Origin: Actinomycetota bacterium
GTDB taxonomy: Bacteria; Actinomycetota; UBA4738; CALAEC01
Assembly: GCA_052039025.1 (NCBI GenBank)
Contig: JBQGDK010000144.1
Span: 1,069 to 65,068, forward strand
Length of the DNA: 64,000 nt
Direction of reading: 5' to 3'
Both the position numbers and the translations under genes were made by a program. Positions within the stretch are counted from its first letter, which is position 1. Every line of letters begins with the position of its first letter. This document shows, piece after piece, positions 1-64,000 of the stretch. The notes beneath the pieces are model-generated. The model ran no database searches and had not been told where the DNA came from. It saw only the letters and a program-made list of their open reading frames with translations.

Positions 1-149
1 GCGTTTCGGCAGCCGCCACCGAGTACGGCCGGAAGCACGGCATCACTGTGATCGATGGAGGCTGTCCCCTGATGTTCGGGCCCACCGCCGATTTCGGGCA
101 CAGGATCATGCGCGTCGTGCTCGCCAGCCACGTGCCAAAGCAGGTGTGA
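1..149 (+). CDS. CoA-binding domain protein, C-terminal fragment (5' partial at window edge)
   Basis: Frame running from the window start to TGA at 147-149; translation ...ITVIDGGCPLMFGPTADFGHRIMRVVLASHVPKQV resembles the C-terminus of YccU/CoA-binding proteins. Confidence 0.5.
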   Translation, partial: VSAAATEYGRKHGITVIDGGCPLMFGPTADFGHRIMRVVLASHVPKQV

Positions 150-228
150 ACCGGAGGGTAGGAGAGGACGATCGATGCCTTGGAAGGAATCAGCTCCCCC
201 TGGACAGGTAGGGAGAAAGGAGGCAAGG

Positions 229-543
229 ATGATCATCACCACCACGCCCGGCATCGAGGGCCGGGGCGTTTCCGACTACCTCGGCGTCGTCGCGGCGCAG
301 AGCGTCCTCGGCGTCAACGTCTTCAAGGACGTGGCCGCCGGCATGCGCAACATCTTCGGTGGTCGCTCGCAGTCCTACGAGAACGAGCTCGCGTCGGGTG
401 TGAGCGATTCGCTCGTGGAGCTCGAGAAGCAGGCCGAGCAGCTCGGCGCCGACGCCGTGATCGGAGTCGACATCGACTATGAATCCGTGGGATCCCAGAT
501 GCTGATGATCAGCGCGTCAGGCACGGCTGTGAAACTCGCGTGA
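229..543 (+). CDS. YbjQ/UPF0145 family protein (heavy-metal-binding-like)
   Basis: ATG at 229 preceded by aaggagg; MIITTTPGIEGRGVSDYLGVV...VIGVDIDYE is typical of the YbjQ family; the ORF track's upstream extension is unlikely. Confidence 0.75.
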   Translation: MIITTTPGIEGRGVSDYLGVVAAQSVLGVNVFKDVAAGMRNIFGGRSQSYENELASGVSDSLVELEKQAEQLGADAVIGVDIDYESVGSQMLMISASGTAVKLA

Positions 544-547
544 CGAG

Positions 548-1336
548 TCAGTCATCCAGGCTGCCCATCGCCAGGTTCACGGTCGTTCCGGTCATGCCGC
601 TCGCCTCGTCGGAGGCCATGAAGGCCGCCACGCTGGCCAGCTCAACGAGCGTCGAAAGCCGGCGCGTGTGGGTCCGGCTCGCCAGCGAGTCGTGGAACTG
701 ATCCCAGGTCATCCCCGATGCCTCGGCGTAGGACTCGAAGCTGTCCCTGATCCGAGGTGTCTCCGGGATGCCCTGCGGTCGCAGACCGACCACGCGGATC
801 CCCTGCGGTGCGAGCTCGGCGGAGAGACCCCGCGTAAGAGCCTCCACGGCCGCCATCGCCGGACCGCCGCCTCCCACGAAGGGTACGCCGGTCCGGGCGG
901 GAGTTGCGGTGACGGTCATGATCACGCCCGATCCGGTCACGAGCATCCGCCGGGCGGCCAGGCGTGCGGTCAGGAAATACGACCTCGTATAGATCGCGAT
1001 CGGCAGGGAAAACTGCTCGACTTCGATCTCGACGAGGGGCGCACGGATCTTCGGGTTCGAGATGCCGATCGCGTTGAACGAGATGTCGAGGCGGCCCGCC
1101 CGGTCCACCACGGACTCGAGATGCTCGTTCACGACCCGCTCGTCGAGGGCGTCGACCTCCGCCGCCTCGGCGGATCCGCCGGCGGCGGCGTTGTCCTCGG
1201 CAACCTCTTTGACGGGCGCCAAGGAGCGCCCGGCGAGGAAGAGACTGGCTCCTTCGGACGCGAAGGCGCGTGCGACGGCGCCGCCGATCGCACCTCCGGC
1301 TCCGTAGACCACCGCCACCTTGTTCTTCAGCCTCAT
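548..1336 (-). CDS. SDR family oxidoreductase
   Basis: MRLKNKVAVVYGAGGAIGGAVA (TGxxxGxG Rossmann motif); start taken at ATG 1336 rather than the 339-aa track ORF; about 262 aa. Confidence 0.75.
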   Translation of the reverse strand: MRLKNKVAVVYGAGGAIGGAVARAFASEGASLFLAGRSLAPVKEVAEDNAAAGGSAEAAEVDALDERVVNEHLESVVDRAGRLDISFNAIGISNPKIRAPLVEIEVEQFSLPIAIYTRSYFLTARLAARRMLVTGSGVIMTVTATPARTGVPFVGGGGPAMAAVEALTRGLSAELAPQGIRVVGLRPQGIPETPRIRDSFESYAEASGMTWDQFHDSLASRTHTRRLSTLVELASVAAFMASDEASGMTGTTVNLAMGSLDD

Positions 1337-1474
1337 GCACGGGTGGACACCGTCGAGCCACGAAACTGGGCGGTCGCGCGCCGCCCATTCCTCGGCCCGC
1401 CGGGTGTCTACCTGAGAACCAGGTCCCACATCCCCTCGGAGAGCGGGTTCGAGCGGTGATGGGAGGATGGAGTC

Positions 1475-2467
1475 GTGAGCGCGGAGCTTCTCGCCCGGGC
1501 CAAAGCCGGCGACCAGGACGCGTTCCGCGAGCTGGTCGAGCCCTACCGGGCGGAGCTGCACGTGCACTGCTACCGGATCCTCGGGTCGGTCCAGGACGCA
1601 GAGGACGCCCTGCAGGAGACGTTGCTTTCGGCCTGGCGGGGCCTGAAAGGATACGAGGAGCGAGCCTCGGTCAGGACCTGGCTCTACTCGGTCGCCACCA
1701 ACCGGGCCCTGAACATGCTCCGGGCCGAGAGGCGCCGACCCCAGGTGCAGATGCCGCCTGACGTGTCGCTCCCCGAGCCGACGCGTCGCGCCGACCCCCT
1801 CTGGCTCGAGCCGTATCCGGATGTCCTGATCGAGAGCGAGCTCGCGACCCCGCCCGGCCCCGAGGCGCGCTACGAGACCAAGGAAGCCGTGTCCCTGGCC
1901 TTCGTCATGGCGCTGCAGCTCCTCCCCGCGCGTCAGCGAGCCGTGCTGATCCTCCGGGACGTGCTCGGGTTCCGGGCTGCCGAGGTGGCCGGGATGCTCG
2001 AGACGACCGTGGACTCGGTGACGAGCGCGCTCAAGCGCGCCCGCGCCACGCTGGAGAACCGGCCGCAGGTCGAGGCGCCGCCGAAGCCCGACTCACCGGC
2101 TGAGCGCCAGCTGGTGGAGGCGCTCGCGGCCACCTTCGAAGCGAACGACGTCGACGGCATCGTCGCGCTGCTCGCCGACGACGTGCGGCTGAGCATGCCG
2201 CCGCTCCCGCTGGAGTTCATCGGTCGCGAGGAGGCCAGACGCTTCTACGCGATCTTCGCCGCCCGTCCGGGCCGCCGCCGCCTCGTCCAGACCCGAGCCA
2301 ACGGGCAGCCCGCGCTCGCGTTCTACTCCCGCGACGCCACCGGGGGCGTGTTCCGCGGGACCAGCCTGATGGTGGTCACGCTCGCGGGCGAACGCATCGC
2401 CGCGCTCACCCGCTTCGACCCCAGCGTGCTCCAGCACTTCGGGCTCCCGCGGATCCTGCCCGAGTGA
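1475..2467 (+). CDS. ECF sigma-70 factor with C-terminal SnoaL-like domain (SigJ-type)
   Basis: GTG start; region-2 motif AFRELVEPYRAELHVHCYRILGSVQDAEDALQETLLSAWRG, region 4, and a long C-terminal extension typical of SigJ-like ECF factors. Confidence 0.8.
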   Translation: MSAELLARAKAGDQDAFRELVEPYRAELHVHCYRILGSVQDAEDALQETLLSAWRGLKGYEERASVRTWLYSVATNRALNMLRAERRRPQVQMPPDVSLPEPTRRADPLWLEPYPDVLIESELATPPGPEARYETKEAVSLAFVMALQLLPARQRAVLILRDVLGFRAAEVAGMLETTVDSVTSALKRARATLENRPQVEAPPKPDSPAERQLVEALAATFEANDVDGIVALLADDVRLSMPPLPLEFIGREEARRFYAIFAARPGRRRLVQTRANGQPALAFYSRDATGGVFRGTSLMVVTLAGERIAALTRFDPSVLQHFGLPRILPE

Positions 2468-2747
2468 TCCCAGGCCTACCGCGCCCCTGCTCTGGCGGCG
2501 TGGGACGGACGGGGCCCACCAGTCCGCTGCTCATCTGATTCGCCGAGGGGCAGACGGCCCCGTGACCTGCCATTTCTCGAGCGAAATGAGCGAGGGCTCG
2601 ACCTTGGAGCAGCGGATCCTTGAACGGAGTTCCGGCCCAACCGGCCCATTCATCCTCTCGACGGGCACGGGGACCCACGCGGGACGCGCCCCAGCAGCGG
2701 GCTCCCCCGGAGCCAAGAACATGGGCCGTGACCTTGGGGTTTCTCGG

Positions 2748-2787
2748 TGGGGCGGGGAGGACTCGAACCTCCGACCGACGGATTATG
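2748..2787 (-). repeat. tRNA 3'-end-like element copy A (T-arm GGAGG-TTCGAGT-CCTCC plus acceptor 3' strand CCGCCCC-A); possible att core or degenerate tRNA
   Basis: The reverse complement gives a perfect T-arm and acceptor 3' strand, but no complementary 5' acceptor strand and no foldable anticodon arm upstream; homologous blocks at 16469, 30407 and 58597. Confidence 0.6.
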
Positions 2788-3032
2788 TCGCTTGAGTTCC
2801 ACGCCGGGGAGCCCCATCGCATGGTCTCACGACGGTTCGAAGCTACTCGTGGTCCGTGATGTGCCGCCCCCGGACCCCCGCGTCACTTTCTCGACGGACC
2901 TCTTCGTTCAGCCCTTGCCTCCATCAGCGAACCGCCCTAGATTCTGCTCGCCATGACTCGCAGGGAGGCTGCTGCGAGATCCCCCCCAGGGAGCCTCCAC
3001 GCTCACAGGGCCGGAACCAGAGGGAGGCAACG

Positions 3033-3680
3033 ATGAATCATCAGATCGAGAGTCCCAAGTCATCCCTGCTGACTGGGTGCGCAAACGCGTCAATGACCTC
3101 CGCCCCGCAGGGCAGGGCGATCCTCTTTGCGCTCGTCTTGGCGATCGTCCTTGCACCTATCGGCGCACAAGCAGCGGACAAGCTGATCAGCATCGTCGAC
3201 GATGACTCTGCGAGTGTTGCCCAGGTTGACAGCGGAAGCCTTCGGATCGGGGATGGGTCCGGACCCGTCACGGTGGACGGTTCAGTGAGGTCGGCCCCTG
3301 GCCCAGTAGGAGACGCGGTTCAGGCGCGACGCGGGCTCTCCGGCACGACCGTCGCCCAGGCCATGGCAGGGCCGTTCGCCGCGGATGCGTCGCTCGCCAT
3401 CACCAGCGTGATCGTTTCGAACGATGACACAGCGAGCCGTGAGGTCGGCTTTGCCATCGTAACTACACCCTCAACGTGCTCGGCCTATACGGCCGTGGCC
3501 GGGCCGCAACACTTCTACATCGTGCCAGCTCAGGACACTGTCCAATTGACTTTTCCTCAAGCCTTGATCGTTCCTGAACTACCGATCCCCGCCGGCGCGT
3601 CCTGGTGCCTCCAGGCCGTTCGACAGGATCCAGGAACCGGTTTTGTCGACGTGGAGGTGGTTGGCTACACTCTGACCTAG
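3033..3680 (+). CDS. secreted hypothetical protein (signal peptide)
   Basis: ATG 3033 after agggagg; MNHQIESPKSSLLTGCANASMTSAPQGRAILFALVLAIVLAPIGAQAAD is signal-peptide-like; no recognisable domain. Confidence 0.55.
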   Translation: MNHQIESPKSSLLTGCANASMTSAPQGRAILFALVLAIVLAPIGAQAADKLISIVDDDSASVAQVDSGSLRIGDGSGPVTVDGSVRSAPGPVGDAVQARRGLSGTTVAQAMAGPFAADASLAITSVIVSNDDTASREVGFAIVTTPSTCSAYTAVAGPQHFYIVPAQDTVQLTFPQALIVPELPIPAGASWCLQAVRQDPGTGFVDVEVVGYTLT

Positions 3681-4115
3681 GCTGTCCTCTGCCCGAGTTG
3701 CGGCGAAACATCCTGCCCTAGGCTCGTCCATCAGCGACCATGATCGCCACGGCCAATGCCGAGGTGACCACCTCCTTCACCAGTAGAGCCGCCGATCCAG
3801 TGAACCTCACGAGCCCGCGAACATGGATGAGGTGTCCACGTTGGCGAACAGGAGTAGGAGACCAGACCCCGCGCTTGGAGCCGCTCGACCCTCTCAGCTT
3901 TGGCGATGATCTGCTCCAAGCTGTCTTCTTCGCCGGCACCGTTTCACTTGCATTCCAGCTCTCATCGAGGCCGGATACCAGGATCGAAGTGGACCGAATA
4001 GAGGGGGACCGGACAGGCGACTTTCACCTTTCTTCCGGGGATGTGGACATGACCGGGAGGACATGGAGCTCCGTTGCACGCACGTGACGGGAGTCGCAAC
4101 AATGGTCGCGAGCTG

Positions 4116-4556
4116 ATGCGGTTCGTGAACGAGGTGGAGATCGACCGCCCTGTCGACGAGGTGTTCGCCTTCCTGGCCGACTTCGAGAATGTCCCCCGCT
4201 GGAACTACGCGATCGAGGAGACGATTAAGGTCTCCCAAGGGCCAGTGGTCGTGGGAACGGTGTACCGGCAGGTCCGGAGCATCCCGCGCCGAGCCGAGGA
4301 GAGCTTCGAGGTCACCTCGTTCGAGCGGGACCGGCGGCTCGCTATCAAGGGCACGCTCGGCCCGTTCGCCTCAGAGCTCCAGTACCGGCTCGAGCCCGTC
4401 AGGGAAGGCACCTCGGTGACGAACGAGGTTGAGTTGAAGCCCCGAGGGATCCTCGGCATCGTTGGTACGCTTGCCACCTCAAGGGTCAAGGAGGCGGTGG
4501 CCGGGAACCTTAGTCAGCTGAAGCGGCTGCTGGAGGGGCGCGGAAAGCCCGGGTGA
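4116..4556 (+). CDS. SRPBCC (START/polyketide cyclase-like) family protein
   Basis: MRFVNEVEIDRPVDEVFAFLADFENVPRWN is a classic SRPBCC N-terminus; ATG at 4116. Confidence 0.7.
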   Translation: MRFVNEVEIDRPVDEVFAFLADFENVPRWNYAIEETIKVSQGPVVVGTVYRQVRSIPRRAEESFEVTSFERDRRLAIKGTLGPFASELQYRLEPVREGTSVTNEVELKPRGILGIVGTLATSRVKEAVAGNLSQLKRLLEGRGKPG

Positions 4557-4642
4557 TCGAGGTTCCGGCTTGCAGGCGCGACCAGCGGATAGGTGTAGTT
4601 GAGCCCCGCCATGCGGAGCGACCTCAAGTCCTTGCTACTTGG

Positions 4643-5689
4643 TCACTCCCCCTCGCCGTCGACCCTCCGGCCTAGCTCAGCCGCCTCTCGCTCCACCCGG
4701 CGGCGCAGAACGAGGCGATCGGCGTCCTCCAGCCAGGTCGCGTCGATCCCCGCCAGGGCCACCTCGACCATCTCTGCGAAGCCGTAGCGGTGGGCCCGTG
4801 CCAGCGAGGCATACTCAGTCCCGAGGTCTTCGTCGATCATGGCCGGGTCGTCGGTGTTCAGGGTGAGGTGGAGCCCGAGAGCCCTCATCCTGGGCCAGGG
4901 GTGCTCCGCCAAAGAGGGGAAGAGGTTTGCGATCCGGACGTTGGAGATTGGGCACACCGTGAGGGGGACCCCCCGGTCTGCGAGTTCCGCGGCGGCCACC
5001 GGGTCCTCCCAGATGGAGATGCCGTGGTCGACCCGCTCTACACCGAGCTCCCGGACATCGAAGAGGATCGCAGACGGGGGGCTGTTCTCGCCCTGGTGGG
5101 CGGTGAGCCGGAAACCGGCCGAGGCAGCGAGATGATACGCGGGAAGGAACTGGGCTGGGTCGATCCCGAACTCGGTCGAGTCCATGCCCACCCCGATCAC
5201 CCGCTCGGCCTTCCCCGTTCGGCGAAGCGTGATGAGCTCCTCCACCAGGTGCTGCCCGGCCTCTCCTCCGAACGCCCGGTCCATGTCGGCAATCAGCACG
5301 ACCCGGGCCCCGGTCTCCGACTCCCCGGCCTTGAGCCCCTCCTCCAGCCCCGCCACGATGTCCCCGAGACGCTGGCCTGCAGCGAGATGCCGGGCCGGAG
5401 TGAAGAAGGTCTCCCTGTAGATGAGCCCGTGGGCCGCCCCGTCCTCGACCGACTCATAGGCGAGCCTGGCCCAGTCGTCCCGCTCCGCCAGGCACTCCTG
5501 AATGAACCAGAACACCCGAAGAAAACCGTCCAGGCTTGTGTAGCGGTACAGCTCCTTCGGGTCCTCGGCAGGGAGGGGCCGCTCGTTCTTCTGAGCCAGC
5601 TCCGCCACGGTCTGCGGGCGCATCGTCCCCTCCACGTGGCAGTGAAGCTCGACCTTGGGCAGCCGGTTGAGCGCTTCCTCTAGCTCCAT
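4643..5689 (-). CDS. add: adenosine deaminase
   Basis: KVELHCHVEG metal-binding motif, ...HQGE..., SLNTDDP-like region; start ATG 5689 after a ggagag RBS. Confidence 0.85.
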   Translation of the reverse strand: MELEEALNRLPKVELHCHVEGTMRPQTVAELAQKNERPLPAEDPKELYRYTSLDGFLRVFWFIQECLAERDDWARLAYESVEDGAAHGLIYRETFFTPARHLAAGQRLGDIVAGLEEGLKAGESETGARVVLIADMDRAFGGEAGQHLVEELITLRRTGKAERVIGVGMDSTEFGIDPAQFLPAYHLAASAGFRLTAHQGENSPPSAILFDVRELGVERVDHGISIWEDPVAAAELADRGVPLTVCPISNVRIANLFPSLAEHPWPRMRALGLHLTLNTDDPAMIDEDLGTEYASLARAHRYGFAEMVEVALAGIDATWLEDADRLVLRRRVEREAAELGRRVDGEGE

Positions 5690-5952
5690 CGCTCTCCTCA
5701 CCTATCGGCTGCCGGCGGTCGAACTAGTCCGATCGTAGCGGTTGTGGTTCCACATCAGACTTCGTTCTCGCATTCCCAGTGATGGCTCCAAGGAGCCGCT
5801 CCCACTGGCAGCTGCGCAGGCGGCGCCTTCCCCAACCCCTCCGAGCAGAGTTGTGTTGCCCAAACGGGACCAGTATTTCGGTACCCGCAGGTCCGCAAGA
5901 CCCACCTGCCGCCCAAAGGGTGAGATTGTCGGCATCACGAGGATCCACGAAC

Positions 5953-6195
5953 CTAACCAGCTCGGCAACGGCGGCTTCGAACCGAGTGGTCTCCCCGAAC
6001 TCCTGAAACCATATCTTGGGAGGTATCCAAAACGAGCACATAATTCAGACGAATAGGTTCCGGAGGCTTCGTCAGGTAGGTGATCACGGCAAGGATATCG
6101 GCAACGATGAGGGAGGCGGCAACGCTTATGATCACGGGACGCCCGATGCGATCCCAGGTCGACTTGGCCCCGTTCGCGTCTGAACTCTCAGCCAT
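5953..6195 (-). CDS. small membrane protein (hypothetical)
   Basis: MAESSDANGAKSTWDRIGRPVIISVAASLIVADILAVITYL has one TM helix; its start overlaps the stop of the ORF upstream; low confidence. Confidence 0.3.
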   Translation of the reverse strand: MAESSDANGAKSTWDRIGRPVIISVAASLIVADILAVITYLTKPPEPIRLNYVLVLDTSQDMVSGVRGDHSVRSRRCRAG

Positions 6196-6436
6196 ATGGT
6201 CGCCCGCTGTCCTTCGGTGGATTCGCAGGGTCACACAGGTTCTCGTGCCAATGTTCGCTGAGTCGGCTCGGGTGACCACCACACTCGGCCAGGTCGCCCG
6301 ACCGGAGGGTGATGATTGACCGATACCATCGGACACCACCCTGGCCGGCTCCTGTGTCGAACTCGAAGTCGGCCACGCGGTCCAGGCCGCGCCGCACTTG
6401 GTTGGCTAGGTCATGGGGAACAGGTGACGCCATCAC
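6188..6436 (-). CDS. hypothetical small protein, translationally coupled to nagZ
   Basis: Start overlaps the nagZ stop (6433-6436); 82 aa with no recognisable family. Confidence 0.35.
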   Translation of the reverse strand: MMASPVPHDLANQVRRGLDRVADFEFDTGAGQGGVRWYRSIITLRSGDLAECGGHPSRLSEHWHENLCDPANPPKDSGRPYG

Positions 6437-7461
6437 CGAACTTCTCCGGCGGTCTGGGGCCGCTGAGAGTTGGCCGCGACCTCAAGGATACGCTCCACAG
6501 AGTCGCGCACTGCTGACGCGTTCAGACGACCAAGGGCCACCGCCGCCTCGAGCCGGTCGAGCACCGCCGGCACGAAGCCATGGGCTTTGATGACCACTTG
6601 GTCCACCCCCGCCGCAATGGCCATCTCTGCTGCTTCGGCAACAGTCCACGAGCTGGTAATCGCCTTCATCTCAAGGTCGTCGGTGCAGATGATCCCCTGG
6701 AACCCCAGTTCCTCTCGCAACATGACAACGGCGGACCTTGAGAGGCTCATTGGCAGGTCTGGGTCAAGGGATGGCACCAGCAGGTGACCGATCATGATTC
6801 GGGGGATGCCGGCCTCAATAGCGGCCCGGAAGGGCGCGACGTCGCGGGCCAGAAGATCATCCTCGCTGGCCTGAATCGTTGGGAGGTCCCTGTGTGAGTC
6901 GATGACCGTCCGCCCGTGTCCCGGGAAGTGCTTGCCGACGGACTGCACTCCAGCGGTGAGAAGCCCTTCCATGAAGGCAACCCCCGCCCTCGCGACCACA
7001 ATCGGGTCCTCGCCGAATGAACGGTCCCCGATCACCGTCTCGGCCGGTGTTCCCGAGACGTCCAAGACCGGCGCGAAATCAACCGTCACGCCCAAGTGAG
7101 CAAGATCCGCGCCGAGCCGCGTCGCCGCTGACCGAATCGCGCCCTCATCGAGCCGTCCCAGTTCCCGGGCCGGCGGCAGCCCGTCTACGATGCCGTCCAG
7201 CCGAGCGATTCGGCCGGGTTCCTGGTCAACGGCGACCTCAAGGGGGCCTGGCGCACCTGATCGGAGCGTGCGAATGAGACGCCTGAGCTGGACGGAGGTA
7301 TCAATGTTCCGACGGAAGAGGACAAGGCCGCCGATTCCCGCCTGAATAAGTTGCTGGCTCCTTGGGTGTGGTGCTTGGCCGGGGAAGCCAACGAGGAGTA
7401 GTCGAGCGAGGACACTCCGCGAAACGGAACGGTCTAGTCGCGCGCCCATCGTTGACCGCAT
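6433..7461 (-). CDS. nagZ: beta-N-acetylhexosaminidase (glycoside hydrolase family 3, NagZ-like)
   Basis: GH3 N-terminal domain motifs (KHFPGHG, catalytic Asp region TDDLEM); about 340 aa. Confidence 0.8.
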   Translation of the reverse strand: MRSTMGARLDRSVSRSVLARLLLVGFPGQAPHPRSQQLIQAGIGGLVLFRRNIDTSVQLRRLIRTLRSGAPGPLEVAVDQEPGRIARLDGIVDGLPPARELGRLDEGAIRSAATRLGADLAHLGVTVDFAPVLDVSGTPAETVIGDRSFGEDPIVVARAGVAFMEGLLTAGVQSVGKHFPGHGRTVIDSHRDLPTIQASEDDLLARDVAPFRAAIEAGIPRIMIGHLLVPSLDPDLPMSLSRSAVVMLREELGFQGIICTDDLEMKAITSSWTVAEAAEMAIAAGVDQVVIKAHGFVPAVLDRLEAAVALGRLNASAVRDSVERILEVAANSQRPQTAGEVR

Positions 7462-7708
7462 GCTCCTACGGAGACACTCAGCATGATGAGCGCGAAACGG
7501 TCGCGGTCCGCCCCCACAACGTCAGGATCAGGACCGCTGCGATCCCGATGGCGAGAGCCCACCGAGGACTATTCGCACCACCAGTCAGCCCGATGGCTTC
7601 GGCGGCCAATGCCTGGGGTACGCAGCGGCGCTCACCCGCACCTCCAGTGCTGGCCATTGTCGAGCCGTTGGGCCTGACCTCACCCTCAAACGGGTATCTC
7701 GTGTGAAC

Positions 7709-8518
7709 TCATGAAACTCCTCTCCGGATGTCGCGAAGGCGGGCGAACAGCTTGTCGCCCGGGCACTGCGTCGAGCCGCCCTCTGCTCCCACGTCACGAT
7801 GGCCCAGGATGTGCGCCGTCTCGGTGACGTGGTCATGGTCCTTGCCCTGGAGGATGAGAGCGATGTAGGCCGCGATGAGATCGTCGGAAGGCCTCATCTC
7901 CATGAAGTTGCCCACCGCTGCCGCACCATGGCCATCGCTGTTGTGGTCGAACGTGTGCCCGCCAACGACTCCCCATCCTCGCCCCTCGAATACCGTCCCG
8001 TTGTTGAACAGAACGAAGGAGTAGTCGATATCGTTGTGACCCTTCCCAAAGGCACCGGATTGGAGCCCGCGGACAGCCTGTTTCTGTTCGTCTAAGTCGT
8101 CGGAGGATGCAGTCACCGTATGGTGGATGTAGAAGTTGGGGGCGGGATCCCGCATACGGATGGTGGACCGAGGCGGCTCCGCACCCCACTCCTGGCGCTT
8201 GATGAACCGAAGGCTGGGCTCGGGCTCCACCTCCTTGATGATGTAGGTCACGTCGGCCCGGACGGAATCCAAGCGAAACGTGTCTCGAGCCTGGTTCTCG
8301 GCATTGCGGGCCAATCGATCCTCGAGACGCCCCAGAGCATCGGAAAGCTTGCTGGGTTCGCCGAATTCGTCGTCGCCAGCCTTCTTGATCCTCCAGTCCG
8401 CTCCGCCCTCATCGTGCTGCTTGACTCGCTCGGTCAATGCCTCTATGGCGACGGCGCGGTCAGCGTGGATCTCCGGAAACATCTTCTCGGCATCGGTCCG
8501 TCCCAGCTGGTACTTCAT
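7709..8518 (-). CDS. N-acetylmuramoyl-L-alanine amidase (amidase_2/PGRP fold) with N-terminal extra domain
   Basis: C-terminal half carries amidase_2 Zn-ligand pattern (HTVTAS...H...GHRDVG...C); ATG 8518 after a gggagg RBS. Confidence 0.7.
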   Translation of the reverse strand: MKYQLGRTDAEKMFPEIHADRAVAIEALTERVKQHDEGGADWRIKKAGDDEFGEPSKLSDALGRLEDRLARNAENQARDTFRLDSVRADVTYIIKEVEPEPSLRFIKRQEWGAEPPRSTIRMRDPAPNFYIHHTVTASSDDLDEQKQAVRGLQSGAFGKGHNDIDYSFVLFNNGTVFEGRGWGVVGGHTFDHNSDGHGAAAVGNFMEMRPSDDLIAAYIALILQGKDHDHVTETAHILGHRDVGAEGGSTQCPGDKLFARLRDIRRGVS

Positions 8519-8772
8519 GTCGCTCCCCCTCCCTTCCTCCTCCTCCTCGGTGCCCGCCTCGACCGGCGGCGGTACTCGACCCATGTAGTGACAAGTGCCG
8601 CGATCCACGAGACCAGGATCATCGTCGCGCTGGGTACCTGATCAGGGATCTGCACAAAGGCTCCGACGATCACGAACAGGGCTCCGGTGGCGCTCCCAAT
8701 ACCCGCCGAGAACACCTCGGCCGGCCGACGCTCGAGCAGGCTGGTTCCGACGATGCTCGGATTCCCATCCAT
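8515..8772 (-). CDS. small 2-TM membrane protein, holin-like, overlapping the amidase start
   Basis: MDGNPSIVGTSLLERRPAEVFSAGIGSATGALFVIVGAFVQIPDQVPSATMILVSWIAALVTTWVEY has two hydrophobic helices and a charged C-terminus; ATGA-type overlap with the amidase; aaggggg RBS. Confidence 0.45.
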   Translation of the reverse strand: MDGNPSIVGTSLLERRPAEVFSAGIGSATGALFVIVGAFVQIPDQVPSATMILVSWIAALVTTWVEYRRRSRRAPRRRRKGGGAT

Positions 8773-9130
8773 CCGTTACCCCCTTGGGCTTCGGGCCCTC
8801 CGTGGCGCCGACCGTCTCGCGGGAATAGTCACCCTTATTGATAGCTTGGTTCATATGGGGGGTTGCGGGGGATCCGGCCCGAAGGGTGTGGGGAACTTCT
8901 CCTGACGTGACCTGCGGCGGCCTTCCTTCTGCGGCATTCCACCCTCCTCGCGGACCGGAGGCTCTGGCGAGCGAACAATGCCAGCGCGCAGGTGTTGGCC
9001 TAGCGGTTTGGACGCCCCGGTGCAAGAGGGAATCCGGCCTACAAAGGCAGCTCGGCCTGAGACCCCAAGCGTCCGGCGTGGCGGTACCCCCCAGAGGTTG
9101 CGGCCAACTTATCGGCAGAGGTAGCCTCAA

Positions 9131-10462
9131 GTGCCGACCGAGGGACGAGGCGTGCCGACCATCGGGGTCGCGATCTCGGGTGGGGGTCACCGAGCCGGGC
9201 TCTCTGGGCTCGGGGTATTGCTTTATCTGGCCGATGCCGAAAAGAACCGCCACGTGGCCTCCGTCTCTTCGGTCTCCGGCGGCTCCCTCACCAACGGCTA
9301 CGTAGCGCAGGCTGTCAATTACGCGGATGTGCCTCCAGACGACTTCCGGAAGGCGGTGGCGCCGTTGGCGCGACGCCTCGCCCGCACGGGCACGTTCTTC
9401 CCGCCCTCACCCTTCACGTGGGTCTACCTCTTCCTGCTGGGTGCGCTCCTCCTCGCGCTCATACTCATGTGGTGGACGCCATGGGCGATCTGGGTTCGCG
9501 CGGGTGCGTTCGTGCTGGGGGTCGTGGCCTTTTTCGGGCTCGCGGCTACCCGTGGCCTCGTGTGCTCCCGGGCACTGGCGCGCACGCTGTATGCGCCCGC
9601 AGGGCATGCGACCCGGCTCGCTGAGATCCACGACGAAGTCCAGCATGTGATCTGTGCGACGGACCTGCACGCCGGAGAGCATGTGTACTTCTCCAAGGAG
9701 TTTGTCTGCTCCTACCGCTTCGGGTGGGGCACCCCAGCCGATCTGCCGCTGCACGTCGCGGTGCAGTGTTCCGCGGCACTGCCCGGCGCCTTCCCGCCCC
9801 GGTGGCTGCCGGTGTCCCCACACGCCTTCGCCGAAGGCCAGCCCGAGGCCGCCGGGACCACCCGGATGGCGCTTGTCGACGGCGGAGTCTACGACAACAT
9901 GGCCGACCAATGGATGATTGGCCTTCCGGAGCGTCGGCGCCACTGGCCCTCGCACGCCGTCGCGATGCGCGAGCCCGAGGAGATCGTGATCGCCAACGCC
10001 TCAGCCGGTCTTGGCTGGGAACCGATCGGAGGCATACGCCTGCCCATCGTGGGCGAGATCGCGGCGCTATTGCGCGACAAGACCGTCCTGTACGACAACG
10101 GCAACACCGTTCGACGCCGACTCGCCCTCGAGCGATTCCGGACGGGGCAGATCCGTGGGGCTATAGTGGATATCGCTCGAAGCCCGCTGGAGGTGGCCGA
10201 CCGTTTCGCCGCCGGCACCGACGACGCAGCCGCCCGCGCTCGCGCAGTGGTGGCGCTCCTTGAGCCGGAGCGGGTCGCGTGGCGAGAGATCGCTGAGCTC
10301 GATGCCCGGATGGGGACGACCCTTTGGGGCTTCAAGGGGGCGGCGGGGGCGCGGTTGCTGCGCCACGCCTACGTGCTGGCGATGGCGAACCTGCACGTGC
10401 TCTTGGACTACCCGCTGCTTCCGGTGCCCACCCAAGCCTCGTTCGAGGAGCTGGTTGCATGA
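9131..10462 (+). CDS. patatin-like phospholipase with an inserted 2-TM segment
   Basis: GVAISGGGHRAG (oxyanion GGGxR/KG), SGGS (GxSxG nucleophile) and LVDGGVYDN (DGG Asp) motifs; a hydrophobic insert WVYLFLLGALLLALILMWW...FVLGVVAFFGLAA. Confidence 0.8.
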   Translation: MPTEGRGVPTIGVAISGGGHRAGLSGLGVLLYLADAEKNRHVASVSSVSGGSLTNGYVAQAVNYADVPPDDFRKAVAPLARRLARTGTFFPPSPFTWVYLFLLGALLLALILMWWTPWAIWVRAGAFVLGVVAFFGLAATRGLVCSRALARTLYAPAGHATRLAEIHDEVQHVICATDLHAGEHVYFSKEFVCSYRFGWGTPADLPLHVAVQCSAALPGAFPPRWLPVSPHAFAEGQPEAAGTTRMALVDGGVYDNMADQWMIGLPERRRHWPSHAVAMREPEEIVIANASAGLGWEPIGGIRLPIVGEIAALLRDKTVLYDNGNTVRRRLALERFRTGQIRGAIVDIARSPLEVADRFAAGTDDAAARARAVVALLEPERVAWREIAELDARMGTTLWGFKGAAGARLLRHAYVLAMANLHVLLDYPLLPVPTQASFEELVA

Positions 10463-10980
10463 GCACCTCGAGTGGTCCGGGGGTCGCACCGTGGATCCCC
10501 CGAACGCTTGCCTCTTTCGACGTCTCGAAGCTCGTCTACGTCGTGGTGGACGAGCTCGAGTCCGACCGCGTCGGTCTCTGCATCTCGCCGTGGCCCGTGA
10601 TCGATTCGCGTGGGCGCCTGAGGTTCGACCTGGAGCAAACCCGGCGGGTCGGCGTGCACCGCGAGGCCTTGGAGGAGAGGCTCGCCAGGCATCGCCGTTC
10701 GAAGCGCCGCGTGGAACGTCCGCTCCGGATCGGGGACGTGTTTGCGGTCCAGCTTCGCGGACGCCAACGCCCTAGGGAGGGCACGATCAGCGATCCGGCG
10801 CGCTGGATGGGTCCCCCCATCGTCGATGTGACGCGCGAGTCGCGGGAGGTTGCGAAGCTCGCCTTCCACGCCGCGGTGGCACCGCTGCTCCACCCGAAGC
10901 GAGATCGCGCGGTAATCGAGCTGGCGCCCGAGACCGGCGTGACCCTTCACGGCCCAGCACCCCGGAGGAAACGCTCGTGA
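10457..10980 (+). CDS. hypothetical protein (174 aa), middle gene of the patatin operon
   Basis: ATG overlaps the patatin stop (ATGA) and its stop overlaps the next start (GTGA); no recognisable domain. Confidence 0.55.
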
Positions 10981-12137
10981 CGGGCCCGATTGCGCCCGTG
11001 CCCACGAGCCGGCTGGCCGCCGGCGACTTCTGCTCAGACATCGACGACCGCGACCTCGTGTACTTCTTGTTGAACGTCGGTGATGCCGACTGCCAGCTGA
11101 TCCTGCTGCCCGTCGAGCTGGACCCGCAGAACCAGCCGTTTCGGCGCGCGGTCGTGATCGACGTGGGCGTCACGAAGAAGCTCCCGGCGCTCATCGCCGC
11201 CCTTCGGTCCCCGCCCGTGGGCCCGCCCCTGCTCCGGCCCCAGGCCGGGCCTGGCACGTTCCCGGTCGTCGTCGGATCGCATCCCCACGACGATCACATC
11301 CGGGGGATGGCCGAGCTCTTCGAGAGCTTCGGTCAGGAGATCACCGAGTACTGGGACCCTGGCTATTACTACCCTGGTCAGGCCTACCTCGAGACCATGG
11401 CCTACCTCGAGGACGCCAGCCGCTATGTCTCTTACACCCAGCCGACCGCGGGGATGACCCGGTACGTGGGGGCGGTGAAGCTCGTGGCCCTGTCGCCGGC
11501 GATCGGACTCCGGAGCCGCTTCGACTCCTATGGCGTGGAGCCCAACAACGCCTCGATCGCCCTCAAGGTCGAGTTCCCAGCCTCCCGCGTCGAGCAGCGG
11601 GGGCCGGATCGCCGCTACCTTCGGATCCGGACGACGCAATCGCTCATTCTCGGAGCCGATGCTCAGACCCTTTCTTGGGGCTACGTCATGACGGACTTTC
11701 CCGAGCTTCGTCCCGATGACTCGCCGGTCGCCAAGGAGCTTCGCATGGCGCTCGGGTCTGATCCGCTCAGAGCCTCGGTGTTTAAGATCCCCCATCACGG
11801 CTCCAAGCACGGGGTCAATCTGGAGCTCGTCGAGCTCATCCATCCCGCGATCGGCCTGGTGTCCTCGGTGAACGGGGGTGGCAAGTACCAGTTCCCCCAC
11901 GAGGTATCGATCGAAGCCATCCGCGAGGGGATGGAGCCCACCACCTCAGGCGGCCATGAGCGAAGCGACGACTGGGACCTCGAGCTGCACTACACGGCCG
12001 CGAAGGACTCCGTCGGAGCAGTGCTCGGATCGATCGGGCTGGTGCTCTCCCCCACTGGCAGGAAACGCCATCTCTGGCGCTTCGGTGATGCTCCCGCGCA
12101 CCGCGTCGACCTGACCATGGGGCGCCGCTTCTCCTGA
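10977..12137 (+). CDS. metallo-beta-lactamase fold hydrolase (ComEC/Rec2-like MBL domain)
   Basis: VVVGSHPHDDHIRG (HxHxDH) and KIPHHGSKHG motifs; translationally coupled to the preceding gene. Confidence 0.7.
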   Translation: MTGPIAPVPTSRLAAGDFCSDIDDRDLVYFLLNVGDADCQLILLPVELDPQNQPFRRAVVIDVGVTKKLPALIAALRSPPVGPPLLRPQAGPGTFPVVVGSHPHDDHIRGMAELFESFGQEITEYWDPGYYYPGQAYLETMAYLEDASRYVSYTQPTAGMTRYVGAVKLVALSPAIGLRSRFDSYGVEPNNASIALKVEFPASRVEQRGPDRRYLRIRTTQSLILGADAQTLSWGYVMTDFPELRPDDSPVAKELRMALGSDPLRASVFKIPHHGSKHGVNLELVELIHPAIGLVSSVNGGGKYQFPHEVSIEAIREGMEPTTSGGHERSDDWDLELHYTAAKDSVGAVLGSIGLVLSPTGRKRHLWRFGDAPAHRVDLTMGRRFS

Positions 12138-12300
12138 GATCGGGATCGTCACTGTCCGAGGAAGAGCCCGTCGGAGAGGGGGCGATCGCCCTGAACTCCC
12201 GCCGCTACCCCTCCTGGCGCTAATGGAGGAGGTGCAGCTCCGCACCGGCTCGTCTTCCGCGATGGCCCGCATTAACGCGACTGGTCCGCGGTTCGTGCTC

Positions 12301-13017
12301 TTAGACCTCGGTGACCTGAACCGTGCGCTGATCCCAGCCAGTGAACCGGTCGCCGCCCTCCTCGACCAGGGCGAAGGCAGTGACCGCGGCGGGCCCGGGG
12401 GACCACCCTTGGGAGTTCTCGAGCCTGACCGGCCAGGTATGCGAGCCCCCATCGCAGGTCGGTACGTAGAAGGCCTGGCTCGGGTAGCGGAAGACCGGTG
12501 ACTGCAGCCCGGTGCTGCCCACCGGACACGCCACCGTGACATCGATCACCAGTGACGTGCCGCCGTCCTGGAGGAGCCCCTCATCGGCCAAGGCCACCGT
12601 GACGATCGGGCCGAACCGCATGACCTGCGCGTCTTGGACCTCCTTCGTGCGGCCCTGCCTGAAGAGGACGGCCGCGCTCACCTGCGCTTGCCCGGTCTTG
12701 AACACGCCATCGGACGGCACGGTAACTTCGATGATGTCGCGTCCGATGCAGCGCGGCGAGAAGGGTGCCTCGCCCGACGCCTGCGGCTGGACCACGCTGA
12801 CCCGTGCCTCCACGACAGTCTGCTGCTCCAAGCAGTAGACGTCGAGGCGCACAATCGCCGCCTGGCTATCGGGCCTGAGCCCGACCGACTGCAAATAGAC
12901 CCCCGGGTCCTGCGAGTTGCCAGCAGCGGCAGGCTGTGCGGTGCCGGCCACAACCAGGGCGAGCAGGCCGGTAAGCGCCAGCCGATGCATCCGGCGAAAC
13001 GCATAGCTTCTTCCCAT
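12301..13017 (-). CDS. secreted hypothetical protein
   Basis: ATG 13017 after a gggagg RBS; MGRSYAFRRMHRLALTGLLALVVAGTAQPAAAG signal peptide; several Cys; no known domain. The 323-aa track ORF is over-extended. Confidence 0.55.
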   Translation of the reverse strand: MGRSYAFRRMHRLALTGLLALVVAGTAQPAAAGNSQDPGVYLQSVGLRPDSQAAIVRLDVYCLEQQTVVEARVSVVQPQASGEAPFSPRCIGRDIIEVTVPSDGVFKTGQAQVSAAVLFRQGRTKEVQDAQVMRFGPIVTVALADEGLLQDGGTSLVIDVTVACPVGSTGLQSPVFRYPSQAFYVPTCDGGSHTWPVRLENSQGWSPGPAAVTAFALVEEGGDRFTGWDQRTVQVTEV

Positions 13018-13531
13018 GACTACCTCCCGTGACCGACCGACTGCTTGCCTCCAGGCAGAAGCAGCGCACGAAGTGTCTATGAGCGTCGGGCCCTCCCGGG
13101 GGTCGGGACAGTTGGCCGGCGACCGGGCGGCGAAAGGTCTTCTGCTCGTAGCCGCAGTCGATCGACGCAGGCGCGACGTGGTCCGAGCCGAGACGACCCC
13201 GTGGCCGGCCGGGACCACCCTGATGGTCACCTCCTCACGCCCCGACCGTAACGTTCCGTGGTCGCAGCGCACCAGGCCAGACTCCGAGCAGTCGCTCCTC
13301 GCATCGCGGCCCCAAGGGCCACTCGTCTACCAAGTCCCACACTAGGTACTACTGGCGGGTCGCCCCAGTGGATTGCGATTTGGGCTAGCTCGCCAGTAGC
13401 GCCACCTGGGTCCCGCGCGCTATCCCGTGGGGTAACGAATTCAATCGGGCCGCTGACCTGCGGCGTTGTCGTGAGGGCGTCGAGGCGGTCGGGCTGCGTC
13501 TCGTGCTCGCGTTCCTCCTGTATCGCCTCTC

Positions 13532-13860
13532 ATGCGGCTTCGCCTGCTCGTTCGGGCGGGCTTCCATGACCAGGAGCTGGAGATCGCCGTGCTCCACCAT
13601 CAGCTGCGGGTCCTCACCCAGGGAGGGAAGGGGCCCCGCTACACCTCCGCCGACCGGCCAGGGAGGACCCGGATAGGGTTACTTGAGGATCCGAGGAGAG
13701 GTGCTGAAGCTCGGGGCCCGGTTTTCGGCCACCGCGATCCGGACGATTCTTCGCCGAGTGGGCTCGGCCCCGCTCGACCAAGGAGCGATCCCACCTGGAC
13801 GACGCCGCTTAGGCCGGGTGTCGGATTTCTGTACCCCGCAGGCCGGCCTAATCGTCTCCG
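13532..13860 (+). mobile_element. transposase relic (integrase-core-type IS, HTH N-terminus), frameshifted fragment
   Basis: Two frames give ...ELEIAVLHHQLRVLTQ... and ...MRIRGEVLKLGARFSATAIRTILRRVGSAP..., matching the conserved N-terminal region of actinobacterial integrase-core-type IS transposases (family uncertain); no intact ORF. Confidence 0.5.
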
Positions 13861-13873
13861 GTTTGGGGAGCGG

Positions 13874-14980
13874 CTACAGGATCTGCTCGGCCACCTCCAC
13901 TCGAAGCAGGCTCCTCACGTTCTCGATCTGGTTGGCTATCGTCGCCACAGACGATCCGGCGAACAGGAGCCCCACGGCCACCTCGTCCAGCGTGCTGATG
14001 AGGGACCCGGAATCGCCTGGTGCGGACATGTTCGTGGTGACGATCTGGTCGAGGAACCGAGCCACCCTGCCTCCGCCGTACGCAACGTCGATGGTGGCAC
14101 TCACGGCAATGATCCGACCAACTGTGAAGTTGGTTGTTCGTCCACTCTTCTGGACAAGCGTTCCAACGGTGACGTTGGCCTTGCGGCGCCACCCGCGGAT
14201 GTTTCCGACCCAGTGAATCTCCCGGTCGATGTCGTGATATGCCGCCTCGGCTAGGGCAGCATCCACCAGGTTCCGGTGGAAGGCCCTCGGCATCGGTGGC
14301 TCAAACGTGATGGGGATAAACCGACTCAACCGGGCGACGACGTCCGCAGGGAAGAGGCCGCCGTCGAAGGGCCCGGGCTGAAGAATCGGATCCCCGATCG
14401 CTCCGGCGTTGCTGTTGGCCAGGACGTGGTTGTTGCTGAGGACGAAGTAGCGGGCCGGGATACCCACGCCGGGTGCCGGCGGGCTTATGGTGCCGCCCGG
14501 CAGGATATCGTAGACGGCAGTGGCGATCGTTCCCGCCGTGATGTCCTTGTGACCGACGCTGTAGCCCCCCTCGACGGGACGGAGACGCTTCGTGAGGGTC
14601 TGGACCCCCACCTCGGACATGAGCAAGGGCGCCTCGTGAGCCACTATGCCCCCGTCGCCCCCCTCTGGCATGAGTTGCTCGGCGACCACCTCCCCGATCT
14701 CCACGACGTCCGTGGTTAAGTCCTGCACGGTTGGGGGGATGAGCTCATCCCGGGTGAGGTCGTCCTTCGGGACTTTGTGGGTGACGAGTACGAGGAGCGC
14801 AGGCTCCCCCGTGAGCTCACCCTCGGTTTCCTTCACGCCGATACCTACCCCGACGACGTTAGGCTTCTGTAGCCGAGGATCCTCAGGGAGGAGCTCCGGG
14901 ACCGCCTTCGCGTGAGGCCCCGCGAGCTCCGCTTGGACGTCCTCGGTAAGCATGGCCTTGGTTTCGTCGAATGGTTTCAT
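13874..14980 (-). CDS. trypsin-like (S1 family) serine protease with N-terminal accessory domain
   Basis: SAPGDSGSLI (GDSG Ser motif) and NNHVLA (His); start chosen at ATG 14980 (gaaggaagg RBS) rather than 15100 to avoid a 50-nt overlap with the upstream gene. Confidence 0.6.
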   Translation of the reverse strand: MKPFDETKAMLTEDVQAELAGPHAKAVPELLPEDPRLQKPNVVGVGIGVKETEGELTGEPALLVLVTHKVPKDDLTRDELIPPTVQDLTTDVVEIGEVVAEQLMPEGGDGGIVAHEAPLLMSEVGVQTLTKRLRPVEGGYSVGHKDITAGTIATAVYDILPGGTISPPAPGVGIPARYFVLSNNHVLANSNAGAIGDPILQPGPFDGGLFPADVVARLSRFIPITFEPPMPRAFHRNLVDAALAEAAYHDIDREIHWVGNIRGWRRKANVTVGTLVQKSGRTTNFTVGRIIAVSATIDVAYGGGRVARFLDQIVTTNMSAPGDSGSLISTLDEVAVGLLFAGSSVATIANQIENVRSLLRVEVAEQIL

Positions 14981-15047
14981 GGAGCCGCCCGCCTTCCTTC
15001 CGGGCTTGCTGCCCGGCTTCGTTGCGCGCTTCCCGGCAGCCTTCTTC

Positions 15048-15284
15048 TCAGGTTTGCGCGGTGACCTCTCCGATCTCCTCGACGTCGGTGTCATAGCCAT
15101 CGATCCTCTTGGGCACGACCGCCTCGGGAGCGAGTACTGCCTCGGGCACCTTCGCGGTGACGAAGACCTTGATCACGCTGCGGCCCTCCTTCTCACCGAT
15201 TCCGCACCCGACCACATTTGGAAGCTTCATCAGCTCCGGCTCGACCCGGGCCTTGACGGACTCGATACTCACACTCATCGTCAT
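15048..15284 (-). CDS. small protein paralogous to the protease N-terminal domain (79 aa)
   Basis: MTMSVSIESVKARVEPELMKLPNVVGCGIGEKEG...VPKRIDGYDTDVEEIGEV aligns with NVVGVGIGVKETEG...TDVVEIGEV of the downstream protease; ggggga RBS. Confidence 0.5.
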   Translation of the reverse strand: MTMSVSIESVKARVEPELMKLPNVVGCGIGEKEGRSVIKVFVTAKVPEAVLAPEAVVPKRIDGYDTDVEEIGEVTAQT

Positions 15285-15579
15285 CCCCCTTCTAGCGCCT
15301 GGCTGTGACGGGCGGCCCACGAATCTCGACCTGCCGCGCCCACCGGACCGGTGACGACGTCCCTCTCGCACTCCGCCTTCGGAACATCTCGGGGCGCGGC
15401 AGCCGTTGGGACCGTTCGCAGGAGCGGCCAGGGGCCCGCCGACATAGGCCGGGACCAGCCCGGCCGCCGGCCGCTCTTGGACCACCCGCTCTTAGCGGTT
15501 TAGCCGCTCGATTCCATGCCGAACATACAAGAGACAGGCCGCAACTGGAGCGGCTAGCGAAGCCCAGAGGAGTAACGCG

Positions 15580-15726
15580 GTGAACGAGGTAGAGGCGAAC
15601 GTGCGGCTGATCTACTGCGACCATTGCGGGAGCAAGGTCAGGGCCGTACCGGTGGACTGGTTCACTCTGGACTCGGTCCTCTGCCCAACCTGCCATGCAG
15701 TGGACGAGGACCATCCGCGCCGGTAA
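15580..15726 (+). CDS. zinc-ribbon small protein (48 aa), putative
   Basis: GTG after aggag; CDHCGS...CPTCH gives two CxxC pairs; not in the ORF track (<60 aa). Confidence 0.3.
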   Translation: MNEVEANVRLIYCDHCGSKVRAVPVDWFTLDSVLCPTCHAVDEDHPRR

Positions 15727-16073
15727 ACCGAACACCTCGCCGCCCACCTGCCCCCGGCTAGGAGACCCGCACCTGGTCGTCGGTGAGGCAGCACCAAGTG
15801 GCCGGTAGCTCACGGCGCCAGCCAGATCGTGTCGGCTACGAATGCCCGTTCGATGGCTCCCGTGCGACAGACTGGACAACTGTAGCCCACTTCCTCCGCG
15901 AGGCTAGTCCCCTCTTCGGCCGTCCCCCCGACGGCGGATGCCCGCCTTGAAGGGAACTTGGGGTGGTGTCGCGGAATCGCACTCCTTGAGGAGGACCTCG
16001 AGCATCGAGCCAAGTGCTGGAGGAGCGGACGGCGCTGGCCGCCAGTCCGGGGACGCAATCCCACGGGAGGAAC

Positions 16074-16416
16074 ATGAAGTCGCTCTCGCTCGAGGACCTG
16101 GCGATCCCAGGCCGAGGTGACCCAGAGTACATGCGGCGTCTGATCGAGCTGGGCGCCCTCGATCGGAGGACCGGCCCCGAGCTCTATGGCGCCTCTGACG
16201 TCCGTCGTGTTCAGCTGCTTCGGAGTTGGGAGGTCGCCGGGCTCCCCTGCGGAGACACTGCTGGGCCTGGTTCGGGCGGGGGGGCTCTCCGTCTCGTGGT
16301 TCGATGCTGCGGTGAACACCCGAGCAGAACGCCTGGACGTGACCTACGAGGAGGTCTGCCGGAAGCAAGACATCCCGCTCGCCCTCATGCGAGCCCTCCA
16401 GTGCTCTTCCACCTGA
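16074..16416 (+). pseudogene. frameshifted hypothetical gene
   Basis: MKSLSLEDLAIPGRGDPEYMRRLIELGALDRRTGPELYGASDVRRVQLLRSWEVAGL continues sensibly only after a +1 shift into the 16186..16416 frame (...LLGLVRAGGLSVSWFDAAVNTRAERLDVTYEEVCRKQDIPLALMRAL). Confidence 0.3.
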
Positions 16417-16468
16417 TCAGAGGCTGCTTCGATGAACACTTGGCTGCAGTACGGCCGGGGTTTGTTCG

Positions 16469-16510
16469 TGGGGCGGGGAGGACTTGAACCTCCGATTGAC
16501 GGATTATGAG
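16469..16510 (-). repeat. tRNA 3'-end-like element copy B (GGAGG-TTCAAGT-CCTCC + CCGCCCC-A), followed by ~350 nt without convincing ORFs
   Basis: Same conserved block as copy A, extended by ...CGACGGATTATGAG, which is shared with copies C and D. Confidence 0.6.
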
Positions 16511-16837
16511 GCCGTAGCCAAGCGACCCAGCGACCTGCGGGGTTGGGTGCAGGCCCTGGTCAGGCGCTCGACTGGGTCCTATAGCTTCATGCGCGTTGGT
16601 ACTCGCTTCTGTGCAAGTTGCGGCATTCCTGCGGCATGCAAGGCAAGCAATTCAGTGCCCGAATCGCGAGTAGCTTCATGCCTAGGTTTGCTGATCAGGG
16701 TGACTTCCGACGGGGTATCCCTGCAGTCCGCCTCCGCGTAAAGGTTCGGGGGCCGGACAGACCTTCAGCTGCCGCTCGGCCCGATCCTCGAAGGTGAGCT
16801 CCTCTCCGGAGGCCAGCTGGTACCGACGCTGGCCTTC

Positions 16838-17407
16838 CTAGGACGAGGGCTCTTGCGTCTCTGGGCTCTCCGGCTGGGCTACTCTGCTTCGCCTCGCACT
16901 CCACCGCCCGCTCCCTGGGATCTCTAGGCGCACGTAGCCGGCCGAGTGAACCCCCGTCGCGACGAGCCCGGCAGCCAGGAACCCCACCCCGGCGATCCAC
17001 AGGATGTGCCAAAAGCCGGCGACGATCCCGACGAAGGCAGAAAACTGGGCGACCGCGTGAGCGATCTTGGCGATGACGGAAGGAGTCCGGCGGCGACGGA
17101 AGACCTCCTGTCGGTTGACCATCACCAGAGCCGCCAGGAGGGGGATGGCAACCGAGAACGCGATGACGGAGGCCTTGGCGGACCCGTCGAGCGATGGTGC
17201 GATAAGGAACGGCTGCACCATGACCACGGCGATCCCGATCAGGCCGCCATAGATCAATCCGAGCTGCCTGAGCCCCTCTTCACCTCTGGTGGCTTCGGCC
17301 GTAACTTGCTCACTGAGTTCCCCCGCCCCCGCCCGCTCCTCCTGGGCCATCCGCCTTGCCTCCTCGGCCATCACACGGGCTTGTTCTTGCGCCGAGTCTT
17401 CTGTCAT
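16838..17407 (-). CDS. membrane protein (hypothetical, 4 TM)
   Basis: Charged N-terminus, then helices GLIYGGLIGIAVVMV, SVIAFSVAIPLLAALVMV, HAVAQFSAFVGIVAGFWHILWIAGVGFLAAGLV. Confidence 0.5.
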   Translation of the reverse strand: MTEDSAQEQARVMAEEARRMAQEERAGAGELSEQVTAEATRGEEGLRQLGLIYGGLIGIAVVMVQPFLIAPSLDGSAKASVIAFSVAIPLLAALVMVNRQEVFRRRRTPSVIAKIAHAVAQFSAFVGIVAGFWHILWIAGVGFLAAGLVATGVHSAGYVRLEIPGSGRWSARRSRVAQPESPETQEPSS

Positions 17408-17510
17408 TGGTCACCCCTTTCAGCTGGATGTCACGAGTTGCTCCGGTCGTGGGTCCATCCCAGCGACAAGCCCTTCGCCTGCGGCAGGCTGATCGTAGGC
17501 GGAGCGAGGG

Positions 17511-18284
17511 CTAACCGTAATAAGCCTTTGTGTCCTCGAACCTGAACTTGGCCGCGGCCAGCACCGTGAACAGGATCCCGAAGCCGATCAGGACAAGCAC
17601 CGGCACCACGATGTCGCCGAGCCCTCCGTCCTCCAGGACGATCGACCGGAACCCGTTCATCGCCCAGTAGGTGGGCAGCACGGGGGCGATGGCCTGGGCC
17701 CAGCCCGGCATGGCCGACACGGGGACGAAGGCACCACCGAGCATGGCCATACCGAACCCGCCCACGGTAGCGAATGCATTGAGCTGGTTCATGGTCCGAG
17801 ACACCGCCGTCACGGCCATCCCGAAGGCGCTCAGAGAGAGCGCCAGGACCACGATGAGGACGGCGAGCGACATCACCGATCCGGTGATGTGGAGGTCGAA
17901 CAACGGTCCACCGAGAACGAACAGCAGCCCGAGCTGGAGGATGGTCACGGAGACGGTAGGGACCACCTTGCCCGCGATCAGGTCCGCGGAGGTGGCGGGC
18001 GTGGCCCGCAGCCGGTCCCACGTGCCCCACCCGTGATCCCGGAAGAACGTGAACCCCGCGTAGCCGATGCCGAACGCGGCGAACCCCACGGCCATCCCGG
18101 GGACGGCGAACTCCGACCCGTTCGACCCGGGGAACCCGGCGGCGGCGAGTGGGCCGACGAACAGTTGGCGCATCAGCGCCACCATCAGGAGGGGCATGAT
18201 GATCAGGAAGATGATCGTCCCCGGGTCGGTCATCATCACCCGGAACTCGTGACGCATGATGGCCGCGCTAGCTCGCAACGACAC
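17511..18284 (-). CDS. ABC-2 type transporter permease
   Basis: Six-TM ABC-2 permease pattern; adjacent to and overlapping the ATPase gene. Confidence 0.7.
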   Translation of the reverse strand: MSLRASAAIMRHEFRVMMTDPGTIIFLIIMPLLMVALMRQLFVGPLAAAGFPGSNGSEFAVPGMAVGFAAFGIGYAGFTFFRDHGWGTWDRLRATPATSADLIAGKVVPTVSVTILQLGLLFVLGGPLFDLHITGSVMSLAVLIVVLALSLSAFGMAVTAVSRTMNQLNAFATVGGFGMAMLGGAFVPVSAMPGWAQAIAPVLPTYWAMNGFRSIVLEDGGLGDIVVPVLVLIGFGILFTVLAAAKFRFEDTKAYYG

Positions 18285-19221
18285 GATCGCCCTCCTCCTC
18301 GGTCTGTTTGTCCGCTTCCTCGTAGCGTCGGCCGGTGATGCCCAGGTAGACCGCCTCCAAGTTCGGCCGCATGATCTCCACCGACCGCAGGCTGCCCGCG
18401 GGAAGTCTGGGGAGGACCGCAGCCAGGGTCGCGGCCGGATCTCGTGTTGGGATGCGCACCCGTGCCCCCTCGATGGTAGCTGAGCCGTCGAGAGAGCCGG
18501 CCGGCACCTCGCCCTGGAAGGTCAGCTCCACCACGGGCTCGGCGTGCGCGGCGATGAGCTCGTCCGCGTGGCCCCGGGCGATCACTCGACCGTCGTCGAG
18601 GAGGACCACCCTGGCTCCCAGGTCCTCGACCTCCTGGAGGTAGTGGGTCGAGTAGAGTACCGTCGAGCCCTGGGCCGCCAGGTCTCGAACCACGTCGAGG
18701 ATGCGCCCTCGGGTCTCGACGTCGGCACCCGTGGTGGCTTCGTCCAGGAGGAGCAGGGCCGGGCGATGCAGCAGGGCGATGGCGGTGTGAACCCGGCGCT
18801 TCTGGCCGCCCGAGAGCGTGCCACCCTGCCGGTCGAGCAGCTCGGTGATGACCAGCGCCTGGGCAACCTCATCGATCCGCGCCCGGAGTTCACGCTCGCC
18901 CAGGCCTGCCAGGCGGCCGAACAGCCGGAGGTTGTTCCGAACGGACACCACGGGATAGATCCCGAGATCTTGGGGCGCCAGGCCGATCCGCCGGCGAACC
19001 TCGGCCGAACGCTTCAGCGCATCCAGGCCGTCGACCTCCACCACGCCGGCGTCGGCCTTCCGAAGGCCGGCGACGATCGACACGATCGTGGTCTTGCCGG
19101 CTCCGTTCGGCCCGAGAAGCCCCACGATCTCCCCGGCGGAGACGTCCATGTCGACACCCTGCAGGGCTGCCACGTCCCCGTACGACTTCCGAAGTCCCGC
19201 GATGTGGAGCATGGCCGTCAT
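18268..19221 (-). CDS. ABC transporter ATP-binding protein
   Basis: Walker A GPNGAGKTT, signature LSGGQKRR, Walker B LLLDEAT. Confidence 0.85.
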   Translation of the reverse strand: MTAMLHIAGLRKSYGDVAALQGVDMDVSAGEIVGLLGPNGAGKTTIVSIVAGLRKADAGVVEVDGLDALKRSAEVRRRIGLAPQDLGIYPVVSVRNNLRLFGRLAGLGERELRARIDEVAQALVITELLDRQGGTLSGGQKRRVHTAIALLHRPALLLLDEATTGADVETRGRILDVVRDLAAQGSTVLYSTHYLQEVEDLGARVVLLDDGRVIARGHADELIAAHAEPVVELTFQGEVPAGSLDGSATIEGARVRIPTRDPAATLAAVLPRLPAGSLRSVEIMRPNLEAVYLGITGRRYEEADKQTEEEGDRVVAS

Positions 19222-20096
19222 GCCTCCACCCTCCCTGGTCGGCCGGCGAACGAGCGGTGGACCCTGACGTCGCCAAAGGAGGTGTGGGCGTGAACCTCGA
19301 CCGAATCCTCATCGGGCTCGGGAGCCTCGGTGGAGTCCAGGTCGCTCTGCACGCTTCCGAACTTCGTATCGAGGTCCAGCCAGGCCGCGACGCCGTCACG
19401 AACACCCACCTCCACCGCGCCGAACGCGCTGTGGGCGACGATGGCGCCGCGCTGTACCTCACCAACACGAACATCGCCGTTGGACGTCTTCGCGACCACC
19501 GTCGCGTGGGCCAGGTCGATCGAGATCGTGCCGTTGGCCGCGTTCACCCGCGCGTCACCGGCAACTTCGCTGATCCGGGTGTCGCCGTTACCGTTCCTGA
19601 TGACCGCGGTCCCGTCGACGCCGCCAATCGCAATAGCGCCAGAGCCCGTGGTTACCTCGGCCCTGTCCTCGACCCGGCTCACCGTGATGTCGCCGGCCCC
19701 GGTCTTGAGCTCGACCCGGCTCGCCTCGTCGAGGCGGATGTCCCCCACCCCGGTCCGGTACCGGCACTCGCCGATCCGGCCCCTGCAGGTCAGGGCCGCG
19801 ACGCCGGCATTGCCCCACACGCGCGATCCCGACGGCAGCTCGATCTGCACGTCGACGGACTCGCCGCCTCCCCAGGGGGCCCAGCGCCTCCACCCCTTGG
19901 GCGCCGTGACCAGCAGCCTGCCGTTGGCGAGCACCACGCGGGTCTGCTCGGCGGCGGACACGTCTCCCTTCTTGGCGGGATCGCCGGGATGCACCTCGAC
20001 GACGGTGTCCGAGCGGTCGCTGGCCACGATCAGGACCTCACCAACACCGAGCTCCACCGTAACGGAGATGGGTTCGGGGGTTTCGAACGTCGGCAT
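19218..20096 (-). CDS. DUF4097 (toastrack-like beta-repeat) family protein
   Basis: Repetitive G-x-V/I beta-strand pattern (TGAGDITVSRVEDRAEVTTGSGAIAIGGVDGTAVIRNGNGDTRIS...); ATG 20096 after aaggaggag. Confidence 0.65.
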   Translation of the reverse strand: MPTFETPEPISVTVELGVGEVLIVASDRSDTVVEVHPGDPAKKGDVSAAEQTRVVLANGRLLVTAPKGWRRWAPWGGGESVDVQIELPSGSRVWGNAGVAALTCRGRIGECRYRTGVGDIRLDEASRVELKTGAGDITVSRVEDRAEVTTGSGAIAIGGVDGTAVIRNGNGDTRISEVAGDARVNAANGTISIDLAHATVVAKTSNGDVRVGEVQRGAIVAHSAFGAVEVGVRDGVAAWLDLDTKFGSVQSDLDSTEAPEPDEDSVEVHAHTSFGDVRVHRSFAGRPGRVEA

Positions 20097-20115
20097 CGTT
20101 CTCTCCTCCTTGTGA

Positions 20116-20634
20116 TCAGCGAGCCCAGCCGGTGTACCGCTGGTTCCCAACCGGCCTCCGCTCCCGTCGACGAACCGAAGCGGCGCGCTCCAAGCCGGCC
20201 GACGCCGCTCGGACGAGCCAGGAGTTGACCGAGAGCCCCTCGGAGCCCGCCGCCTGCTCGATCCGAGTCTTCAGGGACTCGGGCATCCGCAGGTTAATCC
20301 GCGAGATCGAGTCGTCCTCTCCCTCCGCCTGTGCCGGCCACCCGGTCTGGCTGGACCCGCCGCCCTCGGACAGCTCCTCGGTGGAGGGTCCCATCGGCGG
20401 CGTGACCACGAACTCCGGATCGCGCCCCCGCAGCCGCAGCTCGACCGATCCCGGCGCGAGCTCTACGGTGATCTCCTCGACCGCCGCCGCCAGGACGTCC
20501 TGTAGGGCCAACCGGATGGCCGCCTCCAGCGGCGCGGCGATCCGTTCGGCGACCGCCTGAGCTTCCTCGCCGCTGGCCTCGGCGGCCGACTCGAGCTGCC
20601 GGTGGATCTCGTGGAGATACGGTCCCAAATCCAT
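20116..20634 (-). CDS. hypothetical protein with C-terminal ribbon-helix-helix (CopG/Arc-like) domain
   Basis: RINLRMPESLKTRIEQAAGSEGLSVNSWLVRAASAGL is RHH-like; lies upstream of DUF4097 in the same operon. Confidence 0.5.
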   Translation of the reverse strand: MDLGPYLHEIHRQLESAAEASGEEAQAVAERIAAPLEAAIRLALQDVLAAAVEEITVELAPGSVELRLRGRDPEFVVTPPMGPSTEELSEGGGSSQTGWPAQAEGEDDSISRINLRMPESLKTRIEQAAGSEGLSVNSWLVRAASAGLERAASVRRRERRPVGNQRYTGWAR

Positions 20635-20640
20635 GGCGCC

Positions 20641-20675
20641 ATTATGGCGCCATTATGACGTCTTGTCAAGTCAAC
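20641..20675. repeat. tandem 11-nt repeat (gcgccattatg x ~2.5) immediately upstream of the RHH gene start
   Basis: ccattatggcgccattatggcgccattatgacg; AT-richer than the surrounding sequence; candidate operator or promoter element. Confidence 0.5.
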
Positions 20676-21317
20676 CTAATGCCTGAGTGATGCCATGGCC
20701 CGGAGGAGATTGTCGGTCTGGGGCCGGTTTCCCGCTCTGAGTCCCAGGTTTCCTCCTTATGGGGCCAGGACGTTTGGCCGGGCGCGTCGCGCAACTCGCG
20801 CAGGAGGATCCGATCATCAGCAGCCACAACGCCATCGATCGTCTCTTTGCGCGGCGGCAGGCCACCCAACGGGGCTGACCTCGAAGGAGCCGGAGGTGGT
20901 TGATGGCCGCTTCCCTGACATCCGGCCTCGGTCGGGATCGAGCCAGCACTTCAGGGCTACACCCAGGCCCCGCATTCGACGCAACATGGCCAGGAAGTCT
21001 CGATCGATGTGGCGGAAACGGATCCAGCGCATCTTCCCCCAGGGCGCTGAGGCCCCGCTCCACCGCTCCGCGAAATGCGGTCTCGAAGTCGAGAAGAAGC
21101 GGTCCAGTCGGCCCGCCTTCAAGAAGACGGCTGATCCGACGTTGGGGCGCATCGATGTGAGGGCGTATGTCGACCCCGCGCTGGATGCCTTCCCTTTCTG
21201 GTTCCCCCACCTCGTGCCAACCCGCTTCGTGCTCGTGGCCGTGGGATCGCTCCTTGTGGTCATCCTGCTGGCAACCCCCCTAGCGAACGCCCATTCCATC
21301 GAAAGCCGCAGCTGCCC

Positions 21318-22988
21318 TCAGCGCTCCGAGCGAGCAATCACATGGACGTCCACATTGGAGGCCCTCCGGATCAGCCGACTGACGAAGGATCCGCGTAGCA
21401 GTTCCTGCCACCGCGATCGCAGCGACTCCCCCACCACGATCTGCGTGACACCCTGCCGGTAGGCGAACGAGAGCGCTCCCTCGACCGGGTCCTCCGCCTC
21501 GACGATCTGAAACTCCCCCCCAAGCTCCTCGGCCAACCGCGTCATCCGGGCCCTCCATTCGGGGGCGGGATCCGCGTCCCCCGTGAGGATGTGCAGGACG
21601 ACCAGGTCGCCCCGAGCGCGCTGGGCCATCCTGGCCCCCCGGCGGACGAGCTGTTCGGGATCACCCGAGCCGGACACACACACGAGGATCCGCTCCCTGG
21701 TCTCCGGCGTCCTGGCCCTGGACCACCGCTTGAGAAGGTCCTCGTCCACCTTGTTCGCTACCCGCATGAGGGCGAGCTCGCGGAGGCCGGTGAGGTTCTC
21801 CGTGGTGAAGAACCTCCTCAGGGCCAGCTCCGCTTTCCGGGGGTCTGGGTAGACGTTGCCGTGGACCATGCGGCGCTGGAGGGCATACGGGGACATGTCC
21901 ACCAGCTCGACCTGATCGGCCAGGTCGAGAACCCAGTCGGGGATGGTCTCCTGCTGGCGGATGCCGGTGATCCCCGCCACCACGTCGTTGAGGCTGGCCA
22001 CGTGCTGGATGTTGAGCGTGGAGATGACCACGATCCCTTCCGCCAGGATGTCCAGGACGTCCTCCCACCGTTTGGCCCGCCGACTGCCGGGGATGTTGGT
22101 GTGGGCTAGCTCATCGACGAGGACCACTTCGGGTCGACGCCGGATGACGGCCTCGGCGTCCATCTCCTCGAAGGTCGTGCCGCGGTAGTCCAGCTTCTGG
22201 GGCGGGATGATCTCCAGCCCCTCGAGGATCTCGATGGTCTTCCGACGCCCGTAGGTCTGAACGATGCCCACCACGACGTCGGTGCCCCGGGAGAGGCGGC
22301 GCTGGCCCTCGCCGAGCATGGCGTATGTCTTCCCCACGCCGGGGGCCATTCCCAGGTAGACCCGGAGCGCCCCCCGCTTCCTGGCCTGAGCCTGCGCCTT
22401 GGTCCAAACGGTCTGGAGGACGGGCTGGGGGATGTCCCGGCCGGCCAGGGCCTCCACCGATTCAGAGCCCACCTGGGGCCCGGGGGCATCGCGCGCTGTC
22501 TCCCTGGTCTCGATGGCCACCTGCTGTTGCCGTTCGCGGCCGGCGACAGCCCTGGAACCGTTTCCCTCAACCGCGCGGGGAGCACGGTCCGCCCTCGATG
22601 ACGACCTTCCCGATCCTGGCCCCCCGCGCTCCCGGGAGGCCGTTCGCTGCGGGCTCTGGGCAGGGACCACGCCGAGGGCCCGCTCCAGCCGTCGTCGCTC
22701 TCGTCCCGACGCCACAATGGCCACCTCGTCTTCGTCCTGAAGGTGATTGATCGCGCTCTCCGGTCCGGCCGCCCAAATCTCATCGAGGGGTAGCTCAAGC
22801 GTGGGGGACAAGGCCAACGCCCCGTCGAGGATAGCTTTCTGCGCCGGCCCGATCTGGAGTCCGACGCTGATCAGGACCAACCCCCTCCCCCGAGCCGCCG
22901 CGTCTCGGGCGGCGACCTCAAGGTCCAGGTCTGCCGTGCGCCCGAGGACGAGCACCCGGCGCGGTCCTTGCGGACGCTCCTCGATCAC
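21318..22988 (-). CDS. kdpD: KdpD N-terminal sensor domain + universal stress protein domain (no TM/kinase part), fused into the kdp operon
   Basis: RVYLGMAPGVGKTYAML (KdpD P-loop) followed by a Usp-like domain; GTG start overlaps the kdpC stop; the ~180-aa N-terminal extension is of uncertain validity. Confidence 0.7.
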   Translation of the reverse strand: MIEERPQGPRRVLVLGRTADLDLEVAARDAAARGRGLVLISVGLQIGPAQKAILDGALALSPTLELPLDEIWAAGPESAINHLQDEDEVAIVASGRERRRLERALGVVPAQSPQRTASRERGGPGSGRSSSRADRAPRAVEGNGSRAVAGRERQQQVAIETRETARDAPGPQVGSESVEALAGRDIPQPVLQTVWTKAQAQARKRGALRVYLGMAPGVGKTYAMLGEGQRRLSRGTDVVVGIVQTYGRRKTIEILEGLEIIPPQKLDYRGTTFEEMDAEAVIRRRPEVVLVDELAHTNIPGSRRAKRWEDVLDILAEGIVVISTLNIQHVASLNDVVAGITGIRQQETIPDWVLDLADQVELVDMSPYALQRRMVHGNVYPDPRKAELALRRFFTTENLTGLRELALMRVANKVDEDLLKRWSRARTPETRERILVCVSGSGDPEQLVRRGARMAQRARGDLVVLHILTGDADPAPEWRARMTRLAEELGGEFQIVEAEDPVEGALSFAYRQGVTQIVVGESLRSRWQELLRGSFVSRLIRRASNVDVHVIARSER

Positions 22989-23562
22989 CCGTCCATCCCC
23001 CCGAGAGCCACGTTCAGCTCCAGGACGTTGACCCGCGGCTCCCCCAACAGCCCGAGGGATCTGCCCTCCGTGTGGCGTGTGATCAACGCGCGGACCTGGC
23101 CGAGTGGGAGGTCCCGGACGGCCGCGATCCGAGGAGCCTGGAACTCGGCCGCCGCCGGCGAGATGTGGGGGTCCAGCCCGCTGGCGGACGCGGTGAGGAG
23201 ATCGACGGGGATGTCCGAGGCCCTGAGGCCAGGCGTGTACGGGCCCTCCAACGCGAGGATCGCCGAGGCCCGGTGGCGGATCAGGTCAGCAAGCTCCTCC
23301 GACGTGGGACCAAGATTGGATCCGGACGAGGCCGCCGCGTCGTACTGCGCAGCCGAGGGACGCCCGTGGAACCACTCCTCCCCCTCCCACCTTTGGCCGA
23401 TCAGGGAGCTCCCCACGGGACGCCCGTCCACGCGTATGAGCGATCCGTCGGCCTTCTCGGGGAAGGCGATCTGGGCGAACATCGTCACAGCCAGCGGATA
23501 GACGACCCCGGTGAGGACGGCCAGGACCAGGACGGCGAGGAGGGCTCGGAGCTGTGTCCGGA

Positions 23563-23566
<4 letters not shown>
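22985..23566 (-). CDS. kdpC: potassium-transporting ATPase subunit C
   Basis: [28 protein letters not shown]...[15 protein letters not shown] (KdpC signature); GTG start overlapping the kdpB stop. Confidence 0.8.
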
Positions 23567-25613
<2,047 letters not shown>

Positions 25614-25614
<1 letters not shown>

Positions 25615-27284
25615 CAGGTCAGCCCCCCTCCCCCGAGTGCTTCGACGATCGGTCCTAGGGACAGGGCCGGAAGGAAGGTCAGGGCCCCGATGATGACGAT
25701 CACCCCGACCAACAGCCCCACGAACAGCGCCGTGTCGGTCCGGAGCGTCCCCGACGAGGCGGGGACCCTGCCCTGCCCGCCCAGGCTCCCGGCCAGGGCC
25801 AGCGCGGCCAGCAGGGGAACGAACCGCCCGAGGATCATGGCCACCCCCCCGGCGACCGCGTACAGCGGCTCGCCGGCAGCGAGCCCGGCGAACGCCGAGC
25901 CGTTGTTGTTGGCCTGGGAGTTGAACGCGTACAGGATCTCGCTGAACCCGTGGGGGCCGGCGTTCAGCCGGGCCCCCAGGCCGGCGGGGGTCACCACGGC
26001 CACCGCGGTGAGCCCCAGGACCAGCGGGAACGGGGCGATCAGCCCGATGATCGAGAGCTTGACCTCCCGGGCTCGGATCTTCTTGCCCAGGTACTCCGGT
26101 GTGCGCCCCACCATCAGCCCGCCGATGAACACCGCGAGGATGGCGTAGAACAGCATCCCGTACAGACCGCTCCCCACTCCGCCGAAGATGACCTCCCCCA
26201 CGGCGATGTTGAACAGCTGCACGGCCCCTCCCCCAGGGTTGTAGGAATCGTGCATCGAGTTGACGCTCCCGTTGGAGGCGGCGGTGGTCGCCACCGACCA
26301 GTACGCGGCCTCGTCCGTGCCGATCCGGACCTCCTTGCCCTCGAGGTTGGGGGCGGAGGCGGAGACGCCCGCGGCCCGCATGGCCTCGGTGGCCGCTCGC
26401 TCGCCGGGGATCGTGAGGGCCAGGCCGGCCAGGAACAGGACCAGCATGGCCGCGAACAGCGCCCATCCCTGGCGGACGCTCCCGACCATCTTCCCGAAGG
26501 TGTACGTCAGGGCTGCGGGGATCAGCAGGATGCTGAGGGCCTCCACGAAGTTGGAGATGGGCGTTGGGTTCTCGAAGGGGTGGGCGGAGTTGACGTTGAA
26601 GAAGCCGCCGCCGTTGGTCCCCAGCTGCTTGATGGCGATCTGCGAGGCGGCCGGCCCCTGGGCGATCAGCTGCTGGAAGCCCTGGATGCCCTCCACGGGC
26701 CGGTAGGCGCCGAGGTTCTGGACCACGCCCTGGGAGACCAGCAGGATCGTGACGATCCCCGAGAGCGGAAGCAGGATGTAAAGCACGGTGCGGACCAGGT
26801 CCCGCCAGAAGTTGCCGACCTTGTCGGTGTTCGTTCGGACGAAGCCTCGGATCAGGGCCACGAGGACCGCCATCCCGACCGCCGCCGAGACGAAGTTTTG
26901 CACGGTCAGGCCGAGCATCTGGGTGAGGTAGCTCATGGTCGTCTCGCCGCCGTAGGCCTGCCAGTTGGTGTTGGTGGTGAAGCTGACGGCGGTGTTGAAA
27001 GCCACGTACGGGTTCACCCCCGGAAGTCCGTGCGGGTTCAGGCCAAGGGAGCCCTGGAGGCGCATCAACAGGTACAGGAGGGCGAGCCCGGCCATGCTGA
27101 ACCACAGCACCGAGGTGGCATACCGGCGCCAGGACTGCTCCACGGTCGGCCGCACGCCGATCAGCCGGTACACGAGTGCCTCGGCCCGTCCGATGCGCTC
27201 CCGTGTGTACACGCCGTGGATGTAGGCCCCCAGAGGCGGGGTCAGGGCCACCGTGAGCACGAGCAGGAGGGTGACGCCGCCCAT
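25614..27284 (-). CDS. kdpA: potassium-transporting ATPase subunit A
   Basis: 556-aa polytopic protein with KdpA selectivity-filter-like [10 protein letters not shown] and GTNGGGFF motifs. Confidence 0.9.
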
Positions 27285-27374
27285 TCAGAACCTCTCTGGG
27301 CGGATCAGGGCGTAGGTGAGGTACACGAGCAGGGCGGCGGCGATCGCCAGCTCGATGATGTCGGCCACGCTCAT
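27285..27374 (-). CDS. kdpF: potassium-transporting ATPase subunit F (29 aa)
   Basis: [29 protein letters not shown], with the KdpF-like ending ...PERF; its stop abuts the kdpA start. Confidence 0.7.
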
Positions 27375-27439
27375 ACGCGCTCCAGCCACCGAATCAGGCC
27401 GAACAGCAGAGCCATCGCCACCGACGTCAGGACCACCAT
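27371..27439 (-). CDS. putative 22-aa hydrophobic leader peptide ORF, translationally coupled (ATGA) to kdpF
   Basis: [22 protein letters not shown]; its stop TGA overlaps the kdpF ATG; not in the ORF track (<60 aa). Confidence 0.3.
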
Positions 27440-27685
27440 GAGAACGTCGTCCACCGCGCTCCTTTCCTCTCGCCAGCGTAGGAGCGGGCCCTTAGGCTCC
27501 CGTGAGGAAGCCGGGCCTCGGCCTATGGGATTCCTTTGGGTTTGGGGGGAGGCGTTCGGACCCCCTCTGGGGCGGGCTCGGCGCTGGCACACTGGAGCTG
27601 CATGGCGCTTCTTGGGAGGCTGGGGCGAACTCCGGCCGGCGACGGCAGCCGGCCAGCACCCGCCCGGGCTCCCCTGGCCCGGCTG

Positions 27686-29146
27686 ATGGGGCGGTCCCCG
27701 TGGCGCCGGGTGGCCGGCTACGCCGTGGCTCTCCTCGGGACCGCGGGGGTGACCCTCGCCTTCCTGCCGGTGCGCGAGGAGACCACCGACGTGTCCAAGG
27801 GGTTCGCCTACCTGATCGTGGTGGTGGTCTCCGCGGCGATCGGTCGCCTCGGCCCGGGGATCCTGGCCTCGTTCCTCGGGTTCCTGACGTTCAACTTCTT
27901 CCAGCTCCCCCCGTACCACACGTTCGTCCTGGCGCGAGGGGAGCACGTCGTGGTGCTGTTCGTGTTCCTCGGCCTCTCCATCTTCATCTCCGCGCTGCTG
28001 GCCCGGGCCACCGAGCGGGCAGAGGCCGCCGAGGCGCGGGAGGAAGAGCTCCGGATCCTGCAGACGCTCAGTGCGGAGCTTGTGGCAGCGGTCCCAGGGC
28101 CGGAGACGTACGAATCGGTCCTCTCTCGACTGCTCGAGCTGTTCGGCTTCTCGGCCGGGTCGCTGTGGGTCCAAGATCCCGACACCCGGGAGCTTCGGGA
28201 GCAGGTCGCGGCGGGTGTCGAACCGGGGGAACTGGCACCCTCCCGCGACACGGACTCCGGGCCATGGCCTCCGGAGCGACTGCCGCTCTCCGTCGGGGGC
28301 CGGGTCCTGGGGTTGTTCCTGCTCCGGCGGGAGCGCCCTCCCCTGACCCCGGCAGAGAGCAGGGTCATGCGAGCGTTCTGCGACGAGTTCGCCTTGGTGC
28401 TGGAGCGCGACCGCCTCCTTCGGGTCGCAGCGGAGACCGAAGACTTCCGGCGAACCGAGGAGGTCAGGCGGTCTCTTCTCGCTGCCGTCTCCCACGACCT
28501 CCGCACCCCGCTCGCCGCGATCAAGGCCTCGGTGACAGACCTCCTGTCTCAAGATGCCAGGGGGGGTTCGGAGCGCGACGCTCTCCTGAGCATCGATATC
28601 GAAACGGACAGGCTGATCAGCATGATCACCAACCTCCTGGACATGTCGCGGATAGAGGGAGGGATCCTCAAGCCCCGCATCCAGACCGTGGATCTGTCGG
28701 AGGTGGTGTCGGCCTGCGTCGACCGTGCGGGACGCCAATGGCCCGAGCTCGATGTGGTGGTGAGGATGGGCGCGAGCGTGACGCTCGTGCGAGCCGACCC
28801 GGTCTTCCTGGATCGGGTGCTGACGAACCTGCTGGACAACGCGGCAAAGGCCGCCAGGGAGAACGACAGCAATAGGCTTGAGGTCCAGGCGGTGCCGGCC
28901 CAGGGCAGGGTGACGGTCCGTGTCATCGACCAAGGCAAGGGCGTCGCCCAGGACACCCGGGAACAGCTCTTCTATCCCTTCTACCAGGTCACCGAGCGGC
29001 ACCCGCGTCTCGGTACCGGGCTGGGCCTGGCCATCGCCAAAGGGTTCCTCTCTCTCATGGACGGGGAGATCTGGGTCGAGGACACACCGGGTGGCGGGGC
29101 GACGTTCGCCTTCTCGCTCCCGGCGAACGTTACCGTTCCCACGTGA
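27686..29146 (+). CDS. sensor histidine kinase, KdpD C-terminal type (4-TM KdpD membrane domain + GAF + HisKA + HATPase)
   Basis: TM block ...AYLIVVVVSAAIGRLGPGILASFLGFLTFNFFQLPPYHTF...; H-box AAVSHDLRTPLAAI; ATP lid GLGLAI. Start taken at ATG 27686; an upstream start at 27536 is possible. Confidence 0.8.
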   Translation: MGRSPWRRVAGYAVALLGTAGVTLAFLPVREETTDVSKGFAYLIVVVVSAAIGRLGPGILASFLGFLTFNFFQLPPYHTFVLARGEHVVVLFVFLGLSIFISALLARATERAEAAEAREEELRILQTLSAELVAAVPGPETYESVLSRLLELFGFSAGSLWVQDPDTRELREQVAAGVEPGELAPSRDTDSGPWPPERLPLSVGGRVLGLFLLRRERPPLTPAESRVMRAFCDEFALVLERDRLLRVAAETEDFRRTEEVRRSLLAAVSHDLRTPLAAIKASVTDLLSQDARGGSERDALLSIDIETDRLISMITNLLDMSRIEGGILKPRIQTVDLSEVVSACVDRAGRQWPELDVVVRMGASVTLVRADPVFLDRVLTNLLDNAAKAARENDSNRLEVQAVPAQGRVTVRVIDQGKGVAQDTREQLFYPFYQVTERHPRLGTGLGLAIAKGFLSLMDGEIWVEDTPGGGATFAFSLPANVTVPT

Positions 29147-29856
29147 TGAAGAAGGCTCGCGTGCTCGTCGTGGACGACGAGCAGCAGATCCGAAGGGCGG
29201 TTGGGCGTGCCCTCACGACCCGCGGGTACGAAGTGCTGGAAGCACGCGACGGAGAGGAGGCCCTGTCCGTGACGGCGGCCTCCGAACCCGATCTGGTCAT
29301 CCTTGACCTGAACCTGCCGGAGCGTGACGGGCTCTCCGTGTGCCAGCAGCTCAGGCGACGGAGTTCGGCACCGATCCTCATCCTCTCCGTGCGGGAGGAG
29401 GAGTCCGACAAGGTGGCCGCTCTTGACCTCGGGGCCGACGACTACCTGACCAAGCCCTTCGGGATCGAGGAGCTAATGGCCCGGGTACGGGCGCTCCTCA
29501 GGCGGGCGGAGACCCAGGGCGGGCCGAGGCCGGTGCGCTTCAAGAGGGACGACGTGGAGATCGACGTCGACACCCGCCGCGTGACCCGGAAGGGGGAGGA
29601 GGTCCGGCTGACCAAGACCGAGTGGGGGCTGCTCGAAGCCCTGTCGGAATACCCGGGAAAGCTGCTCACCCACCGGTGGTTGCTGGAGCGCGTATGGGGG
29701 CCGGGCTACTCGGAGGATCTCGACGTGCTCCGAGTCTTCATCAGCCAGCTACGGCGGAAGATCGAATCGGATCCGGGACGGCCGCAGATCATCGCCACCG
29801 ACCCGGGGATCGGTTACCGGTGGCTGCTGCGGCCAGCCGAAGAGCCGGACGAGTAG
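29143..29856 (+). CDS. kdpE: OmpR-family response regulator KdpE
   Basis: MMKKARVLVVDDEQQIRRAV...DLVILDLNLP receiver domain plus winged-helix C-terminus; ATGA overlap with the kinase gene. Confidence 0.85.
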   Translation: MMKKARVLVVDDEQQIRRAVGRALTTRGYEVLEARDGEEALSVTAASEPDLVILDLNLPERDGLSVCQQLRRRSSAPILILSVREEESDKVAALDLGADDYLTKPFGIEELMARVRALLRRAETQGGPRPVRFKRDDVEIDVDTRRVTRKGEEVRLTKTEWGLLEALSEYPGKLLTHRWLLERVWGPGYSEDLDVLRVFISQLRRKIESDPGRPQIIATDPGIGYRWLLRPAEEPDE

Positions 29857-30014
29857 ACCTCTTTCTCGATCCATTCCTGTTGCCCCTTGAGGTTGGCATC
29901 GCCTTGGCAACGGGGCCCTTCTGCCCTGGTCCCGGTCGGAACAGCGGATGCGGAATCCGCAGGCCCGCTGAGCTCGCTCTACCGTCAGCGGCCTCCGCCA
30001 TCGGGACGGCAAGG

Positions 30015-30250
30015 ATGCAGGCCATGAGGGGTCACGTTCGGAAGCGGCGCACGTGGGAGTTCATCGTCGACATCGGCCAGCACCCGCTCCCCGGCGGGAG
30101 GCGCCAGAAGAGCAAGAGCGGCTTCGCTACCAGGAGAGCAGACGACGTGCGCCACGCCGTTGCCACCGAACTGGGGCCCCGAGGCGTCCACGCGGTGATC
30201 GTCTCGGCCGTCCTGGGCCACGCCAGCACCTCCTTCACCGTCGCTGTCTA
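30015..30250 (+). pseudogene. tyrosine recombinase/integrase relic (N- and C-terminal pieces fused, internal deletion)
   Basis: MQAMRGHVRKRRTWEFIVDIGQHPLPGGRRQKSKSGFATRRAD (integrase N-terminal arm-binding-type) runs directly into LRHAVATELGPRGVHAVIVSAVLGHASTSFTVAVYS (integrase C-terminal box II-like); far too short to be functional. Confidence 0.55.
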
Positions 30251-30406
30251 CAGCCCGCCTGGCAGGACGGACCCCGGGAGGCCGCCTTGGTGCTGGAGGA
30301 CACACACTGAGTCCACGCCTCTCGGGGGTTGGCAATCCGTTGGCAAATTCGGGCCTCGGGCCGTCCGGAAACGGGGCGTCTCGGCAAAGTGGCAGGTAGA
30401 AGGTGG

Positions 30407-30448
30407 TGGGGCGGGGAGGACGTGAACCTCCGACCCACGGATCATGAG
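30407..30448 (-). repeat. tRNA 3'-end-like element copy C (GGAGG-TTCACGT-CCTCC + CCGCCCC-A), 155 nt from the integrase relic
   Basis: Conserved block as in A and B; T-loop position 58 is mutated (A to C), so it is not a functional tRNA. Confidence 0.6.
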
Positions 30449-30597
30449 GTGCGCGTTTGCGCGATTCTGTCGTCTGGTGCCGTTCCGTCCGTCTGGTTAT
30501 GGCCTGGTTATGGCCCGTTCGTTAGCACCGTTGTCAGCACGGGGGTGTGGCAGCCGCGATGCTCGCCGTCACATCCCGCAAGGCGCGGGGCCGGACC

Positions 30598-31299
30598 CTA
30601 CACGCTGAGGTAGGGATCCTCCGGGCGTGGCACGGCCTCGATGCCTGAGGCGTCCACGATCGATTCCTTGCCCAGCGAATAGAAGGCGCCGGTCACCCGG
30701 ACCCACTGGTCCGGCTGGAACTTCCCCGGCGGGGCACCCACCACGCGCACCGAGACGCCCAGTGCGTCGGCGACGCAGCACGAGACCAGGAACCGCGTAA
30801 GCATGAACTCGTCCGCCGGCATCCCCTCCCGTCTGTCTACGAATCCGACGAACGAGACCTCCGTCCCCGCCCGCTCTGCCAGCATCTTCTGGGAGTCCTT
30901 CGACCACATCGCCGCGGCGACCGCGGCGAGGGTCACCTCTCCAGATTCGAGGTCCGCCGACCCGGCCGAGTAGCCGTTCGCCAGGGACTGCTGCGAGGCT
31001 GCGAACGAGCCGAGGGTCTGAGGAGGCAGCACCAGGAGCGCTGCGGCAGGAAGCACCACCGCCGATAGCCCGAGGGTGTACCTCCGGCTAACGGCGCCCT
31101 CCTCGCCACCGCCGCGCGCGGTCAGCAGTCGCCCGAGCGCAATGACGGTGAGGAGGATCGCCCCGACGGGGACCACCCACTCGACCCGCTTCGAGAGGTA
31201 GAGCGACGACCTCCCTGTGAGCAGCAGGTACCAGAAGACCGCGGCCCACACGGCGAGGACGAAGCCCACCAGGACACGCGAGGCGATCCAGCGTCCGCT
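30598..31299 (-). CDS. TIGR03943/DUF1980-like membrane protein (partner of the DUF318 permease)
   Basis: MSGRWIASRVLVGFVLAVWAAVFWYLLLTG...; start at ATG ~31299 overlapping the permease stop; the upstream part of the track ORF is spurious. Confidence 0.5.
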   Translation of the reverse strand, partial: SGRWIASRVLVGFVLAVWAAVFWYLLLTGRSSLYLSKRVEWVVPVGAILLTVIALGRLLTARGGGEEGAVSRRYTLGLSAVVLPAAALLVLPPQTLGSFAASQQSLANGYSAGSADLESGEVTLAAVAAAMWSKDSQKMLAERAGTEVSFVGFVDRREGMPADEFMLTRFLVSCCVADALGVSVRVVGAPPGKFQPDQWVRVTGAFYSLGKESIVDASGIEAVPRPEDPYLSV

Positions 31300-32381
31300 C
31301 ATCCGATCAGGACCTCCATCCAAACGGTCCCGACCACCGTGAAGGCGAACACCGAGATCACGAGCGTGCGGACGAACCCCTTGCTGAAAGACGCCTTGTA
31401 CAGCATCCCGAGCTTCGCGTCGAACATCGGGCCGGAGACGAGGAAGGCGAGCTGGGAGGCCGGGCCGAACTGCGTAAACGAGGCGGCCACGAAGGCATCC
31501 GATGACGAGCACAGCGACAGCATCGCGGCGAGGCCCATCAGGGCCAGCATGTTGAGGATGGGCACCTCCGCCACCGTGGCGAGCACCGACTGCGGGACGA
31601 ACGCCTTCATCAGGCCCGCGACGGCCGCCCCCAGCACGAGGTACTTCCCGAGCACCGCGAACTCGCCCGCGACGGAGCCGAAGAACACACGCGGTCTGGA
31701 GCGCTCCGCTCCGGTCGAGCAACACCCGTCCTCGCAGATATCGGACGCGTCATGGCCCGGGTCCGAATGGCCGTCATGGTGCTCGTGGACGTCGGAGGAC
31801 GACCTGAGGAGCTCGTCCCGGCTCCGGTGGCCGAGAACCCACCCAACGGCCGCAGCCACGACGAGTCCGAGGCCCAGCCGACCCAGGACCATCGGCACCA
31901 TCAGCCCGCGGGCCTTGTAGGCGAACGCCGTGGAAAGGATCACGACCGGGTTGACGATCGGTGCGGCGAGCATGAACGTGATCGCGGCCTGCGGGGCGAC
32001 GCCCTTGCGGAGCAGCCGCCTTGTAACCGGGATCGTGGCGCAGTCGCACAGCGGCATGGCGAAACCGGCCACGCCGGCGACCGGGACCTGTACGGCGCGG
32101 GGCAGCCCCCCGATGCGGGTGAAGACCCGGTCGGGGACGAAGGCCTCCATGGCCCCGGCCACGACCGCCCCGATCAGGATGAAGGGGAACGCCTCGATCA
32201 GGATCCCGCCGGCCACCAGGAAGAACACCCTGAACTGGGGCCACCCCGAGGTCCGCAGGATCTCCAGGAGGGTCACCCCCCCGGCGACGACACCCAGCAA
32301 CAGGCCGACCTGGCGCCAGGGGAACGCGCGGGTGCGGGGCGGTGCTACGGCGACCGGCTCGACCGGCTTGACGAGCTCCAT
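31299..32381 (-). CDS. DUF318-family permease (two-component membrane permease complex, large subunit) with CDC/CxxC motifs
   Basis: Polytopic; MPLCDCATIPVTRRLL... and a cytosolic His/Cys-rich loop HEHHDGHSDPGHDASDICEDGCCSTG. Confidence 0.55.
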   Translation of the reverse strand: MELVKPVEPVAVAPPRTRAFPWRQVGLLLGVVAGGVTLLEILRTSGWPQFRVFFLVAGGILIEAFPFILIGAVVAGAMEAFVPDRVFTRIGGLPRAVQVPVAGVAGFAMPLCDCATIPVTRRLLRKGVAPQAAITFMLAAPIVNPVVILSTAFAYKARGLMVPMVLGRLGLGLVVAAAVGWVLGHRSRDELLRSSSDVHEHHDGHSDPGHDASDICEDGCCSTGAERSRPRVFFGSVAGEFAVLGKYLVLGAAVAGLMKAFVPQSVLATVAEVPILNMLALMGLAAMLSLCSSSDAFVAASFTQFGPASQLAFLVSGPMFDAKLGMLYKASFSKGFVRTLVISVFAFTVVGTVWMEVLIG

Positions 32382-33760
32382 CAGCAGTACCGACCCAGGG
32401 TAACAGCGAACGCCGGGAACACGTTGGAGAAGAGGAGCCGGCCGTCCCGCGCCCGCAGTTCCCGCAGGGCGTCGATGATCTGATCGTCCGACGCGTCCTG
32501 CTTCGTGAGGGCGTCTTGGTCCAGGAAGAACCCGCCTGCCGTGCTCGCCTCGATGAGGTCCACGCCGAGGCGTTCCTCGACCCGCCGCTCGATCCACCCG
32601 GCCGCGACCCGGGGCCGGCCTCGGTTAGCCGAACCGGTCGCGGTGACCACGACCGCCAGCCGGCCGCCGGAGACGCGCCGAGCCTCCTTCACCAGACGCC
32701 CGAGCGCGACGTCCATGGCCCGGACGCTCCCCCGCATCACGACGGCGAGGACATCGGGCACCTCGTCGGCGCCGTACCCGAGCGCAAGGAGGCGGGATGC
32801 GGCCTCGACCTGGCGGGCCGGGGGGCCGGGGACGAGCGCAACGTCGTCGCGGTCGCTCTCGGGGTACCAATTGCCGCCGACCACCCGCGGGTCGTACGGC
32901 TCAGCGCCCACGACACCGATCCTCGGCTCTTGCCCCCGGAGCTCGTCGAGGTGCTCGGGGAGGGTGGCGATGACAGAGAAGGGAGCCCCTCTCCCCCACG
33001 CCGGCGCGACCTGACCCTTCTCGTTGAGGACGACGGTGCCGACGATGCCGTGCTCCGCCGGTGTGCCGCCGGTCCCCAGGGTGGTGAGCGCAGCGGCGGG
33101 GTCCAGCGGCAGGGAGGGGATCGCCGCGTTCATCGTTCCCGCCCCGTCCCGCCGCAGGGAGCGCAGCGACGGCCAGGCACCCGGATCCGCCTCCAGCTCC
33201 TCGGTCCCCACCTCAGCCCACACCACCTCGACGACGAGGCGGGGAAGCGCTCCTCCGCGGACGATCCCGGGGATGGTCTCCCCCGAGCGCACCCTGGGGT
33301 GGGGACGACCCAGCTCGATCAGCTCGGCCACCGTGGGCGCGACATCCTCCAGACCGATCCCCGCGGGAGGGGAGCCGCCGGGCACGACCCGGGCGCCCGC
33401 CAAGACGAGGGGGATCCGCCGCGACTCCTCCGACCTCGCCGAGGGCCACGGATCCCGAGACGATGCGTCGGGCCCGGTACCGCCGACAACCGCCGTCGAG
33501 CCGGTGACGGCCAGGACGTTCGGAGAGCGGCCCTCGTAGAACCCCGTCTCGATGAGGCGTCGGAGGTCTGGGTTGAGTGAGCAGAACGGGACCTCTCCGC
33601 TGGTCTGCTCGGGGCCGAGGCACGCTTTCCCCACGCACGCCGCCCGGAGGATCAACGCGGGGACGAGCAGCGACGCGGCCAGCAGGATCGAGACGAGGAG
33701 CCGGCGGTGTGACCATTTGACCGGCTGGGTCTCCAACATCCGCTCGTCCGGCGCCTTCAT
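32381..33760 (-). CDS. membrane-anchored hypothetical protein (possible alkaline phosphatase/phosphodiesterase-like fold)
   Basis: N-terminal TM LLVSILLAASLLVPALILRAAC; weak AlkP-superfamily resemblance only; start uncertain (M at 33760 or 33736). Confidence 0.35.
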   Translation of the reverse strand: MKAPDERMLETQPVKWSHRRLLVSILLAASLLVPALILRAACVGKACLGPEQTSGEVPFCSLNPDLRRLIETGFYEGRSPNVLAVTGSTAVVGGTGPDASSRDPWPSARSEESRRIPLVLAGARVVPGGSPPAGIGLEDVAPTVAELIELGRPHPRVRSGETIPGIVRGGALPRLVVEVVWAEVGTEELEADPGAWPSLRSLRRDGAGTMNAAIPSLPLDPAAALTTLGTGGTPAEHGIVGTVVLNEKGQVAPAWGRGAPFSVIATLPEHLDELRGQEPRIGVVGAEPYDPRVVGGNWYPESDRDDVALVPGPPARQVEAASRLLALGYGADEVPDVLAVVMRGSVRAMDVALGRLVKEARRVSGGRLAVVVTATGSANRGRPRVAAGWIERRVEERLGVDLIEASTAGGFFLDQDALTKQDASDDQIIDALRELRARDGRLLFSNVFPAFAVTLGRYC

Positions 33761-34006
33761 CCCCACGGCAGGTCGCTCTCCGACGCGCATCCGGTTGGTC
33801 CACCACCTCGTAGGCGCCCTGGCGCTCGCGATAGGTTGCGAGCTGCGTGCCGGCGGCCACCAGCAGGCCAACCCCGTGCGCCGAGGACGCTCGGGGCGGG
33901 CATGAGCGTGAACGCGAGTAGCAACCCGCCGAGTATCAGTTGGAACCTCTTGCGGAACAGGAGAGCACCTCCTTGCCTGACGGAGTGCGAGCCTGTCAGG
34001 AGGAGA

Positions 34007-34288
34007 TCAGCAGAGGAGGGGCCCGCGAAGCTCCGGGGGACGGTCGGGGTCCGGAAGCAGGCCGCCGAGCGAGCCGGGCGGCGTCTGCGTGCCCCGGCTC
34101 AGCACGGGCACCCGCCGGGGTGCAGGCGGACCAAGGGCGACGGCTAGCGCCAGGACCGCGAGGCAGCCCACCAGGGTGGCGTTCGCGTGGTCGACCGTGA
34201 CCATGTGCAGGATCAGCGCCAAGGACAGCGCGATGATCGCTACGACGAGGATCGCCAGCGCTGCTCCGCGGATCAACCGGTACGGCAC
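34007..34288 (-). CDS. small 2-TM membrane protein, paralog of 38232..38534
   Basis: AALAILVVAIIALSLALILHMVTVDHANATLVGCLAVLALAVALGPP aligns with APILLLAVCVLFVALALVLHQVGMDRHEGMGMLGACLALLATALVVLLPE. Confidence 0.4.
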   Translation of the reverse strand: MPYRLIRGAALAILVVAIIALSLALILHMVTVDHANATLVGCLAVLALAVALGPPAPRRVPVLSRGTQTPPGSLGGLLPDPDRPPELRGPLLC

Positions 34289-34393
34289 CCCCCAAGACTA
34301 CCGGGTCGCGGCAGCGACCGTCGCGGAGGACCTGTTTGCCGCTGGGACGGGCGGGTAGGTGCAGTGAGAGCCCCGAGGCGGAAGGAGAGCGAG

Positions 34394-34804
34394 ATGGCCG
34401 TGGCCGAGATCCAGAGGATGCTCGACGCCCACCCGTGGCCCGGGAACGTGGACCGGGGCGTCCTGGCGCGGTGTATCGAGGAGTGCTTCGCCTGTGCTCA
34501 GACATGCACCAGCTGCGCCGACGCCTGTCTCTCCGAGAAGGACGCAGTGTTCGAGCTTCGCAAGTGCATAAGGCTGAACCTCGACTGCGCGGACATCTGC
34601 GAGACGACGGGCCGTGTCCTGACGCGCCAGACCGAGTACGACGCCCCCCTCACGAAGTCCCAGCTGGAGGCGTGCCGCGAAGCATGCGCCACATGCGCCG
34701 AGGAGTGTGAGCGGCACGGCGACATGGAGCACTGCGCGATCTGCGCGGAGGCCTGCAGGCGGTGCCAGGAGGCGTGTGACGCGCTCCTCGCCGCGATGAA
34801 GTAG
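34394..34804 (+). CDS. cysteine-rich four-helix-bundle copper-binding protein (DUF326/Csp-like)
   Basis: Repeated CxxxC/CxxC spacing (CFACAQTCTSCADAC, CADIC, CATCAEEC, CAICAEAC, CRRCQEAC); ATG 34394 after ggaaggagag. Confidence 0.7.
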   Translation: MAVAEIQRMLDAHPWPGNVDRGVLARCIEECFACAQTCTSCADACLSEKDAVFELRKCIRLNLDCADICETTGRVLTRQTEYDAPLTKSQLEACREACATCAEECERHGDMEHCAICAEACRRCQEACDALLAAMK

Positions 34805-34807
34805 CGC

Positions 34808-37768
<2,961 letters not shown>

Positions 37769-37865
37769 GCCCCGCTCCTTGTCCCCGTGTTGGGGAAGCT
37801 CGCTACCACGCTCAGCCCGGCACCTCCTCGGCCTGTCTCCCGCCGTCCGACAGCCTGGTACCCTT

Positions 37866-37882
37866 ATACCCCTGTAGGGTAT
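37866..37882. promoter_or_regulatory. candidate CsoR operator: perfect inverted repeat ATACCC-CTGTA-GGGTAT in the copA/csoR divergent intergenic region
   Basis: atacccctgtagggtat lies between the copA start (37768, minus) and the csoR start (37920, plus); this matches the GC-rich pseudo-palindromes bound by CsoR family repressors. Confidence 0.5.
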
Positions 37883-37919
37883 CAGGGCGCGACATGCCGC
37901 GCTGTGGCAAGAAGCCTGG

Positions 37920-38228
37920 GTGAAGGAGGTACGAGGGGTGGCGCAACAGGCGAGGGGCTATTCGGCCACCAAGGACCAGCTCCTGGCTCGGCTCGGCAGG
38001 ATCGAGGGGCAGGTCCGGGGCGTGGCGAACATGGTCCGGGAGGACCGGTACTGCATCGACGTCGTGACCCAGATCAACGCGATCCGGGCGGCCATCGACA
38101 AGGTGGCACTCGGACTCGTGGACGATCACGTCCGTCATTGTCTGGTCGGGGGCCACGGCGGTCCCACCGACCCCAACGAGCAGGCTGCCGAGCTGATGGG
38201 TGCCGTGGGCCGGATGCTGTCGAGATAG
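37920..38228 (+). CDS. csoR: CsoR/RcnR family metal-sensing transcriptional repressor
   Basis: DUF156 fold with Cys/His/Cys ligands (RYCIDV...HVRHCLVGG). Confidence 0.8.
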
Positions 38229-38231
38229 GGT

Positions 38232-38534
38232 GTGCGCATGAGCGCGTTGGCGCGGCGAGCGCCGATCCTGCTCCTCGCCGTGTGCGTGCTGTTCGTGGCC
38301 CTCGCCCTGGTGCTGCACCAGGTCGGGATGGACCGCCACGAAGGCATGGGCATGCTCGGCGCGTGTCTCGCCCTACTGGCCACGGCGCTTGTGGTCCTTC
38401 TGCCGGAGGCGAGCCGGCTTCGCGTGCAGCCGCCCATCGATCGGTCCCACCTCCCCCGTCCGGCATCCGTCCTCCTGGGGAGGCCGCGGAGCAGACCACC
38501 CCCGGAGGATGAGGGGACCGTCGTTCTCTGCTAA
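38232..38534 (+). CDS. small 2-TM membrane protein, paralog of 34007..34288
   Basis: See 34007..34288; immediately follows csoR. Confidence 0.4.
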   Translation: MRMSALARRAPILLLAVCVLFVALALVLHQVGMDRHEGMGMLGACLALLATALVVLLPEASRLRVQPPIDRSHLPRPASVLLGRPRSRPPPEDEGTVVLC

Positions 38535-38585
38535 GCGTCCCGGCAGTCCTCTGGAGATGCTCAACAGACGGAACGGAGGTGGAAG

Positions 38586-39005
38586 ATGCGCGCGTACCAG
38601 AAGCTCTCGGTCGCACTGTCGCTTCTTGCCCTCGGCGGCCTGCTGGCCGCCTGCGGCGGCGATGAGGGGATCCAGATCGAGGCCCTCGACAAACTGGCGT
38701 GGGATCCCGAGTCGGTGACGGTGCGGTCCGGGGAACCGGTCACGTTCGTGGTGACGAACGACGGCGAACTCGATCACGAGTTCATCCTGGGACCAGGGCA
38801 CGTCCAGGACGCCCACGAGATGGCGGCCATGGAGGGCATGGAGCACGGCGAGGCCGGAGAGGAGGCTCTCGCGGTCCTCGAGCTCGCGCCCGGGGAGACC
38901 AAGGAAGTGACGGTCACCTTCGAGGAACCGGGCGAGGTCCTCTATGGGTGTCATGAGCCCGGCCACTACGACGGCGGGATGGTCGGAACCGTGACCGTCG
39001 AGTAG
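38586..39005 (+). CDS. cupredoxin-like copper-binding lipoprotein
   Basis: Lipoprotein signal LLALGGLLAAC; type-1 Cu ligand pattern HEF...YGCHEPGHYDGGM (His, Cys, His, Met). Confidence 0.7.
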   Translation: MRAYQKLSVALSLLALGGLLAACGGDEGIQIEALDKLAWDPESVTVRSGEPVTFVVTNDGELDHEFILGPGHVQDAHEMAAMEGMEHGEAGEEALAVLELAPGETKEVTVTFEEPGEVLYGCHEPGHYDGGMVGTVTVE

Positions 39006-39239
39006 AACGGCGGCAGGGAATCGACGCCCCCGATTACGACTGGGCGTTGACCGCGGCCGGCGGTCGCGGGGGGTGGGCTTCCCCCACGGGAGGCCCACCA
39101 GCGCTCGTGGTGATGCCCGAGCTTTCATCCGGCCAAGGTTCCGGGGCGCGGTTCCCTCAGGGGTGATCAGCATAGTTGGAGATGAGAACACCCCGGACTC
39201 GATCACGGAGTCCTCTTCCCCCGCCGTTTGGCGAGCGGC

Positions 39240-39839
39240 TCAGGGGACGCGCCCGATCATCCGGTCGAGCTCGTACGCGTGCCACTCGAGGGCCCGGACG
39301 TATCCGGAGTCCGCCGACCGCTGAAGCATGCTGTCACCCTCCATGATCGCGTTCATCTGCGGTCCCACGTCCACCGACATCCGCTGGGTCATCACCCGAT
39401 CCTGCTCCAGCACGTCGTGCGAGATCGAACCAGGGACGGCCGGCCGGGGCGAGGGAAGCGCCACCGCTACCGCGAGCACGACGCCCAGTCCGATCACCGC
39501 CACCACCACCAGTCGGGAGAACCAGCTCATGACGTCACCTCCCTTCCTGGGACCGCCGATCGGGGCCGCCTGGCCCGACCGGACCCGCCGCCCCCGCGAG
39601 GCCCGCTCGGCGGCCACCACGGCGCCCACGCAGATCCCCAGGCAGGCCAGCAGGAGGAGTCCGGCGGCGACCCGGGCGACCTCCGGGGACCACCCGGCAG
39701 CCGCGGTCGCTGCCGCAACCGCAGCGGCGAGCCCGATCAGCGCCCACATCGCCCCGTGGGGCCGCCAGGAGGACCCCTGGGGGAGGCCCGCTGGCCACGG
39801 GGGCTCCGTGCGCGGCTTCGGTCCGTCCATCGCGCTCAC
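39240..39839 (-). CDS. hypothetical membrane/secreted protein(s); possibly two ORFs (39530..39839 and 39240..39530)
   Basis: First part has TM helices (MWALIGLAAAVAAATAAAGW...LLLLACLGICVGAVVAA); an internal M at 39530 begins MSWFSRLVVVAVIGLGVVLAVAVAL...; no recognisable domains. Confidence 0.3.
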   Translation of the reverse strand: MSAMDGPKPRTEPPWPAGLPQGSSWRPHGAMWALIGLAAAVAAATAAAGWSPEVARVAAGLLLLACLGICVGAVVAAERASRGRRVRSGQAAPIGGPRKGGDVMSWFSRLVVVAVIGLGVVLAVAVALPSPRPAVPGSISHDVLEQDRVMTQRMSVDVGPQMNAIMEGDSMLQRSADSGYVRALEWHAYELDRMIGRVP

Positions 39840-39941
39840 ACGCTAGGCCTCGGCGGTGAAGAACCGATGAACCGACCATGGATTGTCCGTGCGAACACCG
39901 CGAGGTCGCCACGGCCCGTCGCGTGGAAGCTCAGGGCTCGG

Positions 39942-42416
39942 TCAGCCCATCGGCTGGAGTGATCGCCCTTCGAGCCCCATGGGGGGACCGCCCTCTCCCT
40001 CGGCCTCCGGCAACCGGAGCCGCTTGAGGAGCAGGGCGTTCACAGCCACGAGCAGGCTGGACCCGGACATCGACAGCGCGGCGATCTCCGGCCGCAGCAC
40101 CAGGCCCAGGCTCGGCTCGAACACCCCCGCGGCGATCGGCAGGGCCACCCCGTTGTAGCCGATGGCCCACCCCAGGTTCTGTCGCATCTTCCGGAGGGTG
40201 CCGCGCCCGATGGCCAGCGCCTTGGGGATATCCAGGGGATCTGAGCGCATCAGCACCACGTCGGCGGTCTCGATGGCCACGTCGGTCCCCGCCCCGATGG
40301 CCACCCCCAGGTCCGCCTGAGCCAGCGAAGGAGCGTCGTTCACCCCGTCGCCCACCATGGCGACGTTCCGGCCTTGCCGCTGCAGCTCGGCCACCTTGCC
40401 GGCCTTGTCGCCCGGGAGGACCTCGGCGATGACCTCCTCGATCCCCAGGATCCCGGCGATCCGCCTGGCGGTGGCCTCATTGTCCCCGGTCAGCATGACC
40501 ATCTCGACCCCCGCGTCCCTCAGGGCCGCCACCGCGGCTCGGGACGTGGGGCGGGGGGCGTCGGCGATCCCGATCAGGGCCACGGCCCGCCCGTCGGCAG
40601 CCACCCACACCGCGGTCCGGCCGCCGGCGGCCAGGTCCGCCCGCCGTGCCTCCAGGGAACCGAGGCTAACCCCCTCCCTGGCCATGAGCCGGGTGTTCCC
40701 TACCGCGATGAGCCGGCCCTCCACCTCGGCCAGGGCCCCGTGGCCGGGAACGTTCTCGAACCCCTGGGCCCGAACGGCCGGGACACCCTGGGCCTCGGCG
40801 TGACGGACCAGGGCCTCGGCCAGGGGGTGCTCGGACTCCCGCTCCACCGCTGCCGCCAGCCGGAGGACCTCGGGCTGGGGGAGGCCATCGGTCACCACCT
40901 CGGTGACCTCGGGCTCCCCCTTCGTGAGCGTCCCGGTCTTGTCCATGACCACGGTGTCGATCCGAGCAGCCGACTCCAGGGCGATGGCGTTCTTGAACAG
41001 GATCCCCCGGGTGGCTCCCAGACCCGTGCCCACCATGATCGCCGTGGGAGTGGCCAGGCCCAGCGCGTCGGGGCAGGTGATGACCACCACGGTGATGGCG
41101 AACAGGATGGCCTCGGGGGCCGGCCGGCCCACCAGCAGCCAGGTCAGCAGCGTCCCCCCTCCGCCGATCAGAGCCACGAAGACCAACCAGAAGGCGGCCC
41201 GGTCCGCGAGCTTCTGCCCGGGAGCCTTGGAGTTCTGGGCCTCCTGGACCAGCTTCACGATCTGGGCCAGCGCCGTCTCCGAACCCACCTTGGTGGCCCG
41301 GGCCCGGAGCGTCCCGTTCGTGTTGATGGTGGCCCCGATGACCTCCGATCCCGGCTCCTTGTGCACCGGGAGGCTCTCCCCGGTGACCATGGACTCATCG
41401 ACCTCGCTCTCTCCTTCCTCCACGGTCCCGTCGACGGGGACCTTGGAGCCCGGCCGAATCAGCAGAAGGTCCCCCGCCTCCACCTCAGCGGTGGGGACCT
41501 CCACCGGCTCCCCGCCTCGGAGGACCACGGCCATCGGAGGAGCCAGGTCCAGGAGCTTCCGGATGGCGTCGTTGGCCCCGCCCCGGGCCCGCATCTCGAA
41601 CCAGTGGCCCAGCAGGACGAAGGCGGCCAGCACCGTGGCAGCCTCGTAGAACACCTCCCCGCCCCCGGTCAGCGTCACGACGACCGAGTAGACCCACCCC
41701 GACCCGATGGCCACGGCCACCAGGACCATCATGTCCAGGGTGCGGACGCGGAGAGCCCGCCACGCCCCGTCGAAGAAGATCCAGGAGGAGTAGAAGATCA
41801 CCGGGAGGCTGAGGAGGAGAGCGAACACGTCGTCGCGGAGCCCGAAGGGCGCCGGCACCTCGAACCCCAGGACCTCGCGGCCGATCGGCGACCACAGGAG
41901 GATGGGCACCGACAGGATCGCCGCCACCAGGAACCGGTTCCGCATGTCCCGGACCATGGCGTCCATCGACATGCCCGCGTGGCCGCCGTGGCCCATGACC
42001 TCCTCCGGGGCGCGCAGTCCCTCCTCCGGCGGGGCGTGCACGGCGTGCCCGGCGGGAGGCGCCTCCCCCGGTAGGGCCGGGTGAGCGGTTGGAGCGGGGT
42101 CCGGCTCCTCCATCGGATCGCAGATGTGGGTCGGGACCGACTGCCCGGCGCAGTGCATCCCGCACTCCTCCACCCACCGCCGCAGCTCCGCCAGAGAGGT
42201 GACCGACGTGTCGTAGGTGACGTTGGCGGTCTGGGCCACCGGGTTTGCCTCCACTTCCACCACCCCGGACCGCCGGCCGAGCGCGCTCTCGACTACGGCC
42301 TTCTCACTGGCCCGGTAGATCCCGCCGACGTGGAGGACAGCCGTGGCGGTCTTCCCCAGCCGGTGGTCCGCATGACGAGGCGGTTCGCCGCGGCTCGGCT
42401 CCCGGTCAGCGTTCAA
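39942..42416 (-). CDS. heavy-metal P1B-type ATPase with atypical CPD (not CPC) TM6 motif and Cys-less HMA-like N-terminus
   Basis: DKTGTLT, GDGVNDAP, ITCPDALGLATPTAIMVG; N-terminal LHVGGIYRASEKAVVESAL (HMA fold without CxxC); His-rich linker HAVHAPPEEGLRAPEEVMGHGGHAGMSMDAM. Confidence 0.8.
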   Translation of the reverse strand: MNADREPSRGEPPRHADHRLGKTATAVLHVGGIYRASEKAVVESALGRRSGVVEVEANPVAQTANVTYDTSVTSLAELRRWVEECGMHCAGQSVPTHICDPMEEPDPAPTAHPALPGEAPPAGHAVHAPPEEGLRAPEEVMGHGGHAGMSMDAMVRDMRNRFLVAAILSVPILLWSPIGREVLGFEVPAPFGLRDDVFALLLSLPVIFYSSWIFFDGAWRALRVRTLDMMVLVAVAIGSGWVYSVVVTLTGGGEVFYEAATVLAAFVLLGHWFEMRARGGANDAIRKLLDLAPPMAVVLRGGEPVEVPTAEVEAGDLLLIRPGSKVPVDGTVEEGESEVDESMVTGESLPVHKEPGSEVIGATINTNGTLRARATKVGSETALAQIVKLVQEAQNSKAPGQKLADRAAFWLVFVALIGGGGTLLTWLLVGRPAPEAILFAITVVVITCPDALGLATPTAIMVGTGLGATRGILFKNAIALESAARIDTVVMDKTGTLTKGEPEVTEVVTDGLPQPEVLRLAAAVERESEHPLAEALVRHAEAQGVPAVRAQGFENVPGHGALAEVEGRLIAVGNTRLMAREGVSLGSLEARRADLAAGGRTAVWVAADGRAVALIGIADAPRPTSRAAVAALRDAGVEMVMLTGDNEATARRIAGILGIEEVIAEVLPGDKAGKVAELQRQGRNVAMVGDGVNDAPSLAQADLGVAIGAGTDVAIETADVVLMRSDPLDIPKALAIGRGTLRKMRQNLGWAIGYNGVALPIAAGVFEPSLGLVLRPEIAALSMSGSSLLVAVNALLLKRLRLPEAEGEGGPPMGLEGRSLQPMG

Positions 42417-42493
42417 CGACTAGGACCTCCCATCCCGTCCTTCGTCCCGCTCTCCACATAGGGCGCTCCACACATCCGTTGCCGCCGGACTTC

Positions 42494-43530
42494 TCACACC
42501 AGGTCGGCTCGAACGCCCAGGCTCTGGTCGGTCACCGCCATCGACATCGCCCCATCCGGCTCCGCCTCAGTCATCGCTCTGACTGCATCGACGTTCTCCG
42601 GGATCACGATCGCCTCGTTGTGCACCTGATAGGTGAGGAAGATCTCCCGGCCCGCCACCGCCAGGGAGTCCTCCCACACGGCCACCTCCCACAGGTCGGC
42701 TCGAGGCCGGCCGAGGTCCCGGGTGATCTCGATCACCGAGTTCGGGGCCTCGATCCCGCGGTCGGCCCGGACGAACACGATCCGAGGGGCAGCCCGCAGG
42801 GCGGAGCGCACCTCCTCTTCGTCCGTCTCCCGAGGGGCCTCCACCCAGGCGAAATGGACGTGGGACAGGTTGAACGGCCCCGCGGCAGCCATGGTCACCA
42901 CGTCCAGGTCAGGGATCACGGTCTGCGCGTCCGGCCCCTGGTGGGAGGGGACCTTCCGCTCGGGCAGGAGTGTGTTGATCATGCCGCCCTCGTGGGACTC
43001 CCACGGGTCGGTCCCGCGGCGGACCAGCACCGCCCGGGCCCTGCCCACGAGGTCCTGGTCGCGAAGGGCGCTGAGGACCCGGATCAGCCCCGTCGTGTTG
43101 CAGGAGACCACGCGGACGAAGTCTTCGCCACGGGCCTCGTCGTAGTTGGCTTGGGCGACGAAGGAGATCCCGGCCAGCGCATGCGTCTCGCCTCCCTGGA
43201 AGATCGCCTTGACCCCCGCGGACTCGTAGGCCGGTTTGTTTGCCGCGCCAACCTCCTTGGGGGTGGCATCCACCACCACGTCCACGCCTCCCAGGAGCTC
43301 CTCCAGACTCCCCGCCGGTGCCAGGCCCGCCTCCCGCAGCGCCGTGGTGGCCTCCGGTGTGGATCCGAAGAGCGGGTAGCCGCGCTCAGCCACGAGGGCC
43401 ACTCGGTAGTCCGTGGCCACGTCGGCCACCCCCACGAGTTCCATGTCCGGCTGGAGCGTGACGGCGTCGGCCACCCGCTTGCCGATGACGCCGTACCCAT
43501 TCACTCCGATCTTGATCGGTGCCATCTCCA
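42494..43530 (-). CDS. type II (archaeal-type) glyceraldehyde-3-phosphate dehydrogenase
   Basis: MEMAPIKIGVNGYGVIGKRVADAV...SCNTTGL (catalytic Cys in archaeal-type context); ATG 43530 after gggagaggagag; 345 aa. Confidence 0.7.
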
Positions 43531-43583
43531 TCTCTCCTCTCCCGGATGCCGACCTCCGGCATTCCTCCTCGACGCCCCTTCGC

Positions 43584-44348
43584 TCATCCCTGCGGGAACG
43601 CCGGCCCGAGGAGCTCCCCGGCGTCGCTGACGACCACGTCCGCGCCTCGGGCCAGAAGCTCCTCGGCGCGGCCGACGCGGTCGACGCCAACCACCAGCTT
43701 GAACCCACCGCGGCGCCCGGCCTCCACTCCCGCCAGCGCATCTTCCACCACGGCGGTGTCAGAGGGATCCACACCGAGTCGGCGGGCCGCCTCCAGGAAG
43801 ATGGCCGGGTTCGGCTTGCCCTTCAGGCCCAGCCGCTCGGATTCCACCCCGTCCACCCGGACATCGAACAGGTCGGAGATGGCGGCGGCCTCCAGCACCT
43901 CAGTCATGTGGCGGCTGGCTGAGATGATCGCCACGCCGACCCCGGTCGCACGGAGGGACCGCACCAGCTCGACGGTCCCCGTGTGGACCCGCACCCCCTC
44001 CTCCCTGATGCGCGCCAGGAAGTACCGATCCTTGCGATTCCCGAGACCTCGCACGGTCTCCTGGTCCGGCGGGTCCCCGAGATCCCCTTCTGGCAAGACG
44101 ATCCCCCTGGAGCGGAGGAAGTCCCGCACCCCGTCATACCGAGGCTTTCCATCCACGTACCTTCGGTAGTCGTTGTCGATGTCGAACGATCCGAGGTTCT
44201 TCCCGGTCCACTCGCCCCGCTGTTCCAGGTACGAGTCGAAGAGGCGCTTCCATGCCGAAGCGTGGACCGACGCGGTGTCGGTGACCACACCGTCCATGTC
44301 GAAGATGACGGCCTTCAGGTCGTCGACGGCCCCGATGTTCCGGCTCAT
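43584..44348 (-). CDS. beta-phosphoglucomutase family HAD hydrolase
   Basis: VIFDMDGVVTDT (DxDG), ...GKPNP...; paired with the GH65 phosphorylase. Confidence 0.75.
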   Translation of the reverse strand: MSRNIGAVDDLKAVIFDMDGVVTDTASVHASAWKRLFDSYLEQRGEWTGKNLGSFDIDNDYRRYVDGKPRYDGVRDFLRSRGIVLPEGDLGDPPDQETVRGLGNRKDRYFLARIREEGVRVHTGTVELVRSLRATGVGVAIISASRHMTEVLEAAAISDLFDVRVDGVESERLGLKGKPNPAIFLEAARRLGVDPSDTAVVEDALAGVEAGRRGGFKLVVGVDRVGRAEELLARGADVVVSDAGELLGPAFPQG

Positions 44349-44974
44349 GTGCCCTCCCCCGCAGCGGGGGCGCCATCCACGAGGATCAGGACAGGACAGG
44401 GGGCTCCCGGAGCAGCCGACCTGATGAGGGCAGCCCGGCCCGGGCCCGCTTCTCCCCTCCAGGTCATGATGATCAGGTCCGCGGGGAGACGCCGGGCCGC
44501 CTCCAGGATCGACTCCAGGGGCGCCCCGGTGGCCACCTCCAGGTCAAGGTCGACCCCCTCGGAGCACCGGCAGAACCGTCGGAGGAACTCTGCCCGCCAC
44601 TCTGCCCAGTCGTACCCGTGGTCGACGATCCTGGGGGCCGGCAAGCTGCCCTTCTCCGGCGGCGCATACAGAGCCGTCACGTGCAGCACCGTGATGGCGG
44701 CCCCGGTGGCCGCGGCCACTCCGTCGGCCACCCGCATGCCTCCGGCGACCCGGGGACTTCCCTCGTGGGGGACGAGGATCCGCCGGATCACACCGGGCAC
44801 GCGAACGCGAGCCGGGACGAACAGGACCGAGCGACCTTTCTTCGCTGTCCCCAGAGCGGCGTCGATGTCTTCACCCTCCAGGAGGGCCTCTCGGTCGATC
44901 TCCCATCCGGCGGACGCGACCACGCCTCGCACCCTCTTGGCCGCCGTCCCCGGGACCACGGCGATCGGCCTCAC
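44345..44974 (-). CDS. universal stress protein family protein
   Basis: IRRILVPHEGSP...VLILVDGAP-type UspA fold; GTG 44974 overlaps the GH65 stop (GTGA); the N-terminal extent is uncertain. Confidence 0.55.
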   Translation of the reverse strand: MRPIAVVPGTAAKRVRGVVASAGWEIDREALLEGEDIDAALGTAKKGRSVLFVPARVRVPGVIRRILVPHEGSPRVAGGMRVADGVAAATGAAITVLHVTALYAPPEKGSLPAPRIVDHGYDWAEWRAEFLRRFCRCSEGVDLDLEVATGAPLESILEAARRLPADLIIMTWRGEAGPGRAALIRSAAPGAPCPVLILVDGAPAAGEGT

Positions 44975-47433
44975 GAGGGCCGGACCTCCTCGAGACTCGA
45001 CCAGCCACGACGGGCCTTCCTGGCCAGGTGGCGACCGATGTTCAGCCGCCGGGGAGCGTTGGCGCCTATGGCCACGGGCGTGGGCCGGTCCACGGTCACG
45101 GTGACGGTTCGTGCCTCGACGTCCACACGGACTCGGCTCCCCCTCCAGCGGAGCGGGAAGGCGAGACGGGTCCAGGTCCGCGGCGGACGTGGGTCGATCC
45201 GCAGCGCGTCGCCGTCGGCACGGAGACCGCCGAAGCCCAGCACCGCCGCCTGCCACAGCCCGCCCATCGCGGCCATGTGGATCCCATGGGCCGCGTTGCC
45301 CATCCGGTTCCCTAGGTCGATGGCCGCTGCCATCTCGAAGTATCGGAGAGCGTCCGCGGGTCGGCCCACCCTGGCGGCCACGGCCGCGTGGATCGCCGGA
45401 GAGAGCGAGCTCCCATGCGACGTCCTGGGCTCGTAGTATCGGTAGTTGGCCCGGACCGCGCCGGCGGGTACCACCTCGGGCACCATGTGCAGCACCATGG
45501 CCACGTCGGCCTGCTTGACGACCTGGGAACGCCCAAGCCGGTCCCGCCCCATGACGAGCTCGGCGACGAAGGGGCGGGGGCCGAGGTCGGCCGCCCTGAC
45601 GTCCTCCAGATCGAAGAACCCGGCGAACTGCTCGTAGAGCCCGGTCCCCGGATCGAACCCGTCGACCAGGCCACCCGCTACCGTGCGCCATCGCCGGAGC
45701 TCCGAGTCCTCCAGGGCCATGCGCCGTCGAAGGGCGCGCCAGGACCGCCGGTCGAGCACCGGTAGCACCTCGGCAACCTCGAGAGCTCGCTCAAGGTTCC
45801 ACCGGGCCATGATGTTCGTGAATGCGTTGTCCCGAACCCCCTGGTGGTACTCGTCGGGCCCCATCACCCGAGCGATGTGGTGGCGGCCATCCCGGCCCCG
45901 ACGAGCCCGGGAGGCCCAGAACCTCGCCGTCTCGAGGACGATCTCCGCCCCGATGTCGGCTAGGAACGCCTCGTCTCCGGTGGCTTCCCAGTGCCGCCAG
46001 GAGGCCCACGCCACGTCGGCCGAGATGTGGTGCTCCTGCTGACTGGTGAGGATGGGGATCCGGGTCCCGTCCGGCCCTACCTCGTGGCCCGGGGTGGTCT
46101 CCTCGCCGGTATCGGCACACTCCCAGGCGAAGAGCGCCCCCCGGTAGCCGAAAGCTGCGGCCCTGGCCCGGGCCGCTGGGAGCGTCCGGTGCCGGTGGGC
46201 CAGCAGCGTCCGGGCGGTCTCGGGGTGCGTATAGGTGAAGAAGGGCACCATGAACACCTCCGTGTCCCAGAAGAGGTGGCCTCGATATCCATCACCGGTG
46301 AGGCCCCGGGCCCCGATCGAGGCCAGGTCGGACTCCGGGTCTCCCGCCGACATGAGGTGGTAGAGGGCGAAGCGGAGCGCCCGCTGGGCCTCGGGATCTC
46401 CATCCACGACGACGTCCGAGTCACGCCACCGCTCCCGCCAGGCCGCCGTGTGCCGGGCTCGGACCCGCGGCAGGCCATCTCGCTCGGCCCACTCGAGGGC
46501 GTCGACGGCGTCGCGCCCCACGGGATCGCCCCCTCGGCTCACCGCGGCGATACGACGGAGCCTCCCGTCCCGCTCCAGGGTGGAGATCGCAAAGGAGGCC
46601 CTCCTTCCGCCCCGGGCTTGGAACGACATCACCAAGCGCCCCCCTTCCCGTCCGGCTTTCACGGACTCCACCGGCCCGAGATCCGGCGGTGGGACTCCGT
46701 CGCCGAGGCGAACCGCGGGACCGGCCGAGCGAGCTTCTGCCTCCAGAGCCAGGACCTCCCGATCGGCCATCGAGGCGAACCGGGCGGAGCGGAAGCCAAC
46801 CTCGACCCCCGACGGGAGGCGATGGCGCCAGATCCGGAAGAGGATCGCCTGTTGCAGGTCCAGGATCCGGCGGTGCTCCAGGAGTTCTCCGCGGTCGAGA
46901 TCGATCGCCTCCGCTCCGGCGCGGGGGGCCAATCGCGTCCACCGCGGTCCCGTGACCAGCTCGGGGCCCGGGGGGTCCCCACCATCGGGCCATCCGTACA
47001 GCGCCGCGACGTACGTGGCCGCAGATGACTCCTCGCTCTCCTCCTCGAGAGAGCCACGGGTCCCCGACCTCCCGTTCGCCACCGTGAACCATGACTCCAT
47101 CTCTCGCTCGCGCAGTGGGTCGAACCCTTCGATCTCGATGCGCCACAGAGGATCGTCGACGAGAGCCGCGAACGCCTCCTGTCGCTCATCCACGTCCCCG
47201 GTGGCCCCCTCGATCGTGGCGATCCGTACCGGCGATCCGGTCCGGCACAACCGTACGTCGTCGTGGGGAGAGCCGCCCTCCGGACGACAGGCCGCGCCTT
47301 CCCCCGGTCGGGTCAATCGTGGTCCGAGGGAGCCGCTCGACGGTTCCCCGACAGTCACGGCCCGGCCGGCCGCGGCTGATCCAGGCCTCAAACGCAACCG
47401 CCACGGAAGCAGCCCGGCAACCCCACCGGCCAC
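44971..47433 (-). CDS. glycoside hydrolase family 65 disaccharide phosphorylase (maltose/trehalose/kojibiose phosphorylase-like)
   Basis: GH65 central catalytic domain motifs (GYRGHLFWDTEVFMVPFF, HISADVAWA); the true start is uncertain (the track start at 47433 is GTG). Confidence 0.8.
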   Translation of the reverse strand: MAGGVAGLLPWRLRLRPGSAAAGRAVTVGEPSSGSLGPRLTRPGEGAACRPEGGSPHDDVRLCRTGSPVRIATIEGATGDVDERQEAFAALVDDPLWRIEIEGFDPLREREMESWFTVANGRSGTRGSLEEESEESSAATYVAALYGWPDGGDPPGPELVTGPRWTRLAPRAGAEAIDLDRGELLEHRRILDLQQAILFRIWRHRLPSGVEVGFRSARFASMADREVLALEAEARSAGPAVRLGDGVPPPDLGPVESVKAGREGGRLVMSFQARGGRRASFAISTLERDGRLRRIAAVSRGGDPVGRDAVDALEWAERDGLPRVRARHTAAWRERWRDSDVVVDGDPEAQRALRFALYHLMSAGDPESDLASIGARGLTGDGYRGHLFWDTEVFMVPFFTYTHPETARTLLAHRHRTLPAARARAAAFGYRGALFAWECADTGEETTPGHEVGPDGTRIPILTSQQEHHISADVAWASWRHWEATGDEAFLADIGAEIVLETARFWASRARRGRDGRHHIARVMGPDEYHQGVRDNAFTNIMARWNLERALEVAEVLPVLDRRSWRALRRRMALEDSELRRWRTVAGGLVDGFDPGTGLYEQFAGFFDLEDVRAADLGPRPFVAELVMGRDRLGRSQVVKQADVAMVLHMVPEVVPAGAVRANYRYYEPRTSHGSSLSPAIHAAVAARVGRPADALRYFEMAAAIDLGNRMGNAAHGIHMAAMGGLWQAAVLGFGGLRADGDALRIDPRPPRTWTRLAFPLRWRGSRVRVDVEARTVTVTVDRPTPVAIGANAPRRLNIGRHLARKARRGWSSLEEVRPS

Positions 47434-47445
47434 GACCCCAGCACG

Positions 47446-47664
47446 CTAGGTTCGGGCCGATTCCAGCGCCCGGCCGCGGGCCTGGAACTCTTCCCCGGAG
47501 ATCTCCCCACGCGCGAACCGCTCGGCCAGGATGTCGCGAGGGTCGCGGGGACGGCGCCCTGCCTCTCCCCAACTCCGTACTACCAGAACGATGAGGACGA
47601 TCACGGCCGTCCAGAACACGGCCATGGCGAGGAAGCCCCACACGTTGTGGCCCCACGCCATCAT
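47446..47664 (-). CDS. SHOCT-domain membrane protein
   Basis: N-terminal TM FLAMAVFWTAVIVLIVLVV, then ILAERFARGEISGEEFQARGRAL (SHOCT). Confidence 0.6.
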   Translation of the reverse strand: MMAWGHNVWGFLAMAVFWTAVIVLIVLVVRSWGEAGRRPRDPRDILAERFARGEISGEEFQARGRALESART

Positions 47665-47668
47665 CGCC

Positions 47669-48067
47669 TCACTCCTCCATCATCCCGGGATCCATCATCC
47701 CGCCTGAGTCGGCGTCTCCCACGCCGGCGGAGCCGTGGTGCCCGGCCATGCCGGAGCCCGCGGAGACGGAGCCCATCATCGACCCCATGCCCCGGTGCAT
47801 CGCTCCCATCTCCTCCATCATCGTGCCCATCTGCTCGTGCATCTGCTCGCACCGCTCGCGAAGCTCCGCCGGCATCTGCTCGTGCATCCGCTGCATGGCC
47901 GGCGACTCGTGCATCTGCGCTATTGCGTTGAGGCCAGGCATCTCCGCCGACGCCCCTCCGGCTCGCATCGCGTCGTGCATGCGCTCCCCCGCCACCGCGA
48001 ATCCGGCGCCGAGCGCCACCACGGCGGCGGCGGTGACTCCCAGCACCATCCACCGAATCCTCATCAT
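47669..48067 (-). CDS. Met/His-rich secreted protein (putative periplasmic copper-binding)
   Basis: Signal peptide MMRIRWMVLGVTAAAVVALGAGFAVAG, then repeated MxxM/MHE motifs (MHESPAMQRMHEQMPAE...MHEQMGTMMEEMGAMHRGMGSMMGS). Confidence 0.55.
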   Translation of the reverse strand: MMRIRWMVLGVTAAAVVALGAGFAVAGERMHDAMRAGGASAEMPGLNAIAQMHESPAMQRMHEQMPAELRERCEQMHEQMGTMMEEMGAMHRGMGSMMGSVSAGSGMAGHHGSAGVGDADSGGMMDPGMMEE

Positions 48068-48089
48068 CTCGTCTCCTTTCTTCCGTCAC

Positions 48090-48610
48090 GGTAGCTGCGA
48101 CGTGTGAAGAGGGCGTGAACGTCGGATGGCTGCGGGATGCGTTCGGACCGTCCTCGATGCGATCCTCCGGCTCGAGCAGCTCGAGCTCGTCAACCGGTCC
48201 CAGCGCCTGCCAAGGGCGACCGGGCAGCAGGACGGTGGAGGCCCCCGCCACCGCCACCACGTTCCCACCGGCGTCCGAGACCTCGGCGGCCGTGACCGCG
48301 ACGGTCTTCCCTCGGTGGACGACGCGGGCGGCGACCAGCAGCTCACGGCCGTCGGGGGGTGACCGGCCGGAGGAAGTTCACCTTGAGATCGAGGGTCGCC
48401 CACGACATCCCCGGTGGGGCGGTCGTCTGCACCGCGCCGTTCATCCCGTAGTCGGCGAAGAGCGCGAGGGCGCAGCCATAGAACCCACCACCCATCGTGC
48501 CACGGTGTGGCGGGCATGGCCAGGGTGCATCGACCCTCGGCGGCGTCCTTTGACCGAGCACCCGAGGAAGCTCGACAGCGGCGTCGTCGGACGCTCCCCG
48601 CGCTGCCAGC
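48090..48610 (-). pseudogene. PaaI/hotdog-fold thioesterase, frameshifted (three frames)
   Basis: MTGLDILRGWQRGERP (frame 1), GGFYGCALALFADYGMNGAVQTTAPPGMSWATLDLKVNFLRPVTP (frame 2), DGRELLVAARVVHRGKTVAVTAAEVSDAGGNVVAVAGASTVLLPGRPW (frame 3). Confidence 0.5.
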
Positions 48611-48631
48611 CACGCAGGATGTCCAATCCCG

Positions 48632-49234
48632 TCATCCGGTCCCAGACCTCCTGGGGCAGGTTCTCCCCATCCGTGGGGCGCCGGAAGGGATGCGGTCCCT
48701 CGTGCTCCGGCCAGTCGATCGCCTCCTCCGGCTGCGGATCGGGGGCGGATCCGGGAGCCGCCGCACGATGCACCTCGAGGTGGCCCGGGCCAGCAGCCGC
48801 CCCGCGCCGTCCTCGATCGATGCCTCGGTGAGCCCCTGGGCGGACCCGGCTCGTAGCAGGGACCCGCGGGCGACGATCGCCTGAGCATCTGCGGCGGGCG
48901 GCTCCAGGAAGTCCATGGCCAGCTCCGCGGTGGCCAGGAAGACGTTGGGCGGGAACGTGGGGTGCAGCGCTCCACCCAGGGCGGCGTCGGCGGCGAACAC
49001 GACCGCGCCGCCGGTGACCACGCCGGCTCCCGACCGGAGCCAGGACGTGACCGGAAGGCGGAACGTGGCCGTCCCCGGGGCCGCCTCGACGAGGTCGAGG
49101 CCACTCAGGTACCAGAGCGGCCCGTACGGGACCTGCTTCCGGGTGAACCGCCGCAACTGCTCCAGCCCGGGAGGCCAAGCAGCCCGGGATGCTCGAGGTA
49201 GGCAAGCCGACCCCGGGGAGCCTCCCGGTGCAAC
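48632..49234 (-). CDS. PaaI/hotdog-fold thioesterase (second copy; ends uncertain)
   Basis: GAGVVTGGAVVFAADAALGGALHPT...FLATAELAMDFLEP...GRLLARATSRCIV; no canonical start found and a C-terminal read-through, so it may also be damaged. Confidence 0.4.
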   Translation of the reverse strand, partial: VAPGGSPGSACLPRASRAAWPPGLEQLRRFTRKQVPYGPLWYLSGLDLVEAAPGTATFRLPVTSWLRSGAGVVTGGAVVFAADAALGGALHPTFPPNVFLATAELAMDFLEPPAADAQAIVARGSLLRAGSAQGLTEASIEDGAGRLLARATSRCIVRRLPDPPPIRSRRRRSTGRSTRDRIPSGAPRMGRTCPRRSGTG

Positions 49235-49250
49235 GTGGACGTGGACCCGC

Positions 49251-49856
49251 TCACGGGAGCGCCCGTCTGACCTCGGACAACAGACCGTCCGGGGAGACGA
49301 ACATGGATGGATAGTCGCCCCGCCAGCGGATGATCCCCTCCCCGTCGACAAGGATGAAGCTGTGCCCGGGAAGGTCGGCGTGGTGACCGGTTCCGAGCAC
49401 CCCGTAGGCAGCCGAGGTCCGCTTGGTCGCATCCGACAGGAAGGGCGTTCGGATCCCGAAGCGAGCGGCCTCCGAGGCCACCATCTCCGGAGGATTGGTG
49501 ACCACCGGAAGCACGGTCACGCCCACCCTTTCCAGGTGGTCGTCGTGCGCTTCGAGCTGAACCATCTGCGTGAAGCAGGAGTCACACCCGACGCCCTCGT
49601 TGAAGTACAGGAGGACGTTCCGTCCGCGATATCCCTCGAGGCTCTTGACGGTCCCGTCCGTCGCCGGGAGGGCGAACCTCGGAGCGACCTCCGATACGCG
49701 CTGGCCTGGCGCGGGTCGTTCCGCCCCAGCCATCCACATCAGCCCGATCAACGCGACGACGGCGCCAGTGCTGACCAGGGTCCCGGCGTGGCGGCGGATG
49801 AGCGATGGCTCAGCCGACCGGCGTCGCCGAAGGGCTCGGCTCTTCTTCGCTCGCAT
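49251..49856 (-). CDS. TlpA-like thiol:disulfide oxidoreductase (redoxin family), membrane-anchored
   Basis: TM anchor, then GCDSC (CxxC) in an AhpC/TSA-like fold; ATG 49856. Confidence 0.7.
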   Translation of the reverse strand: MRAKKSRALRRRRSAEPSLIRRHAGTLVSTGAVVALIGLMWMAGAERPAPGQRVSEVAPRFALPATDGTVKSLEGYRGRNVLLYFNEGVGCDSCFTQMVQLEAHDDHLERVGVTVLPVVTNPPEMVASEAARFGIRTPFLSDATKRTSAAYGVLGTGHHADLPGHSFILVDGEGIIRWRGDYPSMFVSPDGLLSEVRRALP

Positions 49857-50733
49857 GTCGAACCTCCTTCGTGGCCGGAGCGCTCCGACGCGACCACCGC
49901 CGGCCGATCCTCCAGATGACGACGGCGATGGCCAGCACCAGGAGACCGAGCACCGGCTCGGGGACGGACCGGGTGGCCCGAACGATCCCCCCGAAGATGC
50001 CCGAGAGGAACCGTCCGATCCCAAGCTGCGATCCGGGGGCCGCCATCGGGTTCCCGGACAGGGCCAGCCAGATCACCGCCGCGCCCATCGCCAGGAACAC
50101 CACCCCCGCGATGGCGTTCGTCGTGGTGGTGTGCAGGCGCCGACTCCCGAGCCACACCGTGAGAGGACGCCCCACGATGGGCCGTCGCTCTCCCAGCCGC
50201 AGCCGGTCCCACAAGAGCGCCAGGAGGAACAGCGGGAACACCATCCCGAAGACGTAGGCCAGCCCGAGCGCCACCGAGCCCGGCAGCGACCCGGCCAGCG
50301 CCGACAGCGTCATCACGCCGGCCAGGACCGGAGCGCAGCACGAGGACGCGACCCCGGAGAAGACCCCGAGGGCGAAGACTCCCGGAGCGTCGCCTCGGTC
50401 GAGCCGCGGGCTCCGCATGGGGATCCGCCACGAGCGGCCCCCCACGGCCAGCACGCCGAGCCCGATCATCATCGCCCCGCCGACCAGGTAGAGGGGCGTG
50501 TGGTACCGGGCCAGGGTCTCGGCGAGCAGACCCATCCCGAGCGTCAGCGGCAGGATCACCACGGCGAGGCCCGCCGCGAACACCACCGTGAGGGGGAACA
50601 GCGCCCATCTCCTGTCCTTCACCGCGGAGGCCAGATAGGCGGGGAACAGGAACACGATGCAACACGGGCTGAACAGCGCCACGGATCCGGCGAAGAACGC
50701 CGCCAGGATCGACCCGCCCAGGACGAGGGTCAC
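49810..50733 (-). CDS. ccdA: cytochrome c biogenesis protein CcdA (DsbD-like thiol-disulfide transporter)
   Basis: Polytopic, with two Cys-containing TMs (FSPCCIVF and ASSCCAPV). Confidence 0.75.
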   Translation of the reverse strand: MTLVLGGSILAAFFAGSVALFSPCCIVFLFPAYLASAVKDRRWALFPLTVVFAAGLAVVILPLTLGMGLLAETLARYHTPLYLVGGAMMIGLGVLAVGGRSWRIPMRSPRLDRGDAPGVFALGVFSGVASSCCAPVLAGVMTLSALAGSLPGSVALGLAYVFGMVFPLFLLALLWDRLRLGERRPIVGRPLTVWLGSRRLHTTTTNAIAGVVFLAMGAAVIWLALSGNPMAAPGSQLGIGRFLSGIFGGIVRATRSVPEPVLGLLVLAIAVVIWRIGRRWSRRSAPATKEVRHASEEEPSPSATPVG

Positions 50734-50987
50734 GGAACGACCCTCTCGAGCGTGCGTCGCAGCTTGCTCCGCGGAAGCCGACCCGCGCTGAAGAACTCGT
50801 CATCGAGCAGCACCAGGGGCTGCATGGCCACCCGGTGAGCGGCGATCAAGGACCGTCCTTCGGCGGTGGCGGCGTCGACGGCGGTCACCTCGAGGGGGAA
50901 CTCCGTGGCGAGCTCCTCGAGCACGGCCTCGGCGTTGCGGCACAGGTGGCACCCGGGTGCGGCAACCAGCGTGATCCGATGGTTCAT
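50730..50987 (-). CDS. glutaredoxin-like small thioredoxin-fold protein
   Basis: ITLVAAPGCHLCRNAEAVLEEL (CxxC in a Grx-like fold); ATGA overlap with ccdA. Confidence 0.6.
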   Translation of the reverse strand: MNHRITLVAAPGCHLCRNAEAVLEELATEFPLEVTAVDAATAEGRSLIAAHRVAMQPLVLLDDEFFSAGRLPRSKLRRTLERVVP

Positions 50988-51002
50988 GTCCCCTCGCGGG
51001 GA

Positions 51003-52409
51003 CTATCGGTCCGCGGTGTGAAGGATCGGTGAAGAGGGCGTGGAGGCGGCCTGTGGGTCCGTGGCGGGGAGGCGCACGGCGAACTCCGAGCCGCGTCCCA
51101 CGCGGCTCCGAACCTCGATCCGCCCACCGTGGGCGGCGACGAGATCCTTCGCCACGGTGAGGCCGATCCCCGAGCCGCTCGCCCTCGCCCCCCGTCCTCG
51201 GAAGAAGCGGTCGAAGACCCGGGGGATCTCGTCCGCCGGGATGCCGGATCCCGTGTCCTCGACCCGAACCACGGCCTCCGATCCCTCGGTGGCGACGCCG
51301 AGGCGAACGACCCCACCCTGGGGTGTGAACTTGAGCGCGTTCGAGAGGAGGTTGCGGAGGACCTGCTCGAACCGCACCACGTCGACGTCCGCCTCCACCG
51401 GAGCCGGCGTGTCGATCCGGAGCTCCACACCGACCGCCTCGAACGGCCCCGCGAGCTCCACGGCGACGCCGCGCGCCAATGCCCCGAGCTCACTCCGGCG
51501 CGGGTCGAGGGTGAAGCCGGCGGCGTCGGCCGATGCCAGGGTCTCCAGATCCTCCACCAGCCTCGTCACCCGAAGGGTCTCCTCGTGCAGCGACGCCATC
51601 GCCGGAGCGTCTGCCTCCGTCACGCCATCCTGGATCGCCTCGACCTGGGAGCGCAGGATCGACAACGGGGTCCGGAGCTCGTGGGCGACCGAGGAGGCGA
51701 ACGACCGGCGGAGTCGGTCCTCCTCCGCCACCGCATCGGCCATCGAGTCGAAGGCTCGGGCCATGGTGCCGAACTCGTCTGGCCGGCCGCTGGCCAGCCT
51801 GACGTCCCGGTCACCGGAGGCCAGCGATCTCGCCGCCCGGGTCAGGGCCCGCGCGGGCGCGGTGGCCCTCCGGGCCAGGAACAGGCCCAGGGCCAGGGCC
51901 GAGAGCCCGGCCCCGATCCCCCCGAAGATCAGCAGGCGGTTAACCGAGGAGCGGAAGGCGCGGTCCTGGGCCAGGAGGCCGGGCTGGGGGAGACGGACGG
52001 CCGCGATGCCGACCACCGAGCCAGCGGACCGAACCGGGAGCCGTCGCTCGGGGCCCAGGGGACCGCTTCCCATCATCTCCCGATGCACCTCCGACATGTG
52101 GTGGGAGATGGCCTCGGAGCCGTCCCAGATCGTCCGCCCCCGCGGATCCTCGATCCGCAGGGTCCCGCCGTCCATCAGCACCAGGGACGCGAGGTCGTTG
52201 AGCTCGGCTGGGTCCCACCCGCCCCGAGCCCGGTACGAGTCGGCCAGCGTGGCCACCACTTGTCGCTGCCTGAGCTCCCGGCGATCCTCGAGGTACTCCG
52301 AGAACCTCGATCCGAAGGCGACGTTGACCAGCAGCGCGGTGAGCGCCGCGGCCAGGAACCCCACGCCGGCGAACGCGACGCCGAGTCGAAGGGCGAAGGA
52401 GCTACGCAT
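51003..52409 (-). CDS. sensor histidine kinase (2 TM, HAMP, HisKA, HATPase_c)
   Basis: H-box SVAHELRTPLSIL, N-box LLSNALKFT, G-boxes DTGSGI and GSGIGL. Confidence 0.85.
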   Translation of the reverse strand: MRSSFALRLGVAFAGVGFLAAALTALLVNVAFGSRFSEYLEDRRELRQRQVVATLADSYRARGGWDPAELNDLASLVLMDGGTLRIEDPRGRTIWDGSEAISHHMSEVHREMMGSGPLGPERRLPVRSAGSVVGIAAVRLPQPGLLAQDRAFRSSVNRLLIFGGIGAGLSALALGLFLARRATAPARALTRAARSLASGDRDVRLASGRPDEFGTMARAFDSMADAVAEEDRLRRSFASSVAHELRTPLSILRSQVEAIQDGVTEADAPAMASLHEETLRVTRLVEDLETLASADAAGFTLDPRRSELGALARGVAVELAGPFEAVGVELRIDTPAPVEADVDVVRFEQVLRNLLSNALKFTPQGGVVRLGVATEGSEAVVRVEDTGSGIPADEIPRVFDRFFRGRGARASGSGIGLTVAKDLVAAHGGRIEVRSRVGRGSEFAVRLPATDPQAASTPSSPILHTADR

Positions 52410-53100
52410 CTGCCTTCACCCCCAGCTTGTAGCCGACGCCAGTCACGGTGACGACGTACCGGGGGTGGCGGGGATCGTCGCGAAGCTTGCGACGAAGGTT
52501 CTTCACGTGGGCATCGATGGTCCGTTCGTAACCCTCGTAGTCGTAGCCCTGCACCCGCGTCACCAGCTCGTAGCGGGAGAACACGCGCCCGGGGTGCGAG
52601 GCCAGGGCAAACAGGAGGTCGTACTCGCTCCGCGTCAGGTCCACCACATCGCCTTCCCGGCTCACCTCCCGACCCTCCCGGTCGATCGTGAGGCGGCCGC
52701 CGTCGAAGGACGCGGGCGCTTCGACACGGTCCCCTCCGGCTCGGCGCAGGACGGCCTCCACCCTGGCCACCAGCTCCCGGGGGCTGAACGGCTTCACCAG
52801 GTAGTCGTCGGCGCCCAGACGCAGCCCCGCCACGCGGTCATCCTCCGAGCTCTTCGAGGTCAGCATCAGGATCGGCACGGCCGAGACCTCCCGGAGGGAC
52901 CGGGCCACCTCCTCCCCGTCCAGGTCCGGAAGCATCAGGTCCAGGACGACCAGGTCCGGTGAGGCCTTGCTCGCTGCTTCGATGGCCCGCTGCCCGGTGT
53001 CCGCCTCGAGCACCGCGTAGCCATCGCGCTCCAGATACTGCCGGACGACCTGCCGGATCTTGCGCTCGTCGTCGACCACGAGAACGGTGTGGCTACCCAC
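52402..53100 (-). CDS. OmpR-family response regulator
   Basis: Receiver VLVVDDE...DLVVLDLMLP plus winged helix; overlaps the kinase gene. Confidence 0.85.
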   Translation of the reverse strand: MGSHTVLVVDDERKIRQVVRQYLERDGYAVLEADTGQRAIEAASKASPDLVVLDLMLPDLDGEEVARSLREVSAVPILMLTSKSSEDDRVAGLRLGADDYLVKPFSPRELVARVEAVLRRAGGDRVEAPASFDGGRLTIDREGREVSREGDVVDLTRSEYDLLFALASHPGRVFSRYELVTRVQGYDYEGYERTIDAHVKNLRRKLRDDPRHPRYVVTVTGVGYKLGVKADA

Positions 53101-53325
53101 GTCGGCTTCCTCCCTCCCGCCGACGGCTCACCCCGACCACGAAGACGATCCGGCCGGCCACGACGAGCGCCACCGCCAACCCGACGAGGGACACCGCCAG
53201 CAGCACGGCGCCGCCCGCACCCCCGCCGTCGCCGAGCCTACGGACACTGGCCACGGTCCCCCCAGGAGGAACATCGCCCCGGCCACCGCCGCCCAGAAGA
53301 CGACAACGGTCATCCGCTGCACCGC

Positions 53326-53698
53326 TCACCCCTCCAGGTGTTCGGCGACCGGGGTAACGGCCGCGTAGACGATCAGGGCCAGGATGCCGACGGCCACCAG
53401 GGCCGCGGGAATCACCACCGCGAGGCGGCGGGTTCCCAGGCCCCGTGCCGGTCGCCGGCCTCGAACGCTTCGTCGGCCTCGCGGACCAGCTCCAGGTCGA
53501 CGACCTTCGTGTCCTCCGCCTCCTGAGCGTCGTGCAGCTTGTCCTCGATGGCCTCTCGCTGCTCGGGCTGGCCCCGGAGGAGCGCGATCGCCTGCTCGAC
53601 CAGGGTCTTGGCCGGCAGGTCCTTCTCCGGGTGGGCCAGCGCGGCGTTGCCGGGAGGACCACGATGCCCACCGCAATGATCCGCCGCAGGATCCTCAC
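53326..53698 (-). pseudogene. small gene region with probable frameshifts (signal/TM N-terminus; helical segment; C-terminal TM)
   Basis: Three frames carry MRILRRIIAVGIVVLP, then NAALAHPEKDLPAKTLVEQAIALLRGQPEQREAIEDKLHDAQEAEDTKVVDLELVREADEAFEAGDRHGAWEPAASRW, then RRLAVVIPAALVAVGILALIVYAAV. No single intact ORF. Confidence 0.25.
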
Positions 53699-53699
53699 C

Positions 53700-54008
53700 T
53701 CACACGCTCCTCACGTACCGACGGACCGCCTCCAGGAGCTCCGCCGCCTTGGCCTCCCCCTCCCCGCCCCCGATCGCCTCGCGCACGCAACCGTGGACGT
53801 GGTCCTCGAGGACGAGGAGCGCTGCGGCCTCGAGACCAGCCCTGGCGGCCGAGAGCTGGTCCAGGACGTCGATGCAGTACCGTCCCTCCTCGTACATCCG
53901 CCTGATCCCCGCGACCTGTCCCTCGATCCGGTGCAGGCGGTCCGCCACCGTCTTCCCCAGGCTGTGTCGTGGGAGCTCCTGCTTCGCCACGGTCAGCTCC
54001 CTGTTCAC
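53700..54008 (-). CDS. csoR: CsoR/RcnR family metal-sensing repressor (second copy)
   Basis: VNRELTVAKQELPRHSLGKTVADRLHRIEGQVAGIRRMYEEGRYCIDVLDQ...HVHGCVREA; GTG 54008 after a ggtggaggtgg RBS; the N-terminal part of the track ORF is spurious. Confidence 0.75.
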   Translation of the reverse strand: MNRELTVAKQELPRHSLGKTVADRLHRIEGQVAGIRRMYEEGRYCIDVLDQLSAARAGLEAAALLVLEDHVHGCVREAIGGGEGEAKAAELLEAVRRYVRSV

Positions 54009-54634
54009 GTTGCCACCTCCACCTCGCTCGGTTTCAACAGGCTCAGCTTCTCCGCCAGGGAGAGCAGCTCCAGGACCGGATCGTGGAGCCGCGCCCCTGC
54101 CAGCATCGACCCGGGCTCCCGGATCCGTCGGATCACGGCCTCGGCACAGTGACGGAGGGGAACGGTGAGGCTCGCCCCGTGCGCGGATCCGCCCCGCCCG
54201 GCGAAGGCCACCACCCTGACCTCGCACGGGAGGGCGCCGGGCATCTCCATCGCCCCGCGGCCCCGGCGGCCGATCGCCTCGGCCTCCCGCTCCACCATCG
54301 CTTCGGGGCAGCACCCCACGCGCCGCAGGGCGAGCTCGATGCTCCGCCTCCGACGCAGACCGGGGTTGAGGTGCGCCGCCCCCTCCTTCACCTCGCCGAT
54401 CAGCACGTCGACCGCGCTCTCCGGCGTCCCAAGGTGCGGATCCGTCCCTACGAACGCCTCGGTCGTCCGCTCGAGAATGGCATCGGGAGGGCGAGGGAAC
54501 CGCACGGCGATGATGTCGACGTCGGTGACGTCCCGGTAGCCGTGTCGTTCCTCCTCGCGGACCGGCAGCTCGGCCAGGACGAAGTACCCCTGGAGCTCGA
54601 GGTAGGCTTTCACCAGCCCGACCGCCGCGTCCAT
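54005..54634 (-). CDS. hypothetical protein, possible PD-(D/E)xK nuclease-like fold
   Basis: MDAAVGLVKAYLELQGYFVLAELPV...DVTDVDIIAV...LIGEVKEG (D...E.K pattern); start overlaps the ABC stop and its stop overlaps the csoR start. Confidence 0.35.
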   Translation of the reverse strand: MDAAVGLVKAYLELQGYFVLAELPVREEERHGYRDVTDVDIIAVRFPRPPDAILERTTEAFVGTDPHLGTPESAVDVLIGEVKEGAAHLNPGLRRRRSIELALRRVGCCPEAMVEREAEAIGRRGRGAMEMPGALPCEVRVVAFAGRGGSAHGASLTVPLRHCAEAVIRRIREPGSMLAGARLHDPVLELLSLAEKLSLLKPSEVEVAT

Positions 54635-54635
54635 C

Positions 54636-55478
54636 TCAGCTCCCCACCACCGCCGGACGCTCGATGAACCGCTCCGGCCGGCCGGCGAACTCCTCACGGC
54701 ACGCCGGCGAGCAGAAGAAGAAGGTCTGCCCGTCGTAGCGGAAGTGCGGTGCTCCCTCCCGGTCCACGGCCATACCGCAGACCGGATCGGTGGCCATCTC
54801 GCTCACCGACCGGAACTCCCCGTCCTCGAGCCAGAGGACCCGGTCGGCGATGTCCTCGAGGCGGGTGTCGTGGCTGACGATGACCACGCTGCGGCCCTCC
54901 TCGTCGGCGGCGCGCCTGAGCAGCCGGGCGATCTCGTGCCCGATCTTGGAGTCGAGGTTGGCGGTGGGCTCATCGGCGAGGATGACCGCCGGCTCGTTGG
55001 CGATGGCCCGGGCGATCGCCACCCGTTGTTTCTCGCCGCCAGAGAGCTTGGAGGGACGGAAATCGAGCCGCTCGCCCAGCCCGAACTCCGAGAGCAGCCC
55101 GGTGGCCCGGTCACGGGCCCGACGCCCCGAGACTCCCGCCAGGTTGAGGGCGAACTCCACGTTCTCCCGAGCAGTGAGGGCGGTGAGCAGGTTGAAGTCC
55201 TGGAACACGAAGCCGAACCGCCGCGCCCGGAACTCCGGCAGGCGGCGCTCAGGCAGGGCGGCCAGGTCCACCCCGTCCACTTCGACCCGCCCCGCGCTCG
55301 GCCGCAGCATCGCCCCGAGCATGGACAGGAGCGTGGTCTTCCCGCTCCCCGAAGGACCCATGATCAGGACCACCTCGCCGCGGCGCACCTCCAGGTCCAC
55401 GTCCCGGACCGCGCGCACCTGCACCTCGCCCTCCCCGTATACCTTCTCGAGCTTCTCGGCCTTGACGGCGATCTCGTT
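54636..55478 (-). CDS. ABC transporter ATP-binding protein (MacB/LolD-like) with C-terminal YHS/TRASH metal-binding domain
   Basis: Walker A GPSGSGKTT, LSGGEKQRVAIARA, ILADEPT; C-terminal DPVCGMAVDREGAPHFRYDGQTFFFCSPACREEF. Confidence 0.8.
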   Translation of the reverse strand, partial: NEIAVKAEKLEKVYGEGEVQVRAVRDVDLEVRRGEVVLIMGPSGSGKTTLLSMLGAMLRPSAGRVEVDGVDLAALPERRLPEFRARRFGFVFQDFNLLTALTARENVEFALNLAGVSGRRARDRATGLLSEFGLGERLDFRPSKLSGGEKQRVAIARAIANEPAVILADEPTANLDSKIGHEIARLLRRAADEEGRSVVIVSHDTRLEDIADRVLWLEDGEFRSVSEMATDPVCGMAVDREGAPHFRYDGQTFFFCSPACREEFAGRPERFIERPAVVGS

Positions 55479-56575
55479 CATCCCTGCCTCCGGAAGACCG
55501 TCGCGGGGTCCACCCGCGACACCTTGATCAGTGGGGCCACGGCCCCCACCGCGCCCAGGAGCGCCGCCCCGATCGCCGCGCGAACCACCGACCCCCACTC
55601 GACGAGCAGCGGGAAAGAGGCCCCGGTGCGCTCGACCACCCAGCCCAGCCCTACCGCTGCGAGCCAGCCGATGCCCAGGGCGAGGCCCACCGTCCACACG
55701 GCCTGGGCCAGGACGACACGCGCGAGCCGGCGCGAGGTGGCCCCCAGCGCCTTCATCACTCCGATCTCGAGGAGGCGGGACAGCGTGGCCGCGTAGAGGG
55801 TGAGCCCGATCACGGCGAGCCCGATGAGGAACGCGGCGAACGTCATGATCTGCATGAGGTCGGCACTCATGTCCTCGATCCCTTGCCGCTCCTCGGCGGA
55901 GAACTGGGCCCGGGTCTGAACGGTGAGCCCAGTGGCGGCCTCGATCTGGCTCGCCACGCCGGCCTTGGCTCCCACTAGCAGGTAGCTGGTCGCATCCGGC
56001 ACGCCCCTGGCCGCGGCGAAGTCATCGAACGGCACGTACGAAACGCTGTTGACGATGTTGGTCATTTCGGTGGTCACCCCGGACACTCGCCAGGAGCGAT
56101 CGAGGATCCGGACCTCGTCGCCGAGGCCGACGCCGAGCGTGGATGCGGCGTCCTCGTCGAGAACGATCTGGCCGGGGCCGGGTTCGGTCCCCGAGGCGAA
56201 GCCGACGGGGCCGCCCCTCCGGCCGGGGACGTATCCGATGATGTAGGTGAGCTGGCGCTTCCCGGCCGCCAGGACCGCTCCCGTGTCGTACAGGATCGGG
56301 TCGGCCCACCCGACGCCGGGGATCGCCCGGACCTCCTCGAGCGAGGACGCAGGGATGGTGGAGGACGACATGTGCATCGTCCTCACCCCTCGTTGGGAGA
56401 CGAACAGGTCGGCGCCTGAGGTGTCGATGTACCTGGTCACCTCGCGCATCGCGCCGGCGAAGATGCCGTCGAGGGCGAGCACCAGCAGGAGCGCGGCGCC
56501 GACCCCGGCCACCCCCAGCACGGCTCTCCGACGCTCCGAGAAGAGGTTCCGTCGCCCGACCGGCACGCTCCTCAT
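55478..56575 (-). CDS. ABC transporter permease, FtsX/MacB-like
   Basis: N-terminal TM, large periplasmic domain, three C-terminal TMs (FtsX pattern). Confidence 0.7.
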   Translation of the reverse strand: MRSVPVGRRNLFSERRRAVLGVAGVGAALLLVLALDGIFAGAMREVTRYIDTSGADLFVSQRGVRTMHMSSSTIPASSLEEVRAIPGVGWADPILYDTGAVLAAGKRQLTYIIGYVPGRRGGPVGFASGTEPGPGQIVLDEDAASTLGVGLGDEVRILDRSWRVSGVTTEMTNIVNSVSYVPFDDFAAARGVPDATSYLLVGAKAGVASQIEAATGLTVQTRAQFSAEERQGIEDMSADLMQIMTFAAFLIGLAVIGLTLYAATLSRLLEIGVMKALGATSRRLARVVLAQAVWTVGLALGIGWLAAVGLGWVVERTGASFPLLVEWGSVVRAAIGAALLGAVGAVAPLIKVSRVDPATVFRRQG

Positions 56576-56582
56576 CGCCCTA

Positions 56583-57692
56583 TCACCCCCGGTACACCGT
56601 GGCCGGGTCCAGGCGGGCGACCCGGCGGGTGGGAAGGACCGCGGCCAGGACCGCCATCACCCCAGCGGCGACAAGAGCTCCCACGAGCGCTCCCGGGGAC
56701 ATCCGGACCCACATCTGGGGCCTCACCACACCGACCAGCCACGACGCGCCCCAGAACAGCCCGAACGCCACAACGGCGGCTACCCCGGCGATGATCAGGG
56801 TCTGCCCGAGCACGATGCCGAACAGCCGTCCCCAGCGCGCTCCCATCGCCTTGGCGATCCCGTACTCACGGATCCGCTCCACGATCGCCGAGTACACCGT
56901 CAGGGCGATGATCAGGGTTCCAGCAGCGAAGGCGATCGCGAGCATCAAGCCGATCGCCCCGTTCATGATGCGGCCGAGCAGGGCCCGGTCGTTGTCCCCG
57001 AGCTCTTGCGGGGTGAGGACGGCAAGTCCCGTACGTTCCCGGATCCGCTGGGCCGCGACGCCGGAATCGTCCGCCTGCACCAGGACGTAGCTGGTGGTGC
57101 CGGGCATCAGCAGCAGCTGCTCGATGGCCGAGTGCGTCGTGAACACGAACCCGGCCATCCACGAGCGGGTCCCACCCGACATGCCGACGACCCGGAAGGG
57201 TGCGCCCATGACCTCGACCGTGTCTCCTATGGCGATCGAGTGCTGCTCGGCGACCGTCTGATCGATGACCACCTCGTCGTTCGCGCGTACCGCCCGGCCA
57301 GCCGCCATCTCCCAGGGGCCGCCCATCTCGCCCCGGAGCGATCCCACCAGGAACACGAACACCTTTCGGTCGTGGAGGTCGAGTACGGCGAAGCGAACCG
57401 CGATCGGATCCGCCCGGTCCACCCCGGGGACCGCGCGGATGGCGTCCACCGAATCCATGGGGATGACCGAGGGGACGCCGAGGAAGTTCTCGGTGCCCCG
57501 CTCCCCGACGAACAGATCCGCGCCCACGTTGTCCTCATAGGCCGAGACCTGGACGCGGAACCCGCTCCAGAGACCCTGGAGGAGGAGGATCAGAGCGAGG
57601 GCCGCCGCCACCCCGAGCACGCTCGTGAACAGCCGGCGCTTGTCGGCCGCCACGTTCCTCCGGCTGACGGGAACACCTCTGCCCAAGACCAT
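56583..57692 (-). CDS. ABC transporter permease, FtsX/MacB-like (second)
   Basis: Paralogous topology; start chosen at MVLGRGVPVSRRNVAADKRRLF (ATG 57692), which aligns with the N-terminus of the partner permease. Confidence 0.65.
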   Translation of the reverse strand: MVLGRGVPVSRRNVAADKRRLFTSVLGVAAALALILLLQGLWSGFRVQVSAYEDNVGADLFVGERGTENFLGVPSVIPMDSVDAIRAVPGVDRADPIAVRFAVLDLHDRKVFVFLVGSLRGEMGGPWEMAAGRAVRANDEVVIDQTVAEQHSIAIGDTVEVMGAPFRVVGMSGGTRSWMAGFVFTTHSAIEQLLLMPGTTSYVLVQADDSGVAAQRIRERTGLAVLTPQELGDNDRALLGRIMNGAIGLMLAIAFAAGTLIIALTVYSAIVERIREYGIAKAMGARWGRLFGIVLGQTLIIAGVAAVVAFGLFWGASWLVGVVRPQMWVRMSPGALVGALVAAGVMAVLAAVLPTRRVARLDPATVYRG

Positions 57693-57950
57693 CACCTCGG
57701 GGACTATGCCCTCGGGGGGTACGGTACGGTCGCCACCTGGCCGGTTCATGGGCCGGACGGCCCAGCGTTTCTGGGACGCTCGGCCCCCTGGCCGGAAGCT
57801 GCTGGCGCGACGAAGGCGCTCGCCCGACTCCAGGGAACATGATCGACCGAGCCACCGTGAGGGGCAGGCCGTGGCAGCTATGTTCATGGCGCATCGAATC
57901 ACCACACGCTTGACGGCGATCGTTCAGAAACCCATGAGCCTCGAGGAGAG

Positions 57951-58436
57951 GTGATGGGAGCGGATCCGGGCTCGTTGTCGTGGACGGGTGGCGCTGCTGC
58001 ACTCCTAGCAGCGGCGACCCTTCTCGCCGGGATCGGGGGTCTTGCCACCCGCTCCTCCGGGCTGCGCCCATGGCTCGCCGTGCTGTTCGGCATCAACGCC
58101 GGAGCGGGCGATGTGTCCCCCGACACGTTGAGAGCGATCAAGCCGATCGACATCCTGCTGCTTTCCCTCGCAGGCGTCACCTTCATCGGCTTTCGGCCGG
58201 GACCCGGCACCCGTCAGGTGCCGTGGATTCCTGGCGATCGCCCTGCCATTCGCCGGCATCGTGATCCTGCTGGCCACACGCCTTGGGGGTCGCTCGGGTC
58301 TGAAGGGGGCGCCCTTGTGCTCTCCATCCTCATGCTTGTCAGCGATGCATGGACCGGCTTGGGATACGTGGGGATCGCTGCGAGCGTTCTGCTCCTCGTC
58401 GGGACCTCGGGACAAGCGGACGTCGGTCCCGAGTGA
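57951..58436 (+). CDS. hypothetical membrane protein (possibly frameshifted; alternative frame 58190..58515 is also TM-like)
   Basis: Hydrophobic segments in two overlapping frames; unresolved. Confidence 0.25.
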   Translation: MMGADPGSLSWTGGAAALLAAATLLAGIGGLATRSSGLRPWLAVLFGINAGAGDVSPDTLRAIKPIDILLLSLAGVTFIGFRPGPGTRQVPWIPGDRPAIRRHRDPAGHTPWGSLGSEGGALVLSILMLVSDAWTGLGYVGIAASVLLLVGTSGQADVGPE

Positions 58437-58596
58437 TGCGACCCTCGTCGCAACCGGCTACGTAGCGCTGATCGGCTGGTTACTCTGGATCGCGGCACGG
58501 CTGCTCGTCCCGTGACCAGCGGACTCGCGTGTCAGCACGGACCATTCGCACCGGCTCGCGGCGGCCTTCATCGAGCCTGAATGAGCACATGACCAG

Positions 58597-58634
58597 AGCA
58601 TTTCCGTGGGCGGGGACTCGAACCACCGACCGGC
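58597..58634 (-). repeat. tRNA 3'-end-like element copy D (degenerate; 2-nt deletion in T-arm)
   Basis: gtgggcggggactcgaaccaccgaccggcggatcatgag is homologous to copies A-C but cannot form a T-stem. Confidence 0.5.
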
Positions 58635-58960
58635 GGATCATGAGTCTTACGGCCTCCCGGGCTGCCCCGTCCGTCTGGCGACGCCTCGTGCCGTCCTGTC
58701 CAGGTCGGGAGCTTCTCCTGGGGACGTACGTGCCATCCGTGTTGTCCTGTGCCGTCCCGTTCGGTAGCACGGCGGGTAGCGGCGCCCCCTGCCGCCGAGG
58801 TCCCGGGGGCTCGCCGTGCGGGCACGGGTTCTAGGGTCATAAGAGGGAACTCCAGATCCTATTCCCAGCATTTCGTTGGAGGCTCCTCCAACGTCTACAT
58901 CAACGTGCGACGAAGACGTTCACCGACGCTCCATCCATGGAAGCGCGTCGTGATAGGCCT

Positions 58961-59337
58961 TCACCAGGAAGAGCCGCCACTCGCCGGCGATGCCCTTAGC
59001 TCGTGGCCTCCACGGTCTTCCAGCTCGACGCCAGACCCGACGACGAGATCCTTCACAGTGCTCGAGACGAGGGTCTCCCGGGGCCAACGAGAGCCGCGGT
59101 TCGGGCGGCGACGTGCACGGCGATCCCCCGGGTGCCTCCGTCTACCACCTCGCATTCTCCTGTGTGGAGCCCGACCCGAACCTGGATACCCAGAGTTCCG
59201 ATGGCTTCATGGATCGCCGCCGCGCAGCGGATGGCCTCGCCCCGGACCGTCAATGGTGGATACACCCCACAGGACTCAGTGAAGCCGACGCTCGACCTTG
59301 AAGCGGCCCGGTACCTTCTCGTCTGCAACCTGCCCAA
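58961..59337 (-). pseudogene. class III adenylate/guanylate cyclase catalytic-domain relic (frameshifted fragment)
   Basis: ...IQVRVGLHTGECEVVDGGTRGIAVHVAARTAAL... and ...ETLVSSTVKDLVVGSGVELEDRGGHELRA... sit in two frames; there is no N-terminal part. Confidence 0.5.
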
Positions 59338-59431
59338 GCATTCGAGCAGGGGATGTGGGCAGAGGTCCAGGTCACCTGAACCGGACTCTAGGGACGCGGG
59401 AGGCTCATGCCGGCCACACAGGTCGACCGTC

Positions 59432-60021
59432 TTACTCGACGAGCAGCCCTTCCTTCATCCCGGCCTGGTAGTGCCCAGTGATGAAGCAGCCCATCTCCCA
59501 TGTACCGATTGCGTTGGCCGGGACCGTCAGGCGCAAGGTTACGGCGGCACCAGGTGCAACCTCGATGCTGACGCCGCCTGGTTCCCCGGCGCCTTCTTCT
59601 GGCTCCAATACCCGGTATCCCGTGCCGCTCATGACCTCCGGCTCCATCATCGCCAACAGATCATCCTCATAGCCCCCGCCGGGGTGGAGGGTTCGGCCGA
59701 CCCTCCACTCGTGCACGATGTGCCCATCGTTCCGGAGCGTGACGAGGACCGGACTACCGGCCGGCAGTGGTTCAAAGGTCGGTGCGGGGTAACCCGGGGG
59801 CGGAGGGGGGGCCTCCGGGGCGAAGCTGAACTCGTTCATCAGAACGATCTGCGGCTCCGCCGCCGGCGATTCCACCTGCTCGGTCTCTTCTGCCCGGCTC
59901 GCCGCCGGTTCGGGGCCAGCAGGTTGGCAGCTAGCGCCCAGCACCGCCAACAGCGCGGCCACCCCGATCAGAAAGGCAGCTCTGGCCCACCAGTCTCCGG
60001 TGCCCCATCCCCATGTGGGCA
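59432..60021 (-). CDS. cupredoxin-like copper-binding lipoprotein/secreted protein
   Basis: Signal MPTWGWGTGDWWARAAFLIGVAALLAVLGASC; Pro-rich linker; type-1 Cu ligands HEW...GCFITGHYQAGM. Confidence 0.65.
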
Positions 60022-60426
60022 TGGCACCATAGTAACGGTCCCATGGTGGGGAGACTCGGACGTCGCGGTGGTCCTCGTTCCTGGTCGGCCCGCCGACCGC
60101 TTGTCCGCTGGTTGGCGTCCTGCCGACGGTCTGGATCCCGGGGGCCTCGCGACCGCGCTCACAGGACCGCCTTCGAGTGTTCAGCCAGCCCGTGGTTCGT
60201 CGCCTGGGCCGGGCTAAGGAGAGCCCGGAGGAGCAAGAGGGACCTTCGACCCCTCGGAGCGGGCCGGTGGGCCTGCCCCCCCGGGCGGCCGGGGACGTCG
60301 ATCCTGAGCCCTGAGCGGGGCAGGCGGCGGCCGCCCGGAGAGGAGGACGGGGAGCGGACCGGAATTTGTGCGGATCGACGAGTCGGTACAAACTGGATGG
60401 AGGCTGCCCGACCGAGAGGGGGAGAG

Positions 60427-60888
60427 ATGCGCACACGGACACGTCAGGCCGTGCTGCTGGCGGCTGTGGCCGCGGTGGCCCTGGTGGCGGGTGCCTGTGG
60501 CGGGGAGGAACCTGCCGAGGAGCCGCCCGCGGCGGAGAAGCCCGCCGAGGAGGCCGAGGAGGAGGGCCACGAGGAGGAAGCGGTCGAGGTCCCCCCTGAC
60601 GCCCAGCACATGGAGGTTGTCGGGACCGAGTTCGCTTTCGATCCCGCAGAGTTCACGGTGGAGGGCGGGATCCCCGTGGCGGTGACGTTCCACAACGAAG
60701 GTGAGGTGGACCACGACTGGGCCCTGCGCACCGCCGACGGCGAGGAGGTCGAGGACGCCCACGTACACGCGGTGCCGGGCGAGGAGACCGTGGCCGTCTT
60801 CACCCTGGAACCGGGGACGTACGAGGCGTGGTGCACACTCGCGGGGCACTACGAGGCCGGCATGAAGGGCGAGGTCGTCGCCGAGTAG
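60427..60888 (+). CDS. cupredoxin-like copper-binding lipoprotein
   Basis: MRTRTRQAVLLAAVAAVALVAGACGG (lipobox-like), Glu-rich linker, HDW...AWCTLAGHYEAGM; ATG 60427 after gagagggggagag. Confidence 0.7.
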   Translation: MRTRTRQAVLLAAVAAVALVAGACGGEEPAEEPPAAEKPAEEAEEEGHEEEAVEVPPDAQHMEVVGTEFAFDPAEFTVEGGIPVAVTFHNEGEVDHDWALRTADGEEVEDAHVHAVPGEETVAVFTLEPGTYEAWCTLAGHYEAGMKGEVVAE

Positions 60889-60917
60889 CCCGCGCGTCCG
60901 CTCGTGAGGAGGGACAG

Positions 60918-61952
60918 ATGAGACGCAGCCTTGTATCCCTGGCCGCGGGGCTGCTCGTCACGACCGCGTGCACGGGGAAGACCGGGACGGGCCAGGAGCA
61001 GGCGTCGGCCCAAACACCCGAACCGGCGACCGGGACGGACATCCGCACGCCCCCGGACATCCTGCCGGAACCGGTAGGGGACCGTCCGGCGAAGCGGGTG
61101 GTGCTGGAGCTGGAGACGCGGGAGGTCGAGGGGCAGCTTGCCGAGGGGACCACGTACGATTACTGGACCTTCGGCGGCACCGTCCCCGGCCCCATGCTCC
61201 GCGTTCGCGTGGACGACACCGTGGAGTTCCACCTGTCGAACAGCCTCGACAGCGGCCAGTCGCACTCCATCGACCTCCACGCCGTGAACGGACCGGGGGG
61301 CGGCGCCGTGGCCACCCAGGTGCCCCCCGGCGAGGAGGGGACGTTCACGTTCAAGGCCCTGAACCCCGGCCTCTACGTGTACCACTGCGCCACCCCGCAC
61401 ATCCCCAGCCACGTGGCGAACGGCATGTACGGCCTGATCCTGGTGGAGCCGGAGGGCGGCCTGGACCCGGTCGACCGGGAGTTCTACGTGATGCAGGGGG
61501 AGATCTACACGGAGCAGGAGCGCGGGACGGAGGGGCACGTGGGCTACGACGCCGAGGCTATGATGGCGGAGGATCCCACCTACGTGGTGTGGAACGGCGC
61601 GTTCCAGGGGCTCACGGAGGACCTGGCCCTCACCGCCGAGGTCGGCGACCGGATCCGCCTGTTCGTCGGCAACGGAGGGCCCAACCTGATCTCGTCCTTC
61701 CACGTGATCGGGGAGATTTTCGACGCGGTCTATCCCGAGGGCGCCTCCGAGCCCCAGCACAACGTCCAGACCACCCTGGTCCCGGCCGGCGGGGCCACCT
61801 GGGTGGAGTTCACGGTCGACGTGCCGGGGCGGTACCTGCTGGTGGACCACGCGCTCACGCGCACCCTAGACGGCGGAGCGGTCGCGTACCTCGACGTGGA
61901 AGGGCCCGAGAATCCCGACGTGTTCGAGGCCCCGCAGGGGGAAGGCGCCTGA
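60918..61952 (+). CDS. nirK: copper-containing nitrite reductase (NirK-type two-domain multicopper oxidase)
   Basis: HSIDLHA (type-2 Cu His), YVYHCATPH...HVANGMYGLILVEP (type-1 Cu Cys/His/Met); lipoprotein signal LLVTTAC; 344 aa. Confidence 0.75.
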   Translation: MRRSLVSLAAGLLVTTACTGKTGTGQEQASAQTPEPATGTDIRTPPDILPEPVGDRPAKRVVLELETREVEGQLAEGTTYDYWTFGGTVPGPMLRVRVDDTVEFHLSNSLDSGQSHSIDLHAVNGPGGGAVATQVPPGEEGTFTFKALNPGLYVYHCATPHIPSHVANGMYGLILVEPEGGLDPVDREFYVMQGEIYTEQERGTEGHVGYDAEAMMAEDPTYVVWNGAFQGLTEDLALTAEVGDRIRLFVGNGGPNLISSFHVIGEIFDAVYPEGASEPQHNVQTTLVPAGGATWVEFTVDVPGRYLLVDHALTRTLDGGAVAYLDVEGPENPDVFEAPQGEGA

Positions 61953-62179
61953 TGGAGCCGCGGGCGGCGACAGGGTGGGGCCGGGCCCTCCTGGCCGGCT
62001 CGGCGGTCCTGGTAGCGTCCGTGATCGTGCTCCTCGTGGTCCCGGACCGGCTGATGGCGTTCCTCTCCCCTCGAGTGTCCCCAGCGATCCGGGACGTGCT
62101 CGTCGTCGCGTGGGTCGGGGCCTGGCTCCTGGTCCTGACCGCGGGGATCATGGCGATCCAGCGGCGGAGGGGCGCGTAG
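61952..62179 (+). CDS. small 2-TM membrane protein coupled to nirK (75 aa)
   Basis: ATG overlaps the nirK TGA; LLAGSAVLVASVIVLLVV and VLVVAWVGAWLLVLTAGIMAI helices. Confidence 0.4.
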   Translation: MEPRAATGWGRALLAGSAVLVASVIVLLVVPDRLMAFLSPRVSPAIRDVLVVAWVGAWLLVLTAGIMAIQRRRGA

Positions 62180-64000
62180 GTGCGCTTCGCCGCCCGGCCG
62201 GTCGGGCCCGAGTGGTTCGACGACAACGTGCCCTGCACCCGGGCCTGCCCCGTCCTCACGGAGGCCGGGCGGTACGTGAGCGCCATCGCCACGGGGGACG
62301 ACCGCCTGGCTTACGTGACGGCCCGGCTGCCGAACCCGTTCCCCTCGATCTGCGGCCGGGTGTGCGCCGCGCCCTGCGAGCTGGCCTGCCGCCGGGGATC
62401 GATCGATGAGCCGATCGCCATCCGCGCGCTGAAGCGGTTCGCCTGCGAGCACTCGGGGGTGGAGAGCGACCTCGGCGACCGGGTGTGGCTGGAGGCGGTG
62501 GAACGGATGCCCCCCCGCGACGAGCGGGTGGCCGTGGTGGGCGCCGGCCCCGCGGGCCTGGCCTGCGCCCACGACCTGGCCGCGTACGGCTTCAAGCCCG
62601 TCGTCTTCGAGGCGCACGACCGGCCGGGGGGGATGATGGTCCTGGGCATCCCCCGCTACCGCCTGCGCAGGGACATCCTGGAGGACGAGATCCGGGCGAT
62701 CCTGGACCTGGGCGTGGAGCTGCGCACGGGGGTGCGCCTGGGAGAGGACTTCACGCTCTCCTCCCTCCGGGATGAGGGCTTCGCGGCCACGTTCGTGGCC
62801 GTCGGCGCGACGCGGTCGCGGGATCTCACCATCCCCGGGGTCGAGCTGGACGGGGTGCTCCGGGCGGTGGAGTTCTTGATCAACGTGAACCTCGGCTACC
62901 GCGTGGAGCTGGGGGACCGGGTGGTGGTGATCGGCGGGGGGAACGTGGCCCTGGATGCGGCCCGCACGGCCCTCCGGGAGATCGCCCTCGGCCACCGGCC
63001 TGGCGCCCCGGCCGGCCCGGCGGATGATGGTGTCCAGGCCGCGGCGAAGATCACGTTCGACGCCGCCCGGGCCGCGGTGCGCATGGGGGCTCGGGAGGTC
63101 CGGGTGGTGGCGCTGGAGGCGGCTCACGAGATGCCCTCCACGGAGTTCGAGATCGAGGAGGCCCGGACCGAGGGCATCGCCATCATGCACCGCCTCGGGC
63201 CGAAGCGGATCCTGGGGGAACGGAGCGTGGAGGGGCTGGAGACGCTGGCGGTGTCCTCCGCCTTCGACCCCGACGGCCGGTTCAACCCACGCTTCGTGGA
63301 AGGCACGGAGTCCGCCATCCCCTGTGACTCCGTGATCCTGGCCATCGGCCAGACCTCGGACCTGTCCTGGGTGGACCCCGCCGACGGCGTGGAGGCCACG
63401 CCCCGGGGGACCGTGGCCGTGGACCCCGAGACCCTGGCCACCTCCGCCCCCGGCGTCTACGCGGGCGGCGACGTGGCGTTCGGGCCCAGGAACCTGATCG
63501 ACGCCATCGGCGATGGGAGACGGGCGGCGGCCTCGATCTTCCGACTGCTGGGTGGCGAGCGGCCCTCTCGCTCCCGGGTCCGGCGAGCCCTTCCCATCGT
63601 CTCCATCAACCGGCCGGTCCTCGACTGGGACGCCGTGCCGCGGGTGGAGGTCCCCTCCGTCCCCTCGGGCCGGAGGATCGGCGCCCCGGAGCTGGAGCTG
63701 GGCTACACTGAGGAGCAGGCTCGCACTGAGGCCGCCCGGTGCCTTCAGTGCTTCCTGAACATCTCGCTGGACGTGGACCTGTGCATCCTGTGCGGAGGCT
63801 GCGTCGACATCTGCCCGGAGCACTGCCTCCGGATCGTCCCCACGGAGGACGCGGAAGGTGTCGACACCCCCGGCCCGGCCGGCGCCCTAGTCCTCCAGGA
63901 GGACGTGTGCATCCGCTGCGCGCTGTGCATCGAGCGCTGCCCGACCGACGCCCTGTCCATGCTGGAGTGGAAGGAGGCGTCCCTGGGCGAACGCGAGCTC
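62180..64000 (+). CDS. GltD-like FAD/NAD(P)-dependent oxidoreductase with Fe-S cluster motifs (glutamate synthase small-subunit / PreT-like), 3' partial
   Basis: GTG after the upstream TAG; N-terminal Cys cluster (CxxxC...C), VAVVGAGPAGLACA dinucleotide fold, VVVIGGGNVALDAAR, C-terminal CILCGGCVDICP and CIRCALCIERCP ferredoxin motifs; the frame is open to the window end and absent from the ORF track. Confidence 0.7.
   Translation, partial: MRFAARPVGPEWFDDNVPCTRACPVLTEAGRYVSAIATGDDRLAYVTARLPNPFPSICGRVCAAPCELACRRGSIDEPIAIRALKRFACEHSGVESDLGDRVWLEAVERMPPRDERVAVVGAGPAGLACAHDLAAYGFKPVVFEAHDRPGGMMVLGIPRYRLRRDILEDEIRAILDLGVELRTGVRLGEDFTLSSLRDEGFAATFVAVGATRSRDLTIPGVELDGVLRAVEFLINVNLGYRVELGDRVVVIGGGNVALDAARTALREIALGHRPGAPAGPADDGVQAAAKITFDAARAAVRMGAREVRVVALEAAHEMPSTEFEIEEARTEGIAIMHRLGPKRILGERSVEGLETLAVSSAFDPDGRFNPRFVEGTESAIPCDSVILAIGQTSDLSWVDPADGVEATPRGTVAVDPETLATSAPGVYAGGDVAFGPRNLIDAIGDGRRAAASIFRLLGGERPSRSRVRRALPIVSINRPVLDWDAVPRVEVPSVPSGRRIGAPELELGYTEEQARTEAARCLQCFLNISLDVDLCILCGGCVDICPEHCLRIVPTEDAEGVDTPGPAGALVLQEDVCIRCALCIERCPTDALSMLEWKEASLGEREL

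Follow-up and report, generated by a model that had tools for sequence, protein, structure and literature searches.

The window analysed here, a 64-kb stretch of DNA, contains four short direct repeats that most likely represent attachment-site relics in a tandem island array, built by serial tyrosine-integrase integration at tRNA-Met(CAT). That integrative elements can form tandem arrays at tRNA genes is well established (PMC7192596), and such arrays are a well-known route of bacterial gene gain. In the following, we lay out the tRNA origin of the repeats, their counterparts in related genomes, the integrase and arm sequences beside them, and the cargo of the intervals that they delimit (E1–E4; Table 1).

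Results

Four direct repeats derive from the 3' part of tRNA-Met

The repeat block occurs exactly four times in the window, always in the same direction and with the block on the plus strand (copies A–D). An nhmmer profile built from 27 cores recovered all four, the next-best match in the window having an E-value of 1.8. Besides, a 27-nt pattern with at most one mismatch matched copies A, B and C (0 expected by chance), a 23-nt degenerate pattern matched all four (0.06 expected), and self-BLAST of the window returned the copies as its sole non-genic repeat. These searches bear out the initial annotation, which had described four copies in one orientation at spacings of 13.7 (A–B), 13.9 (B–C) and 28.2 kb (C–D); its start positions were about right for A, B and C and ~8–10 nt too early for D, which begins at 58605 and not at 58597. 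Using nhmmer, neither a further copy inside the 28-kb C–D interval nor an inverted copy on either strand of the window was found.

Table 1. Positions of the repeats, their flanks and the intervals between them (window coordinates).
Feature	Position	Strand	Basis or content
Conserved chromosomal left flank	548-2469		short-chain dehydrogenase (-); ECF sigma factor with SnoaL domain (1475-2467, +)
Flank 3' of remnant A	2719-2745	-	common to the 3' flank of intact tRNA-Met in L012 and L034
Copy A	2746-2787	- (tRNA sense)	nhmmer, E 3.6e-16
Interval E1 (13.7 kb)	2788-16466		Pfam, PHROGs, PADLOC
Presumed transposase N-terminus relic	13424-13657	+	motif ...DQELEIAVLHHQLRVL...RPRYTSADR...
Copy B	16467-16510	- (tRNA sense)	nhmmer, E 1.8e-15
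Interval E2 (13.9 kb)	16511-30404		Pfam
Right arm of B (type II)	16511-16660		presumed attP arm with integrase arm-type sites
Tyrosine-integrase relic	30024-30298	+	Pfam, tblastn; transcribed toward copy C
Copy C	30405-30448	- (tRNA sense)	nhmmer, E 4.4e-14
Interval E3 (28.2 kb)	30449-58604		Pfam; ATPases named by plasmid BLAST
Right arm of C (type I)	30449-30545		GTCTGGTGCCGT motif, then GTTCGTTAGCACCGTTGTCAGCAC
Copy D	58605-58646	- (tRNA sense)	nhmmer, E 1.5e-7; degenerate pattern match
Interval E4 (≥5.4 kb, continues past the window end)	58647-64000		Pfam; NirK named by homologues
Right arm of D (type I)	58647-58780		repeats of CGTGCCGTCCTG and GTCTGG

Each copy, in reverse complement, corresponds to the 3' part of the lineage's elongator tRNA-Met(CAT), extending from the anticodon loop to position 73 at the acceptor end, and the 5' halves are absent. 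The CGACGGATYATGAG stretch, which the initial annotation had mistakenly placed as ~12 nt beyond the acceptor end, in fact covers the variable loop, the 3' side of the anticodon stem and the loop of that arm (CTCATRA, with the anticodon CAT). Copy A is identical to the intact tRNA-Met of locus L014 at 42/42 nt and to several other intact genes at 41/41 nt, and its similarity to the functional gene stops right after the anticodon (ATG). Copies B–D are 80–95% identical to tRNA-Met: B has two substitutions in the variable loop and retains some of the anticodon stem's 5' strand; C has three substitutions, among them A37G in the anticodon loop and a T-loop change that hits the universally conserved A58; D is decayed, having lost ~4 nt in the acceptor/T-stem and acquired several substitutions.

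A functional tRNA gene was rejected for all four, as neither ARAGORN nor the Rfam tRNA model at its gathering threshold recognised a complete cloverleaf in any copy, in agreement with the earlier view that these are not intact tRNAs; a covariance-model call of a genuine tRNA, named in the initial annotation as a refuting outcome, did not arise. At the relaxed threshold of E≤5, copy B alone matched the Rfam model (23 bits, the cut-off being 29), and this match lacks the D-arm. The same two tools detected no intact tRNA-Met in the window, which supports the proposal that the intact target lies outside it. On the 3' side of copy A, positions 2719-2787 were 88% identical to L012 in a BLAST comparison, and L034, a pattern match in a metagenome, combines an intact tRNA-Met with the 3' flank of copy A.

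The same block in related genomes

A scan of species-representative genomes for the block yielded 24 loci, almost all of which belong to MAGs of uncultured Actinomycetota; one record is titled Candidatus Velamenicoccus archaeovorus (L024). The tRNA-Met was intact in 14 of these loci; the rest held fragments whose tRNA likeness stops at the anticodon loop or stem. In four loci, a tRNA-Asn is located 1–4 kb away from the intact tRNA-Met on its 5' side, an arrangement that looks like the native locus. Arrays of at least two fragments, or of an intact gene plus a fragment, recur in five loci (L006, L010, L011, L013 and L019).

An integrase relic adjoins copy C

The gene relic next to copy C joins the arm-binding N-terminus of a tyrosine integrase (amino acids ~29–69) in frame to its last ~55 residues, which include box II (...RHAVATELG...LGHAS...VAVY); ~874 nt are missing internally and the catalytic core is gone. 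Pfam identified Arm-DNA-bind_4 (E 2e-6) followed by the C-terminus of Phage_integrase (E 0.039), and tblastn aligned the relic in two blocks, at 80% amino acid identity, with the full-length integrases of L014 and L020, nucleotide homology covering 29892-30131 and 30142-30448. The full-length L014-type integrase comprises Arm-DNA-bind_4, SAM-like, central and catalytic domains and stops 15 nt away from the 3' end of an intact tRNA-Met, the related integrase of L020 abuts a tRNA-Met fragment, and L023 has the gene order xis-int-tRNA-Met. Integrase and tRNA are convergent in L014, in L020 and at copy C, in line with the layout that had been claimed for a minus-strand tRNA. The integrase is only ~30% identical to those known from plasmids and phages.

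Integrase traces survive in one of the three complete intervals (E2). In the 1–3 kb of low-coding DNA near copies A, B and D, neither six-frame Pfam searches nor relaxed tblastn revealed any. Excisionase, replication, conjugation and phage structural genes were likewise not found, using Pfam on the called genes of the window and PHROGs on the genes of E1 and of the left end of E2.

Conserved right arms flank three copies

Homology to sequences that flank fragments in other MAGs marks the ~90–140 nt to the right of copies B, C and D as putative attP arms; they also contain short direct repeats typical of arm-type sites. The right arm of B carries GACCTGCGG ~25 nt and TGCGGCATTCCTGCGGCATGCAAGGCAAGC ~120 nt from the core; it matches the two fragment flanks in L019 at 76–82% identity across ~185 nt, and a 30-mer is conserved in L020, too. 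The right arm of C is 75–81% identical to fragment flanks in L011 and L013, while 58608-58780, spanning the right arm of D, is 80% identical to L017 (499-676) and this arm aligns with those of L035. Between them, the two arm types have counterparts beside fragments in L011, L013, L017, L019, L020 and L035, as would be expected of element-specific, attP-derived sequences conserved among related elements.

Content of the intervals and of the left flank

The left flank is 92% identical to L001 at the nucleotide level, the homology ending at the stop codon of the sigma factor gene (2469). The dehydrogenase and sigma factor gene pair is kept in six related contigs, in all of which the genes downstream of sigma differ. 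In this comparison with relatives, suggested in the initial annotation, everything right of 2469 was absent from the six, yet they have no tRNA-Met at the equivalent spot either, so that no clean empty site was observed.

Interval E1 encodes an SRPBCC protein, adenosine deaminase, GH3, an endolysin-like amidase, an operon of patatin, an unknown protein and an MBL-fold protein, a secreted protein, a phage-type serine protease with a truncated copy, a transposase relic and the relic of a cyclase N-terminus, and each of its ends has ~1–1.6 kb of weak coding signal. PHROGs, applied to the genes of E1 and of the left end of E2, returned the endolysin-like amidase, the protease, a weak tail-protein match and nothing else. 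The relic that we take to be a transposase, its family assigned from sequence motifs and with no profile match, is 76.6% identical in nucleotide sequence to positions 2959-3196 of L025, which also has a tRNA-Met fragment. Block-wise composition gave a mixed outcome: E1 is atypical, having the lowest GC (65.6%) and the lowest GC3 (0.84) of the window, whereas E2–E4 are host-like.

Interval E2 contains genes for a membrane protein, an ABC-2 transporter, a DUF4097 protein, a kdpD sensor half, kdpCBA(F), a DUF4118 histidine kinase and KdpE, besides the integrase relic. The kdp module (21318-29856) is 76–82% identical to L031-L033, where it has different neighbours and neither an integrase nor a tRNA fragment was found beside it. 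It may thus be mobile cargo of the ordinary kind, or else lie outside any element in those three genomes.

Interval E3 harbours DUF1980 and an ArsP permease, CsoR, two copper P-type ATPases, a cupredoxin, GAPDH-like, HAD, Usp and GH65 proteins, a disrupted thioesterase, a redoxin, CcdA-like and glutaredoxin-like proteins, a two-component system, and an ABC-YHS ATPase with two FtsX permeases. One of the ATPases (34826-37789) shares 71% amino acid identity with an ATPase encoded beside two tRNA-Met fragments in L019, and copper genes lie beside an integrase or fragments in L014, L019 and L020. In E4, a decayed cyclase is accompanied by two cupredoxins, the copper nitrite reductase NirK (60918-61952), a small ORF and a GltD-like Fe-S flavoprotein; 60586-63976 is syntenic with and 75–78% identical to L035, in which the NirK module sits within a 14.9-kb unit that has direct tRNA-half repeats, accompanied by type I arms, at its two ends. 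Taken together, the analysis confirmed the cargo named at the outset, i.e. the endolysin-like amidase, patatin, kdp, the copper island, and the transposase and integrase relics.

Discussion

The idea put forward in the initial annotation, duplicated tRNA 3' ends left by tRNA-targeting integrases, gains support from an integrase family that occurs at intact tRNA-Met, from the conserved arms and from the recurring arrays. The repeat-bounded NirK unit of L035, the copper genes near an integrase or fragments in three other loci, the lack of all DNA right of 2469 in six relatives, and the atypical GC and phage-type genes of E1 point the same way. Against it stand the single integrase trace, the failure to find an intact tRNA-Met in the window or any excisionase, replication, conjugation or phage structural genes, the kdp module in other settings, the lack of a clean empty site and the host-like composition of E2–E4. 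The target would be the elongator tRNA-Met(CAT) gene, on the minus strand, at its 3' part. With every integration event, the stretch running from the anticodon loop through to the tRNA 3' end would be duplicated, with the element's copy restoring the gene and the displaced 3' half remaining as a fragment, and repeated integration at one site would generate a head-to-tail array of the order fragment–island–fragment–island and, eventually, intact tRNA. We infer a crossover in or near the anticodon loop, one element per interval and the order of arrival of the elements. The intact tRNA-Met would be expected right of D, beyond the window and next to a tRNA-Asn, and by analogy with L035 the end of the array is predicted ~9 kb beyond NirK; the source contig continues for at most 4 kb outside the window. 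E1 would then carry a phage-like remnant and E2 Kdp potassium uptake plus an ABC transporter, E3 would serve copper and redox homeostasis, and E4 would contribute a nitrite-reductase module. By now the islands look fixed, since the only surviving integrase has no catalytic core and copy D is decayed.

How the intervals map to elements could be read differently. In L010, an intact tRNA and a fragment are just 640 nt apart, and fragments lie within 0.45–1.7 kb of each other in L011 and L006; elements therefore shrink to almost nothing. Moreover, one right-arm type stands beside two different integrase families (L019, L020), so that junctions between unlike elements are common. Together with the survival of one integrase relic alone and with the kdp module's presence in other contexts, its boundaries at gene ends, this would fit a window in which the fragments are att relics and the intervals are not one element each, the whole being the worn remainder of another number of events (through deletions, cargo capture, the 28-kb interval being made up of two elements, or chromosomal DNA, such as the kdp module, brought in via rearrangement). 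We consider this reading rather unlikely: all four fragments are direct, whereas an inversion-type rearrangement would flip some; E2 has a type II arm at its left, and the integrase family at its right end abuts that very arm type in L020; and the L035 unit is similar in size to the intervals and bounded by repeats.

An assembly artefact, by which islands that share the tRNA-Met site in different cells were chained via the repeat, is highly improbable. While the source is a 68-kb MAG contig, shared repeats are classic mis-join sites and the lineage has many alternative elements at the tRNA-Met site, the longest exact run between A and B is ~17 nt, much shorter than the k-mers that assemblers usually work with, and C and D differ more; the flanks of each junction are unique, and multi-fragment arrays exist in contigs of several independent studies and assemblers. 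Least credible of all are tRNA pseudogenes decayed after duplication, or a tRNA-derived dispersed repeat (SINE/MITE-like), with no role of an integrase, for although the copies are tRNA-derived and B keeps part of the anticodon stem and a weak tRNA score, all of them lack an identical 5' stretch and stop in the anticodon loop within a few nt of one another, unlike random decay; an integrase relic and conserved arms lie next to them, and there are no terminal inverted repeats, target duplications or further copies on either strand.

The array has close counterparts among described systems. In the arrays at tRNA and tmRNA genes mapped by Islander/TIGER, each integration leaves a restored crossover core at either end, and later elements enter one core or the other; one end carries the intact gene, and the integrase is adjacent to the tRNA (PMC7192596). 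As there, adjacent islands are split by direct tRNA 3' fragments; unlike there, a single relic is all that is left of the integrases, no intact tRNA end was detected in the window, and the host belongs to an uncultured Actinomycetota lineage. These pipelines need one integrase per element (PMC7192596) and would therefore not resolve the present array.

The identity block, spanning the anticodon loop and stem to the tRNA 3' end and slightly beyond, resembles an anticodon-loop type of attachment site, and the anticodon stem provides the dyad symmetry expected of core-type sites. A sublocation scheme of tRNA attachment sites for tyrosine integrases, reportedly laid out by Williams in 2002, is said to include such an anticodon-loop class. 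A point of difference is that some attP-type cores (C, D, L007 and L018) carry A37G and that the base at which the identity stops shifts slightly between element types. The symmetry argument is mentioned in earlier work (PMC7192596).

Other element classes were considered as well. An integron, with its IntI, attI and short attC-bounded cassettes, was rejected, given that the repeats are tRNA-derived, the intervals are multi-operon blocks of 14–28 kb and the relic is a lambda-type arm-binding integrase. The same holds for an AICE or a prophage, as neither Rep, an FtsK-like Tra nor phage structural or packaging genes were detected (Pfam on the called genes of the window; PHROGs on E1 and the left end of E2). 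In actinomycetes, high-GC Gram-positive bacteria, pSAM2 integrates at tRNA-Pro, SLP1 at tRNA-Tyr and mycobacteriophages of the L5 type into tRNA genes. With these, the present array shares the kind of host, an integrase with an arm-binding N-terminal domain that is transcribed toward an attP overlapping the tRNA 3' part, and xis-int beside the tRNA (L023). In contrast to them, these searches revealed replication, transfer (FtsK/Tra-like) or phage structural genes in no interval, and the cargo is one of ion and metal homeostasis.

The repeats and the tRNA-Met gene

The four repeats claimed by the initial annotation (copies A to D) were all recovered where it had placed them, on the plus strand. 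An nhmmer profile built from 27 cores returned exactly these four matches in the window, all on the plus strand, with the next match at E 1.8. Within the window, a 27-nt pattern matched A, B and C, against a chance expectation of none, a 23-nt degenerate pattern matched all four copies, and self-BLAST found no other non-genic repeats. Read on the minus strand, the block consists of ...CTCAT(A/G)A (anticodon loop with the anticodon CAT), TCCGT (3' strand of the anticodon stem), CGGTC (variable loop), GGAGG-TTCGAGT-CCTCC (T-arm), CCGCCCC (3' acceptor strand) and A (discriminator base). The CGACGGATYATGAG stretch, initially assigned to DNA past the acceptor end, is actually internal to the tRNA. 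That the copies are real tRNA genes was ruled out by ARAGORN and by Rfam covariance models at both thresholds: ARAGORN called none of the four, no copy had an Rfam tRNA match at the gathering threshold, and at E<=5 B alone scored (23 bits vs a cut-off of 29, D-arm missing). The sole ARAGORN call, a tRNA-Lys(CTT) that falls within the sequence encoding the N-terminal region of a copper P-type ATPase, has no Rfam match even at E<=5 and is almost certainly a false positive. A fifth copy dividing the 28-kb interval between C and D was likewise ruled out, with no nhmmer match at E<100. The window holds no intact tRNA-Met, and the target-tRNA end of the array is expected beyond it.

Features of the array and their positions in the window
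Feature	Position	Strand	Content or remark
Left flank			YbjQ, short-chain dehydrogenase, ECF sigma factor with SnoaL domain
Copy A	2746-2787	+	nhmmer E = 3.6e-16
E1 (A to B)	2788-16466		SRPBCC protein, adenosine deaminase, GH3, endolysin-like amidase, patatin operon, phage-family protease, transposase and cyclase relics
Apparent patatin operon	9152-12134	+	patatin-like phospholipase, 150-aa unknown protein, MBL-fold protein
Serine protease	13877-15061	-	strong phage-family match (phrog_20754, E 4.5e-61)
Truncated second protease copy	15063-15356	-	immediately upstream; N-terminal ~80 residues only
Cyclase relic	16119-16265	+	just left of B; 41% over 49 aa to L021 cyclase
Copy B	16467-16510	+	nhmmer E = 1.8e-15
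E2 (B to C)	16511-30404		ABC-2 transporter, DUF4097, kdp operon with split KdpD, KdpE, integrase relic
kdp module	21318-29856		76-82% identical in L031-L033
KdpD sensor half	21321-22616	-	KdpD and Usp domains; downstream of kdpC
Separate kinase	27584-29143	+	DUF4118-GAF-HisKA-HATPase; divergently transcribed with KdpE
Integrase relic, first part	30024-30146		residues 29-69 of L014 integrase, 80% identity
Integrase relic, second part	30135-30298		residues 354-408 of L014 integrase
Copy C	30405-30448	+	nhmmer E = 4.4e-14
E3 (C to D)	30449-58604		CsoR, two copper ATPases, cupredoxin, GH65/HAD/Usp, redoxin/CcdA, two-component system, ABC-YHS/FtsX
ARAGORN tRNA-Lys(CTT)	37659-37733	-	almost certainly false positive
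Thioesterase-like (4HBT) region	48340-49260	-	
Copy D	58605-58646	+	nhmmer E = 1.5e-7
E4	58647 to window end		cupredoxins, NirK, GltD-like protein
Cyclase relic	59089-59268	-	just right of D; 32% over 66 aa, E 0.017
NirK module	60586-63976		syntenic with L035, 75-78% identity
Copper nitrite reductase NirK	60918-61952	+	no homologue >78% identity

To find the parent gene, one genome per species was scanned with a pattern that fits A, B and C; it matched at 24 loci (among the loci L001-L035 used for comparison), nearly all from uncultured Actinomycetota MAGs. Of these, 14/24 contain a complete tRNA-Met(CAT) whose 3' part is exactly this block, the rest being fragments; A is identical to the intact gene at 42/42 positions in L014 and at 41/41 in several others. 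In L010, L014, L015 and L026, a tRNA-Asn is found 1-4 kb 5' of the intact tRNA-Met, and a locus so arranged is probably the native one. One of the 24 loci (L024), a contig titled and binned as 'Candidatus Velamenicoccus archaeovorus' (JBHGAT010000167.1), begins with this actinobacterial tRNA-Met gene and is probably a binning contaminant.

The fragments lose their tRNA likeness on reaching the anticodon loop (ATGAG) or within the next few bases, in the anticodon stem, a common end that fixed-site recombination would give and random decay would not. In L006, L010, L011, L013 and L019, moreover, the first match has additional degenerate copies next to it, which indicates that same-orientation arrays are common in this lineage. 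Close pairs in L010 (intact tRNA-Met at 5837-5911 and a fragment at 6552-6587, only 640 nt between) and L011 (fragments at 173-215 and 661-696, 450 nt between) are islands shrunk to almost nothing and show how far such elements decay. In L012 and L034, DNA matching a short stretch just left of A (2719-2745) flanks an intact tRNA-Met on its 3' side, consistent with A being the outermost, chromosome-derived junction. A metagenome pattern search for this A-type flank returned one contig, carrying an intact tRNA-Met without useful context.

Integrases and arms

The intact tRNA-Met of L014 has a tyrosine integrase of 410 aa (domains: Arm-DNA-bind_4, SAM-like, central and catalytic) transcribed toward it and ending 15 nt from its 3' end, while an integrase 71-73% identical to this one abuts a tRNA-Met fragment in L020. 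L023 carries an integrase unrelated to the L014 type, preceded by an HTH_17 excisionase and adjoining an intact tRNA-Met; identity of these integrases to known plasmid and phage integrases is only ~30%. The window relic shows nucleotide homology to L014 and L020 in two blocks (29892-30131 and 30142-30448), implying that ~874 nt were lost inside it, and in the Pfam match the arm-binding domain leads straight into the final 40 positions of the catalytic domain. Its layout matches that of L014, the relic being placed beside copy C just as the intact integrase is beside the intact tRNA. It is the one surviving integrase relic of the window, since six-frame Pfam searches (E<=0.05) and tblastn with five integrase queries (E<=5) gave only noise beside A, B and D.

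The presumed attP-derived right arms also recur elsewhere. Over the ~140 nt right of B (type II arm), identity to the DNA flanking the two L019 fragments is 76-82%, and the B arm shares the 30-mer TGCGGCATTYCYGCGGCATGCAAGGCAAGC and the GACCTGCGG motif with L020. The DNA right of C has aligned counterparts in L011 and L013, that right of D in L017 (80% over 179 nt), these type I arms both carrying repeated GTCTGGTGCCGT and CGTGCCGTCCTG motifs. Near many cores, 10-25 nt to the left and ~25 nt to the right, we further observed the motif TGACCTGCG(G), e.g. in L005, L019, L020 and at window positions 2728-2740 and 16534-16545; beside L014/L020-type integrases it occurs in reverse complement, GCCGCAGGTCA. 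This motif may be a protein-binding site.

Comparison with relatives

In six related contigs (L001-L003, L028-L030), the sigma factor is 88-92% identical and DUF899, dehydrogenase and sigma genes are kept in 6/6, whereas the genes downstream of sigma are completely different among all six; the L001 contig matches the window at nucleotide level only as far as the sigma stop codon (2469). The DNA downstream of the ECF sigma gene is thus a hypervariable junction. On the other side of the left flank (window 548), YbjQ in the window takes the place of the relatives' DUF899, and L028 carries a 64-aa integrase fragment ~1 kb past DUF899. An empty site beside the sigma gene was sought in these six relatives and 0/6 had a tRNA-Met there, the sole tRNA-Met near the gene (L003) being an initiator. 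The sigma/SnoaL gene beside the L005 fragment suggested conserved synteny, a reading discarded because the gene is only a 41% paralogue. No close relatives were found among sequenced plasmids.

E2 does not recur as a unit in other genomes: L031-L033 keep the kdp module, including its split-KdpD layout, in other surroundings, where it has neither an integrase nor a tRNA fragment beside it. The L035 locus syntenic with the NirK module, in turn, carries a 14.9-kb unit between two near-identical direct repeats (4287-4340 and 19237-19290), which are similar to the 3' portion of initiator tRNA-fMet, have an imperfect T-stem and bear type I arms like those of C and D. A 71% (aa) homologue of an E3 copper ATPase lies beside two fragments in L019, and the integrases of L014 and L020 likewise have copper genes next to them.

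Interpretation

Together, these data support the initial reading of the repeats as att relics, cores left where integrases inserted elements into tRNA-Met, and of the window as a tandem island array. Both tRNA-targeted integration and tandem arrays are textbook knowledge, and such arrays at tRNA genes have already been described (PMC7192596); mechanistically, there is nothing new here. As to the order of arrival, the pristine copy A and the least host-like composition of E1 are consistent either with E1 being the newest element, having entered the leftmost core, or with A being the original chromosomal 3' half. That the contig is instead a chimeric assembly is unlikely, given that the copies have no more than ~17 nt of exact sequence in common and that similar arrays occur in several independent assemblies.

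Elongator tRNA-Met and initiator tRNA-fMet have the anticodon loop CTCATAA in common, and, judging from the L035 repeats, a related element family seems to use this second CAT-anticodon tRNA. A bolder and rather improbable scenario would have one element family, with arm-type repeats such as GTCTGGTGCCGT, switch its core between the two tRNAs, while ion- and metal-homeostasis modules of ~14-15 kb accumulate, lose their integrases and become a permanent platform of modular accretion, akin to an island-scale cassette array and unlike ordinary decaying islands. In the array reading, one tRNA-Met hotspot provides this uncultured soil/sediment actinobacterial lineage with a route to potassium-uptake, copper-resistance and nitrite-reductase modules. 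Standard island finders demanding one integrase per island would overlook the array; the att cores, arms and two integrase families could help to detect islands of this kind in MAGs.

Gene content of the intervals

Weak-coding DNA of 0.7-2.7 kb surrounds each copy. E1 has a GC content of 65.6% and a GC3 of 0.84, vs 68-71% and 0.90-0.94 elsewhere in the window. Its patatin operon is possibly a defence-type module, PADLOC returning only weak MBL-domain matches on E1 (LmuA, RT-associated MBL, Avs1a). Both cyclase relics are weak adenylate/guanylate cyclase matches, and in L011 and L021 a tRNA-Met or a fragment of it has an intact cyclase gene as neighbour. In E2, the split KdpD is encoded by two genes of opposite strand that flank kdpFABC. 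The best named relatives of NirK come from Bacillota (Thermaerobacter, Symbiobacteriaceae) and Nitriliruptoria, in contrast to the sigma factor and KdpE with relatives at 89-92%, a patchy distribution consistent with horizontal transfer. In E3, the coding signal of the thioesterase-like region jumps among three frames, which suggests a frameshifted pseudogene.

Follow-up and report, generated by a model that had tools for sequence, protein, structure and literature searches.

An actinobacterial P1B ATPase with a Cys-Pro-Asp motif in the CopB lineage, a probable copper exporter

A 64,000-nucleotide stretch of DNA from an Actinomycetota bacterium (the window) encodes a P1B ATPase with Cys-Pro-Asp (CPD) in its fourth transmembrane segment. 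The protein is probably a functional pump of the CopB (P1B-3) lineage that uses ATP to export copper. As judged from catalytic motifs and predicted architecture, the gene is an intact, complete P1B ATPase, and sequence comparison indicates that its clade is a large, mostly actinobacterial, often plasmid-borne branch of the CopB lineage. We infer both the metal and the direction of transport. The third CPx residue belongs to the P1B ion-binding site, and for two decades it has been debated what CPC as opposed to CPH signifies (Cu(I) or Cu(II)); a large, selected clade with Asp at this position and all other Cu(I) ligands in place is a natural experiment on the third CPx position. Should the pump prove to export Cu(I) like others, the result would be an ordinary one, yet it would widen the range of accepted ligands. 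It is not the first finding of its kind, a 2017 paper having reported the motif (PMC5552934).

Identity of the CPD pump

The gene and its ribosome-binding site lie 2 kb from a canonical copper pump:

39942–42416, minus strand: CPD-type P1B ATPase gene, an open reading frame of 824 amino acids with a TTG start and a GC3 of 0.92
42426–42431, minus strand: GGGAGG as ribosome-binding site, visible in the sequence itself 9 nt upstream of the TTG
34808–37768, minus strand: canonical Cu(I) pump CopA, with a TM anchor, cupredoxin, HMA (CPAC), a CPC/YN/MALSS core and a C-terminal YHS

The CPD protein carries the Pfam domains HMA, E1-E2_ATPase and Hydrolase and exceeds the cutoffs of the NCBIfam models TIGR01511 for copper-translocating P-type ATPases (585 bits, cutoff 397) and TIGR01525 (602 bits, cutoff 346). 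It falls far under the threshold of the ZntA equivalog NF033775 (300 bits, cutoff 1240) and fails the P1B-2 (ZntA/CadA)-type profile PRK11033 (341 bits, cutoff 1005). LpCopA (3rfu) is its best solved relative (E 7.7e-159), and PDB matches to LpCopA and AfCopA range from 1e-155 to 1e-159 compared with 2e-72 for ZntA (4umv). The general P1B fold is shared with ZntA/CadA pumps, but similarity to them is much weaker and the M5 and M6 motifs of the CPD pump are of the copper type. In ZntA/CadA pumps an acidic residue participates in metal binding.

An AF2 model places helices at residues 151–183, 195–223, 229–249, 253–291, 399–428, 433–463, 729–766 and 776–799, matching the eight-helix P1B layout (MA, MB, M1–M6) with an unwound M4 at moderate confidence in the membrane part; helix 433–463 is interrupted at 447/449, the CPD site. 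A sequence-only reading of the window had proposed a second P1B ATPase with CPD near a Cu(I) pump, and both proteins are there: the 824-residue frame with C448-P449-D450, and CopA with CPC, which is also found in 119 of 120 CopA homologs, proteins that JGI names 'Cu+-exporting ATPase'. KdpB is the third P-type ATPase in the window.

Catalytic and transport-site motifs

Catalytic and membrane motifs were located as follows:

40929–40943, minus strand: phosphorylation motif DKTGT, residues 492–496, kept in 207 of 207 family members
40329–40352, minus strand: hinge motif GDGVNDAP, residues 689–696, kept in 207 of 207 family members
41067–41075, minus strand: TM4 motif C448-P449-D450 (TGC CCC GAC), aligning to LpCopA C382-P383-C384
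40137–40178, minus strand: TM5 motif N747-x5-G-Y754-N755-x4-P760, aligning to LpCopA Y688/N689, in 205 of 207 members
40038–40070, minus strand: TM6 motif M783-S-G-S786-S787-x5-N793, aligning to LpCopA M717/S720/S721, in 205 of 207 members

All motifs that define the P1B class (DKTGT, TGE(S), GDGxNDxP and SEHP) are present, with the TGES actuator loop at residues 345–348 and SEHP of the N-domain at residues 528–531. The TM4 sequence ITCPDALGLATP is confirmed in the reading frame, with Asp450 encoded by GAC. Residue-by-residue mapping onto LpCopA found M148, E189, E205, D337, C382, Y688, N689, M717 and S720/S721 all retained, leaving C384 to D450 as the sole change in the transport pathway. The M5 and M6 motifs that define P1B-1 pumps (Nx6YNx4P and Mx2SSx5[N/S]) are found as NLGWAIGYNGVALP and MSGSSLLVAVN, whereas M4 reads CPD rather than CPC. 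Arguello is said to have given the P1B-3 motifs in 2003 as Nx5GYNx4P in M5 and PxMSxSTx5N in M6; the former is matched exactly, the latter appears as LSMSGSSx5N, with MSxSS rather than MSxST and without the Pro, and M4 reads CPD rather than CPH. The change from His (CAY) to Asp (GAY) takes one base. Compared with CopA (P1B-1) pumps (LpCopA 3rfu; AfCopA 3j09 and 7r0g), the protein shares the entry, binding and exit residues bar one and the Mxx-SS-x5-N pattern of M6, but differs in having Asp for the second Cys of CPC and an HMA fold lacking CxxC, and in lying outside the CPC group in a phylogenetic tree.

As a copper exporter, the pump would follow the standard P-type cycle, in which D492 of DKTGT is phosphorylated and the TGES loop serves dephosphorylation. 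Metal would enter from the cytoplasm at the MB′/M1 platform, where M229 would act with E274 and D405, be bound between M4, M5 and M6 by C448, Y754/N755 and M783/S786-S787, and leave past E258. Asp450, standing where CopA has its second Cys and CopB its His, would create a Cys/Met/carboxylate site.

A hard ligand such as Asp is an unusual partner for Cu(I), and established coordination chemistry has carboxylates favouring harder or divalent ions. With Asp450 invariant and the only ligand changed, the same scaffold could instead be retuned to Cu(II) or to Zn, Cd, Pb, Co, Ni or Fe and complement the Cu(I) CopA, a doubtful reading in our estimate, although the JGI/KEGG-style name for CPD proteins, an automatic label, is 'Cu2+-exporting ATPase'. 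Against it, the pump retains the entry Met as well as YN and MxxSS ligands of the Cu(I) type, and Zn-type determinants are unmatched, as in the ZntA score given above. The current view of P1B-3 pumps with CPH, formerly called Cu(II) pumps, is likewise that they transport Cu(I) (PMC10654040). The sequence-only reading had suggested a substrate different from that of the neighbouring CopA. The two pumps do differ in a transport-site ligand and in the N-terminal metal-binding region, but for a different substrate Asp450 is the one feature in favour, the other Cu(I)-pathway residues being kept and the genomic and regulatory context being that of copper.

Conservation and lineage of the CPD clade

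All 120 nearest database homologs carry CPD, so the motif is not a sequencing error, one of the two outcomes that the sequence-only reading had named as refuting it. At least 554 species genomes, as well as 43 actinobacterial plasmids, encode relatives; Rhodococcus, Mycolicibacterium, Nocardia and Streptomyces are among the plasmid hosts. Identity of 68–83% within the actinobacterial clade, across orders, and the use of both Asp codons (GAC 68, GAT 17) argue firmly for strong purifying selection. In AfCopA the Cys replaced here contributes to the site that Cu(I) occupies transiently on entry, and its mutation abolishes Cu(I) binding and inactivates the pump (PMC9433437), as would suit a decaying or non-transporting paralog in which CPD is a loss-of-function change or an error. 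That explanation is almost certainly wrong given the breadth and identity of the clade, its two Asp codons and the catalytic motifs kept in all 207 members; a sequencing error or pseudogene was rejected as effectively refuted by conservation. Because the clade is common on actinobacterial plasmids and metal-resistance islands, its true substrate matters for resistance genotypes in soil and clinical actinobacteria.

In a distance-based neighbour-joining tree (127 sequences, 624 columns, 100 bootstraps) whose CPH tips are database representatives that include no characterised CopB, CPD and CPH pumps are monophyletic with 99% bootstrap against 111 CPC pumps. The sequence-only reading had called for a phylogeny; this tree sets the pump outside the CPC CopAs and joins it to the CPH (CopB) lineage. 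Residues L411, A415, G419, A758 and A791 are common to CPD and CPH pumps and differ in 84–98% of CPC pumps, which have F/V/A/V where the CPD pump has CopB-lineage residues. Scoring against CPH and CPC HMM profiles gave a relative shift that agrees with the tree, the raw scores not being comparable because the models are of unequal depth. A search of plasmids for a characterised CopB/TcrB to anchor the tree returned uncharacterised cyanobacterial and haloarchaeal genes as best matches to the CPH representative; the CopB anchoring therefore rests on Cubillas et al. 2017, who independently group CPD proteins with A. fulgidus CopB (PMC5552934). The CopB (P1B-3) lineage is now generally counted within the Cu(I)-transporting P1B-1 group.

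With CopB (P1B-3) pumps of the CPH type (A. fulgidus, E. hirae) the protein shares Nx5GYNx4P, substitutions in M3, M5 and M6, GHWxEM in M2, a His/Met segment just before MA and the usual pairing with a CopA. It differs in Asp for His in TM4, in MSGSS for MSxST and in a short, variable His-rich stretch, and its extra HMA-like domain and Cys3His2 cluster make it about 80–130 residues longer than the CPH representatives.

Within the CopB group, Cubillas et al. set CPD/MSGSS proteins apart as a new subtype; their group VIc of rhizobial Cu-ATPases was defined purely by bioinformatics, and the Cys/His cluster described below went unremarked (PMC5552934). The features of that subtype are all found in our protein: CPD with YN(x)4P and MSGSS, few N-terminal His residues and a length greater than that of CPH CopBs. 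Group VIc members, which are plasmid proteins of Xanthobacter autotrophicus Py2 (Xaut_4847), Nitrobacter hamburgensis X14 and Bradyrhizobium sp. BTAi1, share with it CPD, YN(x)4P and MSGSS and a length of about 810–820 residues, as well as a CxxC-less HMA-like N-terminus followed by CG[FY]HCxGxxxPxHxC and then MGHG..M.M..MVRDMRNRF. Identity to them is only 52–55%, however, and they form a proteobacterial sister group, whereas the pump studied here belongs to a larger, tighter actinobacterial clade (68–83% identity) outside the coverage of the 2017 study. The sequence-only reading could place the protein in no described P1B subgroup; this is right in that the CPC and CPH definitions both fail, but the CPD clade had been described. 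Whether the clade was already a characterised one has a similarly divided answer, since the 2017 description is bioinformatic and the searched literature yielded no laboratory assay of any CPD family member. C. glutamicum CopB (cg3281), a copper-induced member of the CopRS regulon, was considered as a possible studied member; the paper that describes it does not give the motif.

A conserved N-terminal region

The region ahead of helix MA comprises four segments:

42165–42350, minus strand: HMA-like ferredoxin fold without CxxC, residues 23–84, identified by Pfam HMA, AF2 and Foldseek
42117–42164, minus strand: Cys/His cluster CGMHCAGQSVPTHICD, residues 85–100, identified by conservation, a candidate metal site
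41997–42116, minus strand: variable Pro/Glu/His-rich linker, residues 101–140, pLDDT below 50
41931–41996, minus strand: His/Met motif MGHGGHAGMSMDAMVRDMRNRF, residues 141–162, running into helix MA, identified by conservation

Pfam HMA matches residues 29–86 (E 6e-9), and the canonical CxxC positions are occupied by R35 and E38, so that the fold is there while the GMxCxxC of P1B-1 HMA domains is not. The AF2 core is a confident beta-alpha-beta-beta-alpha unit (pLDDT 87–96) whose best Foldseek match is the ATP7B metal-binding domain 6a71 (TM 0.81, rmsd 1.3 Å), with a similar resemblance to the CopZ HMA domain (TM 0.8, rmsd 1.3 Å). These results uphold the view that the N-terminus is HMA-like without CxxC, and a CxxC upstream of the Cys/His cluster is likewise absent in 196 of 199 family members. 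The description of this N-terminus as free of Cys does not stand: C85, C89 and C99 follow directly after the HMA core, together with H88 and H97, and the three Cys are invariant in homologs.

Invariant positions of the cluster are C85, C89, G91, S93, P95, C99 and D100, with G86, H88, Q92, V94 and H97 at least 90% conserved, and the pattern CGxHCxGxxxPxHxC recurs in 195 of 207 family members, the proteobacterial sister group included. AF2 predicts the segment to be disordered without metal; because confidence is low both for the segment alone and in the full-length model, it supports no statement on docking or site geometry. Beyond the cluster, the distance to MGHG varies across the family from 16 to 95 residues and includes 0–15 His (median 5). 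The His/Met stretch singled out by the sequence-only reading, HAVHAPPEEGLRAPEEVMGHGGHAGMSMD, is present at residues 124–152, but only its last third (MGHGGHAGMSMDxMVRDMRNRF) is conserved. Within the His/Met motif, which 193–196 of 207 family members carry, G142, H143, G144, G145, S150, M154, D157, M158, R159, R161 and F162 are invariant, and CPH representatives have a related H/M...RF stretch before MA. P1B-3 pumps are described as having a His-rich N-terminus without HMA; here MGHGGHAGMSM precedes MA, yet an HMA-like domain is also present.

We infer from these patterns a metal-binding role for the candidate site at residues 85–100, as we do the role of Asp450. The N-terminus may be a family-specific regulatory or metal-receiving module built of the CxxC-less HMA fold, the invariant Cys3His2 cluster and the MGHGGHAGMSM motif beside helix MA. 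A search for the same module as a stand-alone protein, such as a dedicated chaperone, returned only 90–160-residue pieces, mostly on tiny contigs or with frameshift-like tails, which were unconvincing. More speculatively, and with long odds, the invariant Asp could be adaptive rather than neutral, serving transport of Cu(II) or another divalent ion or coupling Cu(I) release to carboxylate protonation, and the Cys3His2 cluster could be a previously undescribed pump-gating metal-sensing domain; the clade would then be a functionally distinct P1B subgroup widespread on actinobacterial plasmids.

Genomic and regulatory context

Copper-type genes lie between CopA and the CPD gene, beside a further membrane protein:

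37867–37881, plus strand: palindrome TACCCCTGTAGGGTA of the CsoR operator type, situated between copA and csoR and unique in the window (0.06 chance matches expected)
37920–38228, plus strand: gene for a CsoR-family Cu(I)-sensing repressor (Pfam Trns_repr_metal, E 1.2e-26)
38586–39005, plus strand: gene for a plastocyanin/azurin-like cupredoxin (Pfam Copper-bind, E 1e-10)
39240–39839, minus strand: open reading frame of 199 amino acids for a membrane protein with a Met-rich C-terminal part, downstream of the CPD gene, with no family match

Across 87 family loci, copper-type neighbours occur in 63 (CsoR 28, DUF305 31, SHOCT 28, MCO 17) and are absent within 8 kb in 24; CsoR, MCO or cupredoxin is found in 45, and a Cu-type CPC CopA adjoins the gene in 22. 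Of 79 loci, 32 contain a CsoR box at some position, where chance would give about 0.02 per locus; in loci L017, L027, L050, L059, L069 and L077 boxes lie upstream of the CPD gene itself, at a distance of at most about 130 nt. A relative with 80% identity is divergent from csoR-copZ-copA. In the window, a search for TACCC-N3-7-GGGTA gave the single csoR/copA site and none upstream of the CPD gene, and CsoR control of this particular gene was rejected on that ground. Promoter and terminator scans of 38900–43000 found nothing.

Where regulation is visible it is by the Cu(I) sensor CsoR, which again argues against a retuned substrate. On the other side, ArsR/SmtB-type regulators adjoin the gene in a few loci (for example cluster 19) and one close relative has MarR and mer genes nearby, such neighbours standing in place of copper genes at some loci; typical pairing with a canonical CopA also suggests that the two pumps are not redundant. 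For the copper exporter that we favour, the CPD pump would usually be the second member of a CopA/CopB-type pair, its partner here being the cupredoxin-YHS CopA, and would travel as mobile cargo of metal-resistance islands: the resistance-type plasmid islands that harbour family genes also contain DUF305, SHOCT, MspA and further pumps.

By analogy with CopA2/FixI/CtpA, a low-flux copper pump might mainly provide the metal for cuproproteins that are secreted or lie in the membrane, rather than detoxify. The plastocyanin-like gene 1 kb away, the MCO genes in 17 of 87 loci and coexistence with a canonical CopA are compatible with such a role, but the resistance-type islands, the CsoR-controlled layouts typical of detoxification and the grouping of the clade with CopB, not with CopA2/FixI, make it improbable.

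In the window the CPD gene comes last in an array of genes on one strand that are otherwise unrelated to metals (GH65, Usp, HAD and GAPDH-like). Conserved immediate operon partners were rejected, as the 199-residue frame, the GAPDH-like gene and a 100-residue frame are absent beside other family members. The array could mark a stress or dormancy island (phosphoketolase, HAD with GH65, Usp, MFS, PPK2) in which the pump maintains ion homeostasis under stress and copper genes are incidental co-cargo. Phosphoketolase lies directly downstream in loci L010, L038, L046 and L082 and nearby in four more, MFS genes adjoin the CPD gene in Xanthobacter, Nitrobacter and M. gilvum, and at least one such gene occurs in 22 of 87 loci spanning two phyla. 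We consider this reading very unlikely, as the context is limited to a quarter of loci, copper genes are present too in 18 of those 22, and the ligands of the CPD pump are themselves copper-type.

An intact pump gene with a conserved CPD motif

The CPD pump, one of three P-type ATPases in the window with a CPC CopA (34808-37768) and KdpB, is encoded by an intact and strongly conserved gene that begins with a TTG codon, preceded by GGGAGG at 9-nt spacing. Pfam assigns HMA (aa 29-86), E1-E2_ATPase and HAD hydrolase domains. A full-length AF2 model, of no more than moderate confidence across the membrane region, displays the entire P1B layout and breaks helix M4 exactly at C448-P449-D450.

Features of the CPD gene and pump
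42416 to 39942, minus strand: CPD-pump ORF, 824 aa, the sole ORF at this position; third-position GC 0.92
41075-41067, minus strand: CPD motif, ITCPDALGLATP, codons TGC CCC GAC
aa 85-100: Cys/His segment, CGMHCAGQSVPTHICD, directly after the HMA-like fold
aa 345-348: TGES, catalytic motif, intact
aa 492-496: DKTGT, catalytic motif, intact
aa 528-531: SEHP, catalytic motif, intact
aa 689-696: GDGVNDAP, catalytic motif, intact

The CPD motif picked out by the sequence-only reading is present in these codons and recurs in 120 of the 120 nearest database homologs (74-83% identity, mostly Actinomycetota metagenome bins), which refutes a sequencing error. Both Asp codons are used across the family (GAC 68, GAT 17), indicating that selection acts on the amino acid itself. 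We can all but exclude a dead paralog.

A Cys/His segment follows the HMA-like fold

AF2 and Foldseek bear out the earlier proposal of an N-terminal HMA-like fold lacking CxxC: the core (aa 23-84; pLDDT 87-96) matches domains of ATP7B, CopZ and MerP with TM ~0.8, and R35 and E38 occupy the CxxC positions. The same N-terminus had been called Cys-free, but C85, C89 and C99 sit right after the fold; homologs never vary at these three residues or at G91, S93, P95 and D100, and only rarely at H88 and H97. The His/Met-rich linker noted at aa 124-152 exists, yet its sole conserved part is its end, MGHGGHAGMSMDAMVRDMRNRF (aa 141-162), ahead of which the family varies from 16 to 95 residues with 0 to 15 His. 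The predicted Cys3His2 cluster and the MGHGGHAGMSM motif may bind metal, and could regulate the pump or feed the entry site beside helix MA.

The CPD pump belongs to the CopB lineage

The protein scores well over the NCBIfam cutoffs of the heavy-metal and copper-translocating P-type ATPase subfamilies and far under those of ZntA/CadA. Among solved structures, the Cu(I) pumps LpCopA and AfCopA match it best (E 1e-155 to 1e-159), with CadA and ZntA well behind. We searched 1.84 billion representatives (clustering at 50% identity) exhaustively and obtained one full-length representative of the tight CPD clade (P0121, 70% identity), a CPH protein at 52% (P0128) and a large mass of CPC pumps at 40-49%. 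In a neighbour-joining tree of 127 full-length sequences (624 columns, 100 bootstraps), CPD and CPH proteins form a single clade against all 111 CPC pumps with 99% support, and the tight CPD clade and the CPH group each receive 100%.

Family-invariant positions that are rare in CPC pumps are mostly common to CPH pumps (L411, A415, G419, A758, A791), the position of L411 being F in 98% of CPC pumps; the only ones unique to the family are D450, N395, T309, R652 and G785. One base separates the His codons (CAY) from those of Asp (GAY), and two separate Cys from Asp. The CPD pump is therefore a CopB-lineage pump in which Asp replaces His.

Two more distant CopB-lineage proteins also carry CPD, but with other N-termini and M6 motifs: P0123 (54% identity) has MSLSS, a CxxC-type (CLEC) HMA and many His/Met repeats (HAAMGHDM), and P0125 (49%) has MSAST and a Cys-free HMA-like domain. 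Monophyly of all CPD proteins is unsupported in the 127-sequence tree (1%) because P0125 is placed elsewhere in the CopB group. Repeated exchanges between His and Asp are one possible explanation; descent of CPH from CPD is another.

The family was already noticed in 2017, from three proteobacterial sequences only and with function not addressed. Cubillas et al. described proteins of extra length that have a "novel CPD motif" together with MSGSS and few N-terminal His; they placed them in one group with the CPH CopBs, among them A. fulgidus CopB, and defined them as a new subtype (PMC5552934). Their three plasmid proteins are 52-55% identical to the CPD pump and share its CxxC-less HMA fold, CG[FY]HCxGxxxPxHxC, MGHG..M.M..MVRDMRNRF and the whole signature. 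The sequence-only reading had left the P1B subgroup unassigned; the pump indeed falls outside the textbook CPC and CPH definitions, but it can be placed in the CopB lineage and the 2017 subtype. In the literature searched we found no description of the large actinobacterial clade or of the Cys/His cluster.

One sulfur of the copper site is replaced by a carboxylate

Aligned to LpCopA, the CPD pump keeps entry residues M148, E205 and D337, exit residue E189, and C382, Y688, N689, M717 and S720/S721; the only pathway change is C384 to D450. The corresponding AfCopA residue, C382, joins C380 and M158 in a transient trigonal Cu(I) entry site, and AfCopA no longer binds Cu(I) once this Cys is mutated (PMC9433437). 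The family thus swaps one sulfur for a carboxylate while everything else is copper-type. Asp450, with C448 and M783, could serve as a ligand or a protonatable relay. Such a swap at the entry site might alter the substrate or the redox state of the transported metal, a change that we regard as unlikely. The earlier interpretation is partly supported, in that the pump departs from both motif definitions, but Asp450 alone speaks for a different specificity; with all copper-pathway residues but one retained, the evidence favours copper over a new metal. P1B-3 pumps are currently viewed as Cu(I) transporters that belong with P1B-1 (PMC10654040). We predict that the CPD pump probably exports copper out of the cytoplasm. 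As a naturally occurring variant, the family would be useful for testing what the third CPx position does.

The pump is widespread and mobile

A species scan, with one genome per species, found relatives in at least 554 genomes, the best 80 of which (68-79% identity) belong to Streptomyces, Nonomuraea, Mycobacterium, Mycolicibacterium, Nocardioides, Microbacterium, Cellulomonas and a few Chloroflexi and Dormibacter bins. Plasmid copies (43 records, 60-80% identity) include those on Nocardia farcinica pNF1, on many Rhodococcus plasmids, on Mycolicibacterium plasmids and on linear plasmids of Streptomyces, and those in Cryobacterium and Pseudarthrobacter. The CPD pump, its function as yet a prediction, is widespread and mobile.

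Family signature, counted over 207 full-length members
CGxHCxGxxxPxHxC: 195/207
No CxxC upstream of the Cys/His cluster: 196/199
MGH[GS]: 196/207
GHWxEM: 204/207
Nx5GYNx4P: 205/207
MSGSSx5N: 205/207

Copies 72-77% identical to the window's pump (loci L006, L052, L056) also turn up in bins assigned to Chloroflexi and Candidatus Dormibacter, and even to a Candidatus Micrarchaeaceae archaeon, which points to horizontal transfer or mis-binned contigs.

CPD genes travel with copper genes

A copper cluster, which includes a plastocyanin-like gene, occupies one flank of the CPD gene.

37920-38228, divergent from the CopA gene: csoR
37867-37881, between csoR and the CopA gene: CsoR-type operator
34808-37768, minus strand: cupredoxin-HMA-YHS CopA

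No CsoR-type box was found upstream of the window's CPD gene. Among 87 loci, 63 have copper-type neighbours within 8 kb and 45 a CsoR, multicopper oxidase or cupredoxin neighbour; individual counts are 28 for CsoR, 31 for DUF305, 28 for SHOCT and 17 for multicopper oxidase. DUF305 includes CopM, a copper-binding resistance protein demonstrated by experiment (PMC4335983). A canonical Cu-type CPC CopA lies at most four genes away in 22 loci, and an 80%-identical relative is divergent from csoR-copZ-copA. CsoR-type boxes occur in 32 of 79 loci (expected ~0.02 per locus); in L017, L027 (two), L050, L059, L069 (two) and L077 they lie ~130 nt or less upstream of the family gene. CPD genes thus travel with copper genes and are under CsoR boxes in some genomes; the context is not uniform, some loci having ArsR/SmtB or MarR/mer neighbours. 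That the pump serves cuproprotein supply seems quite improbable to us.

The neighbouring CopA (about 990 aa) comprises an N-terminal membrane anchor, Cupredoxin_1, an HMA with CPAC, a CPC/YN/MALSS core and a C-terminal YHS. This unusual architecture is conserved in at least 120 database homologs (63-83% identity, mostly Actinomycetota bins), for most of which Pfam lists all four domains, a few lacking the HMA call. The Mg-binding hinge Asp of GDGxNDxP is conserved across P-type ATPases; here Val797 (GTC for GAC; 35378-35380, minus strand) takes its place. GDG is found in 117 of 120 homologs and GVG in the window sequence alone. The single-base substitution is therefore private to this sequence and reflects either a mutation that inactivates CopA in this genome or a mistake in the assembly. 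Should Val797 be genuine, the cluster might be left with the CPD pump as its only working copper exporter.

Two further ORFs inside the copper cluster had no Pfam match. The first (39240-39839, minus strand), immediately downstream of the CPD pump, encodes a 199-aa membrane protein whose C-terminal part is rich in Met; the second (38232-38534, plus strand), which lies between csoR and the plastocyanin-like gene, encodes a hydrophobic protein of 100 aa. Neither was found adjoining other family members.

A recurrent non-metal gene set

On its other flank, the CPD gene is the last of a tightly packed same-strand array, GH65-Usp-HAD-GAPDH-like (42494-47433, minus strand). A non-metal set of phosphoketolase, HAD+GH65 (fused or separate), MFS, PPK2 and Usp, with glycosidase, DUF6629 and general stress protein as further members, recurs beside CPD pumps in 22 of 87 loci, including actinobacterial and proteobacterial plasmids from two phyla; phosphoketolase is directly downstream in four. 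We take this set to resemble actinobacterial dormancy/stress islands. Its recurrence could reflect a stress-island role unrelated to copper, but it is limited to a minority of loci and we consider that role very unlikely. Loci with the set include L010, L038, L045, L046, L079, L082 and L084-L086.

In the window's array, the listed 448-aa Usp ORF (44345-45691, minus strand) has its Usp domain in the last 140 residues only and overlaps the GH65 gene (44971-47433) by 720 nt; the true gene probably has its start after 44971 and is much shorter. The GAPDH-like ORF (42494-43774, minus strand) shares 190 nt with the HAD gene and probably starts downstream of its listed start.

A Kdp potassium-pump region spans 21318-29856, in which the sensor and kinase parts of KdpD appear to be encoded as two separate proteins.

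21318-22988, minus strand: KdpD sensor-domain+Usp protein
24670-24684: DKTGT of KdpB
25614-27284: KdpA
27536-29146, strand opposite to KdpA: DUF4118-HisKA-HATPase kinase
29143-29856, same strand as the kinase: response regulator

Follow-up and report, generated by a model that had tools for sequence, protein, structure and literature searches.

The 64,000-nucleotide stretch of actinomycetotal DNA analysed here (the window) carries on its minus strand, at positions 53700-57692, five co-oriented, closely packed genes in the order FtsX1-FtsX2-ABC·YHS-P209-CsoR2. All five genes of the original prediction are present, including a second CsoR that ends the operon. The source is an uncultured organism. 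The features referred to below are:

56583..57692, minus strand: FtsX1, a type VII ABC permease of 369 aa with MacB_PCD and FtsX domains (Pfam)
55478..56575, minus strand: FtsX2, a paralogous permease of 365 aa with FtsX and MacB_PCD domains (Pfam)
54636..55481, minus strand: ABC·YHS ATPase of the LolD/MacB/DevA type, 281 aa, ABC_tran with a C-terminal YHS
54663..54791, minus strand: YHS/TRASH domain of the ATPase, residues 231-273, Pfam YHS above cut-off
54005..54634, minus strand: P209, 209 aa, of an uncharacterised family
53700..54008, minus strand: CsoR2, a CsoR/RicR-family repressor of 102 aa with a GTG start
57707..57721, strand given as '.': CsoR/RicR-type operator-like inverted repeat, a motif match with one mismatch
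37941-38228: csoR1, the first CsoR of the window
52402-53100, minus strand: OmpR-type response regulator, co-oriented with the operon
51003-52409, minus strand: HAMP histidine kinase, co-oriented with the operon

The genes had been described as overlapping, which holds at two junctions, ATGA between FtsX2 and ABC·YHS and GTGA between P209 and CsoR2, but not at the other two, where gaps of 7 nt (FtsX1/FtsX2) and 1 nt (ABC·YHS/P209) are found. In the three frames that pass the coding filter, third-position GC is 0.85-0.90, which fits coding sequence because the genome GC is 71%. The response regulator and histidine kinase (51003..53100) come after a decayed stretch in the downstream direction; pairs homologous to them turn up repeatedly near the FtsX-FtsX-ABC·YHS trio (histidine kinase in 13 and response regulator in 10 of 58 trio loci), and it is uncertain whether this pair belongs to the same operon.

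The ATPase matches ABC_tran (1.6e-34) and, at residues 231-273, YHS (5.4e-11), with a weaker match to TRASH_HVO_1752_C over the same residues and a linker of ~8 residues tying the tail to the core. The YHS score of 42.8 bits, which exceeds the gathering cut-off (30.3), bears out the claim of a C-terminal YHS domain on a MacB-type ATPase. The ligand pattern is D232-x2-C235-x21-C257-x3-C261, plus an invariant M237; across 52 orthologues C235, M237 and C257 are 100% conserved, C261 is 98% conserved and D232 is invariant or nearly so; the ATPase motifs (Walker A, Q-loop, signature, Walker B, H-loop) are conserved as well. PF04945 (YHS) is found in 120 of the 120 best ATPase homologues and, as judged from these sequences, the ABC-YHS fusion is fixed. 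The closest precedent is the YHS adenylyl cyclase of Mycobacterium phlei, which likewise carries its YHS at the C-terminus behind a linker of ~8 residues and a catalytic domain that functions in dimeric form, with the ligand pattern D-x2-C-x21/22-C-x3-C (PMC4626032). That enzyme is switched on by copper, with direct copper binding not demonstrated (PMC4626032); it is a class III cyclase rather than an ABC ATPase, and the copper switch of the trio is putative.

Two FtsX-like permeases precede the ATPase, as predicted. Both match MacB_PCD and FtsX (8.7e-15 and 1.9e-14 for FtsX1; 6.3e-12 and 8.8e-13 for FtsX2) and they share ~33% identity. FtsX1 has four TM helices and a MacB-type extracytoplasmic domain, its orthologues come first in the trio at more than 40 loci, and its nearest solved chains (5xu1_M, YtrF, MacB) are all distant. 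The closest solved sequence to FtsX2 is HrtB (7w78_B, E 1.2e-6), and its AF2 model (pLDDT 83) matches MacB, LolE, HrtB and Spr0695 in Foldseek at E 1e-14 to 3e-17. By sequence and modelled fold, both proteins are assigned to the type VII (MacB/LolCE/HrtB-like) permeases. With this class (MacB, LolCDE, HrtBA, Spr0694-0695, YbbAP) they share the four-TM permease, the large extracytoplasmic domain that separates TM1 from TM2, an ATPase of the LolD/MacB/MJ0796 type and a fold that the AF2 model matches at E 3e-17 to 1e-12, whereas sequence similarity to solved members is marginal (E 1e-6 to 1e-4, <=22% identity) and none of these described families was seen here with an ATPase that bears a metal-binding domain. 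A MacA-type adaptor is absent among the 25 families common to most of the 150 immediate neighbours, and no trio protein reaches the cut-off of an NCBIfam equivalog.

The heme exporter HrtBA (PDB 7w78) gives a full-length alignment with FtsX2 at 22% identity and is a Gram-positive detoxification pump, clearing a toxic metal compound out of the outer leaflet. In a low-confidence alignment the conserved D235/M236 of FtsX2, at the TM2 top, fall next to E219, the heme ligand of HrtB, but the ligand Glu is not conserved in FtsX2; HrtB also differs in being a homodimer whose ATPase lacks a sensor tail, and in its regulation by heme sensors rather than CsoR. Conserved His and Met residues in or near the extracytoplasmic domains are few (H68-M69 in the domain itself, and M236 and M244 near the conserved D235 at the TM2 top, in FtsX2; H107, H151 and M250 in FtsX1, where M346 is also conserved), so the case for a copper site there is thin.

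The substrates of MacB, LolCDE, HrtBA, FtsEX, BceAB and YbbAP are extracytoplasmic or lie in the outer leaflet, and we know of no characterised type VII member that carries a cytoplasmic substrate through the membrane. This bears directly on the exporter of the original prediction, of which the MacB-like permeases stand and the export of a cytoplasmic substrate has no known parallel among characterised members of the class. Such a true transmembrane Cu(I) exporter, in which the YHS domain would take up cytoplasmic Cu(I) and deliver it to a route running between the permeases, with ATP powering its expulsion, seems unlikely to us. The YHS and HMA domains of CopA-type pumps are likewise cytoplasmic, an HMA protein is encoded immediately upstream of the trio in 5 loci, predicted control by CsoR points to a response to excess copper, and a path could be lined by conserved Met at or near TM2 and TM4 (M250 and M346 of FtsX1; M236 and M244 of FtsX2). 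These Met residues, however, are grouped at the outer TM2 end rather than spread along the helices, and CopA pumps adjoin the trio in most loci, which would make a second cytoplasmic exporter redundant.

The conserved core is the trio, whose order is kept in Actinomycetota, Chloroflexota, Thermoleophilia and some Proteobacteria, Woeseiaceae and Silicimonas being among the carriers; a Rhodococcus plasmid carries a one-permease version. Within the 31 well-flanked loci (genome loci with >=4 kb on both sides), a CopA-type ATPase occurs in 20, a cupredoxin in 15 and any copper marker in 25, and about a third lack CopA within 8 kb. The commonest families among the 150 immediate neighbours are three generic haloacid-dehalogenase models, whose matches fall on the same ATPases, and then E1-E2_ATPase (13), HMA (10), Peptidase_M23 (8), Cupredoxin_1 (8), LysM (7), Lit (5), YHS (5) and LGT (4). 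The trio is strongly co-conserved, but the five-gene unit, whose co-occurrence had been proposed for mapping, is limited, in that order with CsoR, to the window and the close relatives L082 and L169; P209 and CsoR are both missing from most trio loci. On these sequences the five-gene unit is a composite.

P209 matches no Pfam or NCBIfam family and has 241 homologues, found in copper islands, often immediately behind CopA; it is probably a separate accessory protein of such islands. E13, E22, D38, E81-V-K83 and C163 are invariant, and C108, C109 and C137 nearly so. The suggested PD-(D/E)xK-like motif fits the invariant E13, D38 and E81-x-K83, but a fold search with the AF2 model (pLDDT 83.5) returned no significant match. 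CsoR2 matches Trns_repr_metal (2.1e-25) in Pfam and, best in NCBIfam, RicR, and its Cu(I) ligand pattern C45, H70, C74, with the spacing read off the translation, is the Cys-His-Cys copper fingerprint. Its position and overlap with P209 are the same in L082 and L169, and in L003 and L052 a CsoR follows the ATPase directly, without P209. A CsoR follows the trio in close relatives only; it is probably a local regulator in this lineage only.

The box at 57707-57721, which lies 14 nt upstream of the FtsX1 ATG, reads TACCCCCCGAGGGCA on the minus strand, that is, TACCC-N5-GGGTA with one mismatch. We take this to be the motif of the RicR regulon, an assignment supported by the only perfect copy in the window, at 37867-37881 upstream of csoR1 (csoR1/copA1). 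With up to one mismatch, the window holds 4 matches against 0.56 expected. A similar box stands at the same place in L082, with which DNA similarity begins at 57725, just outside the box, and in four other genomes (L004, L005, L013, L052) CopA-cupredoxin-...-FtsX-FtsX-ABC·YHS operons have a box 30-85 nt ahead of their leading CopA, the one in L005 being perfect. Against this, the box of the operon has a mismatch and sits unusually near the start codon; over all loci, boxes number 9 in about 1 Mb, about chance level, and their positions alone are informative. The claimed copper control through CsoR, as a prediction, is backed by the upstream box and the gene neighbourhood. Copper operons of Actinobacteria under CsoR/RicR share the C-H-C repressor and the upstream TACCC-N5-GGGTA-type repeat, but as far as we know, and in the literature searched, the regulons described contain P-type ATPases, chaperones, metallothionein and oxidases and no MacB-type ABC system.

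In one Chloroflexota group the gene after ABC·YHS encodes a LysM-M23 peptidase, which hints at another kind of partner. Control of M23/LytM-domain partners by FtsEX-type complexes is established, and the trio might similarly be a signal transmitter in which ATP hydrolysis set by copper steers an extracytoplasmic enzyme (M23 peptidase, L,D-transpeptidase) and nothing is moved. Peptidase_M23 and LysM do rank high among the 150 neighbours, with LysM-M23 genes directly behind ABC·YHS and co-directional in L010, L011 and L016 and nearby in L024 and L038; yet they are confined to that Chloroflexota group, with none in the window or in the Actinomycetota loci, and the ATPase scores 203 bits against the 265 of the FtsE equivalog. 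We consider this reading highly improbable.

Quite unlikely, in our estimate, is a Lol-like handler of lipoproteins under copper stress, whose heterodimer would extract or reposition outer-leaflet lipoproteins (copper-loaded diacyl N-termini or a copper-binding lipoprotein) while the YHS domain reports cytoplasmic copper. In its favour, a pair of paralogous permeases served by a single ATPase is the layout of LolCDE; among NCBIfam models LolD ranks second for the ATPase, the top fold matches include LolE and LolC, Lgt and Lit lie within 8 kb in 11 and 4 of the 31 well-flanked loci, and the plasmid copy in Rhodococcus has two flanking lgt genes. Published work also describes lit2-lgt2 operons that copper induces and the binding of copper to diacyl lipoprotein N-termini (PMC8275575). 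Set against these, the lolCE equivalog scores 17-18 bits against a cut-off of 362, no LolA-like partner was seen, the operon in the window lacks Lgt and Lit, and the carriers are mostly, and probably, single-membrane bacteria, without an outer membrane as lipoprotein destination.

The trio could also be a generic MacB-type peptide, lipid or drug exporter that travels with metal islands and has no copper function, its YHS being a structural zinc ribbon. YHS/TRASH domains can indeed hold structural zinc. They can also hold no metal, as in toluene-4-monooxygenase, and for TRASH-type domains a purely structural role is possible, ribosomal protein L24e being an example (PMC4626032). The nearest solved relatives handle peptides, heme or lipids, and 6 of the 31 well-flanked loci show no copper marker. 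We find this reading very doubtful, since the ABC-YHS fusion, ligand residues included, is constant from phylum to phylum, the surrounding copper genes are hugely enriched and operons are headed by CsoR-type boxes.

A search of the literature yielded no published description of a MacB/FtsX-type ABC system with a YHS-tailed ATPase, and the RefSeq homologue on the Rhodococcus plasmid is annotated generically, in keeping with the claim that this is no described copper system. Very similar in its parts list is FetABCDEF of Campylobacter jejuni, which has two permease genes (fetB, fetC), an ATPase (fetD), a YHS on FetA and thioredoxin-like FetE/F, the last recalling the redoxin, glutaredoxin-like protein and CcdA-like protein encoded downstream of our operon at 49251-50987; both are tied to a metal system involving copper (PMC10783030). 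There, however, the YHS sits on a separate, predicted periplasmic 8-TM DUF2318 protein, and the cluster lies beside the FetMP iron uptake genes, takes part in acquiring iron and is switched on when iron is limiting (PMC10783030). FTR1, P19 and DUF2318 are absent among the 25 families common to most of the 150 trio neighbours.

To the observed domain content, residue conservation, synteny and operator-like sites we add a putative copper binding, gating, substrate and direction for the complex, and our preferred reading, held at about even odds (roughly 0.5), is that the trio is a copper-responsive type VII (MacB-superfamily) ABC complex, gated by its YHS domain and acting on copper outside the cytoplasm. 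The complex would comprise an FtsX1/FtsX2 heterodimer and two copies of the ATPase, each with a cytoplasmic, copper-binding YHS/TRASH tail, and may work as follows: (i) At low copper, CsoR2, and perhaps CsoR1, would occupy the box overlapping the promoter or 5' region and repress the operon until Cu(I), bound at the Cys-His-Cys site, releases CsoR2 from it.

(ii) Cu(I), possibly passed on by an HMA-type chaperone, would bind the Asp/Cys3 site of the YHS tails, which, when loaded, may switch on the ATPase dimer or favour its closure, for which the M. phlei cyclase is the precedent. Because characterised type VII members work on the outer face of the membrane, a role in sensing or gating is more likely for the tail than one in admitting substrate.

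(iii) Motion driven by ATP would travel through the long stalk helices of TM1 and TM2 to the extracytoplasmic domains. On the outer face of the membrane, the complex may then strip or pass on copper released by the neighbouring CopA pumps, whether as free Cu(I), on lipoprotein N-termini or on membrane-anchored cupredoxins.

The operon at 53700-57692 consists of five closely packed, co-oriented genes, as the original prediction had it. Gene calls and Pfam searches place all of them on the minus strand, listed here from the first gene to the last:

56583-57692, minus strand, FtsX1, permease (Pfam MacB_PCD and FtsX)
55478-56575, minus strand, FtsX2, permease (Pfam MacB_PCD and FtsX)
54636-55481, minus strand, ABC ATPase with a YHS tail (ABC_tran 1.6e-34; YHS 42.8 bits)
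54005-54634, minus strand, P209, a 209-aa protein matchless in Pfam and NCBIfam
53700-54008, minus strand, CsoR2 (Trns_repr_metal PF02583, 2.1e-25)

The genes had also been described as overlapping, which is true of FtsX2 and the ATPase (ATGA) and of P209 and CsoR2 (GTGA), while the two remaining junctions are gapped by 7 nt and 1 nt. Operon frames that pass the coding filter have a third-position GC of 0.85-0.90 in a window of ~71% GC and are therefore regarded as coding. FtsX2 in the public annotation (P0241, 347 aa) lacks 18 residues that the 55478-56575 reading includes; we prefer the longer start because orthologues measure 365-370 aa. No Rfam family and no tRNA were found at 52000-61000, and promoter and terminator consensus scans, in DNA of 71% GC, returned nothing useful. 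Upstream of the operon, a stretch of ~1.5-1.7 kb (57900-59430) has a GC of 0.655-0.67 vs 0.71; it holds no Pfam-recognisable ORF, and synteny with L082, the locus of a close relative, stops within it. On the other side (53100-53698, minus strand), ~1.2 kb present in L082 is missing from the window: a 164-aa secreted-protein gene after csoR2 is truncated at ~53434, a cytochrome b gene is reduced to its last 34 codons (53329-53430), and the next gene, for a 73-aa membrane protein, is frameshifted, so that the interval between csoR2 and the response-regulator gene is gene debris.

Co-conservation of the five genes had been named as a check, and the comparison shows a smaller conserved unit. A one-genome-per-species scan with the ATPase gave 79 loci; wherever the match extends into the YHS tail and the contig includes the upstream DNA, the ATPase gene is preceded by the two permease genes, always in the same order. 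The conserved unit is FtsX-FtsX-ABC·YHS only, which we call the trio. The full order recurs in L082 and, as far as its short contig extends, in L169; CsoR stands directly behind the ATPase in two loci (L003, L052), and one (L170) has ABC·YHS-P209 without CsoR. With the full order confined to the window, L082 and L169, the five-gene arrangement is the trait of one narrow lineage. The trio is carried by uncultured Actinomycetota (these are the nearest relatives), many Chloroflexota, Woeseiaceae and other Gammaproteobacteria, a Thermoleophilia MAG and a Silicimonas. FtsX2 used in tblastn against plasmids gave two distant matches only. Plasmid pRWAY03 of Rhodococcus sp. WAY2 (L168; NZ_CP046575.1 140669-155757) carries one FtsX permease and a 50%-identical YHS-bearing ATPase, labelled in RefSeq simply as 'ATP-binding cassette domain-containing protein'; on its flanks lie two lgt genes, a GNAT gene, DUF6153, DUF305, CbtA/CbtB and TlpA-CcdA-ResB-CcsB. 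This copy comes from a cultured organism and may offer an experimental entry point.

The YHS domain at the C-terminus of the ATPase is real: PF04945 scores 42.8 bits against a curated threshold of 30.3, which disposes of the suspicion that the similarity might be spurious, and precomputed annotation places the same domain on all of the best 120 database homologues. The best solved matches to the ATPase are MJ0796, MacB and LolD, and the Walker A, Q-loop, signature, Walker B and H-loop motifs are conserved across 52 orthologues; by these sequence criteria, it is predicted to be a catalytically competent ATPase of the LolD/MacB type. In the same 52 orthologues, the candidate ligands of the tail are C235, M237 and C257 (100%), C261 (98%) and D232 (at least 90%). 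D232, C235, C257 and C261 form the pattern D-x2-C-x21-C-x3-C after a linker of ~8 residues behind the ATPase core, and fit the (D/C)-x2-C...C-x3-C ligand set of YHS/TRASH domains. Both the ligand pattern and the linker length are the same as in the adenylyl cyclase of M. phlei, in which a C-terminal YHS domain renders the dimeric enzyme copper-activated (PMC4626032). YHS domains can also lack metal, and TRASH-type folds can be structural (PMC4626032), which keeps in play a generic exporter whose tail is a structural zinc ribbon; beside the near-complete conservation of the candidate ligands, we consider this very unlikely. Some Chloroflexota orthologues (L029, L031, L034) carry a tandem YHS pair, as in L031 (367 aa), or an extra YHS stretch immediately behind the ATPase. 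When the 86 C-terminal residues of the ATPase were searched against the representative library, fragments and proteins with several YHS domains dominated the output, and the counts are rough only: there were 585 matches at E <=1e-10, and by reading, ~60 of the best 150 of these span the ATPase-YHS junction.

The permeases place the trio in the type VII ABC class, the superfamily of MacB, LolCDE, HrtBA, Spr0694-0695 and YbbAP. Pfam, the AF2 model and Foldseek agree on a four-TM permease in which a large extracytoplasmic domain separates TM1 from TM2. In the FtsX2 model (pLDDT 83), long helices (15-46 and 222-266) lie on either side of a beta-rich domain; Foldseek matches it to MacB, LolE/LolC, HrtB, Spr0695 and YbbP at E 3e-17 to 1e-12, with the best TM-scores (0.61-0.65) to Spr0695 and HrtB. 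By sequence, the nearest solved chains are all distant: 5xu1_M, YtrF and MacB for FtsX1, and HrtB (7w78_B, E 1.2e-6, aligned end to end) for FtsX2. The two permeases share ~33% identity and form separate orthologue series across loci, and no trio protein reaches an NCBIfam equivalog cut-off. Since the fold is that of the class, the sequences are distant and no equivalog applies, the trio is, on sequence and model, a type VII ABC system forming its own subfamily. Orthologue alignments reveal few conserved candidate metal ligands in the permeases. These are, in FtsX2, H68-M69 in the extracytoplasmic domain (MHM and invariant among Actinomycetota), and D235/M236 and M244 at the top of TM2, beside the HrtB heme ligand E219 in a low-confidence alignment; in FtsX1, they are H107, H151 and M250.

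The window itself is a copper island. Besides the operon, it holds cupredoxins, a multicopper-oxidase-like protein and a first CsoR gene, csoR1, at 37941-38228, which makes CsoR2 the second of the window, as had been noted. Two copper pumps belong to the island:

34808-37957, minus strand, P1B ATPase, copA1, a copper ATPase
39942-42419, second P1B ATPase

The longest reading of the copA1 frame (1049 aa) is of unusual build: Cupredoxin_1 (residues 91-185) and HMA come before the ATPase core, and a YHS domain forms the C-terminus. Downstream of the operon lie a two-component pair, a glutaredoxin-like protein, a CcdA-like protein and a redoxin.

The same company is found elsewhere. When predicted neighbours were clustered in 59 trio loci, CopA-type P1B ATPases appeared in 25, typically in the gene string CopA, small membrane-anchored cupredoxin, FtsX-FtsX-ABC·YHS; in 5 loci, an HMA-type protein stands immediately upstream of the trio. 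Cupredoxins, CcdA/DsbD-type and thioredoxin-like proteins, OmpR-type two-component pairs, Lgt, Lit and PCYCGC proteins recur. In the 31 loci that have 4 kb or more of flanking DNA on each side, CopA is present in 20, a cupredoxin in 15, Lgt in 11, Lit in 4 and any copper marker in 25. When the 150 genes closest to the trio were run against Pfam without bias, the ranking was headed by three generic haloacid-dehalogenase models that match the same pumps, followed by E1-E2_ATPase (13), HMA (10), Peptidase_M23 (8), Cupredoxin_1 (8), LysM (7), Lit (5), YHS (5) and LGT (4). FTR1, P19, DUF2318 and HlyD-type families are absent from the 25 most widely shared families listed for these genes.

Two of these neighbours bear on rival readings of the trio. 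The extra Lgt and Lit copies echo the copper-induced lit2-lgt2 operon described for Listeria and Enterococcus (PMC8275575), and, together with the two-permease layout, they lend something to a Lol-like handler of lipoproteins. LolCDE likewise combines two paralogous permeases with one ATPase gene; the trio scores 17-18 bits vs 362 on the lolCE equivalog (TIGR02212) and 213.6 vs 307.75 on that of LolD (TIGR02211), and we hold this role to be rather unlikely. The second neighbour is a LysM-M23 peptidase gene that follows ABC·YHS in one Chloroflexota group (L010, L011, L016, L024, L038), often with a YkuD-type L,D-transpeptidase and, further along, a PCYCGC protein and a cupredoxin. This arrangement resembles the way in which FtsEX-type systems are coupled to cell-wall enzymes; that the trio controls an M23 peptidase in FtsEX fashion is highly improbable, the M23 link being confined to that group.

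Among described systems, the nearest analogue by composition is fetABCDEF of C. jejuni, which combines two permeases and an ATPase with a YHS protein and thioredoxins; its role is in iron uptake, and its partners differ from those of the trio (PMC10783030). We rejected the trio as a FetBCD orthologue in an iron-uptake cluster, as FTR1-type FetM, P19-type FetP and DUF2318-YHS FetA are absent from the window region and from the 25 families listed for the 150 neighbours. A MacAB-TolC-type pump was rejected as well: the operon contains neither a MacA/HlyD-type adaptor nor an outer-membrane duct, and no HlyD-type family is among those 25. Our literature search found no published description of a YHS/TRASH-tailed ABC-FtsX system, a CsoR-FtsX link or an FtsX-like copper system, and, as far as the search reached, the composition is indeed undescribed.

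The CsoR expected at the end of the operon is confirmed by PF02583 (2.1e-25); against the RicR model, it scores 80 bits, under the exception-level cut-off of 175. Its translation contains C45, H70 and C74, spaced by 25 and 4 residues, with Y44 before the first Cys. We accept this Cys-His-Cys fingerprint because the spacing equals that of C36, H61 and C65, the Cu(I) ligands of M. tuberculosis CsoR. For the operator, a GC-rich inverted repeat in this family, we used the RicR/CsoR pattern TACCC-N5-GGGTA, which with at most one mismatch gives 4 matches in the window vs 0.56 expected. The sole perfect box, TACCCCTGTAGGGTA at 37867-37881, lies upstream of csoR1 and within the 5' end of the maximal copA1 frame, for which reason the true start of copA1 is probably further downstream. 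A putative one-mismatch box (57707-57721) ends 14 nt before the start codon of FtsX1, and L082 (78% DNA identity) has a similar putative box at the same place; the DNA alignment of the two begins at 57725, just outside the box, so the conserved block would begin with the predicted operator. Boxes also lie 30-85 nt upstream of the CopA gene heading the strings that end in the trio in four loci (L004, L005, where it is perfect, L013 and L052). Over all loci, the box total is about that expected by chance, and therefore only the positions upstream of CopA count as evidence. With the Cu(I)-ligand spacing of CsoR2 and these box positions, control of the operon by derepression at copper excess is likely. 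The other one-mismatch boxes are at 14461-14475 and at 32388-32402, the latter downstream of copA1, where a Phosphodiest-like gene (32381-34006) meets an ArsP_1 permease gene (31299-32624), a pair that also adjoins the trio in L170.

For P209, the database contains 241 homologues, and Pfam gives no match even when the limit is relaxed to E 10. In 54 sequences, E13, E22, D38, E81-V-K83 and C163 do not vary, and C108, C109 and C137 hardly do; these residues and the order of helices and strands are compatible with a putative PD-(D/E)xK nuclease core (alpha-beta-beta-beta-alpha-beta) plus a four-Cys site. The confident AF2 model (pLDDT 83.5) has no significant fold match in the PDB (best 3fov, E 0.02), with restriction enzymes and AddAB further down, at E >1. 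CopA is present in 25 of 58 metagenome loci of P209 homologues with at least 4 genes, often directly upstream, and a family member adjoins the trio or lies close to it in the window and in L082, L169, L170, L083 and L039, six loci in all. Recurrent partners are an ICMT-type methyltransferase, a 224-aa P-loop protein and an LDcluster4 (SLOG) protein, sometimes with a fused N-terminal YHS domain. The homologue is paired with LDcluster4 (SLOG/LOG-like, PF18306) in L129, L132, L135, L139 and L143, where the partner bears the N-terminal YHS/TRASH domain, and also in L083, L085 and L094; in L132, L135 and L143, the pair immediately follows a YHS-bearing CopA. Such a pair looks like a two-gene copper-island module.

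Taken as a whole, the feature is real, a variant of the type VII ABC systems, and its link to copper has strong computational support. Characterised members of this class act on the outer side of the membrane. As the tail is predicted to be cytoplasmic, the operon looks copper-induced and CopA is adjacent, we favour, at a probability of about 0.5, a copper-gated mechanotransducer that would clear or pass on copper at the outer membrane face. That the YHS tail instead supplies a true transmembrane exporter is unlikely for a class acting outside. A fuller version of the copper-gated mechanotransducer, offered tentatively, would make the trio a single-membrane counterpart of Cus: a type VII ABC system gated by cytoplasmic Cu(I) that strips Cu(I) from the outer face. 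The YHS tails of the ATPases would sense cytoplasmic Cu(I), and mechanotransmission would strip outer-face Cu(I), including that on lipoprotein N-termini and anchored cupredoxins, after export by CopA; P209 would add another uncharacterised component to copper islands. If so, type VII ABC transporters would gain a new class of substrate, a metal ion, and a new regulatory principle, gating of the ATPase by the exported metal.

Export of cytoplasmic copper by CopA is well understood. The fate of outer-face Cu(I) in single-membrane bacteria is, to our knowledge, not, because Cus-type systems are absent there. A widespread ABC machine beside CopA and cupredoxins, with a putative copper-binding tail, offers a concrete candidate for this step, and one that can be tested; the P209 family with its YHS-fused SLOG (LDcluster4) partners is a second unstudied component of copper islands. 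Among type VII ABC systems, the trio would be the first whose ATPase bears a ligand-sensing domain and, for that reason, a useful model for how mechanotransducers are switched. As the family is frequent among Actinomycetota and Chloroflexota of soil and groundwater and is also carried on a Rhodococcus plasmid, it may matter for environmental metal resistance.
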